From NCBI GenBank assembly GCA_965644295.1, contig CBFFRP010000064.1, positions 124,001 to 188,000 of the forward strand: DNA of 64,000 nt. Direction: 5' to 3'. The notes below the pieces were generated by a model. That model saw nothing but the letters and a program-made list of their open reading frames with translations, was not told the DNA's origin and did no database searches. Numbering within the stretch: the first letter of the stretch is position 1; each line of letters begins with the position of its first letter. Shown in pieces: positions 1-64,000 of the stretch. This stretch comes from Paraphysomonas bandaiensis. Taxonomy: Eukaryota; Protista; Chrysophyceae. A program made the position numbers and the translations under genes.

Positions 1-758
1 TGGAGAAGTAATACAACTTATGTATGTGGCTATAAGAAACCCGGGATGTTGAGTTTTGCTGTTTGTCAGCGATTAAAAACTGGAGCTCTAAGGTATAATA
101 CAGTTTCGATTAACAGTATTACTTGAACTAATATAATGATATGATTTATATATTTATATAGTGGAGATAAAATGTATTGACTGTATACGATCCCGTCTAT
201 CCAAGATTGGTAGTTGATAGAATAGAATTGTAGCAAGTAGCAATGAGTAATGAATAATGAGTGATGATGATTATAATTTTACAAATTGATTACTGCGTGG
301 GTTCGATTTAGAAATCTTCGTAAGTAAGGGGTATATCGACTACAGGTGTGATGTGCAGAATCTGTGTGTCTAGTTTTCACTATTGTTAGTTAAAAGAATA
401 CACATGTTCAATGCGAAGGATGGAGAATATATCAATAAATTGCTGATATTATATATATATGAAATCCAAATTGTCACTATCTACTCTGTATGATATTGTG
501 GATGATAATATTTAAAAAAAAAAACTGTACTCTACAGCGACACCCACAGCCAGTCAACAACTGGAAAATATGAAACAAAAGGAGATATGAAATATGTTCG
601 CTTATAAACCTCTCAGTAGCTATTTTCATCGTTCTGATATTGTTCCGTTTTCGTACTTCACTTAAAAATGCATGCAGGTTTCCAAATCATACAACGGTAT
701 ATACATTTTAAAGCGGTTTAAAATAAGGTTACCATTCTACTTAGTCCCTTGTCCGTTT

Positions 759-1617
759 CTATTTCAAAACGCGCTCCCGCAAGCTCTTGCGGATATGAGA
801 ATTGGACACACCGGCTATACCATACGCCCCCATTACTCTTATCATTCTCATTGCAGTCGACTCAAAGTATATATTTTTGAGTTGGGTTGCTCGCGATAGC
901 CAAGTCACCTTGGTGCGGTTGTAAAAGTCAAGTGCAAGAAGATGTACAGGAGTTAGGCACATCTGCGCAAATACTGGCACTGTTATTTGACAGATGCTTT
1001 CAGCGAGGTGAGGTTCTTTAACGGCTTTGGACTGGACTAAATAGTCAGCAGCCATGGATGGAAAGTTAAATGCAGCCCCAATGGTAAGTATATCTCGAGC
1101 AAAAAATAGACCCCACGAGGCCAGAGGCAGTTTCGGTGCCTTTTTCTTACTATAAACTTGTGCAAAATATCGATCTTTAGTGATTCCTAGGGCCATATTT
1201 ACCGCAGTAGTTCCGGCCAGTTTCGGGTAAAAACTATCTTGTTGGTTCAACTCACAATAGGTAAGAATGGTGTTTGCAGCAGAGTATGTACCTCCGTATA
1301 CGATGCACACTGCCAAAAAGGTAGGATGCGACATGAATTTAACGGGCGACAAAATGAATGTTTTAAAATTGCTAAATGCTGTATGAAAAATGTTCACTCT
1401 ATTGAATGCGGCCTAAAAAAGGTTAACATATATCACTGTAGTATGTATCGTATCGTACCTTTTGTGTGACAGTTTGATCGACAATTTTAATGAATGGCGC
1501 AACAAGAAAAGCAGAGGTACATGCAGATACAACATCCGCTAGATAGAGTTTTATCTTCCTATCATCAAATGTTGTGCCTGGTATGGGAAAAAGAACTGTA
1601 CTTTCACTTCTTGCCAT
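759..1617 (-). CDS. Membrane protein of the SPBC365.16-like / mitochondrial-carrier-related family, 2 exons
   Basis: Exon 1 (1617-1459) and exon 2 (1412-759) join in frame across a 46-nt GT-AG intron (1458-1413). Motifs ADVVSAC..FLVAPFI.IVD, YGGTYSAANT, KDRYFA, LFFARDILTI, TPVHLLALDFYNR and several hydrophobic segments recall this family from memory. Confidence 0.7.
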
Positions 1618-2991
1618 GATGGTATGTTCACTTGATGGTTATCCTTATAGTGTGACACGTTCCTTATAGGAGATACAAACAACCACTTCTAAGCACTTAA
1701 TATGACTGTATATTGCATATATATTGCATAATATCATGAATTATTATACAGATTGATTCTTATTCTCTGTTCTAGTTGAATGAGAAGCCATATGTCATCA
1801 TGTACATGAACTGCACGAATTATTCACTCACCACAAGAGGTTATACAGAATATTATATGAGGATTCCAACTGCCCATTTGCATACATATACATACATATA
1901 TATACATACACGTTGCTCCGACGTGGATTTTTTTCCCTCTGGACAAACCATGTCCACTAAATATTATACACTTGTATTTTGATGTATTCTGGATTGGTGT
2001 ACGTGTGAGTGAGGTCATATATATGGGGTGATACAGGTACTATGAGACTAATAGGTGAGTACAAGGGATTGGGGTACACAGTGCTGAGGGTTATATAAGT
2101 AATTCAATATACAAATACATGCTCTAATTAGGGTACGTACTGCTATACTGCAGCTAGGAATTCCAATTAATATACAAATACACATTTGTGGATACTCTGG
2201 AGTACGTACAGTACTTTGCTGGGGGACAGCAACATACAAATACATTCTACGTACTACTCGGCACAAATATAACTGCTGTACATATTGGGGTTTTCGCTGA
2301 TTTCAAATACTGAAAATACAGATATTTTTATTAGAAAATTCTGCAGCTGTGGGGTAGTTTAGGGGTTTCTGACTACTCTTTTCCCACAAAACTTGGGTTT
2401 TCACTCCACAATGACCTTAAAAACTTATCAATACAACAATAACTAAACAGCAAGAAAACACTTATATAATATATCAAGTAGGAAAGAGAAGGGAAGCTAT
2501 CGACTCTATTTCCTGAGCAGGGCAGTACAATGGAAGTATCGATAGGATATTATGAAACCACAACTTGTAGTAACAATCCTCCTTATATCTCTACATACAA
2601 ATTACTGTAGAAACTGCTGTATATGATATTCGCCATATTTAATACTTTCCAGAAACCGGGGATTTTCTGAAGCCAATCATATTTAAGAATTGTATACTCT
2701 GATGATATGATTTGACTAAAAGAAGTTATGGTGTTTCTAAATTAACTAGTTTTTTTGTACTAAAAACCACAGCCTCACATGAAAATAGTGGATTTTTATG
2801 TCATGTATATTTGACGAGAAGAATTCTACATGAATATTATCTGTATGTATGTTTGTATGTAGACAGCAGGAGTGTGTAGGTCGGTATGTATGTATGCCTA
2901 TGTATGTATGTACGTATGGAACATTCATATGAATAGTACACAACATTCTATACATTAAAACCCCACTCTGCATATATTAACCACAATATCT

Positions 2992-4596
2992 ATGACACGA
3001 GTAGAACTCCTTGTTTACGATCTATCAAACGGTATGGCTGCCTCAATGAGTGAGGCTATATTAGGCCAGAGAATAGACGGCATATGGCATACAGGCGTAT
3101 TAGTATTCAATCGAGAATATTTCTTTGGTGGAGGCATACAATCTCTTCCAGCTGGAATGTTTGTTGCAATGAATGGTATCCGTCCATGTCAGACTCTTCT
3201 GATTGGAGAGACAGATAAAAGTCAACAGGATTTAGAGGCGTATCTTCAGTCTATTAATCACTTATACACACAAGAGACATATGATCTTATTAATCATAAC
3301 TGTAATAACTTCTCTGATACTGTGGTTCGGTTTCTAACTGGAACTGGAATACCATCTCATATTATTGATCTACCACAGCGTGTGTTTTCTACTCCTGGAG
3401 GGGCCCTTTTACGTCCAATGATAGAGGGGATGCAAAACAATATCAGGCAACAGTCTGGAATTCCTTCTGGTGGGGCTATTCCAGGAGGTACTTTAGACCC
3501 ATTTGCGAGAAGTGCTGTACCACCAGCCTTCAGAGAGACAGTGTCAACCCAGTCTGTCTCTTCGAACGCTATTTCCAGCAGCAATGTGACATCAACCGGT
3601 GCAGGTGGTGGGGCAACTCAAACTGCTGTTCCTGCATTTATTGCACAGGAGAAACCTCTGGCGTCTGCTGATCGGAATGAGCGCACTACTCGGGCACAGC
3701 TCTCTCGTATATTATCATCTGAGGAGGTCGTCATATCAACCGAGGAACGAGAGGATATCGAACGGGCTGTAGATATATTATTATCCCCAGATACTCAGCT
3801 AAAAGACACCATTTTCCCGAACAAAGCTTTCTGCACGCTCTGTCGCATTATGACTACAGTACCTAGCTTACAAGTTTCTTGCTTATTTGTTATCCGCCTG
3901 ATGGCACTCTGTAGTCAGGGTATAGATGCCACCGATGTGCGCCCTCGCATGCGTGCCATACTTTTATCTGTGTGCTCTGTTGCAGGAGTGGCTAATTGCG
4001 ATACAGTTCCCGCCCCACGAAGCACTCCTGCTATTGTTCTTGCTTTTTGCGCCGTAGCAAACTTCCTTTGTCACCGTGAGGGCTGTGTCGTTCTTTTCCA
4101 GGGTGAGGAGGGGGAGGCGACGGTGGGGATGTGCGTCGACGCGGCCATGTGGGGTGTATGCCATGAAAAGGCCGAAGTGCGACAGATCAGCTCAGCTTTA
4201 GCTTACAACTTGACCTTAGCCAGTACTCACTGGAGACAGGCAACTGCTGGTACTGCGTTACGGTGGCGTGGTATTCACGTTGAGAGCACTCTTGGCCCTG
4301 GAGATGATGATGTCCAGGTCGATGGTGATCTTCACCCACATCTGGTTCAGCTTTTATGCGGTACCATGGAAAGTCTGAGTGATGAGAGTGACCAAGTGTC
4401 TCTAAGGAGGCGTATGCTAACCGCATACCGGGCATGTCGTGCTGGTGGTGATCAAGCGAAGGAACTTTCAATTGCTCTAGGGTTTGATTCTGTTATTTGT
4501 GATATGAGAACGACATCAGACAAAAAACTGCATGACGATGATATTCACTTATGCACATTGTTGGAAAGTTTCATTAGTGGTCAGCAGAGTAGCTGA
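2992..4596 (+). CDS. PPPDE/DeSI deSUMOylating isopeptidase with a C-terminal PUL (ARM-like) domain
   Basis: Intronless 534-aa ORF. Shows VELLVYDLS.G, GIWHTG (catalytic His), EYFFGGGI, YDLINHNCNNF (catalytic Cys) and IPSHIIDLP. The helical C-terminal half has EVRQISSALAYNL and RRMLTA, typical of PUL. Confidence 0.9.
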   Translation: MTRVELLVYDLSNGMAASMSEAILGQRIDGIWHTGVLVFNREYFFGGGIQSLPAGMFVAMNGIRPCQTLLIGETDKSQQDLEAYLQSINHLYTQETYDLINHNCNNFSDTVVRFLTGTGIPSHIIDLPQRVFSTPGGALLRPMIEGMQNNIRQQSGIPSGGAIPGGTLDPFARSAVPPAFRETVSTQSVSSNAISSSNVTSTGAGGGATQTAVPAFIAQEKPLASADRNERTTRAQLSRILSSEEVVISTEEREDIERAVDILLSPDTQLKDTIFPNKAFCTLCRIMTTVPSLQVSCLFVIRLMALCSQGIDATDVRPRMRAILLSVCSVAGVANCDTVPAPRSTPAIVLAFCAVANFLCHREGCVVLFQGEEGEATVGMCVDAAMWGVCHEKAEVRQISSALAYNLTLASTHWRQATAGTALRWRGIHVESTLGPGDDDVQVDGDLHPHLVQLLCGTMESLSDESDQVSLRRRMLTAYRACRAGGDQAKELSIALGFDSVICDMRTTSDKKLHDDDIHLCTLLESFISGQQSS

Positions 4597-4949
4597 TGGA
4601 GGAGAATGATAGAGAATGCACCTTCGTTTGAAACATTAATTTTTATATATTTTGCAAGCACGCTCACTGTAAACTAGATAAATTTGCAAGGCAATTGTAT
4701 CTTAATAACAAAATTGCTTTTTAGTATTTTCGTAAATAACTGGTACTACATGATTTTATTATTAATCAAGAACATCCGCCACATTCAAGTAAGATTACGT
4801 TAGTGTGCATGTGACGTAATCACATTACATTGAACCAATGAATTTATATTATGCTATGCAAGCACTGGTCATTACATATTACATTATAGAATAGTATATA
4901 ATATTTGTTGTAGTGTTAACACTTCAATGTTTTTACCGCTACTGATCAA

Positions 4950-5370
4950 GAAAATTGTGTCCCAAGGAGTTCGATTGTGTTGTAAAGTCCAAAGTGGCGT
5001 ACAATACCACACAAGCAGTCGGCTATGAGTGGGCAGAACAACATCTGCTGTCTAGGTTTGCGGCTCACGTTAGTTTCCCAGAGAGAATCTCTCCGGTACT
5101 TATCCCCCAGAACACCACGAAAAGGTGCGAGTCCGACTTTATTGAGGGAATGGTTGGTGTAGTAGAGATAAAAAGAGTTGGTGAATGTCAATGAATGAAG
5201 AATGGTAACTCTTATGGGATGTATTTTTCGACCTAGTCAAATTGGGGAATTACCTAGTCAAATTACTAATAAGTATATGTCAATTTCTAACACGTTTCCC
5301 GGAGAAATATCTCCGGTATTTATCCCCCTGAACACCATGAAAAGGTGTGAGTCCGAAGCTGTTTAGGGTG
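4950..5370. repeat. Fragments of dispersed repeat family A, with an internal direct duplication interrupted by ACCTAGTCA repeats
   Basis: TCTCCGGTAyTTATCCCCCwGAACACCAyGAAAAGGTGyGAGTCCGA occurs twice (about 5089-5136 and 5311-5356). GGTGCGAGTCCGA at 5124-5136 is the reverse complement of 31199-31211 and 59692-59704. GGCTATGAGTrGGCAGAACAA at about 5021 matches about 23054. Confidence 0.8.
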
Positions 5371-5694
5371 CATCTATTATATCATGTCAATAGCATGTAG
5401 ACATCAATCAATATAATATAATGAATCTTGATATTTTGCTTTTGTGACAGCGCATCATTGTATTACTGCATACACAGATGATAAAGCAATCTAGAACTAA
5501 AGAATGATGTTGCTATAAAAGTAGCGGAAAGAAAACGCAGAGCAGTAATGCCTTTCGATATTACGAACTTACGAAACAATAAATCTTGATTACACAGTAG
5601 ACTATCAGTAGGTAAAACTGATTAAACAATTTAAGTTCATATGGTTTCACAAATCCGAGCTTCAACTAAAACTAATATGACACCTGTGAGCAGT

Positions 5695-8005
5695 CTAACT
5701 TTCACGAGATTTCTTCGATGCAGGGGAGGTGCAGTCAGCGTCAGATTTCTCTGCAGTCGATGCGGGCTGCAACGGCGGACGACCAGCACGTCGCTTTGGA
5801 CCCCATCCAGCCTCTGCAAAAAATAATCACGATACTCCTAAAAATTTACATCTACACACCGGGATTGGGAGGGAATCGTAATGCCTTTTTACGGTCCTTC
5901 AGCGACTGCGAGGCATCACTTAACAAGTAGTTATTTTAAATAGGTTGATATACCTCGTGAATGGTGAAGTTTGCTTCCATACTTGGGGCCTATATCATCC
6001 ACATCAGAAGTGCAGGGTGGCAGACACTATGAGTACCTTAGCAAGAATCTTTTTGGAAGACTCATGTTGCTGCTTCTTTTTGCTAGGGGGGTCAGATGGG
6101 TACCTGTGCATATGATTAGTGTAGTGTGATCACTACAAACGGTACTCACTGTATGCCGTACGATTTCACGATATCCCACACTACTGAGTTTGGAGCATCT
6201 GTTTTGATGGCCAGAGGCTCTTTGTGAAAATTGGACACCCGGTAACCTGTTCACCCATTCTTCAGTACGTGCTAACTGTGTATACTGATGCCAACACTTA
6301 CCCGCATGTAAGAGCGCAGACTTGAACTCAAGCATGGGTACAGTGCGCTGGTTAACGGCAGCACAAAGGGACTGCGCATGCCATCAGAAGAAATAACATA
6401 CAATATATAGGACATACCGCAAGGGAGTAAAAAAAGGGTACATCTGGGAGTTCTTCAGACACCGCCCTAAAGACCATAAACATTATAAACCAGCTACATC
6501 ATACAGCTAGACAATTAACACACGTCAAGAGTCCCGATAGTCGAGGAGCGGTGGGAATAGGGTAAGGCGCGTCCCCTTCCTCAACCCTTCGCAATAGCTC
6601 TTTAACAACCTCCTGGTTGTGAATCGGGGCAGTCCAGAATGGCCCACCAATTTTGAGTCTCCCTCCAGTCTCCTCGCATACTCGTGGCACCGACAAAGAA
6701 GCGTTACAGTAAGACACATTGTGATCCTTCTTGGCTTTTTGGGTAGTACGGGAATCAATCTCTGCCATCGGCTGGATATAAAACGTAGGGCATTGGGTGG
6801 ACTGATAAATATGGCCACGGCGAGTGCAACTGTTCTTAACTTCGGCAGGAGATTGATACACGCGAACAAAGAGGCGCACGTAGAAATCAACAGCCACTAA
6901 GATAAGTGATTACACAAACTCCCGTACGCACAGATATTCACCTGACACCCATGGTACAACGTAGCGCTTATAACGGTTGGCAGCTGAGTCAATGGAGTGC
7001 AGAAGGATCCTCAAAGCCATTTCAGCATGATAGCTGCATAGATTAGAGTGAGAAACACGATACAGAGAGTTCTTCACAGAATACACCTGCCCTTAAGAGA
7101 GATACTTCCATATTTGGCGTAGCACGTCTCGGGATAGTTCCCAGAGAGCACTGGCATGTCTGTAAAAGAATCCGTCAGGACAGAAAAAAGATAAACTTTT
7201 CACACACCAGTGCACGTTACGCAGAGGAGACCTCCATCTGCTACAGCTTGTACGGCGGCGTCAAGAAAAGGTGAGGCCTATACCACGGCACAGTAACACA
7301 AGAGAAACAAGAATAAAATTGAACATACTGTGCCATACGGATCGAGATCGATGACATCGAACTGCTTTGCGGGTTCCATATGTTGGTACATAAACATGAT
7401 GGCATCTCCAGTGTTAATAGTTACTCTATCAATACATAATTCCATAAAAGCGGTTCAACTATGCTGAGCACTCACCTGTCCGGAGAAACACCATTGCGCT
7501 GCACATTCTCAGCTGCAGCAGAGGTAGCAGCCGGCAACAGGTCATTAATTATCACTTGAGACACGCCTAATGCAAAAAAATAATGCATATGCCTCTCCCT
7601 CTATGGATAAACTAACCTGGGATCTCTTTCAAGTATCTGACAGACCTGAGACCTGTTGCAGCAAGTGCATCTAGTATAGTAATGCCAGGCTCAGTAGTAG
7701 AACTCGTATTACGAGCTTTCTTATCTTGATTTCTTTGTTCAGCAAACAATCTTATCACCTATCGAGTCCATATACAGTAACACATCTCCATATATATATA
7801 ACTCTATGCACTGTGACCTGTATGGAGAGGTCCCTATTAAGAACCTGTTTATAAATGTAACGGTATGTAACTGTACATGGAGCGGTATACAGACCTGTAC
7901 TTTATTATAGAATACAGCCTCGTTACATGCATAGAGCATGGAGGCTTGCCCCTCTATAATCCTCTCGTATCCCTCAGGGACTGGGTTGTGATCATCCATT
8001 GACAT
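5695..8005 (-). CDS. TRM1: tRNA (guanine26-N2,N2)-dimethyltransferase, about 16 exons
   Basis: Manual splicing over 15 GT-AG introns gives one continuous frame: [115 protein letters not shown]. Stop TAG at 5697-5695. Confidence 0.95.
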
Positions 8006-8304
8006 GATTGCAGTCTGATGATATGATAGATGGCGATATGGGAAGGTATTTTTTATATGTATAGTAATTGGCCGTATCAGACGGTTAATATGCATATACG
8101 ATGATGGAATGAAGTGCCTATCAATCTATAGGAGGATTGATGTATGTATGTATATATGCAAGTGAAGTTTGTCCATTAATTAACAGCATACAGTATGACT
8201 GTCCATTCCATTGCATACATTTTCCTGGTTTTGAGAGAGAAAATCATGGTTTTTACTGTAGATATTCAATTAATCCTGGGTTTTAATATATAAAAACTGG
8301 AGTA

Positions 8305-8660
8305 TATGTACAGCAGGTGTGGAATATACACACAGCAGTACAGGACTGGTACAGTGTACAGGGCAGTGTATACTATATGCAGTGGTGGTGTACAGGGCAA
8401 GTGTATAGGTATGTATACACAACCGTATATAGAGGGGTGTACAAGGCAGTGTACAGGGCAGTGTATAGGTGTATACACAGCAGTAAATAGAGGGGTGTAG
8501 AGAGGTATGTGTAGGTATATGTAGGTATGTATACACAGCGGGTGGGCAGTGTATACCTGGTATAGGGTAGTGTACAGGTAGCATAGGGGTGTATGGGTAC
8601 TGTATGTAGAGGTGGTATACACAGCAGTATATGGTCATGTCTATAGAGAATATACAGTGC
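8305..8660. repeat. Degenerate minisatellite (GTGTACAGGGCAGTGTATA-like units) in the TRM1/subtilase divergent spacer
   Basis: Repeated gtgtacagggcagtgtata and tatacacagcagta variants; it explains several spurious ORFs. Confidence 0.75.
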
Positions 8661-8736
8661 AGCAGTGGACTCAACCAGCAAAGATGCCCATCTAAAGTAC
8701 CTCACCGCATATACACACCATACCACACCTCACACA

Positions 8737-11700
8737 ATGTTTCTTCCACTTCTATTCACCTTCACATGGTATCACTCACTCATCCCACTCATTCATGCTC
8801 ATGGAATCATCGAGAAAGTCTACAATCAAGCATTATTTCAAGCTCATGGAATCAACTCTTACAATATAAATAACTGGCACTACAAGCCCTCCTCTTCATC
8901 CCCAATCCCATCAAATCAACCCACTATCATTCTTGGATGTGGTCCATCTGTATCATATACCCAAAAACGAAATCAGTTACTGTCTGTTGCGAAATTTGTG
9001 GACGTGGCAACTGTTCGATTTGAACAAGAAGAAACATGCCTCATTGCTCACATGCTGTCATCTGATATCACACAATTTGAAGAGTAAGAACCACTGTATT
9101 ATTTATTTTGTATTATGATGTATATATTGTATAGTTCAGAGTGGACGTTTGAAAACTTGCCTCCTGTATTGAAGATTCATCAAAACGTGATTAATCATAT
9201 ATCTTATCGCGCTAATTTTGTAGAAGGCATAAACTCTGAGCGCACAATATCTGAGCCAGACGCTGTGCCTTTTCACAATGCTACGGTTTCATTGCATGCT
9301 CCTGAGAGCAAGTCCCTGACTGTCCAGTTCATTCCTGGGGACGTGCAATCTGTGGAGACTACCACAGCGCGAGTGATTGCATCCTGGGAGGATAGAACAG
9401 CGGCGACATTACAAAATTCAATGCACGGCGGTGTATGGACGAAGCTAGGTACACACATGCGGTCTCGATTTCATACAGATTTAGAGCAGAGTAGTGCAAG
9501 AAGGTGCAGAGTACCTGCATCGACTATCTTTGAGTTTGAAGACACCGCAGCCCGACTTGTGGACTTAAGTGGTTGGAGTACAAAAGAGAGTAATCTCGAA
9601 TGCCTACAACTTCTTGTGGATGCCTTTGCGATGCATCCCGATGTTGTGTCTGTGTCTGTACAGGGTCGCCCAGTACTCCTCAATTATGATGCTCGAGGTG
9701 TCACCCAGAGCGGTATCTCGACCTCAACCCCATTCACAGACGCCGGTATCATTGGTGAGGGTCACATAGTGGGGGTTTCCGATAGTGGGTTAGATGATTA
9801 TTCTTGCTTCTTCTGGGATAACTCTGAATACTATGGCTCTGCTTCTACTACACGAAGCAAATATAACAACCCGTCAGTGGAGCGGCATAGGAGGAAAGTT
9901 GTTCAATATGTAGCCTATGCAGATGGATATGACGGAGAGGCTGGGCATGGCACACATGTGGTGGGAACCATATGTGGTGATTCTATATTTGGAGGTTTTA
10001 GCAAGGCTAATGGAGTGGCACCTGGTGCAAAGGTTGCTTTCTACGATGTTATGGGATCGAATTCTGTCTACCTCTCTATCCCTGATCTCTATACCTACCT
10101 CTTTCGCACTCTCTACAACGCTGGCGCTCGGGTAATGAGTAACAGTTGGGGGTCCTATTCTGGGCAGAGCGAGTATGATGAACGAAGTTATGATGCTGAC
10201 TACTTTCTATATACATACCCAGATGCTCTTATTATATTTGCTGCTGGCAATTCCGGGTCGCAAGGTACCAAGACTGTGTATTCTCCTTGCACGAGGTAAA
10301 GATCTACTGTTGACTATATTTTGACTTACATTTGACCAGTAAAAATGTTCTTTGTGTGGGATCTGTCGACTTGAGGAATGACGATGATGACGAAGTTGTG
10401 GCTTCTAGTGAGAGTAGAGTATCATTTTTCAGCAGCATGGGACCGACTTATGACGGTCGCATCAAGCCGGAGATAGTTTCTACCGGCAACAAGATCGTGT
10501 CCGCCATGTCTTCTGGGTGGCAGTCTGAAGAGAAATCTTGCGGGGTATACGAGACTTTTGGTGGGTTAGATATGCAGTGCAGTAGTAGTAGTAATATTTT
10601 TCCCATGTTACAGGTACGTCGATGGCAGCTCCCACAGTGGCCGGCAATGCAATCCTACTGCGTGAGTATTTCGAAAACAAGTATATGTACGTCTGCAGGT
10701 CAGATTATGCCTACTGCAGATCTTTTACCCCCACAGGTAAGTTTTGAGAATATGCTGTTGATCATCTGAATCTGCTACTCATATATCAGGTTACCTTCTG
10801 AAGGCGATGTTGATTCACTGCACGGACGCAGTCAACAGGTGATTTTTATCTATCAATCAGTGTACCAGTAACTAAATACACGCAGCTATTCAGAAACCGC
10901 TTTTAATAGTAAGACACAGTTGTCGAGCTACACTTTACAAAGTCCTCCAGATAATGTACAGGGCTATGGTGCCCTTAATCTTGCCGATGTGCCCTTGACC
11001 ACTTCGCAGAGAAAGAAATACGACCTCTACGTGCGTGATGAGTTCTCATATTCACCGAATTCAGAGTATGTGGTAGAAGTGTACGTCAGTCGCAGCAACA
11101 AGCCGCTTAAAATTACCCTGGTTGTTTTCTGTCATCTTCATCATTATCACATAATGCTATTTTGTAGGCGTGGTATGATCGACCGTCGACTATTGGAAAT
11201 TCGTACAATCTTTTACAAGCGGACTTGACGCTCTTTGTCTCGCACTCGTCGAGTAAGAACTCTTGGTACGGAAACCGTGGAACATCCTCATATCGAGACA
11301 GCGTAAATCCTCAGGAACAAGTCACGATTACTAAGCCAGGTACGACAGTAAGAAGATTCCATTCTAACTAATTCGATGCAGCTACCGGCGTCTACAAGGT
11401 GTATGTGACTAGCAGGAGCAGTTCCGTTAAAGTTAAAGGTGCCCTGGTCATATCTTGCAATGGGTACGTGCCACCTCTTATATTAGCACGGTTATTGAGT
11501 TTGATCACAGCAATATTGTGTCTGAACCCACTTCCACCACTACGACTGTGACCGGAGAAGTTAATAATAATAACGCCCTGATGAAGACGCCACCCAATTC
11601 GACTGATGAGTATGTGGTTTCGACTTTACGAGGGAGCAGCAGCGAGAGTGCACCAGCTGATGATACACGAGTGCTGTCGACGCAATCGGGAGGCGCAGTG

Positions 11701-12952
11701 AGGTAGTGTGTGTAATTCTTATTTATATTTGACTTTCGTTTCTGCTATAGTTCATCGGGTGGATACTCTATAGTTCAGTCCTTTAGTATCAACACAATTC
11801 TGTCGCCTCAGACTGAAGTGTGTACTCACCGCTTCAGTACTTCTTCGTCACGCGACGTGCTTCATTCTATCACTCTTGATCTTGATGCAACCTACCTGGG
11901 TGGAAGTGCTGCGTTTATACTGGGAGTCAACCTGTACGCCCCCAGTGGCGAAACTGTCCAAGTCGGTGGCTACTATAACTACAAGGCATCGGATCGACTC
12001 TGGAACAGGTGAAAGAAACTATTCTGCGAAGAAATTTGCCTGAATTGGTGTAGGATGTGGCCTGTGCAATGGGCAGGAGCTACCGCCCCGGTTGATGGGA
12101 GTTCGCAGTGGATCTCCACAAGGTTTACCACCAGTACTCGATTATGTTATGTGATATATGTACAGAAACCTAATTGACGCAGAACTAAGGGAGGTAGGAG
12201 AGTGGAAGCTATGCCTGGAAATGTTGTACGACTCGTGGGAGACCACTCAGTACAGCGGTTCTGTTACTCTTAGGTTCATGTGAGTTGTTTTTCAATATTG
12301 AAACATTTGTAATATCGATGTAGTGATATCGGAAGTTTGAGCTCCTCTTCGAAGTCGAAAGTGAGTACATTACTAAGCTGCTCTCACTACTTGTAACAGT
12401 CTATTGTAGAGCACAGAGAACTCTGGAAGTATTAGTGACACGGCACTCGTTTTAATAGTATTCTTTCTGGCACTGGGTGCCTCATTAGTAGTCGGTCTTG
12501 AAATCAGGTAATTTTGCATTACACCCGTGCTATGTAAATAACATATTACATGAAGAAAACGAGTGGAAATCGTTGATGCTGTTAACCGTTTAAAGAGACG
12601 GAGGCAGCGGGGAAAAGCTACTGTATCCAGACGGAGTAAACAGAATGCTGGAAGTGATGGTGAAGGTGTGAGTCTTAACCAGGTGAGTGTGATCACTGCT
12701 TACTGCACCACTACGTAGTCGTAAATCGTATTTACACTGTATAATGCGAAACAGGCTCCCGCTTCCTCTGACCAACCCGTCGAGGAAATTAATGCGCCTG
12801 AAGTCACTAATGAAGACGCTAACGCTTCAGAGAAAGAAGATATGGCAATGGGTGGTACTGAAGAGAAAGAACGGAGAAAATCGCCTGTTAGAGGTGGAGG
12901 TATGCTTGCAAGTATGACTACACTACGACAACCACGATACCATCAAATATGA
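8737..12952 (+). CDS. Subtilisin-like S8 serine protease (KP-43/Tag-type catalytic domain), type I membrane protein, about 16 exons
   Basis: Signal-like N-terminus MFLPLLFTFTW. Catalytic motifs VGVSDSGLD, GHGTHVVGT, FAAGNSG and, after splicing out 10561-10613, GTSMAAPTVAG. Also SNSWG, GPTYDGRIKPEI, LLKAMLIH, QGYG, KITLAWYD. Transmembrane segment ALVLIVFFLALGASLVVGL near 12440-12500. Stop TGA at 12950-12952. Confidence 0.9.
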
Positions 12953-14099
12953 ATAGATTACACATATGTTATGAATATGTTAATTGTTGTGTTTGAAATC
13001 ATAGCTGCACTTTTTCTTCATGATACGGCCAATTTTTATTCTAATATTACATCAATTAAGATAAAACTTTAAGCGAAAAAGGATGTAGCTCTATAATAGC
13101 TTATAGTTGATTATTAGGTATAGACTTTCACTTAGTACATATTTATCATAATCTAAGTTCGTACATGCATTATCGTATAATTCTAATCGACACATGACAT
13201 AATCAATTGAATATATCTGCGTGGTGGCATTCACAACTCTTTGAGAGATAGCAATACTCTGGTAGACATATAGTGGAGTGTTTTATATCATTACACTGCA
13301 CTTTACTCAACATATGTCCTGATCACATCAAATAAAGAATTGATCTTAGTAATAGTAAAACAATGTTGTGATTATTAGAGTGTAAGGTAATGAACACGAT
13401 AGAGTTATCAAGGTTTGACATTATATGAGAAGTATTAACTTAACAACAGAAGGTAACTTATACTCAATGCTGAGAATTATAAATTATAATCAATATCTCT
13501 TATCATTCATCAATATCATGTTGTCTCCACTACCACTCATTTCTCGTACTACGATCTTACATCATCACTACAACTTGCATCGTCACTATATTCCGTTTTA
13601 CCGCTATATACTTATCGTCATTCATTCTCACAATACGATTAACAAGACTACAACTGTATAATACAGTAATTTAAAGACCTTATAGCTACAGCTTTCAATT
13701 GCTTTCATATAGCAGAACTCAACAAGAGTGAAAATTATGAATAACAATATAGAACATAGCTATCATGCACAACGGAATAGTTAGAAGTGTAACTCATAAT
13801 GACGACGTTAAGATGACGATCATGTATCGTCGACAGATACTCTCTAATTCAGTTCATGATATATTTCATTGAACATTATAACTCACAGATACAATCTTGA
13901 ATCTTGTATTAAGCTGAATTCTAATACATCATCGTAACTAGATATGGATCTCTAGATGTAATAGTTAGGCCATTCTTCATTCTTAATACCCTAAATCCGG
14001 GGATTCATGGAGTTTGAAGTAAAAGCAGGATATTTACTATTCGTTGTTTCCTTGGTTTATTTAATTATAATATATATATTTAATGAGAAATATTATTCC

Positions 14100-14206
14100 A
14101 CCTAGTCAACTTGGTTGACAAACCTAGTCATACCAAAATTGGTGGAATGACCTAGTCAAAGTAATAAATGACTTAACCTAGTCAATTTTGGTATTCAACC
14201 AAGTCG
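14100..14206. repeat. Array of ACCTAGTCA motifs spaced 22-28 bp apart
   Basis: Copies at 14100, 14122, 14150, 14176 and a degenerate one at 14198. The same motif occurs at 5231 and 5252 with similar spacer sequence. Confidence 0.75.
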
Positions 14207-15199
14207 TTCTTATATCCATTGATTACACTGGTTTAAGATACCATCTCACACAACGCAATATTTTAGTGGCTTACAGAGCGTAAAAGCAAGCATTCAAATA
14301 TACAATAAGGTTATATATACATATATACACAGGTGTACGGGTTGGACTATCCAGTCTATCTATAGCTTATAACTATATAGCGATGGGTCCCTTGTAAGTG
14401 TAATGGGGAAGAGGGGTCAATGAAGCTGTGGATATACCTCACACTATGATCTGCAGGACATATCGAGATCTTCCTTCACTATATACGTCAGCAAAATGAT
14501 ATATTCTAGCAAAGGACTACGAAATCTTGACCTTACTGAGTTTTTTACGCGGTTGTTATTATTTCCATACAAGAAGATGTGGCATATCAACAGTCATTTA
14601 AGAGGAAGAGGAGGTCTCGTATCTCGTATGAACAGCCCCGATTCAGGAGAGGAGGATAGTGTTGTAGACACGGGAAATGACATGGGGCAAATGATTACCC
14701 ACAGGAGGATAAATGACCCCTTCTCCTCACTCTTCAAGAGGATTGTGGCTTTGGAGCAATGAAGAAACGGCCTGGTTACTATGACTCATATGTAAGCTAC
14801 ATACATCAAGTCATTGCCTATGATTATCTGTATTTACATATACATAGAGGGTATATCCCTCCTATGGAAAGCTACTGTACTTCGAATATTGCAAGTGATA
14901 CGATTGGCTGAGGCGCTTGTATGCAGGAGAGCCTTGCAACTCCTTATCACCACCCTGTTCGTTATAGCGAACGGTAGTAGGGTTTCTCTGTTCAGTTTAA
15001 TCTTTATTAGATGGTAGATTAGCTCATTTTATCAGTTGCAATATAGCCGAATGGTTAGTTGATTGTGGTAAGCTCTCAGCAACCGAGCAGCTGCGCTATA
15101 TTCACAAGTACTTTGCTAAAATCATGGAGTTTTGGTCAACCCGAAATCCTATCTGACTAAATAACCCGTATTTTTGTGTTTTTTTAGGGATTTAAGGTA

Positions 15200-15552
15200 C
15201 AGAGTATATGTAACAGTCATGTACTGCTGTACATGTACCTGTATATGTACATGTATAGGTACAGTGTACTGCTGTACAGACATGTACTGCTGTATATGTA
15301 TATGTATATATATAGCTGTATAGGTACAGTCATCAGCTGTATATGTATATGTATATGTATAGGTACAGACATGTACTGCTGTATATATATATGTATATGT
15401 ATAGGTATCTCTGTATAGGTACAGTCATCATATCGATCTTCGCTATTTTTTGTCATAGATACACAGCACATCACTCTACATACACACACATACATACACA
15501 CATACATACATACATACACACATACATACATACACACGCACATACATACACA
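15200..15552. repeat. Low-complexity TATG/TACAG then CATA satellite upstream of the 15663 gene
   Basis: Degenerate atgtat and gtactgctgta repeats switch to cataca repeats. Confidence 0.8.
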
Positions 15553-15662
15553 CTCAACCTCAGTGTACTTAACACCCAAACTAACCATATCCGACCTCAT
15601 TAAACCACCCATCATCCTCTACACAATCCATGCTATAATCCACATCATTCAACTATCTCATT

Positions 15663-17858
15663 ATGACATCAACTGCCCCATTTAATCCAACACGTCTTAT
15701 ACTTTTATCAGAGCTCAGTACGAAACAAAAAGAAATCTATTACACTCTACTTATAAACAATGAAACTAAGTTTCATAGAAATGATACAGGACAATATATT
15801 GCTAATGTACGTTTACTTGCACCAGGAATAAAAAAAGATAATGGTAGAAGACGTCGTGGACCTCAACAAACAAACTCTTTACTATTAGAAGAGAGGCTTA
15901 TGAATTTACAAGAAGAGGGACGTGTAGATATCAGTATAATCGGTGTAGATGATTTTGATTATCATTCATATCCAAGATTCTCTGTTTTAATTGCAAATAA
16001 TGGAGATGAAGTTCAGCCTAGACCGAAGTTATTGTCATGGTTAATGAGATATATTGAGGACCTTTATGACTCAAGGTTTGCTCATGAGGCTGCTGAGATT
16101 GGTAGAGATGATGCTGGTGAAGTTACTGAAAAGGTTTCTACTATATTTCCTGTATTCGTTGTGAAACAACTTTCAATGAAAGTTGGTCTACGTTCTCTAG
16201 TTGATCAAACTTGTTGGGACTTACTTTACAATGCGCACGTATACCGGAGAGATTATTTGGAAGTGGAAATGTTTTGCCGCTTTTTGCAAGAATTTTATGA
16301 TCATGATGACCTTTTGTTTTTCCTTTACGTGAGATCTGTGGTTGCTAAGCAGTTACATGTATCCTTTAAGACTCGTTGGGCGAAGACAGATGGGCCAGGC
16401 CGACAACCCAAGTCGTTGTGGCTGTCTTACAGGGAGTGCGTCAATGTCGCCCGTGCTGTGTTTGGTGATGCCAACGAGGGTATGTGCCGCGACTTTCTAG
16501 CTATAGTGAGTCCACAGATGGTTGGACAGAAGGCACCTGCTGACGGAACGGGAGGGGACACACGTCGCATTGATATTACTCAGTTTTTACACCTGGCTGT
16601 GGTGGGGTACCACCAGACTCGCCCTCCCGCAGAGGGTGAGGAGGGTTACGGCGGGACAGGGGCTGTACCAACAGATCCGGGATACACAGCCCGGTCAATG
16701 CCTGGGGAAGTGGTACCGCCCGTCCCTTCTGTTGCTCCATCTGGAGGGGAATATATGAGCAGATTTGCACCTCGACCAGTAGCTCTTGAAGAGGAAAATG
16801 CTTATAGCAGGGACAGCTATAAAAGCTCGTCAATGTATGTTTTTTAGTTCTTGATTGTGATTGGTGTGACAGACCGTGCTCTGTATAGGTTGGATGAGGA
16901 GTATCTGTCTAGATTGCAGCGGGATAGGGAGGAAATGATGGCTATGCAGCGGCAAATGCAGATGATGGGCGGCGATGTGGACGACATTGGAGAGGGTATC
17001 GGCGGTGACACATCTGCTTTTTTCCAATTCAACCCGGACTCTGACTTTATGGGTAAATACTGACTTTCTCATATTGGCATGATTTTAATATTTTTTTCCA
17101 TAACATAGACCCCATTATGTCTGATGAGAACATCGACCTAGCTGGCCTGGCTGCGACCTCTCCCATACCTTTGTCCTCATCCACTGGAAAGGCGCCTGCT
17201 GTTCACGAAAATGACCAGGGACAAGGGCAGAACAGTGGTAGGAGAGCCTCAGGAGTGCAGTCAGCTGGAAGGCGACCATCGACACAGCCCCGCCTCAGTC
17301 TGGCAGACTTTGCGAAACAGAGACAGCAGCAGACCAATCCCATGAATGAGGAAGATGGGGGTTACGAGCAGAGTGGACCGTGGAATAGTGAGAATTTTCA
17401 TGATGAACTACTGGACGAAGGTAAAGATGATGATGATAATGATAATAAGCAAGAAGAGTTCATTGTCGATGACGGCGAACTCTCCGACGTGCGGGCTGGA
17501 CGTGAGAGGGAATTTCTAGAATTGTTTTGCGACGAATTGAGCGGTCTTCCCTCAGAAATAGCCACCAGCATTATTGATGAGCTGGCAGATCGGCTGAATA
17601 ATAAGGTAGCTGTCGCAAAATATTTTATGCTTGAGTCAATTTATGGCGCAGCTCTCTGCTTATCTGAGTACACTGGATATTCCACGAGATCCAGATGCTT
17701 TCGACGATATCGTTGTTAATTTTTTGCAGTCTGAGGAGCTTCAAAACGATATGGAATCTGCAAGAGACCTTATGGTGGACTACGTAAGAGACCGCGTTCC
17801 GCAGGACCCATGGACGGGTGAAGAAGGTCCTGATGGTTACAGTTCGGAAATGCATTGA
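15663..17858 (+). CDS. Uncharacterised protein, 4 exons; central region reminiscent of TSNAXIP1-like helical domains
   Basis: Four ORF blocks join in frame through GT-AG introns (about 16835-16888, 17053-17108, 17606-17651). Conserved-looking block WLMRYIEDLYDSRF..VGLRSLVDQTCWDLLYN..EVEMFCRFL, followed by an acidic low-complexity tail. The family assignment is tentative. Confidence 0.7.
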
Positions 17859-18683
17859 TTGGTATCGACTGTTATCAAGCTTTAAGATATGTCGATTTGA
17901 TTTGTTTAGCTTCATGTAAAGAGATAAAATGATTTTGAATATGGATTTTCTAAATACGGCGGCATCATTTCTTCGGAAAGAATGACCGTAGTTATGTAGT
18001 TATCAACTCTAAGATAAGCAGGTATCTATTTTGTACACCTACCATGCTAGAACTGGACAATACACAATCCTACTTCATTCTTGCTGTTATATTCAACTAC
18101 TGTTATATTCAAGAAACTGTCATAGTTCTAGTACCTGAAAAAGCAGCTTCTAATTGCTTCGCAATGAGCAGAGCTCAACATTACCAAGGCTATTGTAAGA
18201 GCACTGCTGAGTTGTGACTATGTGTATACGTGTATAGTGTATACCTTGCCAAATGTGAATATGTGAATATAGAGTGACTTCTATATTCTATTATAGAGGA
18301 TACGCTTTCAGTAAGGGTAGAGGTATATATATTGATGTATCAGATTTTCAATTTTGACATAGAACTACGCAATAGTAATTGCGATTCTAATTGACTACAA
18401 CACGCGTCTACTAATTGCTACGCAACCCTGTCTATTACTATTTGTATACATATTATAGCTGGCTTGTTCCATACTACTAAAGTACCTGATACAAATACAC
18501 AAACGTATCAGGTATTCGAGGTGGTGGACACTACGCCCATGCATGTCCCACACGACATAAACTGATGATATAACTCCCACATGAGCTAGTATAAATCGTT
18601 TATTACGCCATCAACAACGCATAGAAAACAAGGCATCTCAATTACTCTAAAGACGACGTGTCAGAATGCCGTGCTGGATGAAC

Positions 18684-19875
18684 CTAGTGACTGTCTGCGA
18701 TCTAAACACAGGAAATAAGATAAGAGTAGTTCATGTGTTACATTAAAAAATCACCTTTTTCTTTAACTGTGCCACCGCTTTTCCGGGGTTGAGTCCCTTA
18801 GGGCAGGTCTTGGAGCAATTCATGATGGTATGACAGCGGTATAGCTTGAATGCATCATCCAATTCAGCGAGTCGTTCAGCCGTCATCTCATCTCTCGAAT
18901 CGTCAACCCATCGCAAGGCTTGCATCAGTACGGCTGGGCCCAAATATGTATCCGCATTCCACCTGTTGTTGAATGTAAAATGCCATGGGATCAAGACAGG
19001 TTGAAAGGTTACCAGTAGGAAGGACAAGACGTGGAGCAACAGGCACAGAGGATGCACTCATACATGCCGTCGAGTTTCTTGCGATCAACTTTGCTTTGAA
19101 GAAATTCACCATGGTCAAGGTCATGGCTACCTTCAACCTTGGTTTGGAGCCATGGCTTGATAGACTTGTATTGGTCGTAGAAATTGGTCATGTCAGGAAC
19201 AAGGTCCTTGATAACATACATGTGTGGCAATGGGTTGATCTTGACAGGTGCAGACGACTTTTTATCGATATAGCACAGGCATGCCAGAGTATTCTTGCCA
19301 TCAATATTCATAGCGCATGACCCACAAATACCTAATTTCATTATAGAAATTATACTTGTTCAAAAACAGTTGAATATAGGCAACCTTCGCGGCAAGAGCG
19401 CCGGAATGTCAGAGTAGGGTCCTGCTCGCCTTTAATCTTGATAAGAGCATCCAATACCATAGGCCCACATCTATATATATATAACGTTAGTGTATATATA
19501 TAACGTCGTATACATAACATGTGACTGTGACACTTACTCATTTAAGTCTACTTGATATGTGGATGTGCTCGGGCTCTTCTGTTCATCGGGATTCCATCGA
19601 TATATTTGAAAGGATCTGTAAGTAATATCATGTATGTCTGTATGTATGTATGTATGTATGTATGTATGTATACGTACTTGACGTTCGATGATCCTGAAGA
19701 TAGCCGAACCACCTGACAAACATCACAAAAATATTATGAAAATATCTGTGTATATATCTGTATGTGTATGTGTATGTATGTATGTATGTGTGTGTAGAGG
19801 CATGTAGATGGTGATGGGAAGGAATACCTGTCGAATTGATTGCTTATTTGATGCTATTCTTGTGATGCGAAACAT
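18684..19875 (-). CDS. SDH2: Succinate dehydrogenase iron-sulfur subunit (complex II), about 7 exons
   Basis: [80 protein letters not shown]. Presequence-like start MFRITRIAS. All junctions checked are GT-AG. Confidence 0.97.
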
Positions 19876-20026
19876 GGCGGGATGTGTTGAGGGTATATGT
19901 GATTAGATTAAGAGGGTGAGTGTATGTGGATTGAGAGTGATGAGAGTGCAGTGAGATCACCCGCCTCATATTACACACATACATACACACAACACAACTC
20001 TGTATACATGCTCGTCATACATATGG

Positions 20027-20170
20027 ACATACATACATACATACATACATACATACATACATACATACATACATACATACATACATACATACATACATTA
20101 CCTACCTATATACCTACCTACCTACCTACCTACCTACCTACATACATACATACATACATACATACACCTA
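20027..20170. repeat. (CATA)n/(CCTA)n compound microsatellite
   Basis: Directly visible tandem array. Confidence 0.95.
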
Positions 20171-20523
20171 CACTTCTACCCGTATACGGATGATCGTACT
20201 TTCCCGGGCGATAAATTTTACCGTTAAAAATTGTCCTCTATACTGTGGCTGTGTACCTGTGGGACGGGATAGCCTATAGCCTATAGGCTATAGGCTATAG
20301 GTGCATGTGTGCATATTATACGGAGGCAGAAGAAACGGTAACATTCTCCAGTCAGAGCACACACACACATACATATACATATATATAGTGATATATATAT
20401 ATACCATCAATCAAGTAACCCCTCTCTCAATCTAACAGTACCCTCTCATACTCCCTCACATCCCCACCTCTCAGTATCCTTCCAGCCCCCTTATATCTCC
20501 CTCTACACACATATATATATATA

Positions 20524-22299
20524 ATGAAGCCCTCATATAATAAATCACGACATACACCTACAACAGCTAACACCAATAGCTCTCCCGCCTCAGCTAATGA
20601 CAACACCATCAGAAGACTCGAACAAGACATGAATATAATCATAAATAAAATAGATGATCTTCAGAATAATAAATCATCGAATAGTCAACCAGAGCATAGC
20701 GGATCGAACGGATCGATTGGTCTTAACGGCTCAAATGGAATTAATGGATCAACTGGATCTCCGTTTGTTAAAGGAATTAGATCATCAGTTGTTGTTAATC
20801 GTACAAGTAGCGCTAATGATAGTGATAAATATCAAATGTTAGAGAGCTTGATATCGAAACTGACAGATTTGGACCGGGCAGTGCTCAAGAAAACAGATGG
20901 TGCGTTTAATGCCAGACCACGCCGTGCTTCACGAGGAGCGGACTTATCTACCTTTCCAACTCATATCCTCCTTATAGACAGACTGATGGATTTATATGCC
21001 ATATCGCAGCGCCAAACAATAGTTCAGGCACCAGTATTAGCACCTCCAGAAGAGGATGGAAAGGCTATGGAGGAAGTGATGTTACGTAAGGAGGAAGTGT
21101 CACGGCTATCGAAACAACTTGTTGAAGCTGAGTCCGCAAAATCGAAGGCTCAGGACCTTCTCTTGAAACGAACAGCGGAACTAGAACAATTAAAGGCAGA
21201 GAGTGAGAAGCAGCAACGCAGTCCTCGTGGTAGCCCTCGGGGTAGTCCTCGCGGTCAGCGATTGTCTGTGGTTGGGAATGGTGGAAATGTGTCTGCGCCA
21301 TCTCCCATTGGTGAAACGCTGGAGTTGCGTAAGAAGCTTGAAGCTTCGGAGAAGCGATGCAGAGCTCTTGAAGAACAGTGTGAGGTGCATGCAGCGACGC
21401 ACCAGCGATCTGTAGCCGCACTGCAACAGGCAGCGGAATCTATTCAGCGCATCGACTCCGTAGATGGACCTACAGCACTTTCTGCTCTTGGCGGTGTGGT
21501 GAGTATTATATAATACCTTGTGTGTACTGCGTATGATATCTGACTATTCCAGCCGGAGGACATGAGGCGTGCTTGTGAGCAGATACTTTCAAGTGCAGTA
21601 GCCTGCATTGAAAAGAGTCGAAAAAATAGTGCGGAACTTTCTGCGATTGTGCAGGAAGCTGACTCTTTACGGTCGGAGCGAGACTCTATTTGCAAAGATA
21701 AGGACACTCAACTCATCGCATTGAAGGAGACCATTTCGAATCTAACCGAACGTTTACAGCACGCAGAAAGTGCATCATTGGTAGAGCAGCAAAAGGCAAC
21801 CGATGAACAGGCGGCGGTAGTAAGGGATCTCAGAGCGCAGTTGGCAACTGCACAAGCCAGTTTGATGAGCATGGAAAAGCTACCTGCGAAAATATCGGAG
21901 CTTCAGAAACAGGTAACAAGTAGCTTTGTAATTCATTGTGTAGACTCATGTTCTATACAGCTACTTGAGATAGATGATGCAAGAGCTGTTCTTCAGAATC
22001 AGCTGTCGGAGTCGTTTGTGGAAGTTGATTCTCTGCGTGCCTGTAATGAGCACCTAAAAGTCAAGCTAAAGGAGCTATCGGACAGTGACGATAAAAAATG
22101 CTTTGCTGATACATTTGAAGAAGTTATGAGAGAAGAAATGATGGCAATGAAGATCGCATTTGAAAGTAAATTAAAGATTGCTAAAGCTGAGACTGAAGCC
22201 GCCTCCAGAAGACACCAAATGGAGATATATAGACTGCAAAACCCTCACACGTCTCATTTACAATCGTCTTCTGTATCTTCTCTTAAGCCTGGAAAATAG
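20524..22299 (+). CDS. Coiled-coil protein of unknown function, 3 exons
   Basis: Introns at 21499-21552 and 21913-21960 (GT-AG) keep the frame. Heptad-rich E/K/L segments and a triple SPRG repeat are present. Confidence 0.8.
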
Positions 22300-22714
22300 G
22301 GTGTAAATTGTAAATATCTAGTAGAAATATAGTTATTATATTTGCAACCTCTGTATGAACCCTGAATTTTCAATAGTGTACTATTGAATACGTTGTTGCC
22401 ATCGATATGTAGAATTTCTTCATAAATTTATAACAATTTGGTTTTAATATTGGTGACTCATTCATTTTACTTTACAACAGCGCAGTAGTGTCCCTTTCTC
22501 GAAGTGTTCCGGTTACACGAAAGCGTATATTTATTAGGGACAGGAAAATCTGGCGTGTCTTCTTCCAGGACAGTAGTGCAACAGTAGTTTGTGTAACTAT
22601 TAATTGGTGAGAAATATCCAACAAAAATAATTGCAATTATCATTTTCTAACCAATTAATATAGCTGGCAATTCAATTAGTTGTACACAGGCCTGATCACT
22701 GATTGTACAGGGCT

Positions 22715-23130
22715 TTAAGAGTTGTGAATGCCTGATTACTAATTATTAGCAATAGGCGTGTACACGTCTAAACTCAGAACTAATGTAGCGAAATGATTTA
22801 ACTAACTAGTGCTTGATTGTGATATCCTCCTATTTGGCGCAACCACTCTCGCTCTATCACTCAAAGCAAAGGCAGTGAACAAGTAGACTGCTGATATACC
22901 TGGCATCTGCTGACTTCAGGATAGTTGAATTATTAAGGCGAACAGCCCGGACGATTGACTTCAGCAGCAGGCCAATACCCCGGTTACCTTTGAGGTGGAC
23001 CCATATTCCCAAATGCCTGTTTATTCGTGAAGGCCCAAAGACGTATCAGTTTAGGCTATGAGTAGGCAGAACAAAATCTGCTGACTATATGCGGGTCAAG
23101 TTTTAGTTTACTTGTTGAGGGTTGATGATA
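22715..23130 (+). mobile_element. Degenerate copy of repeat family A (terminal arm plus internal sequence)
   Basis: ATTATTAGCAATAGGCGT..CAGAACTAATGTAGCGAA..GCAACCAC..CTCAAAGCAAA matches 31240-31680 and 59920-60150. ATGCCTGTTTATTCGTsAAGGCCCAAAGACGT at about 23013 is the reverse complement of about 59828-59859. Confidence 0.8.
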
Positions 23131-23825
23131 TACTTACATGTCCCCACACTGTCATTGTATTTGACACAGGTAGATGACTTTATGAACTGGACACAACTCT
23201 AATTTGATCTGTTTTTATAATATATAATATTATATTGATGATGTCCTTCACTCTAGGTTACTTGATTTGCTATATCACGTGACTTTATTATATTTAAGTC
23301 AGAAATGATTCATCCATGTAATACCTCTACTGAATATAGATATTATGGTAAGAACATACTCGAGATGTACTTCTCGAATTCATCATAGCTATATATCTTT
23401 CAGATATCTTTTGAACTTTAAATTTGCTCTATGAAATACACTGTGGGATTAAACTAATTTGTGATATACTTAATACTTAACTACTTGACATCAACATGTA
23501 GGATAGCCCCCCAGTGAATACAGCACCGTGTAGAGATGTGTAAACTATAATTTTGTGATTCAATATCCATTGTATTCTTCCCATAACTCCAATAGGACAC
23601 ACTGGAATTATTTTTGCTGCACTATATTGCTTTGATGTGCTCAATGTTTGTAACATATGGATATCGTGTATCGGTAGTCATTAGCATTTTAAAATTTCTG
23701 TAGGTCATGCATATAGCCCCACAGTTTCAACGTTAAAGAAAAAAATATTTACTCATTTACCGCAATGAATAAAGGTATGTATGCGTCGTAAAGATAAGTT
23801 AAAGTTCATATACATGACACTAAGG

Positions 23826-24999
23826 CTACGTTTCTGATCGTTTCTGTTCTCCTATATGACGTTGTCTCAGACCTGTAGAACTCACAATGTCTGCGCTATC
23901 GGCCTTACTTTCAGCAGCAGAACCAAAATCAGACAATTCTTCAGATCTGCTTTCAGGAACAGCGAAGAGCCGCCCACGGGTTCTCCTCCTCGGTACATCT
24001 CCATCTCCAATACTAATACTATCATCCTCAGGTTCATCATTAACATCTGATTCTGTGTCGGAAATGAATGATACCACCTGTTTCGCAGCATTCGATCTTG
24101 CCTATATTATCATATACAAATCATATTAAAACGTTCAAACAGCACACAAACTTGTCACTTACCAGTCGCACCAGCAAGCCAAGGGCAAGAAAAAAATAGA
24201 ATAGGAACAGCACCCCACCAAAAAATGAGGCATATGGAAAAAAGTACAATATATACCCTATACCCCTGGGTAGTGGTGTGATGGACAAATACGCAGCCTC
24301 CACATCCATCTGTTCGGCTGATTCAGAAAGCCGTACTTCAACGGTGTCAGTGGGGGGCGCTATTCGACTCCCTTCTCTGTAGCGATTCATCATTGGTATT
24401 TCCACAACATCACTTTCACTGGCAATTCCAAGTACGTAGAGTGGCCAACTGTATGCTAGACTTAGCCAGGAGATTGTCTGTGACGAATAGGGTACCCGGA
24501 GAACGCGAGAAGAAACACCCAAAACGTCTCCAGCACAGTCCACCATACTCAAGGTGACCATGCACTTCCCTACATCTTGATTTCGCGCCGTACGGTACAA
24601 GCGAAATTTTAAAGATACGTCGTATTCGGAGTGCGATCGAAAAAACCTCTGACATAAACTAGTTTCTGCTTTTCGCTCGCCACTGATGTACTCCCACTGC
24701 TTCTCAATAGATGTCAGACGTAGCTTTGCTATAGGAGTTGGATTAGCTAAATAATCAAAGTGAAGAGGTTCATCAATCAAATCTACAGGAAAAAATAATT
24801 TATACATAATATAATACGTCCCATTAGCGAGTAATAAAGCAAATAATAAGTAAAGTATAGCTTTTACTGCAGGATAGATGAGCCTCATGGCTCCTACCAT
24901 AATAGTCATATGTAACTGTATAATCGATGATACAATTGAATTAATTCCAGTATAAAAACTTTTCTTAATGAAGTCAATGATGTCAGTAAGTGTATCCAT
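23826..24999 (-). CDS. Seipin (BSCL2/Sei1 family lipid-droplet biogenesis protein), 2 exons
   Basis: Two transmembrane segments flank a luminal domain with PLHFDY, YDVSLKFRL..N.DVG..MVTL and SSRVLRVPYSS. The 61-nt intron at 24162-24102 leads to an acidic cytosolic tail. Confidence 0.88.
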
Positions 25000-25249
25000 G
25001 TTCGAGTTGTGTGTTTTAAGGACTGTTTGATGGTAGTATGTATATACGTTACTGTGTAACTGTCTGTGTATTCATTAGCACAGATATACACTTATATTGC
25101 ATGCAGTATACTGTTGTAAGGTGATGATAGCCTGTTCTTAGATTGAATATAGTGTGAGTGTGTAGAATAGTCACTTGGAATTGTTATATATCGCCATTCC
25201 TCTCTAGAGCTAGCTGACTGGAGGTTGACAGGCATCGCTCTGGGCTGTG

Positions 25250-25520
25250 GCTATACGTACTATACCATATGTACTGCTGTACTCTGTGTATGTGTACCAC
25301 TGTCTGTTGTACCATATGATACTGTACTGCAGCACCGTATACTGTACTATGTACTGCTGTACTCATACTGCCTACTGCTGTACCATATACTCTGTACTAC
25401 TCTACTCTTTTCTACACTGCTCTACTATCTACACACTGCACCACTGTGTCGTACTTGTATACAACTTCTATTGTCACAGGAGTACAGGCACAGTAGGATA
25501 CAGCAGTACGTACTGTAGTT
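25250..25520. repeat. Degenerate TACTG/TAC-rich low-complexity tract in the seipin/TPR divergent spacer
   Basis: Repeated gtactgctgtac and taccatat variants. Confidence 0.7.
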
Positions 25521-26008
25521 CTCGTATATGTATATCTAGAGATACACAAAATCCCAGGTTTTATATTCAAAGAGCATTCTGGCGAACGAAAACTTTCCTA
25601 CTAATGGGACAATCCGCCTATTCGGTGAAACTGATCGTATCTGCAGTGGGATGTGTATTTTATATACATGAAAACGTTATTATAGATTGCATAGTAGCAA
25701 TATGAATGGTAAGTGTTAACATTTCTCTAAAGAAGTAGAAAATCTTTCAGGGTCACTCACTTCACTTTATTGAAGTTCTTACAGTTCATAAAGTCTAACT
25801 TCATTACATTTTCATTGGATGAAAAGTGTAATATATATTGAACTTCGTTAATGAAACCCGTCAGTGAATATCAATTTCTCTTTCCACTTCATCCTATGAT
25901 TTTAATATATTGACCATTCATTGGATGAGGTTCAACTTAATTCTTTACTTCACTATTTATTAGAATTTCTTATAATTTCAGAGTGTATATTCATACATTT
26001 CATACATA

Positions 26009-29000
26009 ATGCCATCTACACGTATAGACAAACGATTCACTGAATTTGATAATATGGTTAAGAAAACGGGTCATTTCCAAGTCAAGACAGTGTATCGTGG
26101 GCTACAGATATCACTCTTATCTCAAAATGAGAATGATTTAAGCCATTTTAAAAGATTTTCAATATTAAACTTTATCGGCTCGATATGCGTTCAATTAGAC
26201 CATGAGTTTCCTTTTGATGACATATGTCGGAACCTTGTAACATCATATGGATACAGGTTTACATTGAATGAATATTCACGTTCACTTCTATTGTCATGTG
26301 CTCATACTGGGGATGTATATGGAGTATGTGCTACATTATCAGGCAGTTGTATTGCAGCTGCTAAAGAGGAAGTTTATTCTAGTGTGGTAGATGTATTTGC
26401 AGATATTATTCCTAAGAACTTTGCATTGGAAGGTGTATACAGTGAATTCGAGAAATCTGGCATACTATTTTCATATGCTGAGTTGCTGCGTTTTGTAGAT
26501 GACTACCCTACAGCGCTCCAAGTCCATCAAGACGCCCTGGACATTCGTCGGCGCGTAGCTGACGTTGATGAACATGACGCAATTGTGCAGGCCGCACTGA
26601 TTGACTCGTACCGCTGCACCGGTGCAGTTCTGTGCCAATTGAACAGATTCAAGGAGGCTGAGGGACTATTAACTGAGGCCATGAATTTGTGTCAGTCTGG
26701 TAGTACGTCCTCTAAATCCTCGCGGCATCACACTCCGTCAGTTCAAACAGCTGAGTGTGCCCTGCAGTTGGCGGAGTTTTTCGCACATCAAGATTCTGAT
26801 CGTTATCTTCATGCCCTCGAGTGGTATGAAACTGCAATCAATGAGTTGGAAAATCTGTCTGCAGATATCTCAACTGATATGAAGGTGTCCAAGGTGCGGG
26901 TATCCTCTTTGGCAAAGTATGCTCGCTGTCGGAAGGGTATTGCTATGCAGAAGTGCGCTGTGAATATGCTTGAACGTGGCCGGTGCGTAGTAGAGAGTGC
27001 GTTGGGGGATATGACGGATAGTGGGATGGGGCTGCAAGGTACCCATCCTTGGGTACTTTCCGTGCAAAGGCACCGCGCTATGTACGAACCTGTGCAAAAT
27101 GCTGCCCGTATGGATTTAGATAGTACCATCACATCCGCGGGTGTGGCCACCGGCGTGAGTGGAGCAGGGGGCCTGAGGATTGCTGATGCGAGACGGTTAT
27201 TTCGTGACGGTCGTCTGGGGGAAGCGCTAGAAATGTTGTGTGAGTGCGAAGAAACCATCACTTCAGAGGCCGAAGAAATACCAGAACCAGGGGAAGCGTT
27301 GTGCGATCCAGGAATAGCCGACGTCCTCCATCTACGTGGAAATATATTGCTAGTACAGGGTGAAATTGCATCTGCTGCAGAATGTTTTGAGAAAAGCACC
27401 CATGTTAATACTACACTAAATCGAGTGGTACCATATGCGGTGGAAAATCTAGTTGGTATTGCAGCCTGTTTCCAGGCGGATTGCGACTTCAATACTGCGT
27501 TAAAGGTGTACAACAAAGCACTGACCATGCTGTTGAAGAGAAGTCGACACGGTGGAACCCGCATTCCTCCTGAGTTTCGACACACGGATGTTAGCAACGC
27601 TGAAAACGTGTCAGCTTATGCATCCGTACTACTCGCTATGTCATCCCTGCTCCTCACTATGGGCTTGGTTGTGGATGCAGAGAGACTGCAGAATGAAGTG
27701 GATAGACTACTAGATGGTATTTCTGAAGAGTACAAGTCTATGTTTGAAATAAAGCTTGCAGACGTGCAAATGAATAGAGCGAGGGTGCTTCTTGCGACTG
27801 GGAGACTTGCAGAGGCCTCTGTTACAAGTGCTGCCGTGCTTGCTGTGTATCGCGATTTGTTTAGCTCAGAATCGGTACGTGGACATGGAGGCCACTACAA
27901 GGTTGCCGATGCGCTCCTTTTGTATTGTGAAGTTGAGATCTCTTGTGGTCGCCATGAATCAGTAGGCCAGGTTGTGGTAGAAGCTTTAACTATATACAAA
28001 GCAGTATTTACATCGAAGGAGCACCCTTCCATTGTGAAAGCACTGTATTTAACGGGACAATTAGTTGCAGCGGCGGGTAGACACAGTCATACTGCAGGAC
28101 CGTATAAACAAGCTATCACATTGTGCAAGAAGATGAGTGAAACTGACACGCCTTTACTTGCGTGTGTGTACTACAGCTTAGCTGAGAGTCTACGCTCAAC
28201 TGGTGACTACAGTGCCGCCATCGAAAATTTCCAGCATGCACTTAAGATCCAGGAGGATACACTTGGAAAACAGCACTGGCAATACGTTGCCTCTGTTTGC
28301 GGCTTAGCGAGTGTGAAGCGTCTGCAGGGAAATTTTGAAGAAGCGACACAGCTTTGTGACAATGCTTGGAAGTTACGTAGCAACGTATCAGAGCAAATCG
28401 CAACACTACTAAAGTTCAAAGAGCTGCAACATATTGGACTGGGCACGAACCCGGGCGACGAGGATAATGGAGGTGAAAGACGGATGATACCAGTTGATGC
28501 GTTGTGTCTTTTGGAGCGTGCTGAGTGCCATCGCACACTCGCCGAGCATGACCAAGCTGCTGATCTTTACGACAAAGCGCTTGCCATTCGAAAACGTGTA
28601 TATAGCAACAAGCATCCTTCTGTTATCGAAGTTATTCAATGTCAAGCCGAGAACTTAAGAGACCTCAGTGGTGATGAGAAGAGCTCTTATCGACTTGCGA
28701 AGAAAGCGTACTTTCTATGTAAGAATACACTTGGAGAGAAGAGCCTTGAGATTGCATTGTCAATGCAGACACTTGGCGATATGAGTGCCATTCGCAAAGA
28801 TTTCGATGTCGCGAGAGACTATTTAGAAGGTTGCTTACCTATTATCGAGGAAAAATTGGGGAAAAAGTCTTTGCGGTATGCCTCAGCTCTGAATAGTCTC
28901 GGTCGGATGTATACTCTTCAGAATATATTGGATTCTGCGTCTGACGTACTGGAGGAAGCACTCCGACTTCGAGTCAGCTTACTTGGTGGAGATAATTTCA

Positions 29001-29701
29001 TTGAAGTGGGCGAGTCGTTAAACAACCTCGGAGAGTTACATCGCCTGCGGCATAATATAACAACTGCAGAGGCCCACCTTTTGCGCGCAAGGAACGTGTT
29101 CAGGAGCACCTTGGGCTCGTCGCACCCAAAAACGATCAATGCCGAGGGTAACTACGGGCTAGTTCAGCTTCAAGTGCATTCTGGTGGTGAGGAAAGAAAG
29201 AAAGCACTCGAAAACATCGAACAGTGCATAGAATCGCTGACGAGTAACCGCGGTGGGAAGACATCACTTCCGCGTGGTCACTATTGGGTTCGAAAGTTTG
29301 AGGCCGCTCTTTCCGAGAAAGCACCACTGTCGGGAGCCTCATCATCGCAGAACGTTTCAAACTCAATAACTCGTCCCCAGTTGGATGATGCATCAAGTAT
29401 ACCGTCCTGGAAGTTGTTGAAACTTAAATGTGACAACGAACAGCTGCGAGCAAAGAACGAGGAGATGACAAGGACGATATCGTCTCTACAGTCAAAGTTA
29501 AGACTCTTGGAGCTGCGTCTGCACAATATGGAACAGTTGAATGAGCAATCGACACACATGATAAGTGCTTTAAAAGGAGATTGCGCTGATCACTCTGAAG
29601 ACACAAGTTGTGAATCACTGCCTAAGCTGGGCTCTATCACATCAAGTTTAGGTTATGGGCGAAAGTTAGCTAAGGGTTACAAAAAATATGGCAGAAACTA
29701 A
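26009..29701 (+). CDS. TPR-repeat protein (kinesin light chain/nephrocystin-3-like 42-aa TPRs) with a C-terminal coiled coil
   Basis: 1230-aa uninterrupted ORF. Repeats such as GDYSAAIENFQHALKIQEDTLGKQH, AADLYDKALAIRKRVYSNKHP, VGESLNNLGELH and LGSSHPKT. The true start codon is uncertain. Confidence 0.88.
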   Translation: MPSTRIDKRFTEFDNMVKKTGHFQVKTVYRGLQISLLSQNENDLSHFKRFSILNFIGSICVQLDHEFPFDDICRNLVTSYGYRFTLNEYSRSLLLSCAHTGDVYGVCATLSGSCIAAAKEEVYSSVVDVFADIIPKNFALEGVYSEFEKSGILFSYAELLRFVDDYPTALQVHQDALDIRRRVADVDEHDAIVQAALIDSYRCTGAVLCQLNRFKEAEGLLTEAMNLCQSGSTSSKSSRHHTPSVQTAECALQLAEFFAHQDSDRYLHALEWYETAINELENLSADISTDMKVSKVRVSSLAKYARCRKGIAMQKCAVNMLERGRCVVESALGDMTDSGMGLQGTHPWVLSVQRHRAMYEPVQNAARMDLDSTITSAGVATGVSGAGGLRIADARRLFRDGRLGEALEMLCECEETITSEAEEIPEPGEALCDPGIADVLHLRGNILLVQGEIASAAECFEKSTHVNTTLNRVVPYAVENLVGIAACFQADCDFNTALKVYNKALTMLLKRSRHGGTRIPPEFRHTDVSNAENVSAYASVLLAMSSLLLTMGLVVDAERLQNEVDRLLDGISEEYKSMFEIKLADVQMNRARVLLATGRLAEASVTSAAVLAVYRDLFSSESVRGHGGHYKVADALLLYCEVEISCGRHESVGQVVVEALTIYKAVFTSKEHPSIVKALYLTGQLVAAAGRHSHTAGPYKQAITLCKKMSETDTPLLACVYYSLAESLRSTGDYSAAIENFQHALKIQEDTLGKQHWQYVASVCGLASVKRLQGNFEEATQLCDNAWKLRSNVSEQIATLLKFKELQHIGLGTNPGDEDNGGERRMIPVDALCLLERAECHRTLAEHDQAADLYDKALAIRKRVYSNKHPSVIEVIQCQAENLRDLSGDEKSSYRLAKKAYFLCKNTLGEKSLEIALSMQTLGDMSAIRKDFDVARDYLEGCLPIIEEKLGKKSLRYASALNSLGRMYTLQNILDSASDVLEEALRLRVSLLGGDNFIEVGESLNNLGELHRLRHNITTAEAHLLRARNVFRSTLGSSHPKTINAEGNYGLVQLQVHSGGEERKKALENIEQCIESLTSNRGGKTSLPRGHYWVRKFEAALSEKAPLSGASSSQNVSNSITRPQLDDASSIPSWKLLKLKCDNEQLRAKNEEMTRTISSLQSKLRLLELRLHNMEQLNEQSTHMISALKGDCADHSEDTSCESLPKLGSITSSLGYGRKLAKGYKKYGRN

Positions 29702-29939
29702 AGCCTCTCGCATACGAGGTGCCATTATATTAGTAATATATATTGAGTAAAATGTTTATTTCTGTGTGTATAGTTTATTTTACCAGTGATTCGTTTATGA
29801 TGCATTGTACTATTTGAGGTATTTAATTTGATTAACATAAACATTTTGTAATAATATGCATTGGTGATAAAGTAAATATAGTTTCGCATTTCGTCGACTT
29901 TCGTGCCTCACGATAGATTAGCCGTATGCATATAGTTAT

Positions 29940-30059
29940 ATTTAACCACGGGCAATAAGGAGGCTATATCGTCCCGCGCTCAAAATTTTGAAGCGAGGGC
30001 GAAAAGCCCGAGTTTTAAAATTTAGACAAGGGACGATACTCCTTATCCCTAGGTTAAAT
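29940..30059. mobile_element. About 120-bp imperfect palindrome (MITE-like or Crypton-like non-autonomous element)
   Basis: ATTTAACC..ATAAGGAG..TATCGTCCC..AAATTTT..GGGC, then a GAAAA loop, then GCCC..AAAATTT..GGGACGATA.CTCCTTAT..GGTTAAAT. Confidence 0.75.
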
Positions 30060-30479
30060 TGTAGCTTATCCTCATGACGTTGAAAAGTTAATATTAGATT
30101 GTATAGCTATTTGTAGCATGCTTGCTTTATTAAGAAATAGATGTTCCTTGATTAACATTAATAACACAAATGAATGATATGTATACTGTAAGTATGATGA
30201 TAAATGTAAACAGTTGACGATGAAAGAGATGCTTTTTATTGCCTTAATTAGCATCATCATCACATTTATATACAGCAGGCTTTACCTCTGCAAGTGCAAC
30301 TGATCGAAAGATGTGTGTATGATACGAAACACACAATATCCTGAGAAGCATGATATGGCTTCAACCCTGAAAGAACTGGGTGCCACTGCTCCTAACCACC
30401 TATATAGCATCAGATATGGTACTTAAACTCTCCTGTAATATTCTTGAAGTTGTTTCGAAGTCCTGGATATGAAGACAGA

Positions 30480-31035
30480 TCACTTGCACTGACCTCATTA
30501 TGATCTTCTACAGCAGTCGAAGGATGGAATATAACTTGGAGTTAGATGATCTGCTCTTGATATTTGGCTCATGATTGTGGTTTCTCTATAATTGTGTACT
30601 ATAATGAAATCACGTACATTCGACTGTCATTATCATAATGAAGATAGAAGTGAGCTTCTGTTCAACCGAATATTGAAGTTGAAGAATGTCTATATTTGCC
30701 CGGTGGTGATATGAGCGCCCTGTTGAGCCCAAATCAGGTCAAAAAAAGCATTTTTCGGGACAAAATGGGGAACAAAATGGCAACGAGAATGAAATATGAT
30801 ATTATCCCCATTTTGACATGGATCGGGCACTCATAAGGCTCAACAGAACGCTCATATTCAACTTTAATATTCGGTGAACGGAAACTCTCTCCCATTTTAT
30901 TGTGATATTGATAGTCATTTCAGTGTGCTTTCATTATATTACACAATTATTTTGGGAAACCACAATGGTGACCAGATCATGAAACCCTCCAAAATTCTAT
31001 TCAATCCTTCGTCTGATGTGAAATGTCAGTTGTGA
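30480..31035. mobile_element. About 555-bp foldback element with about 250-bp diverged inverted arms
   Basis: The left arm CGAAGGATGGAATA..ATTGTGGTTTC..ATAATTGTGTA.TATAATGAAA..CCGAATATT.AAGTTGAA..TATGAGCG..CTGTTGAGCC..CAAAATGGGGA is mirrored in order by 30805-31035. Confidence 0.85.
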
Positions 31036-31164
31036 ATTATTTCTTATTATTAGCAAGAGTAGTAAGATCATAATGATGTCAGTGCAATTGATATATCTTC
31101 ACAACCTAGAATTTGAAACAACTTCATGAATATTGCAGGAAAGTTTAAGTGCCATATATCGGAT

Positions 31165-31685
31165 GCTGTATATATAGGTGGTTTGGTCCTCAACAAATTC
31201 GGACTCGCACCATTTTGTGGTGTTAGTAGTGAATGTCCAATTATTAACAATAGGCGTGTAAGAGTCAGAACTAATGTAGCGAATCAATTCAAGTAACTAT
31301 AATGCATAACTCTGACATCCTACTCTTTCGCCCTACAAAAACTGCTTGTGCGTCACTGCAGCACCAAGGTGCAACCACATTTACTCTCTGTCTTTAATGT
31401 TATTTAACCCGGATTCCCTTGTGTAGACATCTCCAGGGTAGTGGGCTGCCTGCTGAAGTCAAGCAGATATCATATCAATGTTCTGCTTGCTCACAGCGTT
31501 TTTGCTTTGAGCGAGAGAGCGATGAATGTGGTTGCACCTTGGTGCTTGTGGTGACGCACAAGCAGCTTTCGTAGTGCAAAATAGTAAGATATTAGAGATA
31601 GTTAGATAAATAGTTTTGCTACATTAGTTCTGACTCTAAAACGCCTATTGCTAATAATAGTAAGAAACTCACCACTCACTACAAA
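31165..31685. mobile_element. Repeat family A copy with both about 170-bp inverted arms (foldback 31225-31680) plus an adjacent internal fragment
   Basis: CAATAGGCGT..AGAGTCAGAACTAATGTAGC..CTGCTTGTGCGTCAC..GCACCAAGGTGCAACCACATT is mirrored at 31525-31660. TCGGACTCGCACC lies at 31199. Confidence 0.88.
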
Positions 31686-31939
31686 TTAATTGTTACTACG
31701 CAATCCTGCATTGTACGTAGCAGTTTAATGTATTGGCAATAACTGACACTGAAACGGCATATTTATAGAGGGTACTCTAAATGTTATTAGAAGTACGATG
31801 TGAATTGGCGACAGTGTTTATTATCAAGCAATTGTACTAGTCCCCAACGTCTTATAAACAGGATTCCCTTATTCAGCGGAGCTGTTGTCTGCGTAGTTAA
31901 TATTCACTAACAATTTATAGGAAATGTATCACACATTTA

Positions 31940-34024
31940 CTATATGCTTCGTAACTGTACTAAATTCTGCGATTCTACAGCAAGCAAGAGAAAATCTACA
32001 AACGTTTCGTGACCACGGCTGGTTTCCCGCAACTGCAAAAGAACAAATTAGTTTCGGTAGTGAAGAAGTTCTATACACACGGGATATATGTGTAGCCATC
32101 TGGAATTAATTACAAGTACCTGATGCTGCACACTCATCATGCCTTCAGAGTTTATACGAATATAACTCTCCCTTGATATCGATAGTGCCTGGAATAATAT
32201 ATTACAGCTCAACATGCGTGTAAAATATATTCAAGACCTTCATACTAAGTTGGAGTGCAGGGCTGAAGTACGACCAACAACAATCAACACTGCTTTGGAA
32301 CAGCACAAAAGCGTCGGAGCTCCTGCATGCAATCCATATTAACAACAGCAAGTATGTTGCCGTCTATACATGAGTGTATTCAAAATGACATATACGTGTC
32401 AGTACAAACTATATGCACATCTACTTACTTTGGGAACTCTAACTCAAACGCATCTTTGGATCCTTGCACGCACACCTAAGTGCATATAACGCCATTGAAC
32501 AATACCAAGAAAAATATTAACAATAATTCTGCCACACCTTAAAAACGGGGGGTTCAGTGGAAGCAGATATCGTAACATCACCTCCACCTAGTACCTCGAA
32601 AAGCTCTACTCATCCATATATCAATATCACATACTCCGAAAGATTCGACATCTACCATGTATCGCTTCTCGAAGTGGGTCTGCTCTAAATATTAGTCTAC
32701 AGCTTTCTTCGTACTCTCGAAATACAGAGAACATCGTAACCTATGCATATAACTAGATTAAGCAATGAAATGGTCTAATACACGGGTACTCTCACGTGAG
32801 TATCTCCGAGTCCTTGAGTATGAATATGACTATCTTCTGCTGTGAGACAGGTGATATCACACGTCGTCAGTACTCCAGACTCCTCCAACGATATTTTAAA
32901 CAACTCTTCCTCCTTCTACATTAAGTAAAGCATGCTATTAGCAAATATTGATATACGTCGAATAACAATAATGTTGGTTCATCGATGAATACAGAGACTA
33001 ATTCGCACAAATATAGTGGGGAGGGTACAAGGGAAACGAGATTTTATGAGAGCCACGTACTGAGTATGTCATAGTAGCTGCAGTTGTATCGGAAGTTGGT
33101 CCAAAAAGTTGAAGACAATCTAGAAGCATAGTAAGGTTTACAGCAAACCTAATCGGGTCCTGGTCCAAGTCATCATCGTTATTTCGAGCAGGTAGCGATT
33201 GCGCATCTTCGAAAACATAGTCTTCAAACATTGACGCCTGTAAAATAGCTCTCGCCTACACACAGGCTTTAGCTAGAGAGGAGCAATAGCGTATGAAAGT
33301 AATAGAAAGATCAGCTCTAAGCAAACAGGGACACAGATAATCGTTTAAAACAAGCACCTGATATGACTTTCCCTTTCCGGTGACCAGGAATATTAAAGCT
33401 ATATAGTGTGTCACTAGCAAATACGGTTGACAATACTGTGAGCATCTACACACCTTCAGAAGATGCTTCCACCTGACACACATGATCCTTCCTATCACTT
33501 GCACATAAACATGTTAATATATCCGTTACAGTCTATAAGTTATAATGGTGATGTTAAGTTTGTCTAACGGTATATATGAACCTTTGAGTTCTCTACTCGA
33601 CAAGAGAAGAAACTGTCAGCAGGGGAACTCTGTGGATGGTAGTAAAATATATTAGAAGATATATGCATGTATGAGTAGAGTATATGTATGGGTGCATATG
33701 AGTGAGTGGGAACATACATACATGAGTAGAGTACACACATATGAGTATAGTAGAGTATAGTAGAGTATGTATGTATGTATGTATACAGTGGTGTGTACAT
33801 CCCTGTATGGAACTTATACATGAGTATGTATGAGTATAGTAGAGCATAGGGTGGTATGTATATATGAGTAGAGTGTGTATGAGGGAGTGGGAACATACAT
33901 ACATGAGTCCAGTACATACATATGAGTATAGTATGGTATAGCACAGCATAGAGTGCTATACATACATGAGTAGAGCATGTATGAGTATGTATGTATGTAT
34001 ATGATGCTATAAGCTTACCTCCAT
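31940..34024 (-). CDS. RAD1: Checkpoint clamp 9-1-1 subunit Rad1 (Rad1/Rec1/Rad17 family), about 11 exons
   Basis: Manual splicing gives FFSCRVENSKTVTDILTCL..KSYQARAILQASMFEDY..FAVNLTMLLDCLQLFG..LEESGVLTTCDI..PLREAIHEL..FPKSSDAF..KALSISRESYIRINSEGMMSVQHQ..ETFVDFLL. This is colinear with human RAD1 as recalled (FRINLTVLLDCLSIFG, LEEGGVVTVCKI). The first exon (ATG GAG) is inferred. Confidence 0.9.
33650..34005. repeat. Degenerate GTATGAGTA(GA) satellite filling RAD1 intron 1
   Basis: gagtgggaacatacatacatgagt is duplicated at about 33704 and 33885 within a low-complexity tract. Confidence 0.8.
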
Positions 34025-34551
34025 ACAAAGAACAACTCAGAGTAATAGATATCTACCCTATCAACAGATGACACACCATGAAGTAGCTGATCTCTTCCCT
34101 GATGGCAACTATGGCGATGATAATATCGATAGGAATTACAGTCAATTGAAATGAATGTAATTTTGAAATATTCCACACTTTTGTCGACATTATTACCACT
34201 ATTTTATGTATGTAATATTACATGAAATTTTACATATTGTATTTTTTTTACTTGATTTCACCACATTCCTAAATTTTGTCCATTTTTTACATACCAAAAG
34301 AAATGAAGTCAGTCTTTTCCAATAAAGTGAAAATCTTATCCAATCATAGTGCTTGAAATCACTATTCTCGAATCTGAGACGCTTTCTTTAGGAAAGAAGA
34401 TTACATTCCAGCAACTTCTACTTTCTGCCTTGAGTGTAAGTGAATTGACTGCTATATACCACTATCCTCGTGTACGATTAACAGCATCATGTGTATGTAT
34501 ATGTATGTATAGTCCTTAAGAAACAACATATTACATATTCATAATCATATC

Positions 34552-35472
34552 ATGGAATTCAGTAGAGAGGAGGCACTTCAAACAGTTTGTTCAATGTTCG
34601 AGTCATGGGATCGTGAAACAGTGGCAGCAATACTGGATATTAGTGGATATAATGTGGAAGTAGCCATAGACACGATAATTTCTATGAATCAGCCTCAGAA
34701 ACAAGGATCTTCCTCATGTGATGATCAGATTGACTCGATTGGTGTCTCTGAATCCATTGGAAGGAAGAGAATGTGTACGTATAGTCTTCCACATGATTTC
34801 TTGCAGGTATACATGTGTGTTTGTCTGCTATGTGTGTCGTATATATGTCTGATACGTATATATCTTATTCATATGTGTCCTTTAGGTATGTCCTTCGTAT
34901 AAGTCTCATACATATATGTCTTAATAACAATGAGAATGTGTTCAATGCTTGTGTACAGGCTCCTGCACGTGATTTGAACAGACATAAACGGAAGGACGAT
35001 AAACAGGTAGGAATCAAATAGGTCTTTGACATTAGTTATTTCTAATATAAGTATTATATTTCTCACTCTGTATACTACCTTGTGTTTATCGTAGAATGAT
35101 TTGATATATCTGGGTGAAGATCAAGCTTTAGACCCTATGTCAGGTGAATATAATTTCTGGGAATCGACGACAGATCAGCGAGTGGAACAAAATGAAAGAA
35201 TTCCCGATATGGGAATTCTCAAAACTATTAATGATTTAGGCGAAGGCATGCGTTCACAGATTCAGCTACTGACCTTGAAGCTGAATAGTAGCATTGGTCA
35301 CACGGGGACACAGGAAGAGCAAGTGAACCTCAACACTTTTCCAATGACCGTACATGGCTATGAGGAAGAAGAGGAGGAAGAAGAGATTCCGCTTATGTCT
35401 TCCATGACAGCGTTCTCTGCATCCAATATTTCTTATGGCCAACCTGTAGGAGTCGGAAAGAAGAATAAGTAA
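34552..35472 (+). CDS. CUE domain (ubiquitin-binding) protein, about 3 exons
   Basis: ALQTVCSMFESWDRETVAAILDISGYNVEVAIDTIISM fits the CUE consensus. LPHDFLQ|AP spans the intron at 34807-34959, and a second intron lies at about 35007-35095. Confidence 0.8.
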
Positions 35473-36298
35473 ATCTTTCTCGGTAAAGTCTACTCGATTC
35501 AATCAAAATTAGTTAATAGTTCTTATGTGATACGTATTATATGACTTGTTGATCACTGTTGTAGCTGATAACTTATAACTGAAGCATTATCAACGATTCA
35601 AGAAAAGCTTTATTTAATATCTTTGCTTTCTTACTTATTTTATTCGAATATTATGATGCTCAGCGTTAGAGCATTTACGATAAATCATGACAATATCTAT
35701 ATTCTTTGTGTGTGGAAGCTATTTGCTCGTAACAAATCAGTGGGACGAATTCACAGGTCCTCCGCAAGACCGCAGGTATCAAATAGCTAATAGGTACCTA
35801 CCTACTACCTAGTAGATACCCACCTACAGGCATGCCACATGACCCTACCTATAGATAGGTACTTAACTGTCACCACCTAGGTACTAGCTACCTCCCTATA
35901 GGTGATAAAAGTTAGGTATCTACCTAGAGGTACATAGGTACTCAGCGCGAGTCTCACCGATGCAGTACTTAGCAGGCAGCTGGGATGTACTGCATCACAT
36001 TTAATGTTGGTGATATTCATAGCACGTAGTAGTAGAACTAGCTTTACATAAACACTACCACAGTTGAATAAAAACTATGTGGTTGATAAGTGACATCGCA
36101 CAGAGAAACCGTGCTAAACACGAAGCAAAACCTAAATTGCCGGCTCAGCCAAATAGCTAAGTCTACATCATGCAGAGTGAATGTTTCACCTTTCACATCG
36201 ATGTGTATGTCCTGCGGCTACCACAACAAAAGTAATAGTAGAGTAAAAGAAATGGCTGGATTTATGCATTAGACAACATGAGAATAGCGCCCTATAGT

Positions 36299-36894
36299 TT
36301 ATTCCTCAGGGATAGTGATGGAGCCGTCATCAATCTCCGATTGAATATCAAAAGGGGATTTGCCATTTACACTGCAGCCGATAGAAAAGCATGATCCAAG
36401 AATCTCCTTTACGGTACCAGAGAGCTTTCTGGCCATGGACTTCTGACGCATAATACGGGCAATGCCAATTACTTGGTCGAGAGTAAGGTTGCCGTTGTGA
36501 ACGACGTTCTTCACCTTCTTTCTGTCACGAGGAGGCTCCTTAAGCTCTTTCATGATGAGGGCAGATGCAGTGGGGATGATGGTGGGGGTAGCCTGTTAAG
36601 AAATGTTACATCTTTAAAAGAGAACCACATAAATAATTACCACACGGTTAACAACACTGAGTTTAACGGTGACTTTAATACCCTTCCAGTCCATAGTTGC
36701 CTTCTGAATATCCTCACCAACCTTCTTGGGGGACTTAATAGAATATATCAGGATATATATCACTATATTATAGTATAACTTACAAGGCCGAGAGGACCCA
36801 GTTTAGGGGCCAAGGAAGAGGCAGAGCCTACCTCTCCTCCAATGGCCTTCAAAACAACAACTTTCTCTTCTCCAGGTGGTGGTGGTGGTCCCAT
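36299..36894 (-). CDS. RPL12: 60S ribosomal protein L12 (uL11), 3 coding exons
   Basis: [19 protein letters not shown]|[65 protein letters not shown]. Start context GCACC ATG G. Confidence 0.97.
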
Positions 36895-37098
36895 GGTGCT
36901 AAACTATCTGATTTCCAGCCAGATATAGAATACTACTAATTAAACCTCCAGTATTGTTAGTCACAAGAGACTGTCTACATCCCATTCATACTAACCAAAC
37001 ACTCGCACTGCATTTACGTATCTTCACCAGTTTTTCAGTTCGTATTTTCAATGCAGGAGCAGCATATCATGGAATGGTGTAAGAACCACCTGTTCGTG

Positions 37099-37106
37099 TA
37101 CATACA

Positions 37107-37140
<34 letters not shown>

Positions 37141-37331
37141 CATATACATACATACATACATACATACATACATACATACATACATACATACATACATACA
37201 TACATACATACATACATACATACATACATACATACATACATACATACATACATACATACATACATACATACATACATACATACATACATACATACATACA
37301 TACATACATACATACATACATACATACATAC
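37099..37331. repeat. (CATA)n microsatellite, about 230 bp
   Basis: Directly visible tandem array. Confidence 0.97.
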
Positions 37332-37769
37332 CTACATATATGTAGGGTATTTAGGTACATGCATACAGTACGAGGGTATTTATTTCTGAAAAAAGGCGCT
37401 CACAAATCTGACATATTTCTGCCTAGAATTACAAATTCTACGAATACTATTCCCACATAAATGTAGTGTATATATACAGTACGTATTTCTACCTATAGAA
37501 GAAACTTGAGAACAAAAGAACGAAAAATTGATCACAATAAAAATCCCAACCACACTGCTATATATGGATATGTACGTATGTATGCACTGTATGTAGGTAT
37601 GAGTGTATGTATGAGTGTATGTATGTGTGTATGTATGTGTATATATCACTCTGTCCAAATCTAAAGTCCCATAAATGGAACTGAGTTGAGTATATACAAC
37701 ACTATAGCCATATGAACACATAAGACTGTATTTTCTTATTAATTTCACATTTAAAAGGCTATTAATTAC

Positions 37770-40700
37770 ATGAGTAACAGTCCATTACCACCCGGATGGG
37801 AAGAGAGAACAGATCCTAATGGAAGGACGTTTTATATCGATCATAACACAAGAACGACAACATGGAATCGTCCTCAATCATCTCCTGTACCTCAAGTAGA
37901 GAATGATCATCGTCCAGTATCATCCTCTAGTCCCAATGATATGGATGAAAGTGTATCTGGAGTGAGCTCGAGATTCTCTGTAGTTAATCAACGAGCCACT
38001 GATCACTCTATTTATTCTACTGATAATACCACACAACCAACAAATGGTTCTTATTCAGTGAATGTAAAAGGTGATACGGGTGGATATTATGCTGATAATC
38101 CTGTCATTCAGACTCTCTGTCGGAAAATATGCCCCTATCGTGTACCCGATAAGGAACGTGCTCAATGTTTCAAGTGCAATGTAAAATTTGGGGGAATATC
38201 TGTGATTCTGCGACACCATTGTAGGTCCTGTGGTGATATATATTGTCATCGATGTTCTCAACACCGAATGTCACTGCCCCTGCCCGGAGAAGAATTTAAG
38301 GATGGCGAGGTTAGGGTATGCGACTATTGCGCGGAGCATATAAAAGCTGGGGATCTCAATTCTCTTCTCCGGCTATATGGTGTTCTAAGGGGTTGTACTG
38401 ACAATGAGGTCCGAGTTCGTGCCATGAAAGTGCTATTACTATCTCTGGATCATGAGGAGGATGCGAGTGGCTGTGAGCAGAGATTCCCGTCGCATACTCA
38501 GTGGGTGGATCGGCTTGGAGGGTCAACAGTAATGTGGAAGGGTATGCTTACTGGGTTGTCATCTGGCAGCACTCCTGAAGTGCACAACTTGACGTGCCAG
38601 TGGGCTGAAAAAGTGCTGCGTTGTTTGCCCCTTTCCCAGTCACCTGCATTGTCAAGTGACCTTCTTACAGCTGCCTTCCTTTCGGCCGGTGGCATTGGCC
38701 CATTGGTGGAGTGCCTCGACCATCCCACCTCTGCTTCGGCCGCTGCTCGTTGCCTAGTTGCGCTCGTTGATGGAGATTCCGCTGGAGCTGCCTTTTGTCA
38801 ACGCGATGACCTGATACTGCATATACTTGACCAGATAACCTGCACAGAGTCTCAACAGCAACTCTGTTTATCAACTGTCATGCTGCATATCACTTCTCGG
38901 GCCCGTTCGTCTTTACGAAGTTTGTTAGATGCGGGCATACTCTCGATATGCGGTTCCTTAATGAAGTCAGACCACGCCCCACTGAAAGGTGTGTCTATGT
39001 CACTGATATTGAGTGTTCTGCGTGGTGTCACCTCTGGGGGAATGGGAATGGGATTGAGAAGTGACGATGAGCTGTTGTCCATGGTGTCATCTGTCCTCCG
39101 CTGTGTAGTAGATGCTGGAGTTTTGTCCAGCCTTTGTGACATATTGAAGTCCGTTAATATTACCCCCACTACTTCTATGTCTGAATTAGCTCTTGTTAGA
39201 GGTGCCTTGGATGTGATGGATTTTCTCTCCAGTTACCCTGTGAGTAGATCTGCCATACTTGAGCACCCTACAGCCAAAGGTGTTGTATGCAACACCCTTT
39301 CTGCATCTGTAGAGGTGATTACAGCTGGAAATAATCCTGGGAACGACATGTACGATCTATGTGATACAATTAATGTTCTTGGTATTTCTATTTTTTCGAA
39401 CATATCGCACTCACACACTGTTACGGACAAGTCTACTTTCATGATATCCACCCCGTTTTTAGACTCTGCGGTTGAAGTTGTTGCTTTTTACTCTTCATTA
39501 GATTCTCCTGCTGTTATGGGGGCGATGGATCTCATTGCGATGTATGCCGTACTCCCTGTTTTTGGAGAGCTATTGGAGTCTCGAGGAGGCCAGACATCCC
39601 TCTGTTTGATACGAAATACTTGTAACATACTTCACAAGCTCTCGCTTCCCTCCCACAACGGTAGTGCAATTATGCAAGGTCAAATTCTATCTGCAGTTGT
39701 TCTTATTACTTTCGTACTGTATCACACCTTCGTCGCGACCTATGTGCTCCCTGAATCACAGCGCGTTGTGCTCAGAGACAGTACACAAGAAAATCTTGGT
39801 GCAGGCATGGACCGAGAGATTTTTTTTGAAGCGGCGCAGTGCAAGAATCTCTTCCGCTGGGCTGCTGAGCTCCTACGCGATTCGAACTGGTCATCCCACG
39901 CTTCACGTTTGTTGCTTGTTTTAGGTGCAACCCCACACACAGCGGTGATGGAAACTATGTGGGCCAATATGCAAACCTACGATGTGCATCAGACTCTGAT
40001 TGTTTGCGGGGCATCTACTGTGGAAAATATCAACAACGCTGACAACGCACTTTTAGCGATGGGCACACTCGCTGGAGCCCCGCCCTACTTTCCATGGGAA
40101 TACGCACACATCTCTATCCGTCTAGGCGGGGCCACTGAGATGATAGATGTTGGAAAATTATCAGAGAGGGAGGGAGTGATCCTTTCGGCTGCCCAGAAAC
40201 GTGTGCTGGAGAGGCAAAAAATGGCTCTTGGTACACCCAGAGCCGAATCAGAAGACTATCTACAAAGGGAGCGCGAGTCAATATTTAGGCGAACGTTGTG
40301 TTCGCTTGTTGATAGTCTAATTGTGCCCTCGCTCTCTTGTGCACGTGAGGGGCTCAGATTCGTAGGTATGAAAAAAGGTATCCGCCGTGTTTCTGTGTCT
40401 AATATATATTCAAAGGTGCTCTGCGGCTGGTTCAGCTGTTGGCTTGCGAACCCGAGTTCACGGCGCTGAATCTCGGCGCCCGAAAAGGAATATTTGCATT
40501 CGCCACTCATATGAAGGTTGTTTTATGCAATGTATCTCTCCTTGTATTTCACCTGATTTTTATGTAGGAATTTGATCAGGTTGTGCAGCTCTGTGCTCTC
40601 GACGATATTCGAATATTGCTTTCCAGCCTCAGTGAGGCCAGTGTTACCCCAGATGCGTGTGCAGCTCTTCGAGTAGTATGCAAGGAGTTGCAATCGAGAG

Positions 40701-43700
40701 ATTATACTGTACAGTGTTTTGCTCTTCTTGTGGTTGAACAAAGTGTTGACATCAGCTCAAAATTTTGGCCCGTTGTGTGCGAGGCATCTCTGTCAGCACT
40801 TGCGGAGTGTCTTGCAGTAGATAGCCATTGTGATAATATTGGCATTGACAGTGTATATTTCGTACAACATTCGCTAGAAATTATTAAGAAGATATGTGCA
40901 TCCGATCAGGTGGCTTTGGAAGTTGTATCACATACAACTCTTCGTGAAAACCTTGTGACCCTGTTAATAGGGGCCAGTGATGTGGCAGAGAGACAACGAG
41001 TATGTACCGAGAGTGTTCGCAGTGAACTTGGCGGTGATTTATCCTTGCAGCTTCATGCGATAATCTGTGTAAGTATACTAAGTACACATGATTCCTGCAA
41101 GCAAATACTTATTGCTAGTGGAGCTGTTGCAAAGCTGTTTCAATGCATTCTCGAATACGAATGTCCTCGATATGACGGGGAAGAGGTGGAGGCTAGCTTG
41201 ATGAAGAATTCGCGACCTACGGGCGATGAGTTATCATCACGTCAAGAAAACCCTTTGATAGAGAGAGTTCTAGATACACTGTTTAATATATCATGCAAAG
41301 TCAGTGACGCTTTTCGTTGTTCTCTTCTTTGCGAGGATAAAGCAGTTCTTATGAAGTTTTTCTTAGAGAGATGGAGCTGCGAAACAAATTTCTCTGAAAA
41401 AATAGTGGTAATCATTATGCGGTGTGCTGTGAGTGATCACGTTGACTTCTGTCAGCCATATGAATATGAACCGTGGAAAACGCTTATTTCGACAGAGCAG
41501 ATATTTTTTTTGTATGACATTATTGCGTTTGAGAATGGAGTTTTTTGTGGAAAAGGAGCATCGTGTATGGATGAACACTCAGTTATTACTGCACAACGAC
41601 TGGCTTGCATATGTGTCAGACACCTTATAGATCATCATTGCTGTATTAACTCTCTGCTTGACCTCTGCAGAATCAACAGCTCTTCACAGTTACTCTTCAT
41701 ATTGGAATCATATGCATTGCAGTTTTCTGAAGCGTCACTATTAATCAGTGATATATTCTGCTGGCCAGATGTCACATATAAGTGAGTTTATGGCTTATTC
41801 CTGTTTCATAATTTACTATTGATGCAGGTTAACATCGAAAACTTTTATTGATACTATGATTTGTGTACTGAATTCCGAAGATATGCCTTCGAAATGTGCT
41901 GCCGTGCGTATTTTCTGTTCTGCCCTAATGCGTGACGAAGATAGTAGACGCCAAACCCTTTCTGATGTAACACTATCTTCCTCGGCACGAAGTATCCATA
42001 AGGTGTTATCTACATGCTTTGATGTTATAATGAATGGTGGTGAGCATAGCCTTGTCGATAAATACGAAAGAATTGAGGATTTGTATGTTCATGACACTGT
42101 CGTTAGTGGTGCTATTGTAGCAGCGGCTCTTCTGGGCACATATGAATACCTATCAGATACTACTAGTGATGTTACTGAAGTTTTATACCAATGTTGTCGT
42201 GCACTGCTATTTGTCATTAAGAACACATATGATCATATGTGCGATCATCTTACGATGCTTAGTTCTACCTCGGAAATGGTATGGCGGTCATTATATTCCT
42301 TTAGCACCTGTGAGGAGAGTGCGGCGGTGCTTCTTAAGCAAGATGTATTTGATGTGCTAAAAGGATCACTGGCAGTACACCGTAGGGAAATTATTAAATA
42401 TTGCGACTCCGACGAGCGGTCCATTGACTACAATTATATCTCAGAAGACCTTGGGATTGCCATCGATATCATTGGGGAGCTGCTTAACTGCCACGAAGAT
42501 ATGTCCGCCAGGGCCATTGTTTCAAGTGGGTGTATTTCTGAAGTGTGCACCCTTTTACTAAGTTCTAGTTGCAAAACATATGACATTGGAATGGTACATA
42601 TATTGTACAAAGTGTCCTGCTCTGGTGTTGCTGCATGCGGAATCATGCTGCAAGCAAGAGAGATTACAAACTGGAAGCAATGTGATGATAGTGATGCTGA
42701 TCATGCATTAGTTGATTGGCTTGCCTGTGAAATAGAACCAACATTGAACAATACTTCATGCCGGGTTACCGATATGACCACTCATGCGATGTCGACTCTG
42801 TGTAATATTTGCCGTCTCATTAGCTGCCAAGATAGAATTGTGACTCGTCATATGACTCTGGTGGGAGCTATTTGTAAATACATTAGTCTATGTTGCGAGA
42901 GAAATGTGGATACCTATGTTAATGATGAAATTGGGAGAAAAAATTCAATCTTAAGCGTTGTTTTGTCGCTGTTATCAGCGCTAGCTCCCGCATTTTATCG
43001 TCATTATGGTGACACGAGTGATGTTATTGTGAAAGAGCAAGAATCAAGTCTCCCAAAGAATATGTTGGGAGTGCTGATACGACTAGCTGCACGTTGTTCG
43101 AATATTTGCTGTGCTGAACAGGTGCGTGCACAGTTTGTTGTATCTATAGAAGTATGTAAGTTACTGTGCGCCATAGGCTCTCAGTATTGCAAACGTGCTA
43201 TCCATTCATCCCAATCTCTGTGAGTCGCTTAGGGATCGTGACACGATTAGGTACTTATTCCAGTCTCTGGGAAGAGTTGTCCCGCAGCCTTCAGACGTAT
43301 CCAAAGGGCCCATGGAGTTGCCGTATGTACTGAAACAGTCCCAGTGCTGCGCCGAGTGCCTGAGTCTTGTATTTCGAGTGTTTAATGTGGATGCCACTGC
43401 GTTTCGGCGAGCGATGGTTAGTGACGGGGAGGACCAGGAACAAGTGGCTGTCCCTGTTACCATTATTCAATCTGTTGTACGCATCCTTGCTGGTGCTGCA
43501 CGGAATATGCAATGGTTCCCTGCCCTTCTTCGAGCATCTGATGTGCTCAAGGTACCTTCCAGCACGACTTACACTATACAAGAGTCATTATACGCTAATG
43601 TATTGTAGATGTTGGCGGTATTTCCGGAGTGCGCAGTGGAATGCTTAAGCACCATGCACTCTCCTGGCGTACAGGTCGCTGCAGGTACACTGGAATCTCA

Positions 43701-44069
43701 TGTAAGTACACGTTGTGTATCTCAGTACTGTATATCTGACGTGTGGATATCATTCGTTCTCAGGTTTTGCTCAATGCCCTTAATACTGCGAACTGTATTA
43801 TACAACCTGGACGTCTGCGTTCTGTCCGCCCCTCTGTTGAGTCTTCGGACAAGTACTTTATTGCACCTGTGGTGTCTAGTCCCTCTGTTCATGAGAGAGG
43901 AATTAATTCAGACAACCATATGAGCACTACGACTTTCGATATGGAATCTAATATATCTGTTAGTAATGAGAATGGATATGTCGATCGCGAGACAGACTTC
44001 ACCCAAAACGAAGAAACGAATCAGCAGTCATATTACAGTCAACCGGAGATAGGTAGTTTTGAGTTTTAA
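37770..44069 (+). CDS. Large WW + FYVE + ARM/HEAT-repeat protein, about 7 exons
   Basis: WW domain [35 protein letters not shown] domain [26 protein letters not shown] long helical Leu/Cys-rich remainder follows. ORF blocks are joined by short GT-AG introns (about 40366-40414, 40518-40567, 41782-41827, 43122-43176, 43552-43608, about 43700-43763). Confidence 0.85.
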
Positions 44070-44738
44070 ATGTTTTTGAGTTTGCTATCTTAAATTGTTA
44101 CTGTAGGAGTATTTTCAAATAATATTTAATTCAGTCTAGGTTTTAGTTTGTTTTTAACCACAGTCATCGTATGCAATAGGAGTTCTCCTTTGTTTCTTTT
44201 CTAATTGATACGTATTTGATTATTGTCCATTGACTTTATGACACGAACATTTGATAAACAAAGGAACAGAAATATTGTTACCATGTAATGTATGAATATT
44301 TGTTTTCGTCGTTGTGGTGTATGTGGTTGGAGATTAGAGAGTTTACTGGTTTGATAACAATATATAATACTTCTATATACTTCGCGGTAGACATAATGAT
44401 AATATAAAATTGATATTTTTCTAAGTGCGTTACTGTGATGAAAACGATGCATGGGAAATCTGTAAATTATACTTCGAATATTTTTAGTTTATACTATATG
44501 TGAAATAGTTAAACAACATCTAGATGACATACATTAATACCCACTAGTAATTTATGCATTGTTGGTACTAATGCTAATATAAATATGTAAGCTATTCGTT
44601 TATCAAGATAAAAGATATCCACGTATATAAAGCGTGTAATAACCGTGTTATACTCCATACTAAATGTGGCTGAAACCACACTCATAATCATCAACCTCAT
44701 TAACTTCTTCTTTGAAAAGAAACACCGTTCACATAATA

Positions 44739-45272
44739 TTACAACACAGCAGCACCATAACAAAAAACACGTACTAGAATGATCAACTCAGCTATAGCGG
44801 ATGGTAAATTGCATGTTAGTACTATAGACCACAACACCTCATAAGACCACTTCTCAATAATGAAACTACAGATTAATAGTCCACCAATGAAATGAAACAT
44901 AATCTGTATGAAGTTCACCTACAAACGATATGATTCCATGATATCTTAAGGAGTATACTGTTACCGATGACATGAATATAGAGGCCCCTGTGAACATGCC
45001 TGTATAGTCACATACCATACATATGACCCCCATACACACCGCTCCCTATACAGTAACTACAGTGAGACTACAGGGGGATATACAGAGATGAATAGAGAGA
45101 TACTTACAAGTGATAGAGTGTATGCATGAGTGTGTTGAGTGTCTGTATGGTTATCTCTAAGGGATGTATGGATGTTATTAGGGAGATAGAAGAAGAGGAG
45201 TAAGAGGGATAAGAAATGAATGGTTGTGACAAGGAAACGACCACAGAGGATGTAGTTTTGAAGGCGTTTCAT
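44739..45272 (-). CDS. TMEM107: Transmembrane protein 107 (ciliary transition zone), 3 exons, 141 aa
   Basis: Exons 45272-45108, 45045-44965 and 44918-44739 give MKRLQNYILCGRFLVTTIHFL..NNIHTSL..DYTGMFTGASIF..FHFIGGLLICSFIIEKWSY..LW..CNLPSAIAE. Four transmembrane segments, length and motifs (RFL...H, GxSxF, H, W, LPxxxE) match TMEM107 as recalled. Confidence 0.88.
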
Positions 45273-45381
45273 CGGGAGATGAGGAATGAGGCTACAGTGA
45301 GAGTTATAGTTATGAGTATATGCATAGACAGAGAGACATACATGGATAGATACAAGCACACGTATACAGAGTATACAGAAG

Positions 45382-45815
45382 ATGTATGTATGTATGTATG
45401 TATGTATGTATGTATGTATGTATGTATGTATGTATGTATGTATGTATGTATGTATGTATGTATGTATGTATGTATGTATGTATGTATGTATGTATGTATG
45501 TATGTATGTATGTATGTATGTATGTATGTATGTATGTATGTATGTATGTATGTATGTATGTATGTATGTATGTATGTATGTGTGTATGTATGTATGTATG
45601 TATGTATGTATGTATGTATGTATGTATGTATGTATGTATGTATGTATGTATGTATGTATGTATGTATGTATGTATGTATGAATGTATGTATGTATGTATG
45701 TATGTATGTATGTATGTATGTATGTATGTATGTATGTATGTATGTATGTATGTATGTATGTATGTATGTATGTATGTATGTATGTATGTATGTATGTATG
45801 TATGTATGTATGTAT
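45382..45815. repeat. (TATG)n microsatellite, about 430 bp with only two variant units
   Basis: Directly visible tandem array. Confidence 0.98.
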
Positions 45816-45977
45816 ATATGTTTTATATATGTATACTGCTGTGTATACGTGTGTATACGGCCTCTATAAATGGGCATATAGATTTTGTAAAATCCTGATA
45901 TTTATAATTAATCCTGATTTATATTGGCTGGGAAATCAAAAAACTGGTCGGTTTGCAAGATTTCTTAAACAGGCAGT

Positions 45978-46686
45978 ATGTGGATCATCCTCCAGCTGTG
46001 CTGTTCATTGCTCCTCACTTGTCATGCTTTCAAGAGAAGAGTTCCCTCTACAATCTGCTGCATCTCATCTGATGCATCTCATCTGAGACAACACCTTGAG
46101 GCTACTCTAGTCAGGCTTTTAGCTTTCGGTTATTCGTGTTGTTTCGCGGTCCTCTCGATGCAGCTTGCGTCAAACTAGAAGAAGGGGAAGCTGAGACCTC
46201 ATGCACATCTTAGTAGGGCGAGATGGTACCCCACTGGATAGAAAATCGTGGGTAAAAGTAATGCTGAGTCGCTCAAGGGCTGACACGGAATCCAATGAGG
46301 GTATCGTTGACTTGGATTGAGTCAAAACTGTGCGTTGGGAAATAGAGTTTGTATCACTTACCTACGAGGACATATTCAAAGTATGGGATTGTTTGTGCAC
46401 AGAGGACCCGAATTTTAATCTTTTAAGAAGTATCATGGTGATGTGGAACAACTGCAGTTTCTATTTAGAGTTATGTGACAAGGGTCAGCTTACATATACT
46501 GATATTGAAGGTGGTATGTCGGTCGGTATTTATTCTATATGTCCTGCTGAAGTCTTCGTCAGTGCCAAGTCCTATACGAGTACGGGAATTAGACACTTCG
46601 CTAATACCTTTGACATACAATTGAAGAAATGTTTTGATACCACACACAGAAAGGACGAAGGGACGGCCGGTTCGCTCGCCGCTTAG
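45978..46686 (+). pseudogene. Possible decayed gene or element ORF
   Basis: The frame from ATG 46201 to TAG 46686 is open except for one TGA at 46318-46320. It is preceded by a short ORF (45978) with a signal-peptide-like start. No family was recognised. Confidence 0.3.
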
Positions 46687-47298
46687 GCTTCTTCCTAAGC
46701 CAGAAAGGCTTTCCTTCCTATCGTAATAAACTTCGTTTAATTACTCATCCTAATAATATTAATAAATTAATGTGTGGATTATGAGGTTACCGTGATGTAA
46801 GGGCCAAGATGAAGTATTATAAGTAGTAGCATGATATAAGAGGTAGAAGATGGTTATGACAAGGTCAAGGGATACAAGTATTAAGGCCAGATAAAGGGTT
46901 GGAGTGTACCGGGACTATCCGTGCATACGGACGTTATGGTAATCCGTACAGTATTATGGTAGTATAAGTATTACGTAGGTATCGTATGAGATATACTATG
47001 AGAAAATATGAAGTAGGTTGTAGGAGTTACTATAGAGATATTTCTGGAAGATAAACTATCTATTTATGGCTAGAAACTCATCTCTAGAAACAGCTATGGA
47101 AAAACAGGTAGAGTTATACGGGTGTTTAGTTTTTAGATAGGACAGAACTACAAGGTAAAAGGATATATTAAGCACGGTTAAGTGTTGGTGAAAGTTAAGC
47201 ACAGTCTATCTACCTACCATCTATTGCACACATGGATAAGGATGACATATTCGCTGAAACCCACAGAGACGATGTTGTCAGTTGCCACCTATACACAT

Positions 47299-47893
47299 CA
47301 GGGCCTGATAACCATTAATGGTAATGAGAGAAGAGCAGTTAGACATTTGCAACTGGATTCATCCATGGAGGTTGGTGTACCCGACAGAAATAACGAGAAT
47401 GAGAGTGAAGGAACTGATTTTGCACAGCGTGTTCTGGACAGCGCCGATGTCACCAAGAGAGCTCGACATGGTACCTATGAGTCCAACTACCGCTGCTTGC
47501 TTCATATTGAAGCACAATCTAATCTTGTTGAGAGGCTCTTTAGTCGTGCAAAGTTGATTATGACACCTGAGCGTAGAAACATGAATCCATATTGTCTAGA
47601 ATCGTTGCTATTCCTACGAGCCAATTACATGTTGTGGGATGTTTATACCCTCCATAAAGCTCTGCAAGAAGATCCTGATGTGCCAGTAGAGAGCGAGAAG
47701 TAGTTAAAATTTGTAGTCTGCTATTTAACTATAAATTAGCAATTAAGGAAGCACAACACTATCTATTATATGAGTGGTGCTATTTACTTTAAGTTAGTAG
47801 GTATTAATGGCCATTATAATTGCCGGGACATTTTTCATTAATGCTATTATAATTGCCGGGACCTGGACTACCATTAATGGTTATCAGGCCCTG
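47299..47893 (+). mobile_element. Non-autonomous hAT transposon (internal deletion derivative) retaining the transposase C-terminal dimerisation domain
   Basis: Perfect 25-bp TIRs CAGGGCCTGATAACCATTAATGGTA (47299-47323 and 47869-47893). Perfect 8-bp TSD ATACACAT (47291-47298 and 47894-47901). ORF remnant SNLVERLFSRAKLIMTPERRNMNPYCLESLLFLRAN..LW. Subterminal ATTATAATTGCCGGGAC occurs twice. Confidence 0.95.
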
Positions 47894-48214
47894 ATACACA
47901 TACACTGTTGTGTATAGTGTTGTATGATGTATATAAATTGTGATTAGTCTTTGCTTGGCAGCGTAGTGGGTGTGATATTCATCATGTTATCGTAATGACT
48001 AGTTCGAAAACTGAAAGAGATGCATGTATTTAACTGCTGATTAATGATACTGCTGATATAGACGGGACATTAAATGGTATCGTTGGTGATACATACAGAA
48101 AAGCAAATGAGAGAAGTACGTAAATTCAGCGTATCATCAGTTTGTATTTTACATATATGCACGCAGTTTATATAGTTTATAATGTAAAATGAGTGTATAG
48201 TATGATATAGAAAA

Positions 48215-51200
48215 CTACTTCAACAACACTCTTTATTACTATACATCTCGGCTTGACATAAAGTATTATACGATGTATACCACCTGAATGAGCACAAAAA
48301 GTGGCGGCCACATTACAGAGACTACACAAACTCACACTTTACTCGACCCACTGCTTTCGAATGCTCTAAAGCAATTTTACACATTGTCTCCCTCTCCTGG
48401 ATTCTCCTCGCAGCATCACGAGTCATTTTTGACATCAGCCTGTCAGAAGTCTTCTTGGAGTATATAACGGGCTTGAAGGTTGCATCACGAAGTTTATCTG
48501 ACTCAAACTTCCGTTGTAAATCTTTTTGGCGAGTCTCCCGAATGTTCCTATCTGAAATGGGTGTTATACGTATTACACATGTGTGCACTACTAATATTTA
48601 CCATTGTATAGCCGCTCATGCCGAGCTGTAGCTGATGCAGAACGACTTCTCAATTTAACACTACGTTTATCCTGATGGAGTGTTGGGACTCCACGACACT
48701 CTGTAACGACTTCTTTATCGAGGGAAGTCAGCTGTTGTGGCTTAGAGCTTCTATCTGGTGCAGTCAGAATCATGTTTAAAGGAGGAGTTAATCCGGACTC
48801 CATCAGTACCTCAAAGCACTCAATGAATTCTTCTAGGGAAAGAAAAGCTGATTGTGTTGACTCAATCACCATGGTGGCAGCTTTGCTGAGTGCCTTGGGT
48901 TTCAATAGCGATGGCTGAGCATGTAAAGTGTCCAAAAGTATTGGCTGAGTGAATCTGATGTGAGACTTCGAGGAGGGTGTTGGAAGCTTCTTAATATCGT
49001 CCAAGTTAATAGTTTCGCTTGGTTTCAGAACACCATTGCCATCCACAAAACTATCATCTACAGACAAGTCTGGATGTAACATCGAACCATTCTCGCTTAG
49101 TGTCGGTTCATGACGAGCGAGGGTTTCCGCACGAAAGAAGTACTCATTTTTACTCCCATCGGCAGAGTCACTTTCGGGACACGCTTGCTCTGATAGTTCT
49201 GTCTTCTTCGGCGTAGTGGCATTTTCAACAGAAACTGGAATAGGAGAACAATCATTGGGAAAGGAACCAGTACAAGAGTTCGTGTCTGGGGGTTGATCTT
49301 CTTGGTGCGCAGGGCAGAGTTCGTAGGAATCTTCACCCGCTTCACGAGACATCCGCCATTCATCACGAGCATCGCCCACATTCCCATTACCAGGGCTGTT
49401 ATTCTTTCGGTCCTTGCTCATCTCCGCCGACATAATGAGAACCATGAATATCTCCTCCAAAGCAGCTCGTCGCTTCCGAGCAGCAATCTTGTTCGACACT
49501 ATGTTGTCACATTTCATATGCTTCTGTTCCTCAATATTTTTCTTCTCATCATGCACTCTCATTTCTTGCCGTTCTTTCTTTCGCTCCTCTCCTTTCCTCA
49601 TACTGTGGCATTAGCATTGTAAGGCAACATACTCAAATCTGGAGATAAGCTTACCGATCAACAAGGTTCTCTATATCACGCTGTGTTAACTTCTTATCAT
49701 GTTCAGGATCCCTGCCCAACAGTCGCAACTGCTCTTTTTCGAATATCTCCTCTTGAATCTCTTTCTGTCGTAGACGATAGTCATACAAACGTTGTGTAAA
49801 CTCCTCCTTGGTTTTCTCGACAGGTCTGAATTTCGCTGGTCCAATATCCGGTACGAAAGATGACCTTGTCAACGATGCACTGGCAGATCTTCTCCTTGGA
49901 CTTGGGATATAGTTTCTTTCCTGAGACCAAAAAGTGTAAGACAAACAAAATGTGTGAAACTTCAATACAGTACCTCATATAGGAGATCATATATATTCTT
50001 TCGTACATTCCTTTCGTCGCTGCTTCCATTACTCTGATGACCCAGTGATTCATCAACTTGATCTCTATCGCTTCCACTAGGCAACGTTGACCGAAACTCC
50101 TGTGGCGTTGAAGGTGGGCTCATATTAGCTGGTGTAACAGTCCCAGTAACTGTTGAAGCAACACCATAAAATCGTTTCTTCCTTCGCTTCTCGGCCAACT
50201 TCGAGCTTTTATCTGATATTTTTGGATGAAAGGCGTTACGCTTAAAGTCTTCTTCCTGAGCATGCAGAGCAATACGACGGCGCTCTTCCTCAGCAAATGC
50301 GCTACTATGAAGTGCATTGAAAACAGTTTGAGGCTTTCCTTTGTAGTAACGAATAGTTTCACATTTGGCATTGAAGTCACGTGTCACTAGCTGAGGCTGA
50401 AAAGTGGGGGTTTCTTCCTTTTGCCTCTCAGCTATGTCCTCCCGAAGGCGATCGCAGTTTCTCCTCTTTGCCTCCAACTTTTCTTTTGTTAAACATAGTT
50501 TTCATATACACAATGACATACCCAGAGTATATCCCTTCGGTACAAGTCCTCCCCAATATTAGTACCAGGAGGGAGGCATTTATGCGACATTCTCGTCACC
50601 TTGGAACGCGCTCTAATAAGTCTGGAAAAGTATTAATACAATCCACAACATAAAAACATAAACACCTTCTCTGTCTTTCCTGCTCTAATTTCTTTTGCTC
50701 CTCAAGACGTTCAAGAAATAGCTGTCGTCTATTTAAATTCGCGCTCGCATCACGATATAGTCTACCAACAAAATTAAAATGATATGCGTCTTACGCGTTG
50801 CATACCTTTCAAAAATATGTTGTCGATGTAGTACTGGGCTAGCGGACCTTGGCCTCTGTTTTTCTGTGGTACTAGCTACAGTAAGGGAATTACGTATCGC
50901 CGATCGTGGCCGTGGAGAGGACAGACTACGTGTAGATTTCTGAGACTGCGGACTCGACATTGCAGAAACCACCGTCGACCACTCTTGTCTGGCGGCATTG
51001 TATGCCTCTTCTGATCTTCTTGAGTATCCTCTAGGAGATCTGCCCCGCGTCCAGCTTTCCACAGGAGGGTATGTGCCGTCGTGCATAGGAGTCGAATCTA
51101 CTTCTGCATCAAGTTTGCGGGTCGCATAAAAAGACTCAGTGTCGTCCTCCGTTTCGGGTGCAACAGATTGATCATCAGACTCCGCATTGACGGAATTTAC

Positions 51201-52162
51201 ACGATTCACATCATTGATAGGCTCTTGAGTGCTAGCTTCTCTAACACAGCTCGCATCAATCATCTCTTGTATCTTGGCAGTCAGTGGAAACACCGAAGCA
51301 GGAGAAAGGTTGTGATGAGATACAAAGGCAGTTGCCACATCATGAGCATTGTCATCTGCACGGAAAACCACGTCGGCAAACTGCGACTCGCTTATTCGTA
51401 CTTTAAGTGACAAAAGATAATTACTGGATGCAGAGGTTGGGGAAGAACGTTTCGACTCCTGGGGAATAAGTTCATTGGGCTTCTCCGGAGTTATATCTTC
51501 TTTAAGACCGTCCATAATCTTCTTCAATTTCGATGCGAAAGGATAATAGGAAGATGCTTCCAATTTGTGTTTTCGCACAAAGGCTGCAGCAAGGGCCTCA
51601 GGTGTATCACCAGCGCGTATAGTGAGATCTTTCTGTTCATTCTCTGATATTGAAACACCTATAGTTGCTAATATCTCCTGTTCATTAAACATTTGACTAT
51701 CAGATACAGACTGTGAGTCCATATCATGTCTAGAGAGGTCTTCCGTCTTTGTTTCATCTCCTGTTCTATAACTATCTGGTCCAGATATCTCACTATGATC
51801 CGTGTTACTTATAGATGACCCTTCATCACTATTCTCACTCATCTGTAGCTTTTTTTTACCTATCAAACACACTGTTATATCAGATGAAACAACGACATTC
51901 ATTCACCTTCTTCCCATAATGAACGTATCCTTACAAGTAATTGTTGATATGATTTACGTGGGAGTTTATATTTATGAATAGTGTCCTCAGCTAATGTTTG
52001 AGGATCACAGTAGCGGCGTATCTTGAGGGGTATACTCTTCCCTTTTGTATCAATATTTAATATTGCAATCACTTCATTCTTTCTTATTTTAGAGTTAGTT
52101 GGGACACTGTCAGTTGGAGGGGATTCATGTGCCTCTGCAATTGCTTCTAGTTCAGCTAACAT
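48215..52162 (-). CDS. Large multi-exon protein with three N-terminal PFU-like repeats and dispersed TFxPxI motifs
   Basis: Collinear ORF blocks from 52162 to 48322 are separated by short GT-AG introns. It has three roughly 50-aa repeats (..D.P..LA..F...H.L..) and motifs TFQPQL, AFHPKI, TFKPVI with RLY/LLY segments. The termini are uncertain; the last exon, to 48215, is inferred. Confidence 0.72.
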
Positions 52163-52714
52163 CGAGATATATCTTGAATATATTAGAGGGATAAGGATAT
52201 CATGGATATAAGATGTTTCACTCTGGTTGTGTGGTGTTATAATCCCTCCAAGAGTCGCTATTAATAACTGTGTGTATATACATGTAACTCTTAATCGACT
52301 CGGTCATCATAACGAATTGAACGACTATAGAAAACACCCGCTTTTCACAGCACATAGTACAATAATATGGAATATTCAATAAAAACTAAGGGTTTTTGCT
52401 GAAACTTCGTCTAGTAACAACAGAAACACTATGAATATATTCGTTAATTTCACCAAAAATTGATTTAAAAGTGACTGGTATTGACCTTGTACTTTTGGAC
52501 TGTGTACATAGGTACGAATCAGAACTCTAGTATAGAAGAGCTCTGTAGGAATGTACCTATCTACTCTGAAAAAACACTAAATTCTGGTACAAATGGACAA
52601 GCATCCATATGTAATCATACGTAATCTCCATAATGTACCTCACTATTCCCCCTTATCATAACAGTACACTCTCACTTAAAATCCACTCCTCATAACCTGC
52701 AGCAATATCACATA

Positions 52715-53623
52715 ATGGCTGCAATAGATGACCCTCAACCATCACGGATACTCAAACACATCTATCTAGGAGGAAAGCATCACGCTAAGTCCAAATTTCT
52801 CCTCCAACAGCTTAATATAACTCACATTTTAAACTGCACACCATCTCGCAGGTATATATATATATATACCCCTCTCATTGTTAATTAACAATACATTTAT
52901 AGTGTTGATCGTGCAGCTGGATGTTCAAATTATTTTGAAAAAGATAAATTGTTTATATATAAACGCATATCTGTATTTGATAATAGAGGTGAAGATATAT
53001 CTCCTCATCTGATAACTGCATATGACTTTATTGAGCATGCTAAATATCATGGTAATGTTCTTGTTCATTGTCACAGAGGTGTCAGTAGATCTGCTGCTTT
53101 TGTTATAGCCTATCTTATGCGTAAGAATGAGATGACATTGGATGAAGCAATGTCGCATGTGCAGTCATGTAGACCAGTTGTTCAACCGAATGCATCATTT
53201 ATGTCTCAATTGCGACAGTTCGAGTTGAAATTGAAAGCATCCCAAGAAGAACTTCAAGATAGTCCTGGTGATAGCGCTATAGGGGTTGCTGGACCATGCA
53301 TTGGACCGACCAATGCTACTCACCCGCAAATGTCCGGTGGCGCCGTTGAGGGACAGAAAGTTGTCCCATCTATGAATAGTGAGAGTAACAGTTTAGAGGA
53401 TGCTACATCAAAACCCGATGTTGGGGCCACTGACCAGTGTACTGTACCGGTCGGTCCCCCCCCGAGACCAGTATTGGATAGTGCTCAAAGTGAACAGGAA
53501 TTAATCAAGAATGGACATCCCTGTAAGCAGAATAGTGAAAGTTACAACCCTGATTGTACGACAGAGTCTTTTTCTCCGAATAGTAAGCGCATGAAACTGG
53601 ATCATATTGAAAGTATAGCATAA
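52715..53623 (+). CDS. Dual-specificity protein phosphatase, 2 exons
   Basis: PSRILKHIYLGG..ITHILNCT, intron 52852-52902, VLVHCHRGVSRSAAFVIAYLM (HCX5R) and RPVVQPNASFMSQL. Confidence 0.93.
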
Positions 53624-53813
53624 TTTAGCTCTATGTAAATAATATGGTGTTGTTGTTTCCTTTAAATGTACTTTCAGTGAGTAGTTCCAGAATGTTAGTA
53701 CTGTTTAATAATTACATATATACTTTAGTAATAGAGTTCATTTGAACAATTGTACAGGTAAATGGATGTAGTATTTATATAACTTTGTGTAGTGTAACAC
53801 CAATAGATTGTAC

Positions 53814-53919
53814 CAGGGATAGGGAACAATATATTGTATTGCGGTTTAAAAAATCCATCAATACTATTGATGGAACGCTATCTAACAATAGTAGTGCAAT
53901 ATATTGTTCCCTATCCCTG
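53814..53919. mobile_element. 106-bp hAT-type MITE
   Basis: Perfect 23-bp TIR CAGGGATAGGGAACAATATATTG. Flanks GATTGTAC and GTTTGTAT match at 6 of 8 positions (decayed 8-bp TSD). Internal hairpin TCCATCAATACTATTGATGGA. Confidence 0.85.
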
Positions 53920-54146
53920 GTTTGTATTATTGACAATTGACTACACAATTTCAAAGTTGTATGCATGTCAGCAAATACTCTAATCTTCCACTACTAGGAA
54001 TGAGTAGCCTTATAAGGTAGTCATATGTTTCCACCACTCCAGTACGACATCGCGTTGTACTATGAACAATGCTTAATTATAGCAAGTGTACATTCATTAC
54101 AAGACACAAAACATCCTAACTAGCATATTACGCAGCTGTACACATA

Positions 54147-55364
54147 TTATAGTTTCGCAAATAAAGATGATTTCAACAGTTTAATCAGTATCATTAAGTG
54201 CGATTTAGGAACAAGGGAGGGGTGAAGTGGATTAAAATCCACGTCTCTTAAGCGCTGCAGGTAGTCTCCAGCCACCACACCGGGTAACATTGTGTAGATA
54301 CACTCTCTGCGTTTGTCGGATGGCAAAGCATCAAACAATTCTCTAAAACAAAAAATTTAAAAAACAAGCACGTAACATCCACACCATAAAACAAAAGAGT
54401 AGTGAACATAACAACAGAATCATAATATATTGGGTCACGATATTCAATGAAAGGAATATCCATTACCTGGCGCGATCAAGGTGTCCAAAAGCCTGACTTG
54501 CCGTATCGAAGACAACCTCCTTGAACGCAGCCCTTTCGACTTCATCGAATAGAGAAGTAGGGTCCGTAGTTGGTTTTTCGCGGCATGAAATGAGGGCATC
54601 ACGGGCGGAGACAGGCCCAGAAGACGGCAAAGATTGTGCTAACAGAGATTCAACAGGTAACCGAATCGATCCCTGAACACTCAAATTGTTAAGTTGAGCT
54701 CTGTGAGAGTAGGAATACTGACCTGAGAGATGTCTACAGCTGTACCCCTTAGAGTACTTACAATTCCAAAGGCCACACCTATATGGCTGGCCATATGCTC
54801 TACAGGGGAGGAGGATGTCGCAGATGGTGATGCAATGCCTTGTGCCTCCATTGTCAGGTAAAGAAGTGAGGAATGAGATCTCTCCACACGGCTTTCTAAA
54901 TCAGACAAAGATTCAGGCTGAGGATTAATCATATCCTGCTGTCTAGCTTCTACAACAGATTCGAGCCATCGTCGCGATATATTTTTCTCTCGAACACAAA
55001 TATCCAATGCACGGACTACAGGATGCTCAACATTCGCCATATCAACTGTTCCATCATACATTTTTGATATCAAATCATTCCACCATTTATATCTCATCTT
55101 AGCAGCAGATATATTCCCACGAACTGATGATTGTATTAATGCAATCTCCACATTATACGCATGTATGACATAAAACTCTGATCTTCCACTACTGGGAGTG
55201 AGTAACCCAATCAGATAATTCTCAAAATCATGTTTTTTTACAATATCCATACAGTATTGTATAGATGCTGCAGTAGAACAGTGACGATAAGAGAGTGTTT
55301 GTATATGAGATGGAGGGAATCTTGTAGAGAGGAAACGTTTGGTAGATATGGATATATATTGCAT
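54147..55364 (-). CDS. NDUFAF6: Complex I assembly factor 6 (squalene/phytoene-synthase fold), 3 exons
   Basis: Presequence-like start. YCMDIVKKHDFENYL, AYNVEIA, MRYKWW, HPVVRAL, SSLLYL, ASHIGVAFGI..LRG, A.GHLDRAR and YLQRLRDVDFNP. Confidence 0.92.
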
Positions 55365-55908
55365 GTTTTGATTGGATTATATGTTGTGATATGAGGAATA
55401 TGATTGGAGAGATGTGCTTGATATGGAGTTGGCTTGTTGATAGAGGGATTGGTGATATATGGCTGCTGAGAGTGTGTTAAGGCACAGTCATATGTGCGGC
55501 TCGAGTCACATTGTATTCTGTGGAGCTAGAGTACAGTGTATTTTGATATATACGTATGTACAGTAATTGTCATATATTAGTAGACACTGTAGTTCGATAT
55601 ATACGGTGGTATACCTCGATAGTAAACAGATGAGAGTGTAGAGCAGGAGTGTGTGTGCATATATATACATGTAGCGGTGTACGTGTTGTCTGCAGTGTTG
55701 TGTGCTCTCTCCTCTCAGCCACACCTCTCAAAGAATACTGAAAAGAACACTTCAAAGAAGTGATTCCAACAAAGTGAAGTTTGTCTTCGAAACGAAGTGA
55801 AGTCTATCTATAAGAACACTGGCTCGATACTTGAGCATACACTGTACATATGTCTCTTTACTCTTATGTATGGTAGCTATAGGTACACTACTATTCAACC
55901 TCCCAATC

Positions 55909-58900
55909 ATGATGTTATCTTCTATACAGCGTCGTACATACATAACCAAGTCACTATTAACCACCACTAATAGGCATATATCATCCCATCGTACACCAAT
56001 ACTTCATCCAAGCTTTGATATCATTAAATCCTCTTATATCACAGAGTATGACATCAATGCAACTCTTTATAAACACAAACGGACAGGTGGTGAAGTATTA
56101 TCAATAGAATCACAAGATGATAATAAAGTATTTGGAATTACTTTTCGTACCCCTCCAAAGGATTCAACAGGCCTTCCTCACATACTTGAGCATAGGTAAC
56201 AACCCCTTCTACCTCCCTTAACCCTCACAGCTCATTTATATAATCAGTGTGCTCTGTGGAAGCAGAAAATTCACATCAAAAGAACCGTTTGTCGATCTCT
56301 TAAAAGGATCATTACAAACTTTTTTAAATGCTTTTACATATCCGGATCGTACGTGCTATCCTGTAGCCAGTATGAATAAGAAGGACTTCTATAATCTTGT
56401 CGATGTGTATATGGATGCTGTATTTTGTAAGTATTAACTGTATGTAATCCTCATACTAACGTATTATGTATTTTTGTTATGCTCTTTAATAGTCCCAAGA
56501 GCTGCATCTGACCCGCAGGTGTGTGTATATTGTCGTATCCAGCTACTCAGAGTGACTTTTTTTGTAGGTGTTGCAACAGGAGGGTTGGCACCTAGAACTG
56601 GACGATCCGTCACAGCCGTTGCAGTACAAAGGCGTAGTGTTTAACGAAATGAAAGGGGTGTATTCCTCACCAGATGCCCTTATGGGCCGGGCTATTCAAT
56701 CTGCACTTTTTCCCGACAATGCCTATAGTGTGGACTCCGGTGGGGATCCCCGAGCAATCCCACAGCTAACCTTCGAGGAGTTCAAAAAATTTCATGCCAC
56801 ATCGTATCACCCATCCAATGCGAGGACCTTCTTTTACGGGGACGATGACCCGCGCACGAGACTGGATATGGTGGATCAATACTTTAAAGAGTTTACTGCC
56901 ATGCCAGTACAAAGCACTGCTGTAACTCTGCAGCCTAAGAAGCCCCTGTGGAGAGGTATAAAGGACAGATTAAAAGTACCTCACCCAGCTGCAGCACCAG
57001 ATGAAGGCGGGGAAGACCATAGAATTATTACTGTGAATTGGCTATTAAATGATCAGCCTCTCTCATCTAAAGAGAAGCTTACTCTTGCTATTCTTAACCA
57101 CCTGATGTTGGGCACAAGCACAGCTGCCCTTCAGAAAGCTCTTACGGACTCCAGACTCGGGGAGAGTGTTGTTGGTGGCGGTGTGGATGATGACCTAGCC
57201 CAAGCCACATTTAGTGTTGGCATGAGGGGTGTGCGGGAAGATAATGTGGAGGCCGTAGAGGAGCTGGTGCTGAAAACATTAACGGATTTAGCATCCTCTG
57301 GCTTTGAAGAGAGCGCGGTTCGTGCTTCTCTGAACTCTGTGGAGTTTCATCTACGTGAATTCAACACAGGAGGGTTCCCAAAGGGTCTGAGCCTCATGCT
57401 CGGGTGCTTATCGGAGTGGATTTATGATAGAGACCCACTTAATGGGATTCGCTTTGAGGAGCCACTGGCAGAGCTGAAAAAGGATCTGGCGGAGGGCAAA
57501 CCGGTGTTTCAAGATCTGATTCGCCGACTACTTCTACAGAATGAGCACAGAGTGGCAGTAGAGATGGTACCGGACCCATCTCTTGAGCAGGCTCAGTTAG
57601 ATGAAGAAGCTAAAGCGCTAGCCGATATAAAAGCAGGGCTTTCTGAAGAGGAGATTGAGGGCGTGATGCGGGACACGAAATTGTTGCGAGAAGCTCAGGC
57701 AGCCGAAGACTCCCCAGAGGCAAAGGCCACTCTCCCACGCCTTACAGTTGAAGACATTGATCCTCACCCAAAGGAGATTCCCACTGAGAGTCGTGCACTA
57801 TCTTGCGGGTCTACTGTGCTTGAGCACCCTATTTCCTCTAGTGGTATATTATATACGGATATTGGTATTAAATTTACTGGCGTGCCTGAGAAAGACCTGA
57901 ACCTGCTACCATTGTTCACTCGCATGTTGATGGAGACTGGGACAGAATCGATGGACGACGTTGCACTCTCACGACTTATTGGTGCTGAAACCGGTGGTAT
58001 TCGGGCATCGTGGTACTCCGATTTGAAGAGTTCACCGGGACATGTCTGTAATCCTGAAGATGTGCTTTACTACTTCATGATGCGTGGGAAGTGTACCACT
58101 GAAAAAATTCCTATTATGTTCGATATTATGACCGATCTATTATTGAATGCTCAGCTCCACAACAAAAAGCGGGCACTTGATATGTTACTTGAGGCGAAGG
58201 CACGGAGGGTTAACAGTGTTGTCGCTAACGGGCATAGCTTCGCGATGACTCGCCTCTCCTCGCGGTATTCGTTTTTGGGATACATGGCCGAGCACACAAG
58301 CGGTCTGACGTATTTGCGGTCACTGGATGCTTTAATTGATGAAGTGGAAAACGACTGGCCATCAGTTCAGGCTAGGTTAGAAAATATTCGCAACACTATT
58401 TTGAGTACACCGCGAAGTCAGGATGGTGTTGTCATCAACCTGACGGGAGATAGGCCCACACTCGAAAATAGCCGACCTTCGGTAGATGCCTTCGTGAAAA
58501 GTGTGAATGATGCGGCTGTTGGGCTAGAAAATAAAGGGACAGCAAGTCAATCATGTGCCGACCTTGTACGGATATGGAAAGATACCAAAGGCGCCGACAC
58601 CACCGACAGAGAGGGTTTCACCATGACTTCACAAGTTAATTATGTGATCAAGGGAGGTCCTATGCTGCAGCCAGGTCTACTTTGTTTTCTGATATATGCT
58701 GTTAATATGCTGATACAACTCTATTTTGTAGGGGAGCCAGTAAGTGGATCGTTTTCTGTTGTATCCCGGTATTTGTCCAACGGGTACCTTTGGGATCACG
58801 TCAGGGTTATGGGAGGGGCGTACGGGGGATTCGGAAGGTTTTCTGGCCAGAGCGGTCGATTCGTGTTTGCTTCCTACCGCGACCCTAATATACTGAAAAC

Positions 58901-59267
58901 TCTTAACGTTTATGACGATGCTGCAGTGGTTCTTAGTGGTGAAGATGTATCAGCGGATGATATTTTACAGAGCATCATCGGTTGTATTGGTGATCTTGAC
59001 AGTCCTATGTCGGTTGATCAGAAAGGCTTCACTGCCATGGCTAGACACATTTCAGGTGAAACTGCGGAAGAAAGAGCTAAATGGAGGCAAGAAATTCTTG
59101 CGACGTCTGGAGATGACTTCAAACTTTTTGCAGAGAAATTAAAATTGGTAGTTGATAACGGCGGTGTGGTGGTATTTGGTTCAAAAGCTGCTCTTGAAGA
59201 AGCTAACGAGCAAATAGACCCACCTAAACGCTTACGCTTAGCACCTGCGTTTATATCTCACCGGTAA
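55909..59267 (+). CDS. Presequence protease PreP/Cym1/PITRM1 (M16C metallopeptidase), 5 exons
   Basis: FGITFRTPPKDSTGLPHILEH|SVLCGS (HXXEH), TFLNAFTYPDRTCYP, QEGWH, YKGVVFNEMKG, YLWDHVRVMGGAYGG and SYRDPN. Ser/Arg/Thr-rich N-terminus; an alternative ATG lies at 55870. Confidence 0.96.
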
Positions 59268-59664
59268 TTATTAGAATGGTAATGCAGGTGAAGTGATAGG
59301 ATTTAGTTCATGTGAAACCTATTGTGCCGTGAATCATTCTGATTTATGTGCGGATTCACATTGGATGTGTTCTGTTGTTGACCGATAAATAAGAGTCGCG
59401 AATCTGTAGTTCATAAACAACTCTTAGACATTATTCTGTAAGTTGTCGTACATTCCTCCTTATCTTTCCTGCAAAACTACAGTGTAGTTATGTATATCAA
59501 AGAGACGCATTTCATACGCTGTCAGGTACTATTTCATATTTATTATAAATTATAGCTATGCGCCCAACAAGTATTAAGAAAAACCTTCTATTCTTTCATA
59601 TCTCATACCTCATACACGGTTTGGCGTACTAACTATGGAATGTATTCAAATATACATAATATAT

Positions 59665-60150
59665 ACAATGTCCCTCAACAACTCAATACAGTCGGACTCG
59701 CACCTTCTCGTCGTGTTCTGGGGGACAAGTGCCGGAGAGGTTTCTTCTGAAAGCACAGTCAACAGATAAAGTTGTGTCCATGCCGGATGCTGGTGTGGTA
59801 CAAGGGACACTAAATTGGCTTGTGTAGACGTCTTTGGGCCTTGACGAATAAACAGGCATCAGAATTAATTAAAAATGTCCCGGCAATTATAATGGCAATA
59901 CCATTAATGGTTACCAGTCCCACCACAGTGGCATCCGGAGTATTGGGCTGCCTACTAATAAGCAAAACATCCGGGCTGTTCACATTAAGGATTCAAAAAT
60001 CCTGAAATCAGCAGATGTCAGGTAACATTCTGCATGCTCACTGCGTTTGCTTTGAGTGATAGAGAGAAAGTGGTTGCACCTAGGCGCATCTTTCGTAGGG
60101 CAAAATTGTAAAATATCAGATTTAAACACTAGTTAGTTGAATTGTTAAGC
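59665..60150 (-). mobile_element. Degenerate repeat family A copy containing a hAT end fragment (59871-59921)
   Basis: Matches 5090-5140, 22840-23045 and 31420-31600. The reverse complement of 59871-59921 reads GGGACTGGTAACCATTAATGGTATTGCCATTATAATTGCCGGGACATTTTT, which resembles the 47299 TIR plus its subterminal repeat. Confidence 0.82.
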
Positions 60151-60725
60151 TACAGCTCTGCAGTACAAAGCCACTAAGCACACACGCACCCACCGTCATC
60201 TTATATTTCTCCTCAGTGAGGTCCTGCATATCTTTTTCTGTCTGATATAAGTAGAGCAACAGCGATGACTTTTGCAGTACTTGAAATATGGCAGTGTCAG
60301 TTTTTGGCCTACAATATTTTTCCACAATATATTATCGTGAAATATGGTATGATATTCCAGTGCCGTAATCGACATCTTGTGTAGGTGATTGGTTTTGTTC
60401 ATGGTAATGAAACGATATTTTACAATATATTGCTGTATCTTGGTTTCGTCCTTCTTCGCGGTATGAAGTTCAAACGATCTTAGCTTCGTTCAATTTTATA
60501 ACTTTAAATGTATTATAACCCTTAGATAATTAATACTCTTTGTGATGATAAAAAACCTTTAACTTCGGGTGAAATAACTTAATTATAATGGTAAAATAGT
60601 ACTTATCACAAAAAAAAGCAACCGCTTCATATCAACAACGACTGCAGCTCTCAAGGTATCACATTCCAAGAATATATAGAAATTTCATCACACATTAGCA
60701 CAACTTATATATTATATAGTAGACA

Positions 60726-61453
60726 TTAAAAAATACGCATGTAATCTGTAAACGTTTTCAGTATGGCAAATACATTGCGATTCTGCGTATTATCTGGCTC
60801 AACTTCATCTGAGCTCTCTCTCCGTACAAGTGCCTCTAAAGCATCAGCTTGCTGACCATCAAAGGTGTTATAATCACAAAGCGGCTCATCTAGAGTCGTC
60901 CTCGCACTACTCGTGCTCTCCATACCCGATGACAGCCCAGATAGACTCTCTTTCGCTCTAGGAAACTGTCCCGCACTGATTCCAGCTGTCTGTTCGGCAT
61001 CTGCTCCATAAACACTACGCACCAAATTGAATGAAAATAAAATACATCCGAGCCCCACCCCAAAAGCAAACGTTAGCTCTACTATGACGATGATGAGCAC
61101 TGTGGCGTATCCGAGAGTGGTCTAGTGAATTAGTTAGTACAGTGTATATATAGTTATGCAGTGTGTATGTATGTCTGTATAGATGGGCAGTACACGTATG
61201 GGTATACTTATAGATATGCAGTGTGTATGTGTGTCTGTATAGGTGTGAGTATAGTGTACAGTGTGTGTATATACGTTAAGGGCATATGTATGTATAGAGA
61301 TGCATGTGTGTGTATATGTATGTATAGCTACGTGTATGTATGTATGTATGTGTATGTATGTGTGTGTGTGTGTGTTACCTCAGCTGATGTGATTGGAAGC
61401 ATAGACAAAGAGAGGAGAAGGAAGAATGGACGACATGGTGATGAACTAACCAT
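60726..61453 (-). CDS. Small single-pass membrane protein of unknown function, 2 coding exons
   Basis: MVSSSPCRPFFLLLSLSMLPITSAE, a GT..AG intron, then TTLGYATVLIIVIVELTFAFGVGLGCILFSF: a signal peptide followed directly by a transmembrane helix and an acidic tail. The intron (about 61122-61378) is filled with TG/TATG repeats. Confidence 0.65.
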
Positions 61454-61620
61454 CAGGAGAGATACAGTGATGAGCTCTTGGCTCTAGTATGATATAATGA
61501 TGACTGTCTCTCTATATATATGTATGTATATGTGTGTGGTATATGTGTATATATACATACACAGTCAGACATACTGCTCTATAGAGAATATACTCACCAG
61601 CAGCAGTACACCACCAATAC

Positions 61621-61735
61621 ACGGGAGTCTAACGGGAGTTATAGGACTCTACTTCTACTTACGGGAGAGTCGAACGGGTAGTTAACAGTCTCCTACTTAC
61701 GGGAGAGTCTAACGGGAAGCCTAACGGGAGTCTAT
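61621..61735. repeat. Cluster of seven ACGGG(A) motifs in a divergent spacer
   Basis: Copies at 61621, 61632, 61661, 61674, 61699, 61712 and 61724. CTACTTACGGGAGAGTCkAACGGG is duplicated at a 38-bp period. Confidence 0.85.
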
Positions 61736-62077
61736 CACTCCCACTATCCGTATCGCTCTTATTTCACCGTTTCACTGACTGTTTCTATTTTTCCATAACA
61801 GTCACACGTATGTATGTAGAGCAGCAGCATCATATAGAAACATACGCATCACTCTCTTCAAGCCTAACCTCTCGAACATATCATCAAACACTATCTCAGT
61901 AACATCTTTATAACCCTCTTACGAATCTATTGCATTACTCAACACTCTTATCTTCACTTGAACAACAAGTGCTGCATGCATTGCAATATAATCTAACTAT
62001 ACATAGATATATACACATATATATACACACATCTCAACCACCGCAAACTCATCTGTCAATAACACCTTATCATAAAC

Positions 62078-62757
62078 ATGTCAATAACCAACAGTCTCTC
62101 TGCAACAATGATCGGTCATGGCAAATCAGATGCTGATCGTCATCATGCGGTTCGTCAAAACTTTCGTAAGGAAGCACTGCGTATAAGTGAACACACATCA
62201 CAGCAGCATCACAGTAGAAGAGATAAACTTATGCAAATACAGTATCCTGAAACCATTAATCGAATGTGTTCATCTCGTCAACAAAACACTCGTTCAGAGG
62301 TGAAAGATACGAATACATCACAAAGTTCAAGGCCTCCATCAGTCCGACGAGGTATACAGCTGAATACAGCAATACACTCTTGTTCATAGCTTACTGTTAA
62401 TATAATGCAGCACAAATGGAGAGTGAATTCTTAGCACAACATTCTTCTAATTTAAAGAATGAGTACATGATGAATAGCCGAAAGAAAAGGTTCAATCGGT
62501 CGAGTGGTTCTCAGGCGGTTGTCAACGATGTATGTATCTTTGTATACCTCGAATAGTATGTACTCATGATTTTTTCCTTGCAGATATTAACTGGTAGAGC
62601 TCCAGCTGCTAAAGAGCCAATATTTCCCCAGAATCCATCTCATCAGCAGGTTCTAATGATCACAGGAAAGTTGAAAATGCCCGATGCGAATGTGCTTCCA
62701 CCAGACATACCCAAACCAAAGAAGTGGTTAGGCAACGACCGAGGATGGGAAACGTGA
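62078..62757 (+). CDS. Small basic protein of unknown function, 3 exons
   Basis: ORF blocks are joined by GT-AG introns at about 62352-62411 and 62530-62583; the protein ends KKWLGNDRGWET. Confidence 0.7.
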
Positions 62758-63363
62758 TGCAATTTCACCTTTCCGTTTATGACAAAAATAATAGTGTTGG
62801 TTGTTTTACTCTTGTGTCATAATCTTTGCTAACATCTATATCTATCATATACGTTTGTTTCACATATGTATTCTGTTTCTGATGCATTCAAGCTAATAAG
62901 AAGAGTCGGATTGTGAATGATCAGCATTAGAATATATTTCGTTTTAACTATAATGGTATTCTTCCCCGTTAGTCATTTTGAGAATATTTTATTGTTTCTA
63001 TGAACGTGTCTACTACGAACTCTGAGTATAAAGAGAACTAGATATAATTCTCGTAGTCAATAGGCACTTTGTAAACACCTGTGACAAATATAGATGAAAT
63101 AAACGAAAATGTGAAACAAAGCTATGAGAACTGGTTAGCATCAGCATTTGCTCATTTGCGGCTCATAGGTACTCATTCCGATGAAAAAAGTAGAATTGTT
63201 GTGTTGATACACTGCTAATACCTAACACTGGATGATGTATGAGAGTTCACACCATCAGCTTGGGTAAATAAAACATTTGTACCATACCCCATATCAGCTT
63301 GTGTTGTAAGTAACATTGATTAAAATAAATTATGGTCTGGCTTTAACATAACAGTAGCAATAT

Positions 63364-63419
63364 TGATGCAATTTAGTGCCGGTTGACCAGCTGATGGAAT
63401 TTAGTGCCGGTTGACCAGT
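63364..63419. repeat. 28-bp tandem duplication
   Basis: TGATGsAATTTAGTGCCGGTTGACCAGy occurs twice. Confidence 0.9.
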
Positions 63420-63734
63420 CAATGCATTGCTCCCTTGCCTTGGTAACTATTTATGAATTTAAGTGAGGCAGTCGCGTTCGACTGGCTGATAACTAAAGTT
63501 CGACTGAATGGAACTTGACATACATAATACTAAAGTATCTATTGTAACGTTAATGTCAGTTATATAACTATATATAATATATTATATATCAGTGAAACAA
63601 TGATGCATTGGATGCAGCTCTTGCATATATATTTTAACAAAGCCGTATTAGTCTATCGAATAGTGAATGAATACTTCTAATTGTTCCTATAAACGTGTCT
63701 ATATCTAATATAATAGTCTATATCTGAAACAAGT

Positions 63735-64000
63735 CGTTGATGTAGTGAATGTAGCAATAGAGGTGTAAGAGTCAGAACTAGTGCTTAACTCTGACATCCT
63801 ACTATTTGATACTACGAAAGCTATATATATTGAAAGTCTTATTATTAGCAATAGGCGTTAAAAACCTGCACCAACTTAGTAGCTAGATGAATGCTAGACA
63901 AACTAGTTAGACCTCTACCTGTAACTAATCAGAACACAATTTTTTTCCTACTTTTTAACGCTACGGAAGCTGCTTGTGCGTCGCCGCAAGCACCAAGGTG
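63735..64000 (+). mobile_element. Two tandem partial arms of repeat family A, running off the window end
   Basis: GTGTAAGAGTCAGAACTA at 63763-63780 equals 31256-31273. ATTATTAGCAATAGGCGT lies at 63841, and GCTGCTTGTGCGTC..GCACCAAGGTG at 63969-64000. Confidence 0.85.

Follow-up and report, generated by a model that had tools for sequence, protein, structure and literature searches.

The closest described systems are the brown algae. In Ectocarpus, divergently transcribed pairs account for 61.7% of the genes that flank TSS-adjacent intergenic regions, the divergent gaps are shorter and the TSS chromatin regions overlap (bioRxiv 10.1101/2020.03.09.980763), and alternating pairs can make up more than 60% in brown algae (bioRxiv 10.1101/2024.02.19.579948). 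Both preprints cite Cock et al. 2010 for the alternating gene orientation. Genes diverging from a gap of less than about 1 kb are also known from the bidirectional promoters of mammals, yeast and plants (PMC1487180, PMC4089025), where head-to-head pairs are a minority (about 10% of genes according to PMC4089025). In the genome of the marine flagellate Paraphysomonas bandaiensis, a chrysophyte from which we analysed a 64-kb stretch of DNA (the window), this arrangement is instead the default; co-expression and a shared element, which would be putative here, have been documented for the mammalian, yeast and plant pairs.

Kinetoplastid polycistronic units and bacterial operons are long same-strand runs. 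They share with the present genome a genome-wide, non-random orientation rule, but the rule is the opposite one: same-strand runs of more than two genes were rare here except in one stretch and in a polyketide synthase cluster. Gene orientation is near random in most eukaryotes, and a mostly alternating genome is therefore useful, as it could be employed to test whether read-through and promoter interference select on gene order.

Materials and methods

Gene models were made without transcripts. Genes were called by an HMM that was self-trained on this DNA and had no orientation prior, and Pfam searches were run exon by exon on single exons or ORFs. When given 200 kb of simulated DNA without coding sequence, the HMM made no gene calls. 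It overlooked at least three real genes (RAD1, TMEM138 and an ABC1-like ORF), RAD1 because of its weak codon bias, and further hidden genes could shift the alternation figure in either direction. The introns had a median length of 50 bp, and 95% were shorter than 100 bp; in large genes, the exons joined on one strand were never more than 230 bp apart. The HMM was used instead of a simple map of ORF-score blocks because the latter was too insensitive, losing genes of the SDH2, RAD1 and RPL12 type and creating false long same-strand blocks. Also rejected were a second "atypical" coding class on masked sequence, which produced artefacts through masked stretches, was partly circular and yielded nothing new, and the use of intron-consensus patterns as genome-wide strand tags, which were too sparse or unspecific. 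The window itself had been chosen for its pattern; the independent sample consisted of 200 kb chosen blind from three other contigs.

Strand alternation in the window

The following genes and repeats were reconstructed in the window.

759-1617, minus strand: gene 1, membrane-protein-like ORF (weak); 217-codon ORF, HMM 6.5 (17 with the second coding class), no Pfam match
2992-4596, plus strand: gene 2, DeSI/PPPDE peptidase, single exon; PF05903 E 1.8e-39, HMM 60
5695-8005, minus strand: gene 3, TRM1 tRNA methyltransferase, many short exons; PF02005 E 1.5e-16, HMM 75
8737-12952, plus strand: gene 4, subtilase, 3' end uncertain (12009-12952); PF00082 on two exons, HMM 104
13408-13724, no strand: solo-LTR-like repeat within the first same-strand gap; at least 40 copies, 96-98% identity
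15291-15553, no strand: TGTATA/ACAT microsatellite array directly upstream of gene 5; TRF
15663-17858, plus strand: gene 5, first exception (strand as gene 4); HMM 92, 4 exons, no Pfam match
18684-19341, minus strand: gene 6, SDH2 (succinate dehydrogenase iron-sulfur subunit); PF13085 E 3e-16, Fer4 matches
20016-20166, no strand: (CATA)n array in the SDH2/gene 7 head-to-head gap; TRF, 37.5 copies
20629-22299, plus strand: gene 7, called a coiled-coil protein in the sequence-only reading; HMM 93, no Pfam match
23826-24999, minus strand: gene 8, seipin; PF06775 E 2.5e-34
26009-29701, plus strand: gene 9, TPR protein, single exon; TPR_12 E 3.6e-55, HMM 143
30000-30772, no strand: dispersed repeat of about 790 bp in the longest tail-to-tail gap; at least 40 copies, 88-95% identity
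33001-33513, minus strand: gene 10, RAD1, extent uncertain; PF02144 E 5.7e-11
33567-34052, no strand: degenerate TATG/CATA-like low-complexity tract in the RAD1/CUE head-to-head gap; translation and scores
34552-35472, plus strand: gene 11, CUE-domain protein; PF02845 E 2.5e-6, HMM 21
36299-36894, minus strand: gene 12, ribosomal protein L12 (uL11); PF00298 E 2.4e-20
37099-37338, no strand: (TACA)n array in the RPL12/FYVE head-to-head gap; TRF, 60 copies
37770-44208, plus strand: gene 13, large WW-FYVE protein; WW and FYVE matches, HMM 177, 9 exons
45382-45834, no strand: (ATGT)n array in the second same-strand gap, upstream of gene 14; TRF, 113 copies
47182-47703, plus strand: gene 14, small ORF gene (weak), second exception (strand as gene 13); 173-codon ORF, score 11, HMM 5.5-8.5
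48322-52162, minus strand: gene 15, PFU-like protein; HMM 166, 8 exons, weak PFU match
52715-53623, plus strand: gene 16, dual-specificity phosphatase (DUSP); PF00782 E 2.5e-29
54147-55250, minus strand: gene 17, NDUFAF6-like (SQS_PSY fold); PF00494 E 4.7e-24
56372-59267, plus strand: gene 18, presequence protease PreP; M16C_assoc E 6.7e-60, PreP_C
60726-61558, minus strand: gene 19, small TM-protein-like (weak); 131-codon ORF, score 17, HMM 4.9
62108-62757, plus strand: gene 20 (weak); HMM 3.8 (simulated null, 0 calls per 200 kb)

The orientation-blind HMM returned 19 genes with the strand string - + - + + - + - + + - + + - + - + - +. Once the Pfam-supported RAD1 had joined this set, 17 of the 19 adjacencies between the 20 genes (89%) switched strand, which reproduces the count of the sequence-only reading; its binomial tail of 191/524288 was likewise correct when recomputed (3.6e-4), and the nine divergent pairs that it had placed at about 530-1380 bp measured 549-1374 bp from ATG to ATG. 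The same-strand exceptions were the subtilase followed by the gene at 15663 and the FYVE gene followed by that at 47182. The second exception would be mended by a hidden gene on the minus strand at 44204-44787, but this candidate was rejected. The segment has a low GC content and its coding score is negative; the single paralogous copy is 85-95% alike in DNA versus 55-69% in protein, with stop codons. Single-ORF or single-exon Pfam matches confirmed the strands that had been assigned to 14 named genes (DeSI/PPPDE, TRM1, subtilase, SDH2, seipin, TPR, RAD1, CUE, RPL12, WW-FYVE, PFU-like (weak), DUSP, NDUFAF6-like and PreP). The four genes at 759-1617, 47182-47703, 60726-61558 and 62108-62757 had weak ab initio scores as their sole basis, and their removal changed the count but not the conclusion. 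Searches for tRNA and Rfam genes found none within the 64-kb window.

Since merging all runs of same-strand ORFs would force switching, the alternation might be an artefact of reconstruction, or else a chance local run. The models are transcript-free, those of the FYVE protein (6.4 kb), the subtilase and the PFU-like protein were merged from many ORFs, and four weak genes were counted in a window selected for its pattern. However, merged exons no more than 230 bp apart, in DNA with introns of about 50 bp, leave no space for a terminator and a promoter; they are too close to conceal a gene boundary, so merging is not the source of the alternation, and for the same reason gene 13 is one gene. 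Moreover, the strand string came from an orientation-blind HMM, the strands are backed by Pfam, and blind DNA from three other contigs was biased in the same direction, close neighbours there being almost always on opposite strands. We therefore regard an artefact or a chance run as extremely unlikely.

Alternation on independent contigs

In the independent 200 kb, 29 of 41 adjacencies switched strand in the raw calls (71%, p = 0.006) and 33 of 43 after curation (77%, 95% CI 61-88%, p = 3e-4), in a sample that was small (43 adjacencies) and heterogeneous between stretches (chi-square p = 2e-4). The opposite-strand share thus significantly exceeded 0.5 outside the window in both counts, and among neighbours less than 1000 bp apart 22 of 23 were on opposite strands (p = 3e-6). 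All 17 adjacencies alternated in stretch C123, where 10 of the 18 genes had a Pfam match on the called strand; stretch C297b alternated at only 6 of 11, and C80 contained three or four same-strand genes. When five models with long predicted introns were split as tandem pairs, the alternation fell to 63-69%, near brown-algal values, and the most pessimistic recount (raw calls with these five split) gave 29 of 46 (p = 0.05). The sequence-only reading had named 50-60% as the range that would refute its proposal; the 71-77% observed lies above it and the pessimistic 63-69% is borderline. About one adjacency in five was tandem, and both neighbours had Pfam support (ARMT1-like/cofilin, AAA/ion channel, PGI/EF-hand). 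Roughly three quarters to four fifths of adjacencies thus switch strand, rising to about 95% for neighbours within 1 kb. Alternation is a tendency, not a rule, and the window, although its pattern is real, is typical of this genome and not a special locus; alternating runs in this genome should be read as background and not as a locus-specific signal.

Like those of Ectocarpus and other brown algae, this is a stramenopile nuclear genome in which significantly more than half of the neighbours lie on opposite strands. Alternation looks more strongly biased in this genome (71-77% in the blind contigs, 89% in the window) than in brown algae (just over 60%), the excess over 62% in the independent sample reaching p = 0.03 only, and the genome looks like a stronger form of the alternation habit known from brown algae. 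Its introns are tiny (about 50 bp), whereas brown-algal introns are kilobase-scale.

Intergenic gaps and the proposed architecture

The median gap was 766 bp between divergent, 1052 bp between convergent and 1886 bp between tandem genes, and tandem gaps were longer than opposite-strand gaps (Mann-Whitney p = 5e-4). In Ectocarpus the divergent gaps are also far shorter than the tandem ones (409 vs 2293 bp). These lengths could be taken to mean that alternation is a neutral by-product of compaction, in which a deletion bias trims all gaps as far as each allows and, because tandem genes require the most DNA between them, dense regions become enriched in opposite-strand neighbours without selection on orientation: the longest gaps are the tandem ones, short gaps lie mostly between opposite-strand neighbours, and the habit has been termed typical of very compact genomes (bioRxiv 10.1101/2024.02.19.579948). 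However, compaction alters gap length and not orientation, and alone it therefore cannot lift the switch fraction above 50%, whereas 71-77% of adjacencies switch here over all gaps. The genome, with 62.6 Mb and abundant young transposons, is also not especially compact, and we consider this explanation improbable.

Head-to-head starts lay mostly less than about 1 kb apart (IQR 582-958 bp from ATG to ATG, 26 gaps), and the distances between the transcription start sites must be shorter. Of the 26 divergent gaps, 23 changed the sign of their C-G skew at the midpoint (p = 9e-5), whereas only 16 of the 24 convergent gaps did so. The words TACA and TATG were enriched upstream of genes, and TATG/TACA microsatellite arrays in head-to-head gaps are a difference from Ectocarpus and the brown algae. 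An ACAGTC motif was weakly enriched and strand-specific (1.24/kb vs 0.43/kb), tending to adjoin its own gene. The head-to-head gaps, short and rich in TACA/TATG-type repeats, look like dedicated promoter regions. In Ectocarpus shared nucleosome-depleted regions have been measured, while here the skew flip serves as a sequence-level proxy.

The sequence-only reading had proposed intrinsically bidirectional promoters, with the gene pair as the unit of genome organisation; each such gap would then drive and co-regulate both genes, and the pairs would be conserved as blocks. The gaps are indeed short and uniform, with a sharp polarity switch in the middle; the gap at 61559-62107 has a pair of ACAGTC motifs in opposed orientation, some 20 bp apart; NDUFAF6 and PreP are both mitochondrial; and a genome of divergent pairs alone would alternate perfectly whichever way the units flip. 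However, two separate directional halves would explain the mirrored skew and the oriented motif at least equally well, tandem adjacencies with Pfam support on both sides run against an obligatory pair, and apart from NDUFAF6/PreP none of the nine window pairs has an evident functional link. Relatives of PreP were found at three distant metagenome loci only (40-44% identity, 60-64% GC), and at the sole one with upstream DNA (2.6 kb) NDUFAF6 was absent, although relatives this distant say little about conservation of the pair. Neither the intrinsic bidirectionality nor the pair as a unit is borne out by these data, and we consider the proposal unlikely.

The best explanation overall, and in our opinion a probable one, is that the window represents the ordinary architecture of this genome, in which protein-coding genes are arranged promoter to promoter and 3' end to 3' end. 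A head-to-head gap would then consist of two back-to-back directional halves, each a promoter with its 5' UTR, both probably within one region of open chromatin by analogy with the Ectocarpus measurements. Where genes are dense, selection may disfavour tandem arrangement because transcription reading through from the upstream gene would enter the next promoter, and tail-to-tail gaps would be the main sites at which insertions and rearrangement breakpoints are tolerated. Inversions whose two breakpoints fall into gaps of one type would leave the alternation intact, so that the pattern would be self-perpetuating and the partners need not be a regulated or obligatory unit. More tentatively, the genome could have one of the strongest strand-alternation rules among mid-sized free-living eukaryotes (at least 80% of adjacencies and about 100% of close neighbours), kept because mirrored, microsatellite-bearing head-to-head gaps exclude insertions and breakpoints while tail-to-tail gaps take up transposons. 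If true, it would be a natural system in which to test whether transcriptional interference shapes gene order. The head-to-head gaps might also provide compact two-way promoter fragments for engineering stramenopiles.

None of the 10 ORFs in long tail-to-tail gaps had a credible Pfam match, the sole match listed being TMEM239 (E 0.006; 16.9 bits, where the cut-off is 27). Dispersed repeats or transposon copies occupied the long convergent and tandem gaps examined. Many copies of the repeat at 13408-13724 occur in same-strand pairs about 5.2 kb apart, and inverted partial copies lie near the repeat at 30000-30772.

Strand alternation in the window

Genes in the window (C64:124001-188000; GC content about 41%; assembly of 62.6 Mb in 669 contigs) bear introns, recognisable in the short gaps separating same-strand ORFs as GT[AG]AGT...YAG stretches of about 45-70 bp. 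Genes were called with a two-strand hidden Markov model (HMM) that combined a 3-periodic Markov model of coding sequence, matrices for donor and acceptor sites, an explicit distribution of intron lengths and one intergenic state common to both strands. Because this single state is shared, the gene finder has no preference for relative orientation. It was trained iteratively on the window and 200 kb from other contigs, learned a median intron length of 50 bp (95th percentile below 100 bp), and called no genes in 200 kb of simulated non-coding DNA, relaxed penalties included. Pfam was scanned with translated stop-to-stop ORFs, one exon at a time.

The HMM called 19 genes in the window, on strands - + - + + - + - + + - + + - + - + - +. 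It missed RAD1, the exons of which are nearly without codon bias yet give a clear Pfam match. When RAD1 was added, 17 of the 19 adjacencies among 20 genes switched strand, which is the count obtained in an earlier sequence-only reading; the binomial tail reported there (3.6e-4) is arithmetically correct. Pfam also confirmed the strands which that reading had assigned to 14 named genes (DeSI/PPPDE, TRM1, subtilase, SDH2, seipin, TPR, RAD1, CUE, RPL12, WW-FYVE, PFU-like with a weak match, DUSP, NDUFAF6-like SQS_PSY and PreP), and its nine head-to-head (divergent) gaps measured 549-1374 bp from ATG to ATG. For four genes (759-1617, 47182-47703, 60726-61558 and 62108-62757) weak scores were the sole support. 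No tRNA or Rfam-family genes were found in the window. In the large blocks (FYVE at 37770-44208, PFU-like and subtilase) the joined gaps were at most about 230 bp, which is too small to accommodate both a 3' end and a promoter, and exon merging is therefore not the source of the alternation.

The two same-strand adjacencies

The same-strand (tandem) adjacencies in the window are the subtilase followed by the gene at 15663, and FYVE followed by the small gene at 47182. No convincing ORF was found in the first, 2.7-kb gap (12953-15662), which contains a 317-bp repeat at 13408-13724 and a TGTATA/ACAT array adjoining the 15663 gene. The repeat has at least 40 copies of 96-98% identity, many of them in pairs that share a strand and are spaced by about 5.2 kb. 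Such pairs would fit the LTRs of a young retrotransposon, and the copy in the window resembles a solo LTR. The second, 3.2-kb gap holds an (ATGT)n array of 113 copies. A minus-strand gene at 44204-44787 would restore alternation and was rejected: its two ORFs are AT-rich with negative coding scores, and the lone paralogous copy shows 85-95% identity in DNA versus 55-69% in protein, with stop codons. Since these ORFs are not a gene and the 12953-15662 gap has no convincing ORF, both exceptions stand. The non-coding stretch 44485-44979, which makes up no gene in the tested frames, has its single paralogue on contig C360, where four pieces, 85-95% identical, are split by extra DNA.

Alternation on other contigs

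The sequence-only reading had proposed that alternation extends beyond the window, and the same bias was present in 200 kb from three other contigs, sampled as four 50-kb stretches at round coordinates picked before the sequence was seen.

Adjacencies switching strand in the sampled stretches (raw HMM; curated)
C297:100-150 kb; raw 10/12; curated 10/12
C297:600-650 kb; raw 4/10; curated 6/11
C80:200-250 kb; raw 0/3; curated 0/3
C123:150-200 kb; raw 15/16; curated 17/17
Sample total; raw 29/41 (71%, p = 0.006); curated 33/43 (77%, 95% CI 61-88%, p = 3e-4)

Curation inserted two HMM-missed genes, each lying opposite in strand to the two same-strand genes that flank it: TMEM138 (Pfam E 4e-13) and an ORF of 259 codons that weakly matches ABC1. 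Together with the window, the sample gave 50 switches in 62 adjacencies (81%). The called strand was Pfam-backed for most sample genes having a match (10 of 18 genes in C123). Sample neighbours less than 1 kb apart lay on opposite strands in 22 of 23 cases (p = 3e-6). Of all the results, this count depends least on the details of the gene models, because no gene can hide in such gaps; a tandem gap of 500-800 bp is physically possible, as the observed head-to-head and tail-to-tail (convergent) gaps indicate.

Alternation is a tendency: its frequency varies significantly between stretches (chi-square p = 2e-4), and real tandem pairs with Pfam matches on both genes occur (ARMT1-like/cofilin, AAA/ion-transport, PGI/EF-hand and two type I polyketide synthases). 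The size of the bias is cautiously estimated from this small blind sample at 71-77%, dropping to 63-69% if five of the ten predicted introns longer than 300 bp are tandem gene boundaries at which genes should be split.

The main same-strand cluster in the sample, in C80:200001-250000 (pieces L012-L016), consists of two giant, near intron-free genes for type I polyketide synthases with KS, AT, DH, KR and ACP domains. They share a strand; one exceeds 16 kb and runs off the stretch, and the other is about 23 kb long. In C123, a small low-scoring minus-strand model (L020:2197-2496, i.e. G000:C123:182197-182496) matches an acetyl-CoA carboxylase BT-domain fragment alone (E 3e-10), and might represent a fragmentary gene or a pseudogene.

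We found no description in the literature of gene-orientation alternation in chrysophytes or Paraphysomonas; according to one paper, an annotated assembly of P. imperforata CCMP1604 exists at JGI PhycoCosm. In brown algae, divergent intervals are shorter than tandem ones (bioRxiv 10.1101/2024.02.19.579948). In the independent sample, the excess of the switch fraction over the brown-algal value of about 62% reaches only p = 0.03. The kind of genome organisation is already known, and the present case is probably a stronger one.

Anatomy of the intergenic gaps

Median gap lengths were 766 bp for head-to-head (IQR 582-958), 1052 bp for tail-to-tail and 1886 bp for tandem neighbours, and long gaps were filled by dispersed repeats. 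Between TPR and RAD1, the longest tail-to-tail gap of the window contains a repeat of about 790 bp at 30000-30772 (at least 40 copies, 88-95% identity); inverted partial copies are nested with it and reach about 31680. An element of about 250 bp in a tail-to-tail gap of C123 (L020:7227-7478, i.e. G000:C123:187227-187478; at least 40 copies, 97-100% identity) is apparently a very young MITE-like repeat, and a repeat element of about 1.4 kb lies inside a 5-kb tandem gap of C297:600-650 kb. Ten ORFs tested from long tail-to-tail gaps gave no credible Pfam match, the TMEM239 hit (E 0.006) being below the cut-off.

TACA/ACAT/TATG words were more frequent upstream than downstream of genes (e.g., TATACA, 40/63 versus 11/63). 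Perfect TATG-type arrays of at least six units outside gene models were all located in promoter-holding gaps, either head-to-head or tandem gaps upstream of the downstream gene, and none was tail-to-tail; the lone exception to this placement is a 24-bp run in a long intron predicted for the weak model at 60726-61558.

Tetranucleotide arrays of the TATG/TACA type, with up to 113 copies, in the window and in sampled pieces L017 and L018
window 15291-15553
window 20016-20166
window 33567-34052
window 37099-37338
window 37569-37644
window 45382-45834
L017:3445-3570
L018:2934-2957

Plus-strand (C-G)/(C+G) in head-to-head gaps was about -0.15 in the left 40% and +0.1 to +0.2 in the right part. The skew was higher in the right half than in the left in 23 of 26 head-to-head gaps (p = 9e-5) versus 16 of 24 tail-to-tail gaps. 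Each half of a head-to-head gap therefore has the polarity of its own gene, with the switch near the centre.

These observations are consistent with a genome-wide arrangement that pairs promoters in short, mirror-symmetric gaps poor in insertions, and 3' ends in longer, transposon-tolerant ones. In divergent pairs of Ectocarpus the chromatin regions at the TSSs overlap (bioRxiv 10.1101/2020.03.09.980763), and by analogy both halves of a head-to-head gap could share one open-chromatin region. Tandem layouts may be disfavoured through read-through interference. The sequence-only reading went further and suggested that transcription may be organised around intrinsically bidirectional promoter modules, the gene pair being the unit of genome organisation. 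It is supported in part: alternation recurs on independent contigs and head-to-head gaps are structured in skew, words and shortness, and the bidirectional modules and the pair as a unit are conjectural. Against the pair as a unit stand the tandem adjacencies (about 20%) and the absence of a functional relation in eight of the nine window pairs; NDUFAF6 is also absent beside PreP in the sole distant relative with flanking DNA, a comparison that says almost nothing, the relatives being no more than 40-44% identical. An inversion with both breakpoints in gaps of the same class would keep alternation, and breaks tolerated only tail-to-tail would therefore maintain the pattern with partners forming no regulatory unit.

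The strand-specific hexamer ACAGTC occurred at 1.24/kb in head-to-head versus 0.43/kb in tail-to-tail gaps and tended to lie nearer its own gene. ACAGTC(A) may be an initiator-like element, which we regard as a lead on weak evidence. Two opposed copies about 20 bp apart are present in one head-to-head gap, at window 61777-61805.
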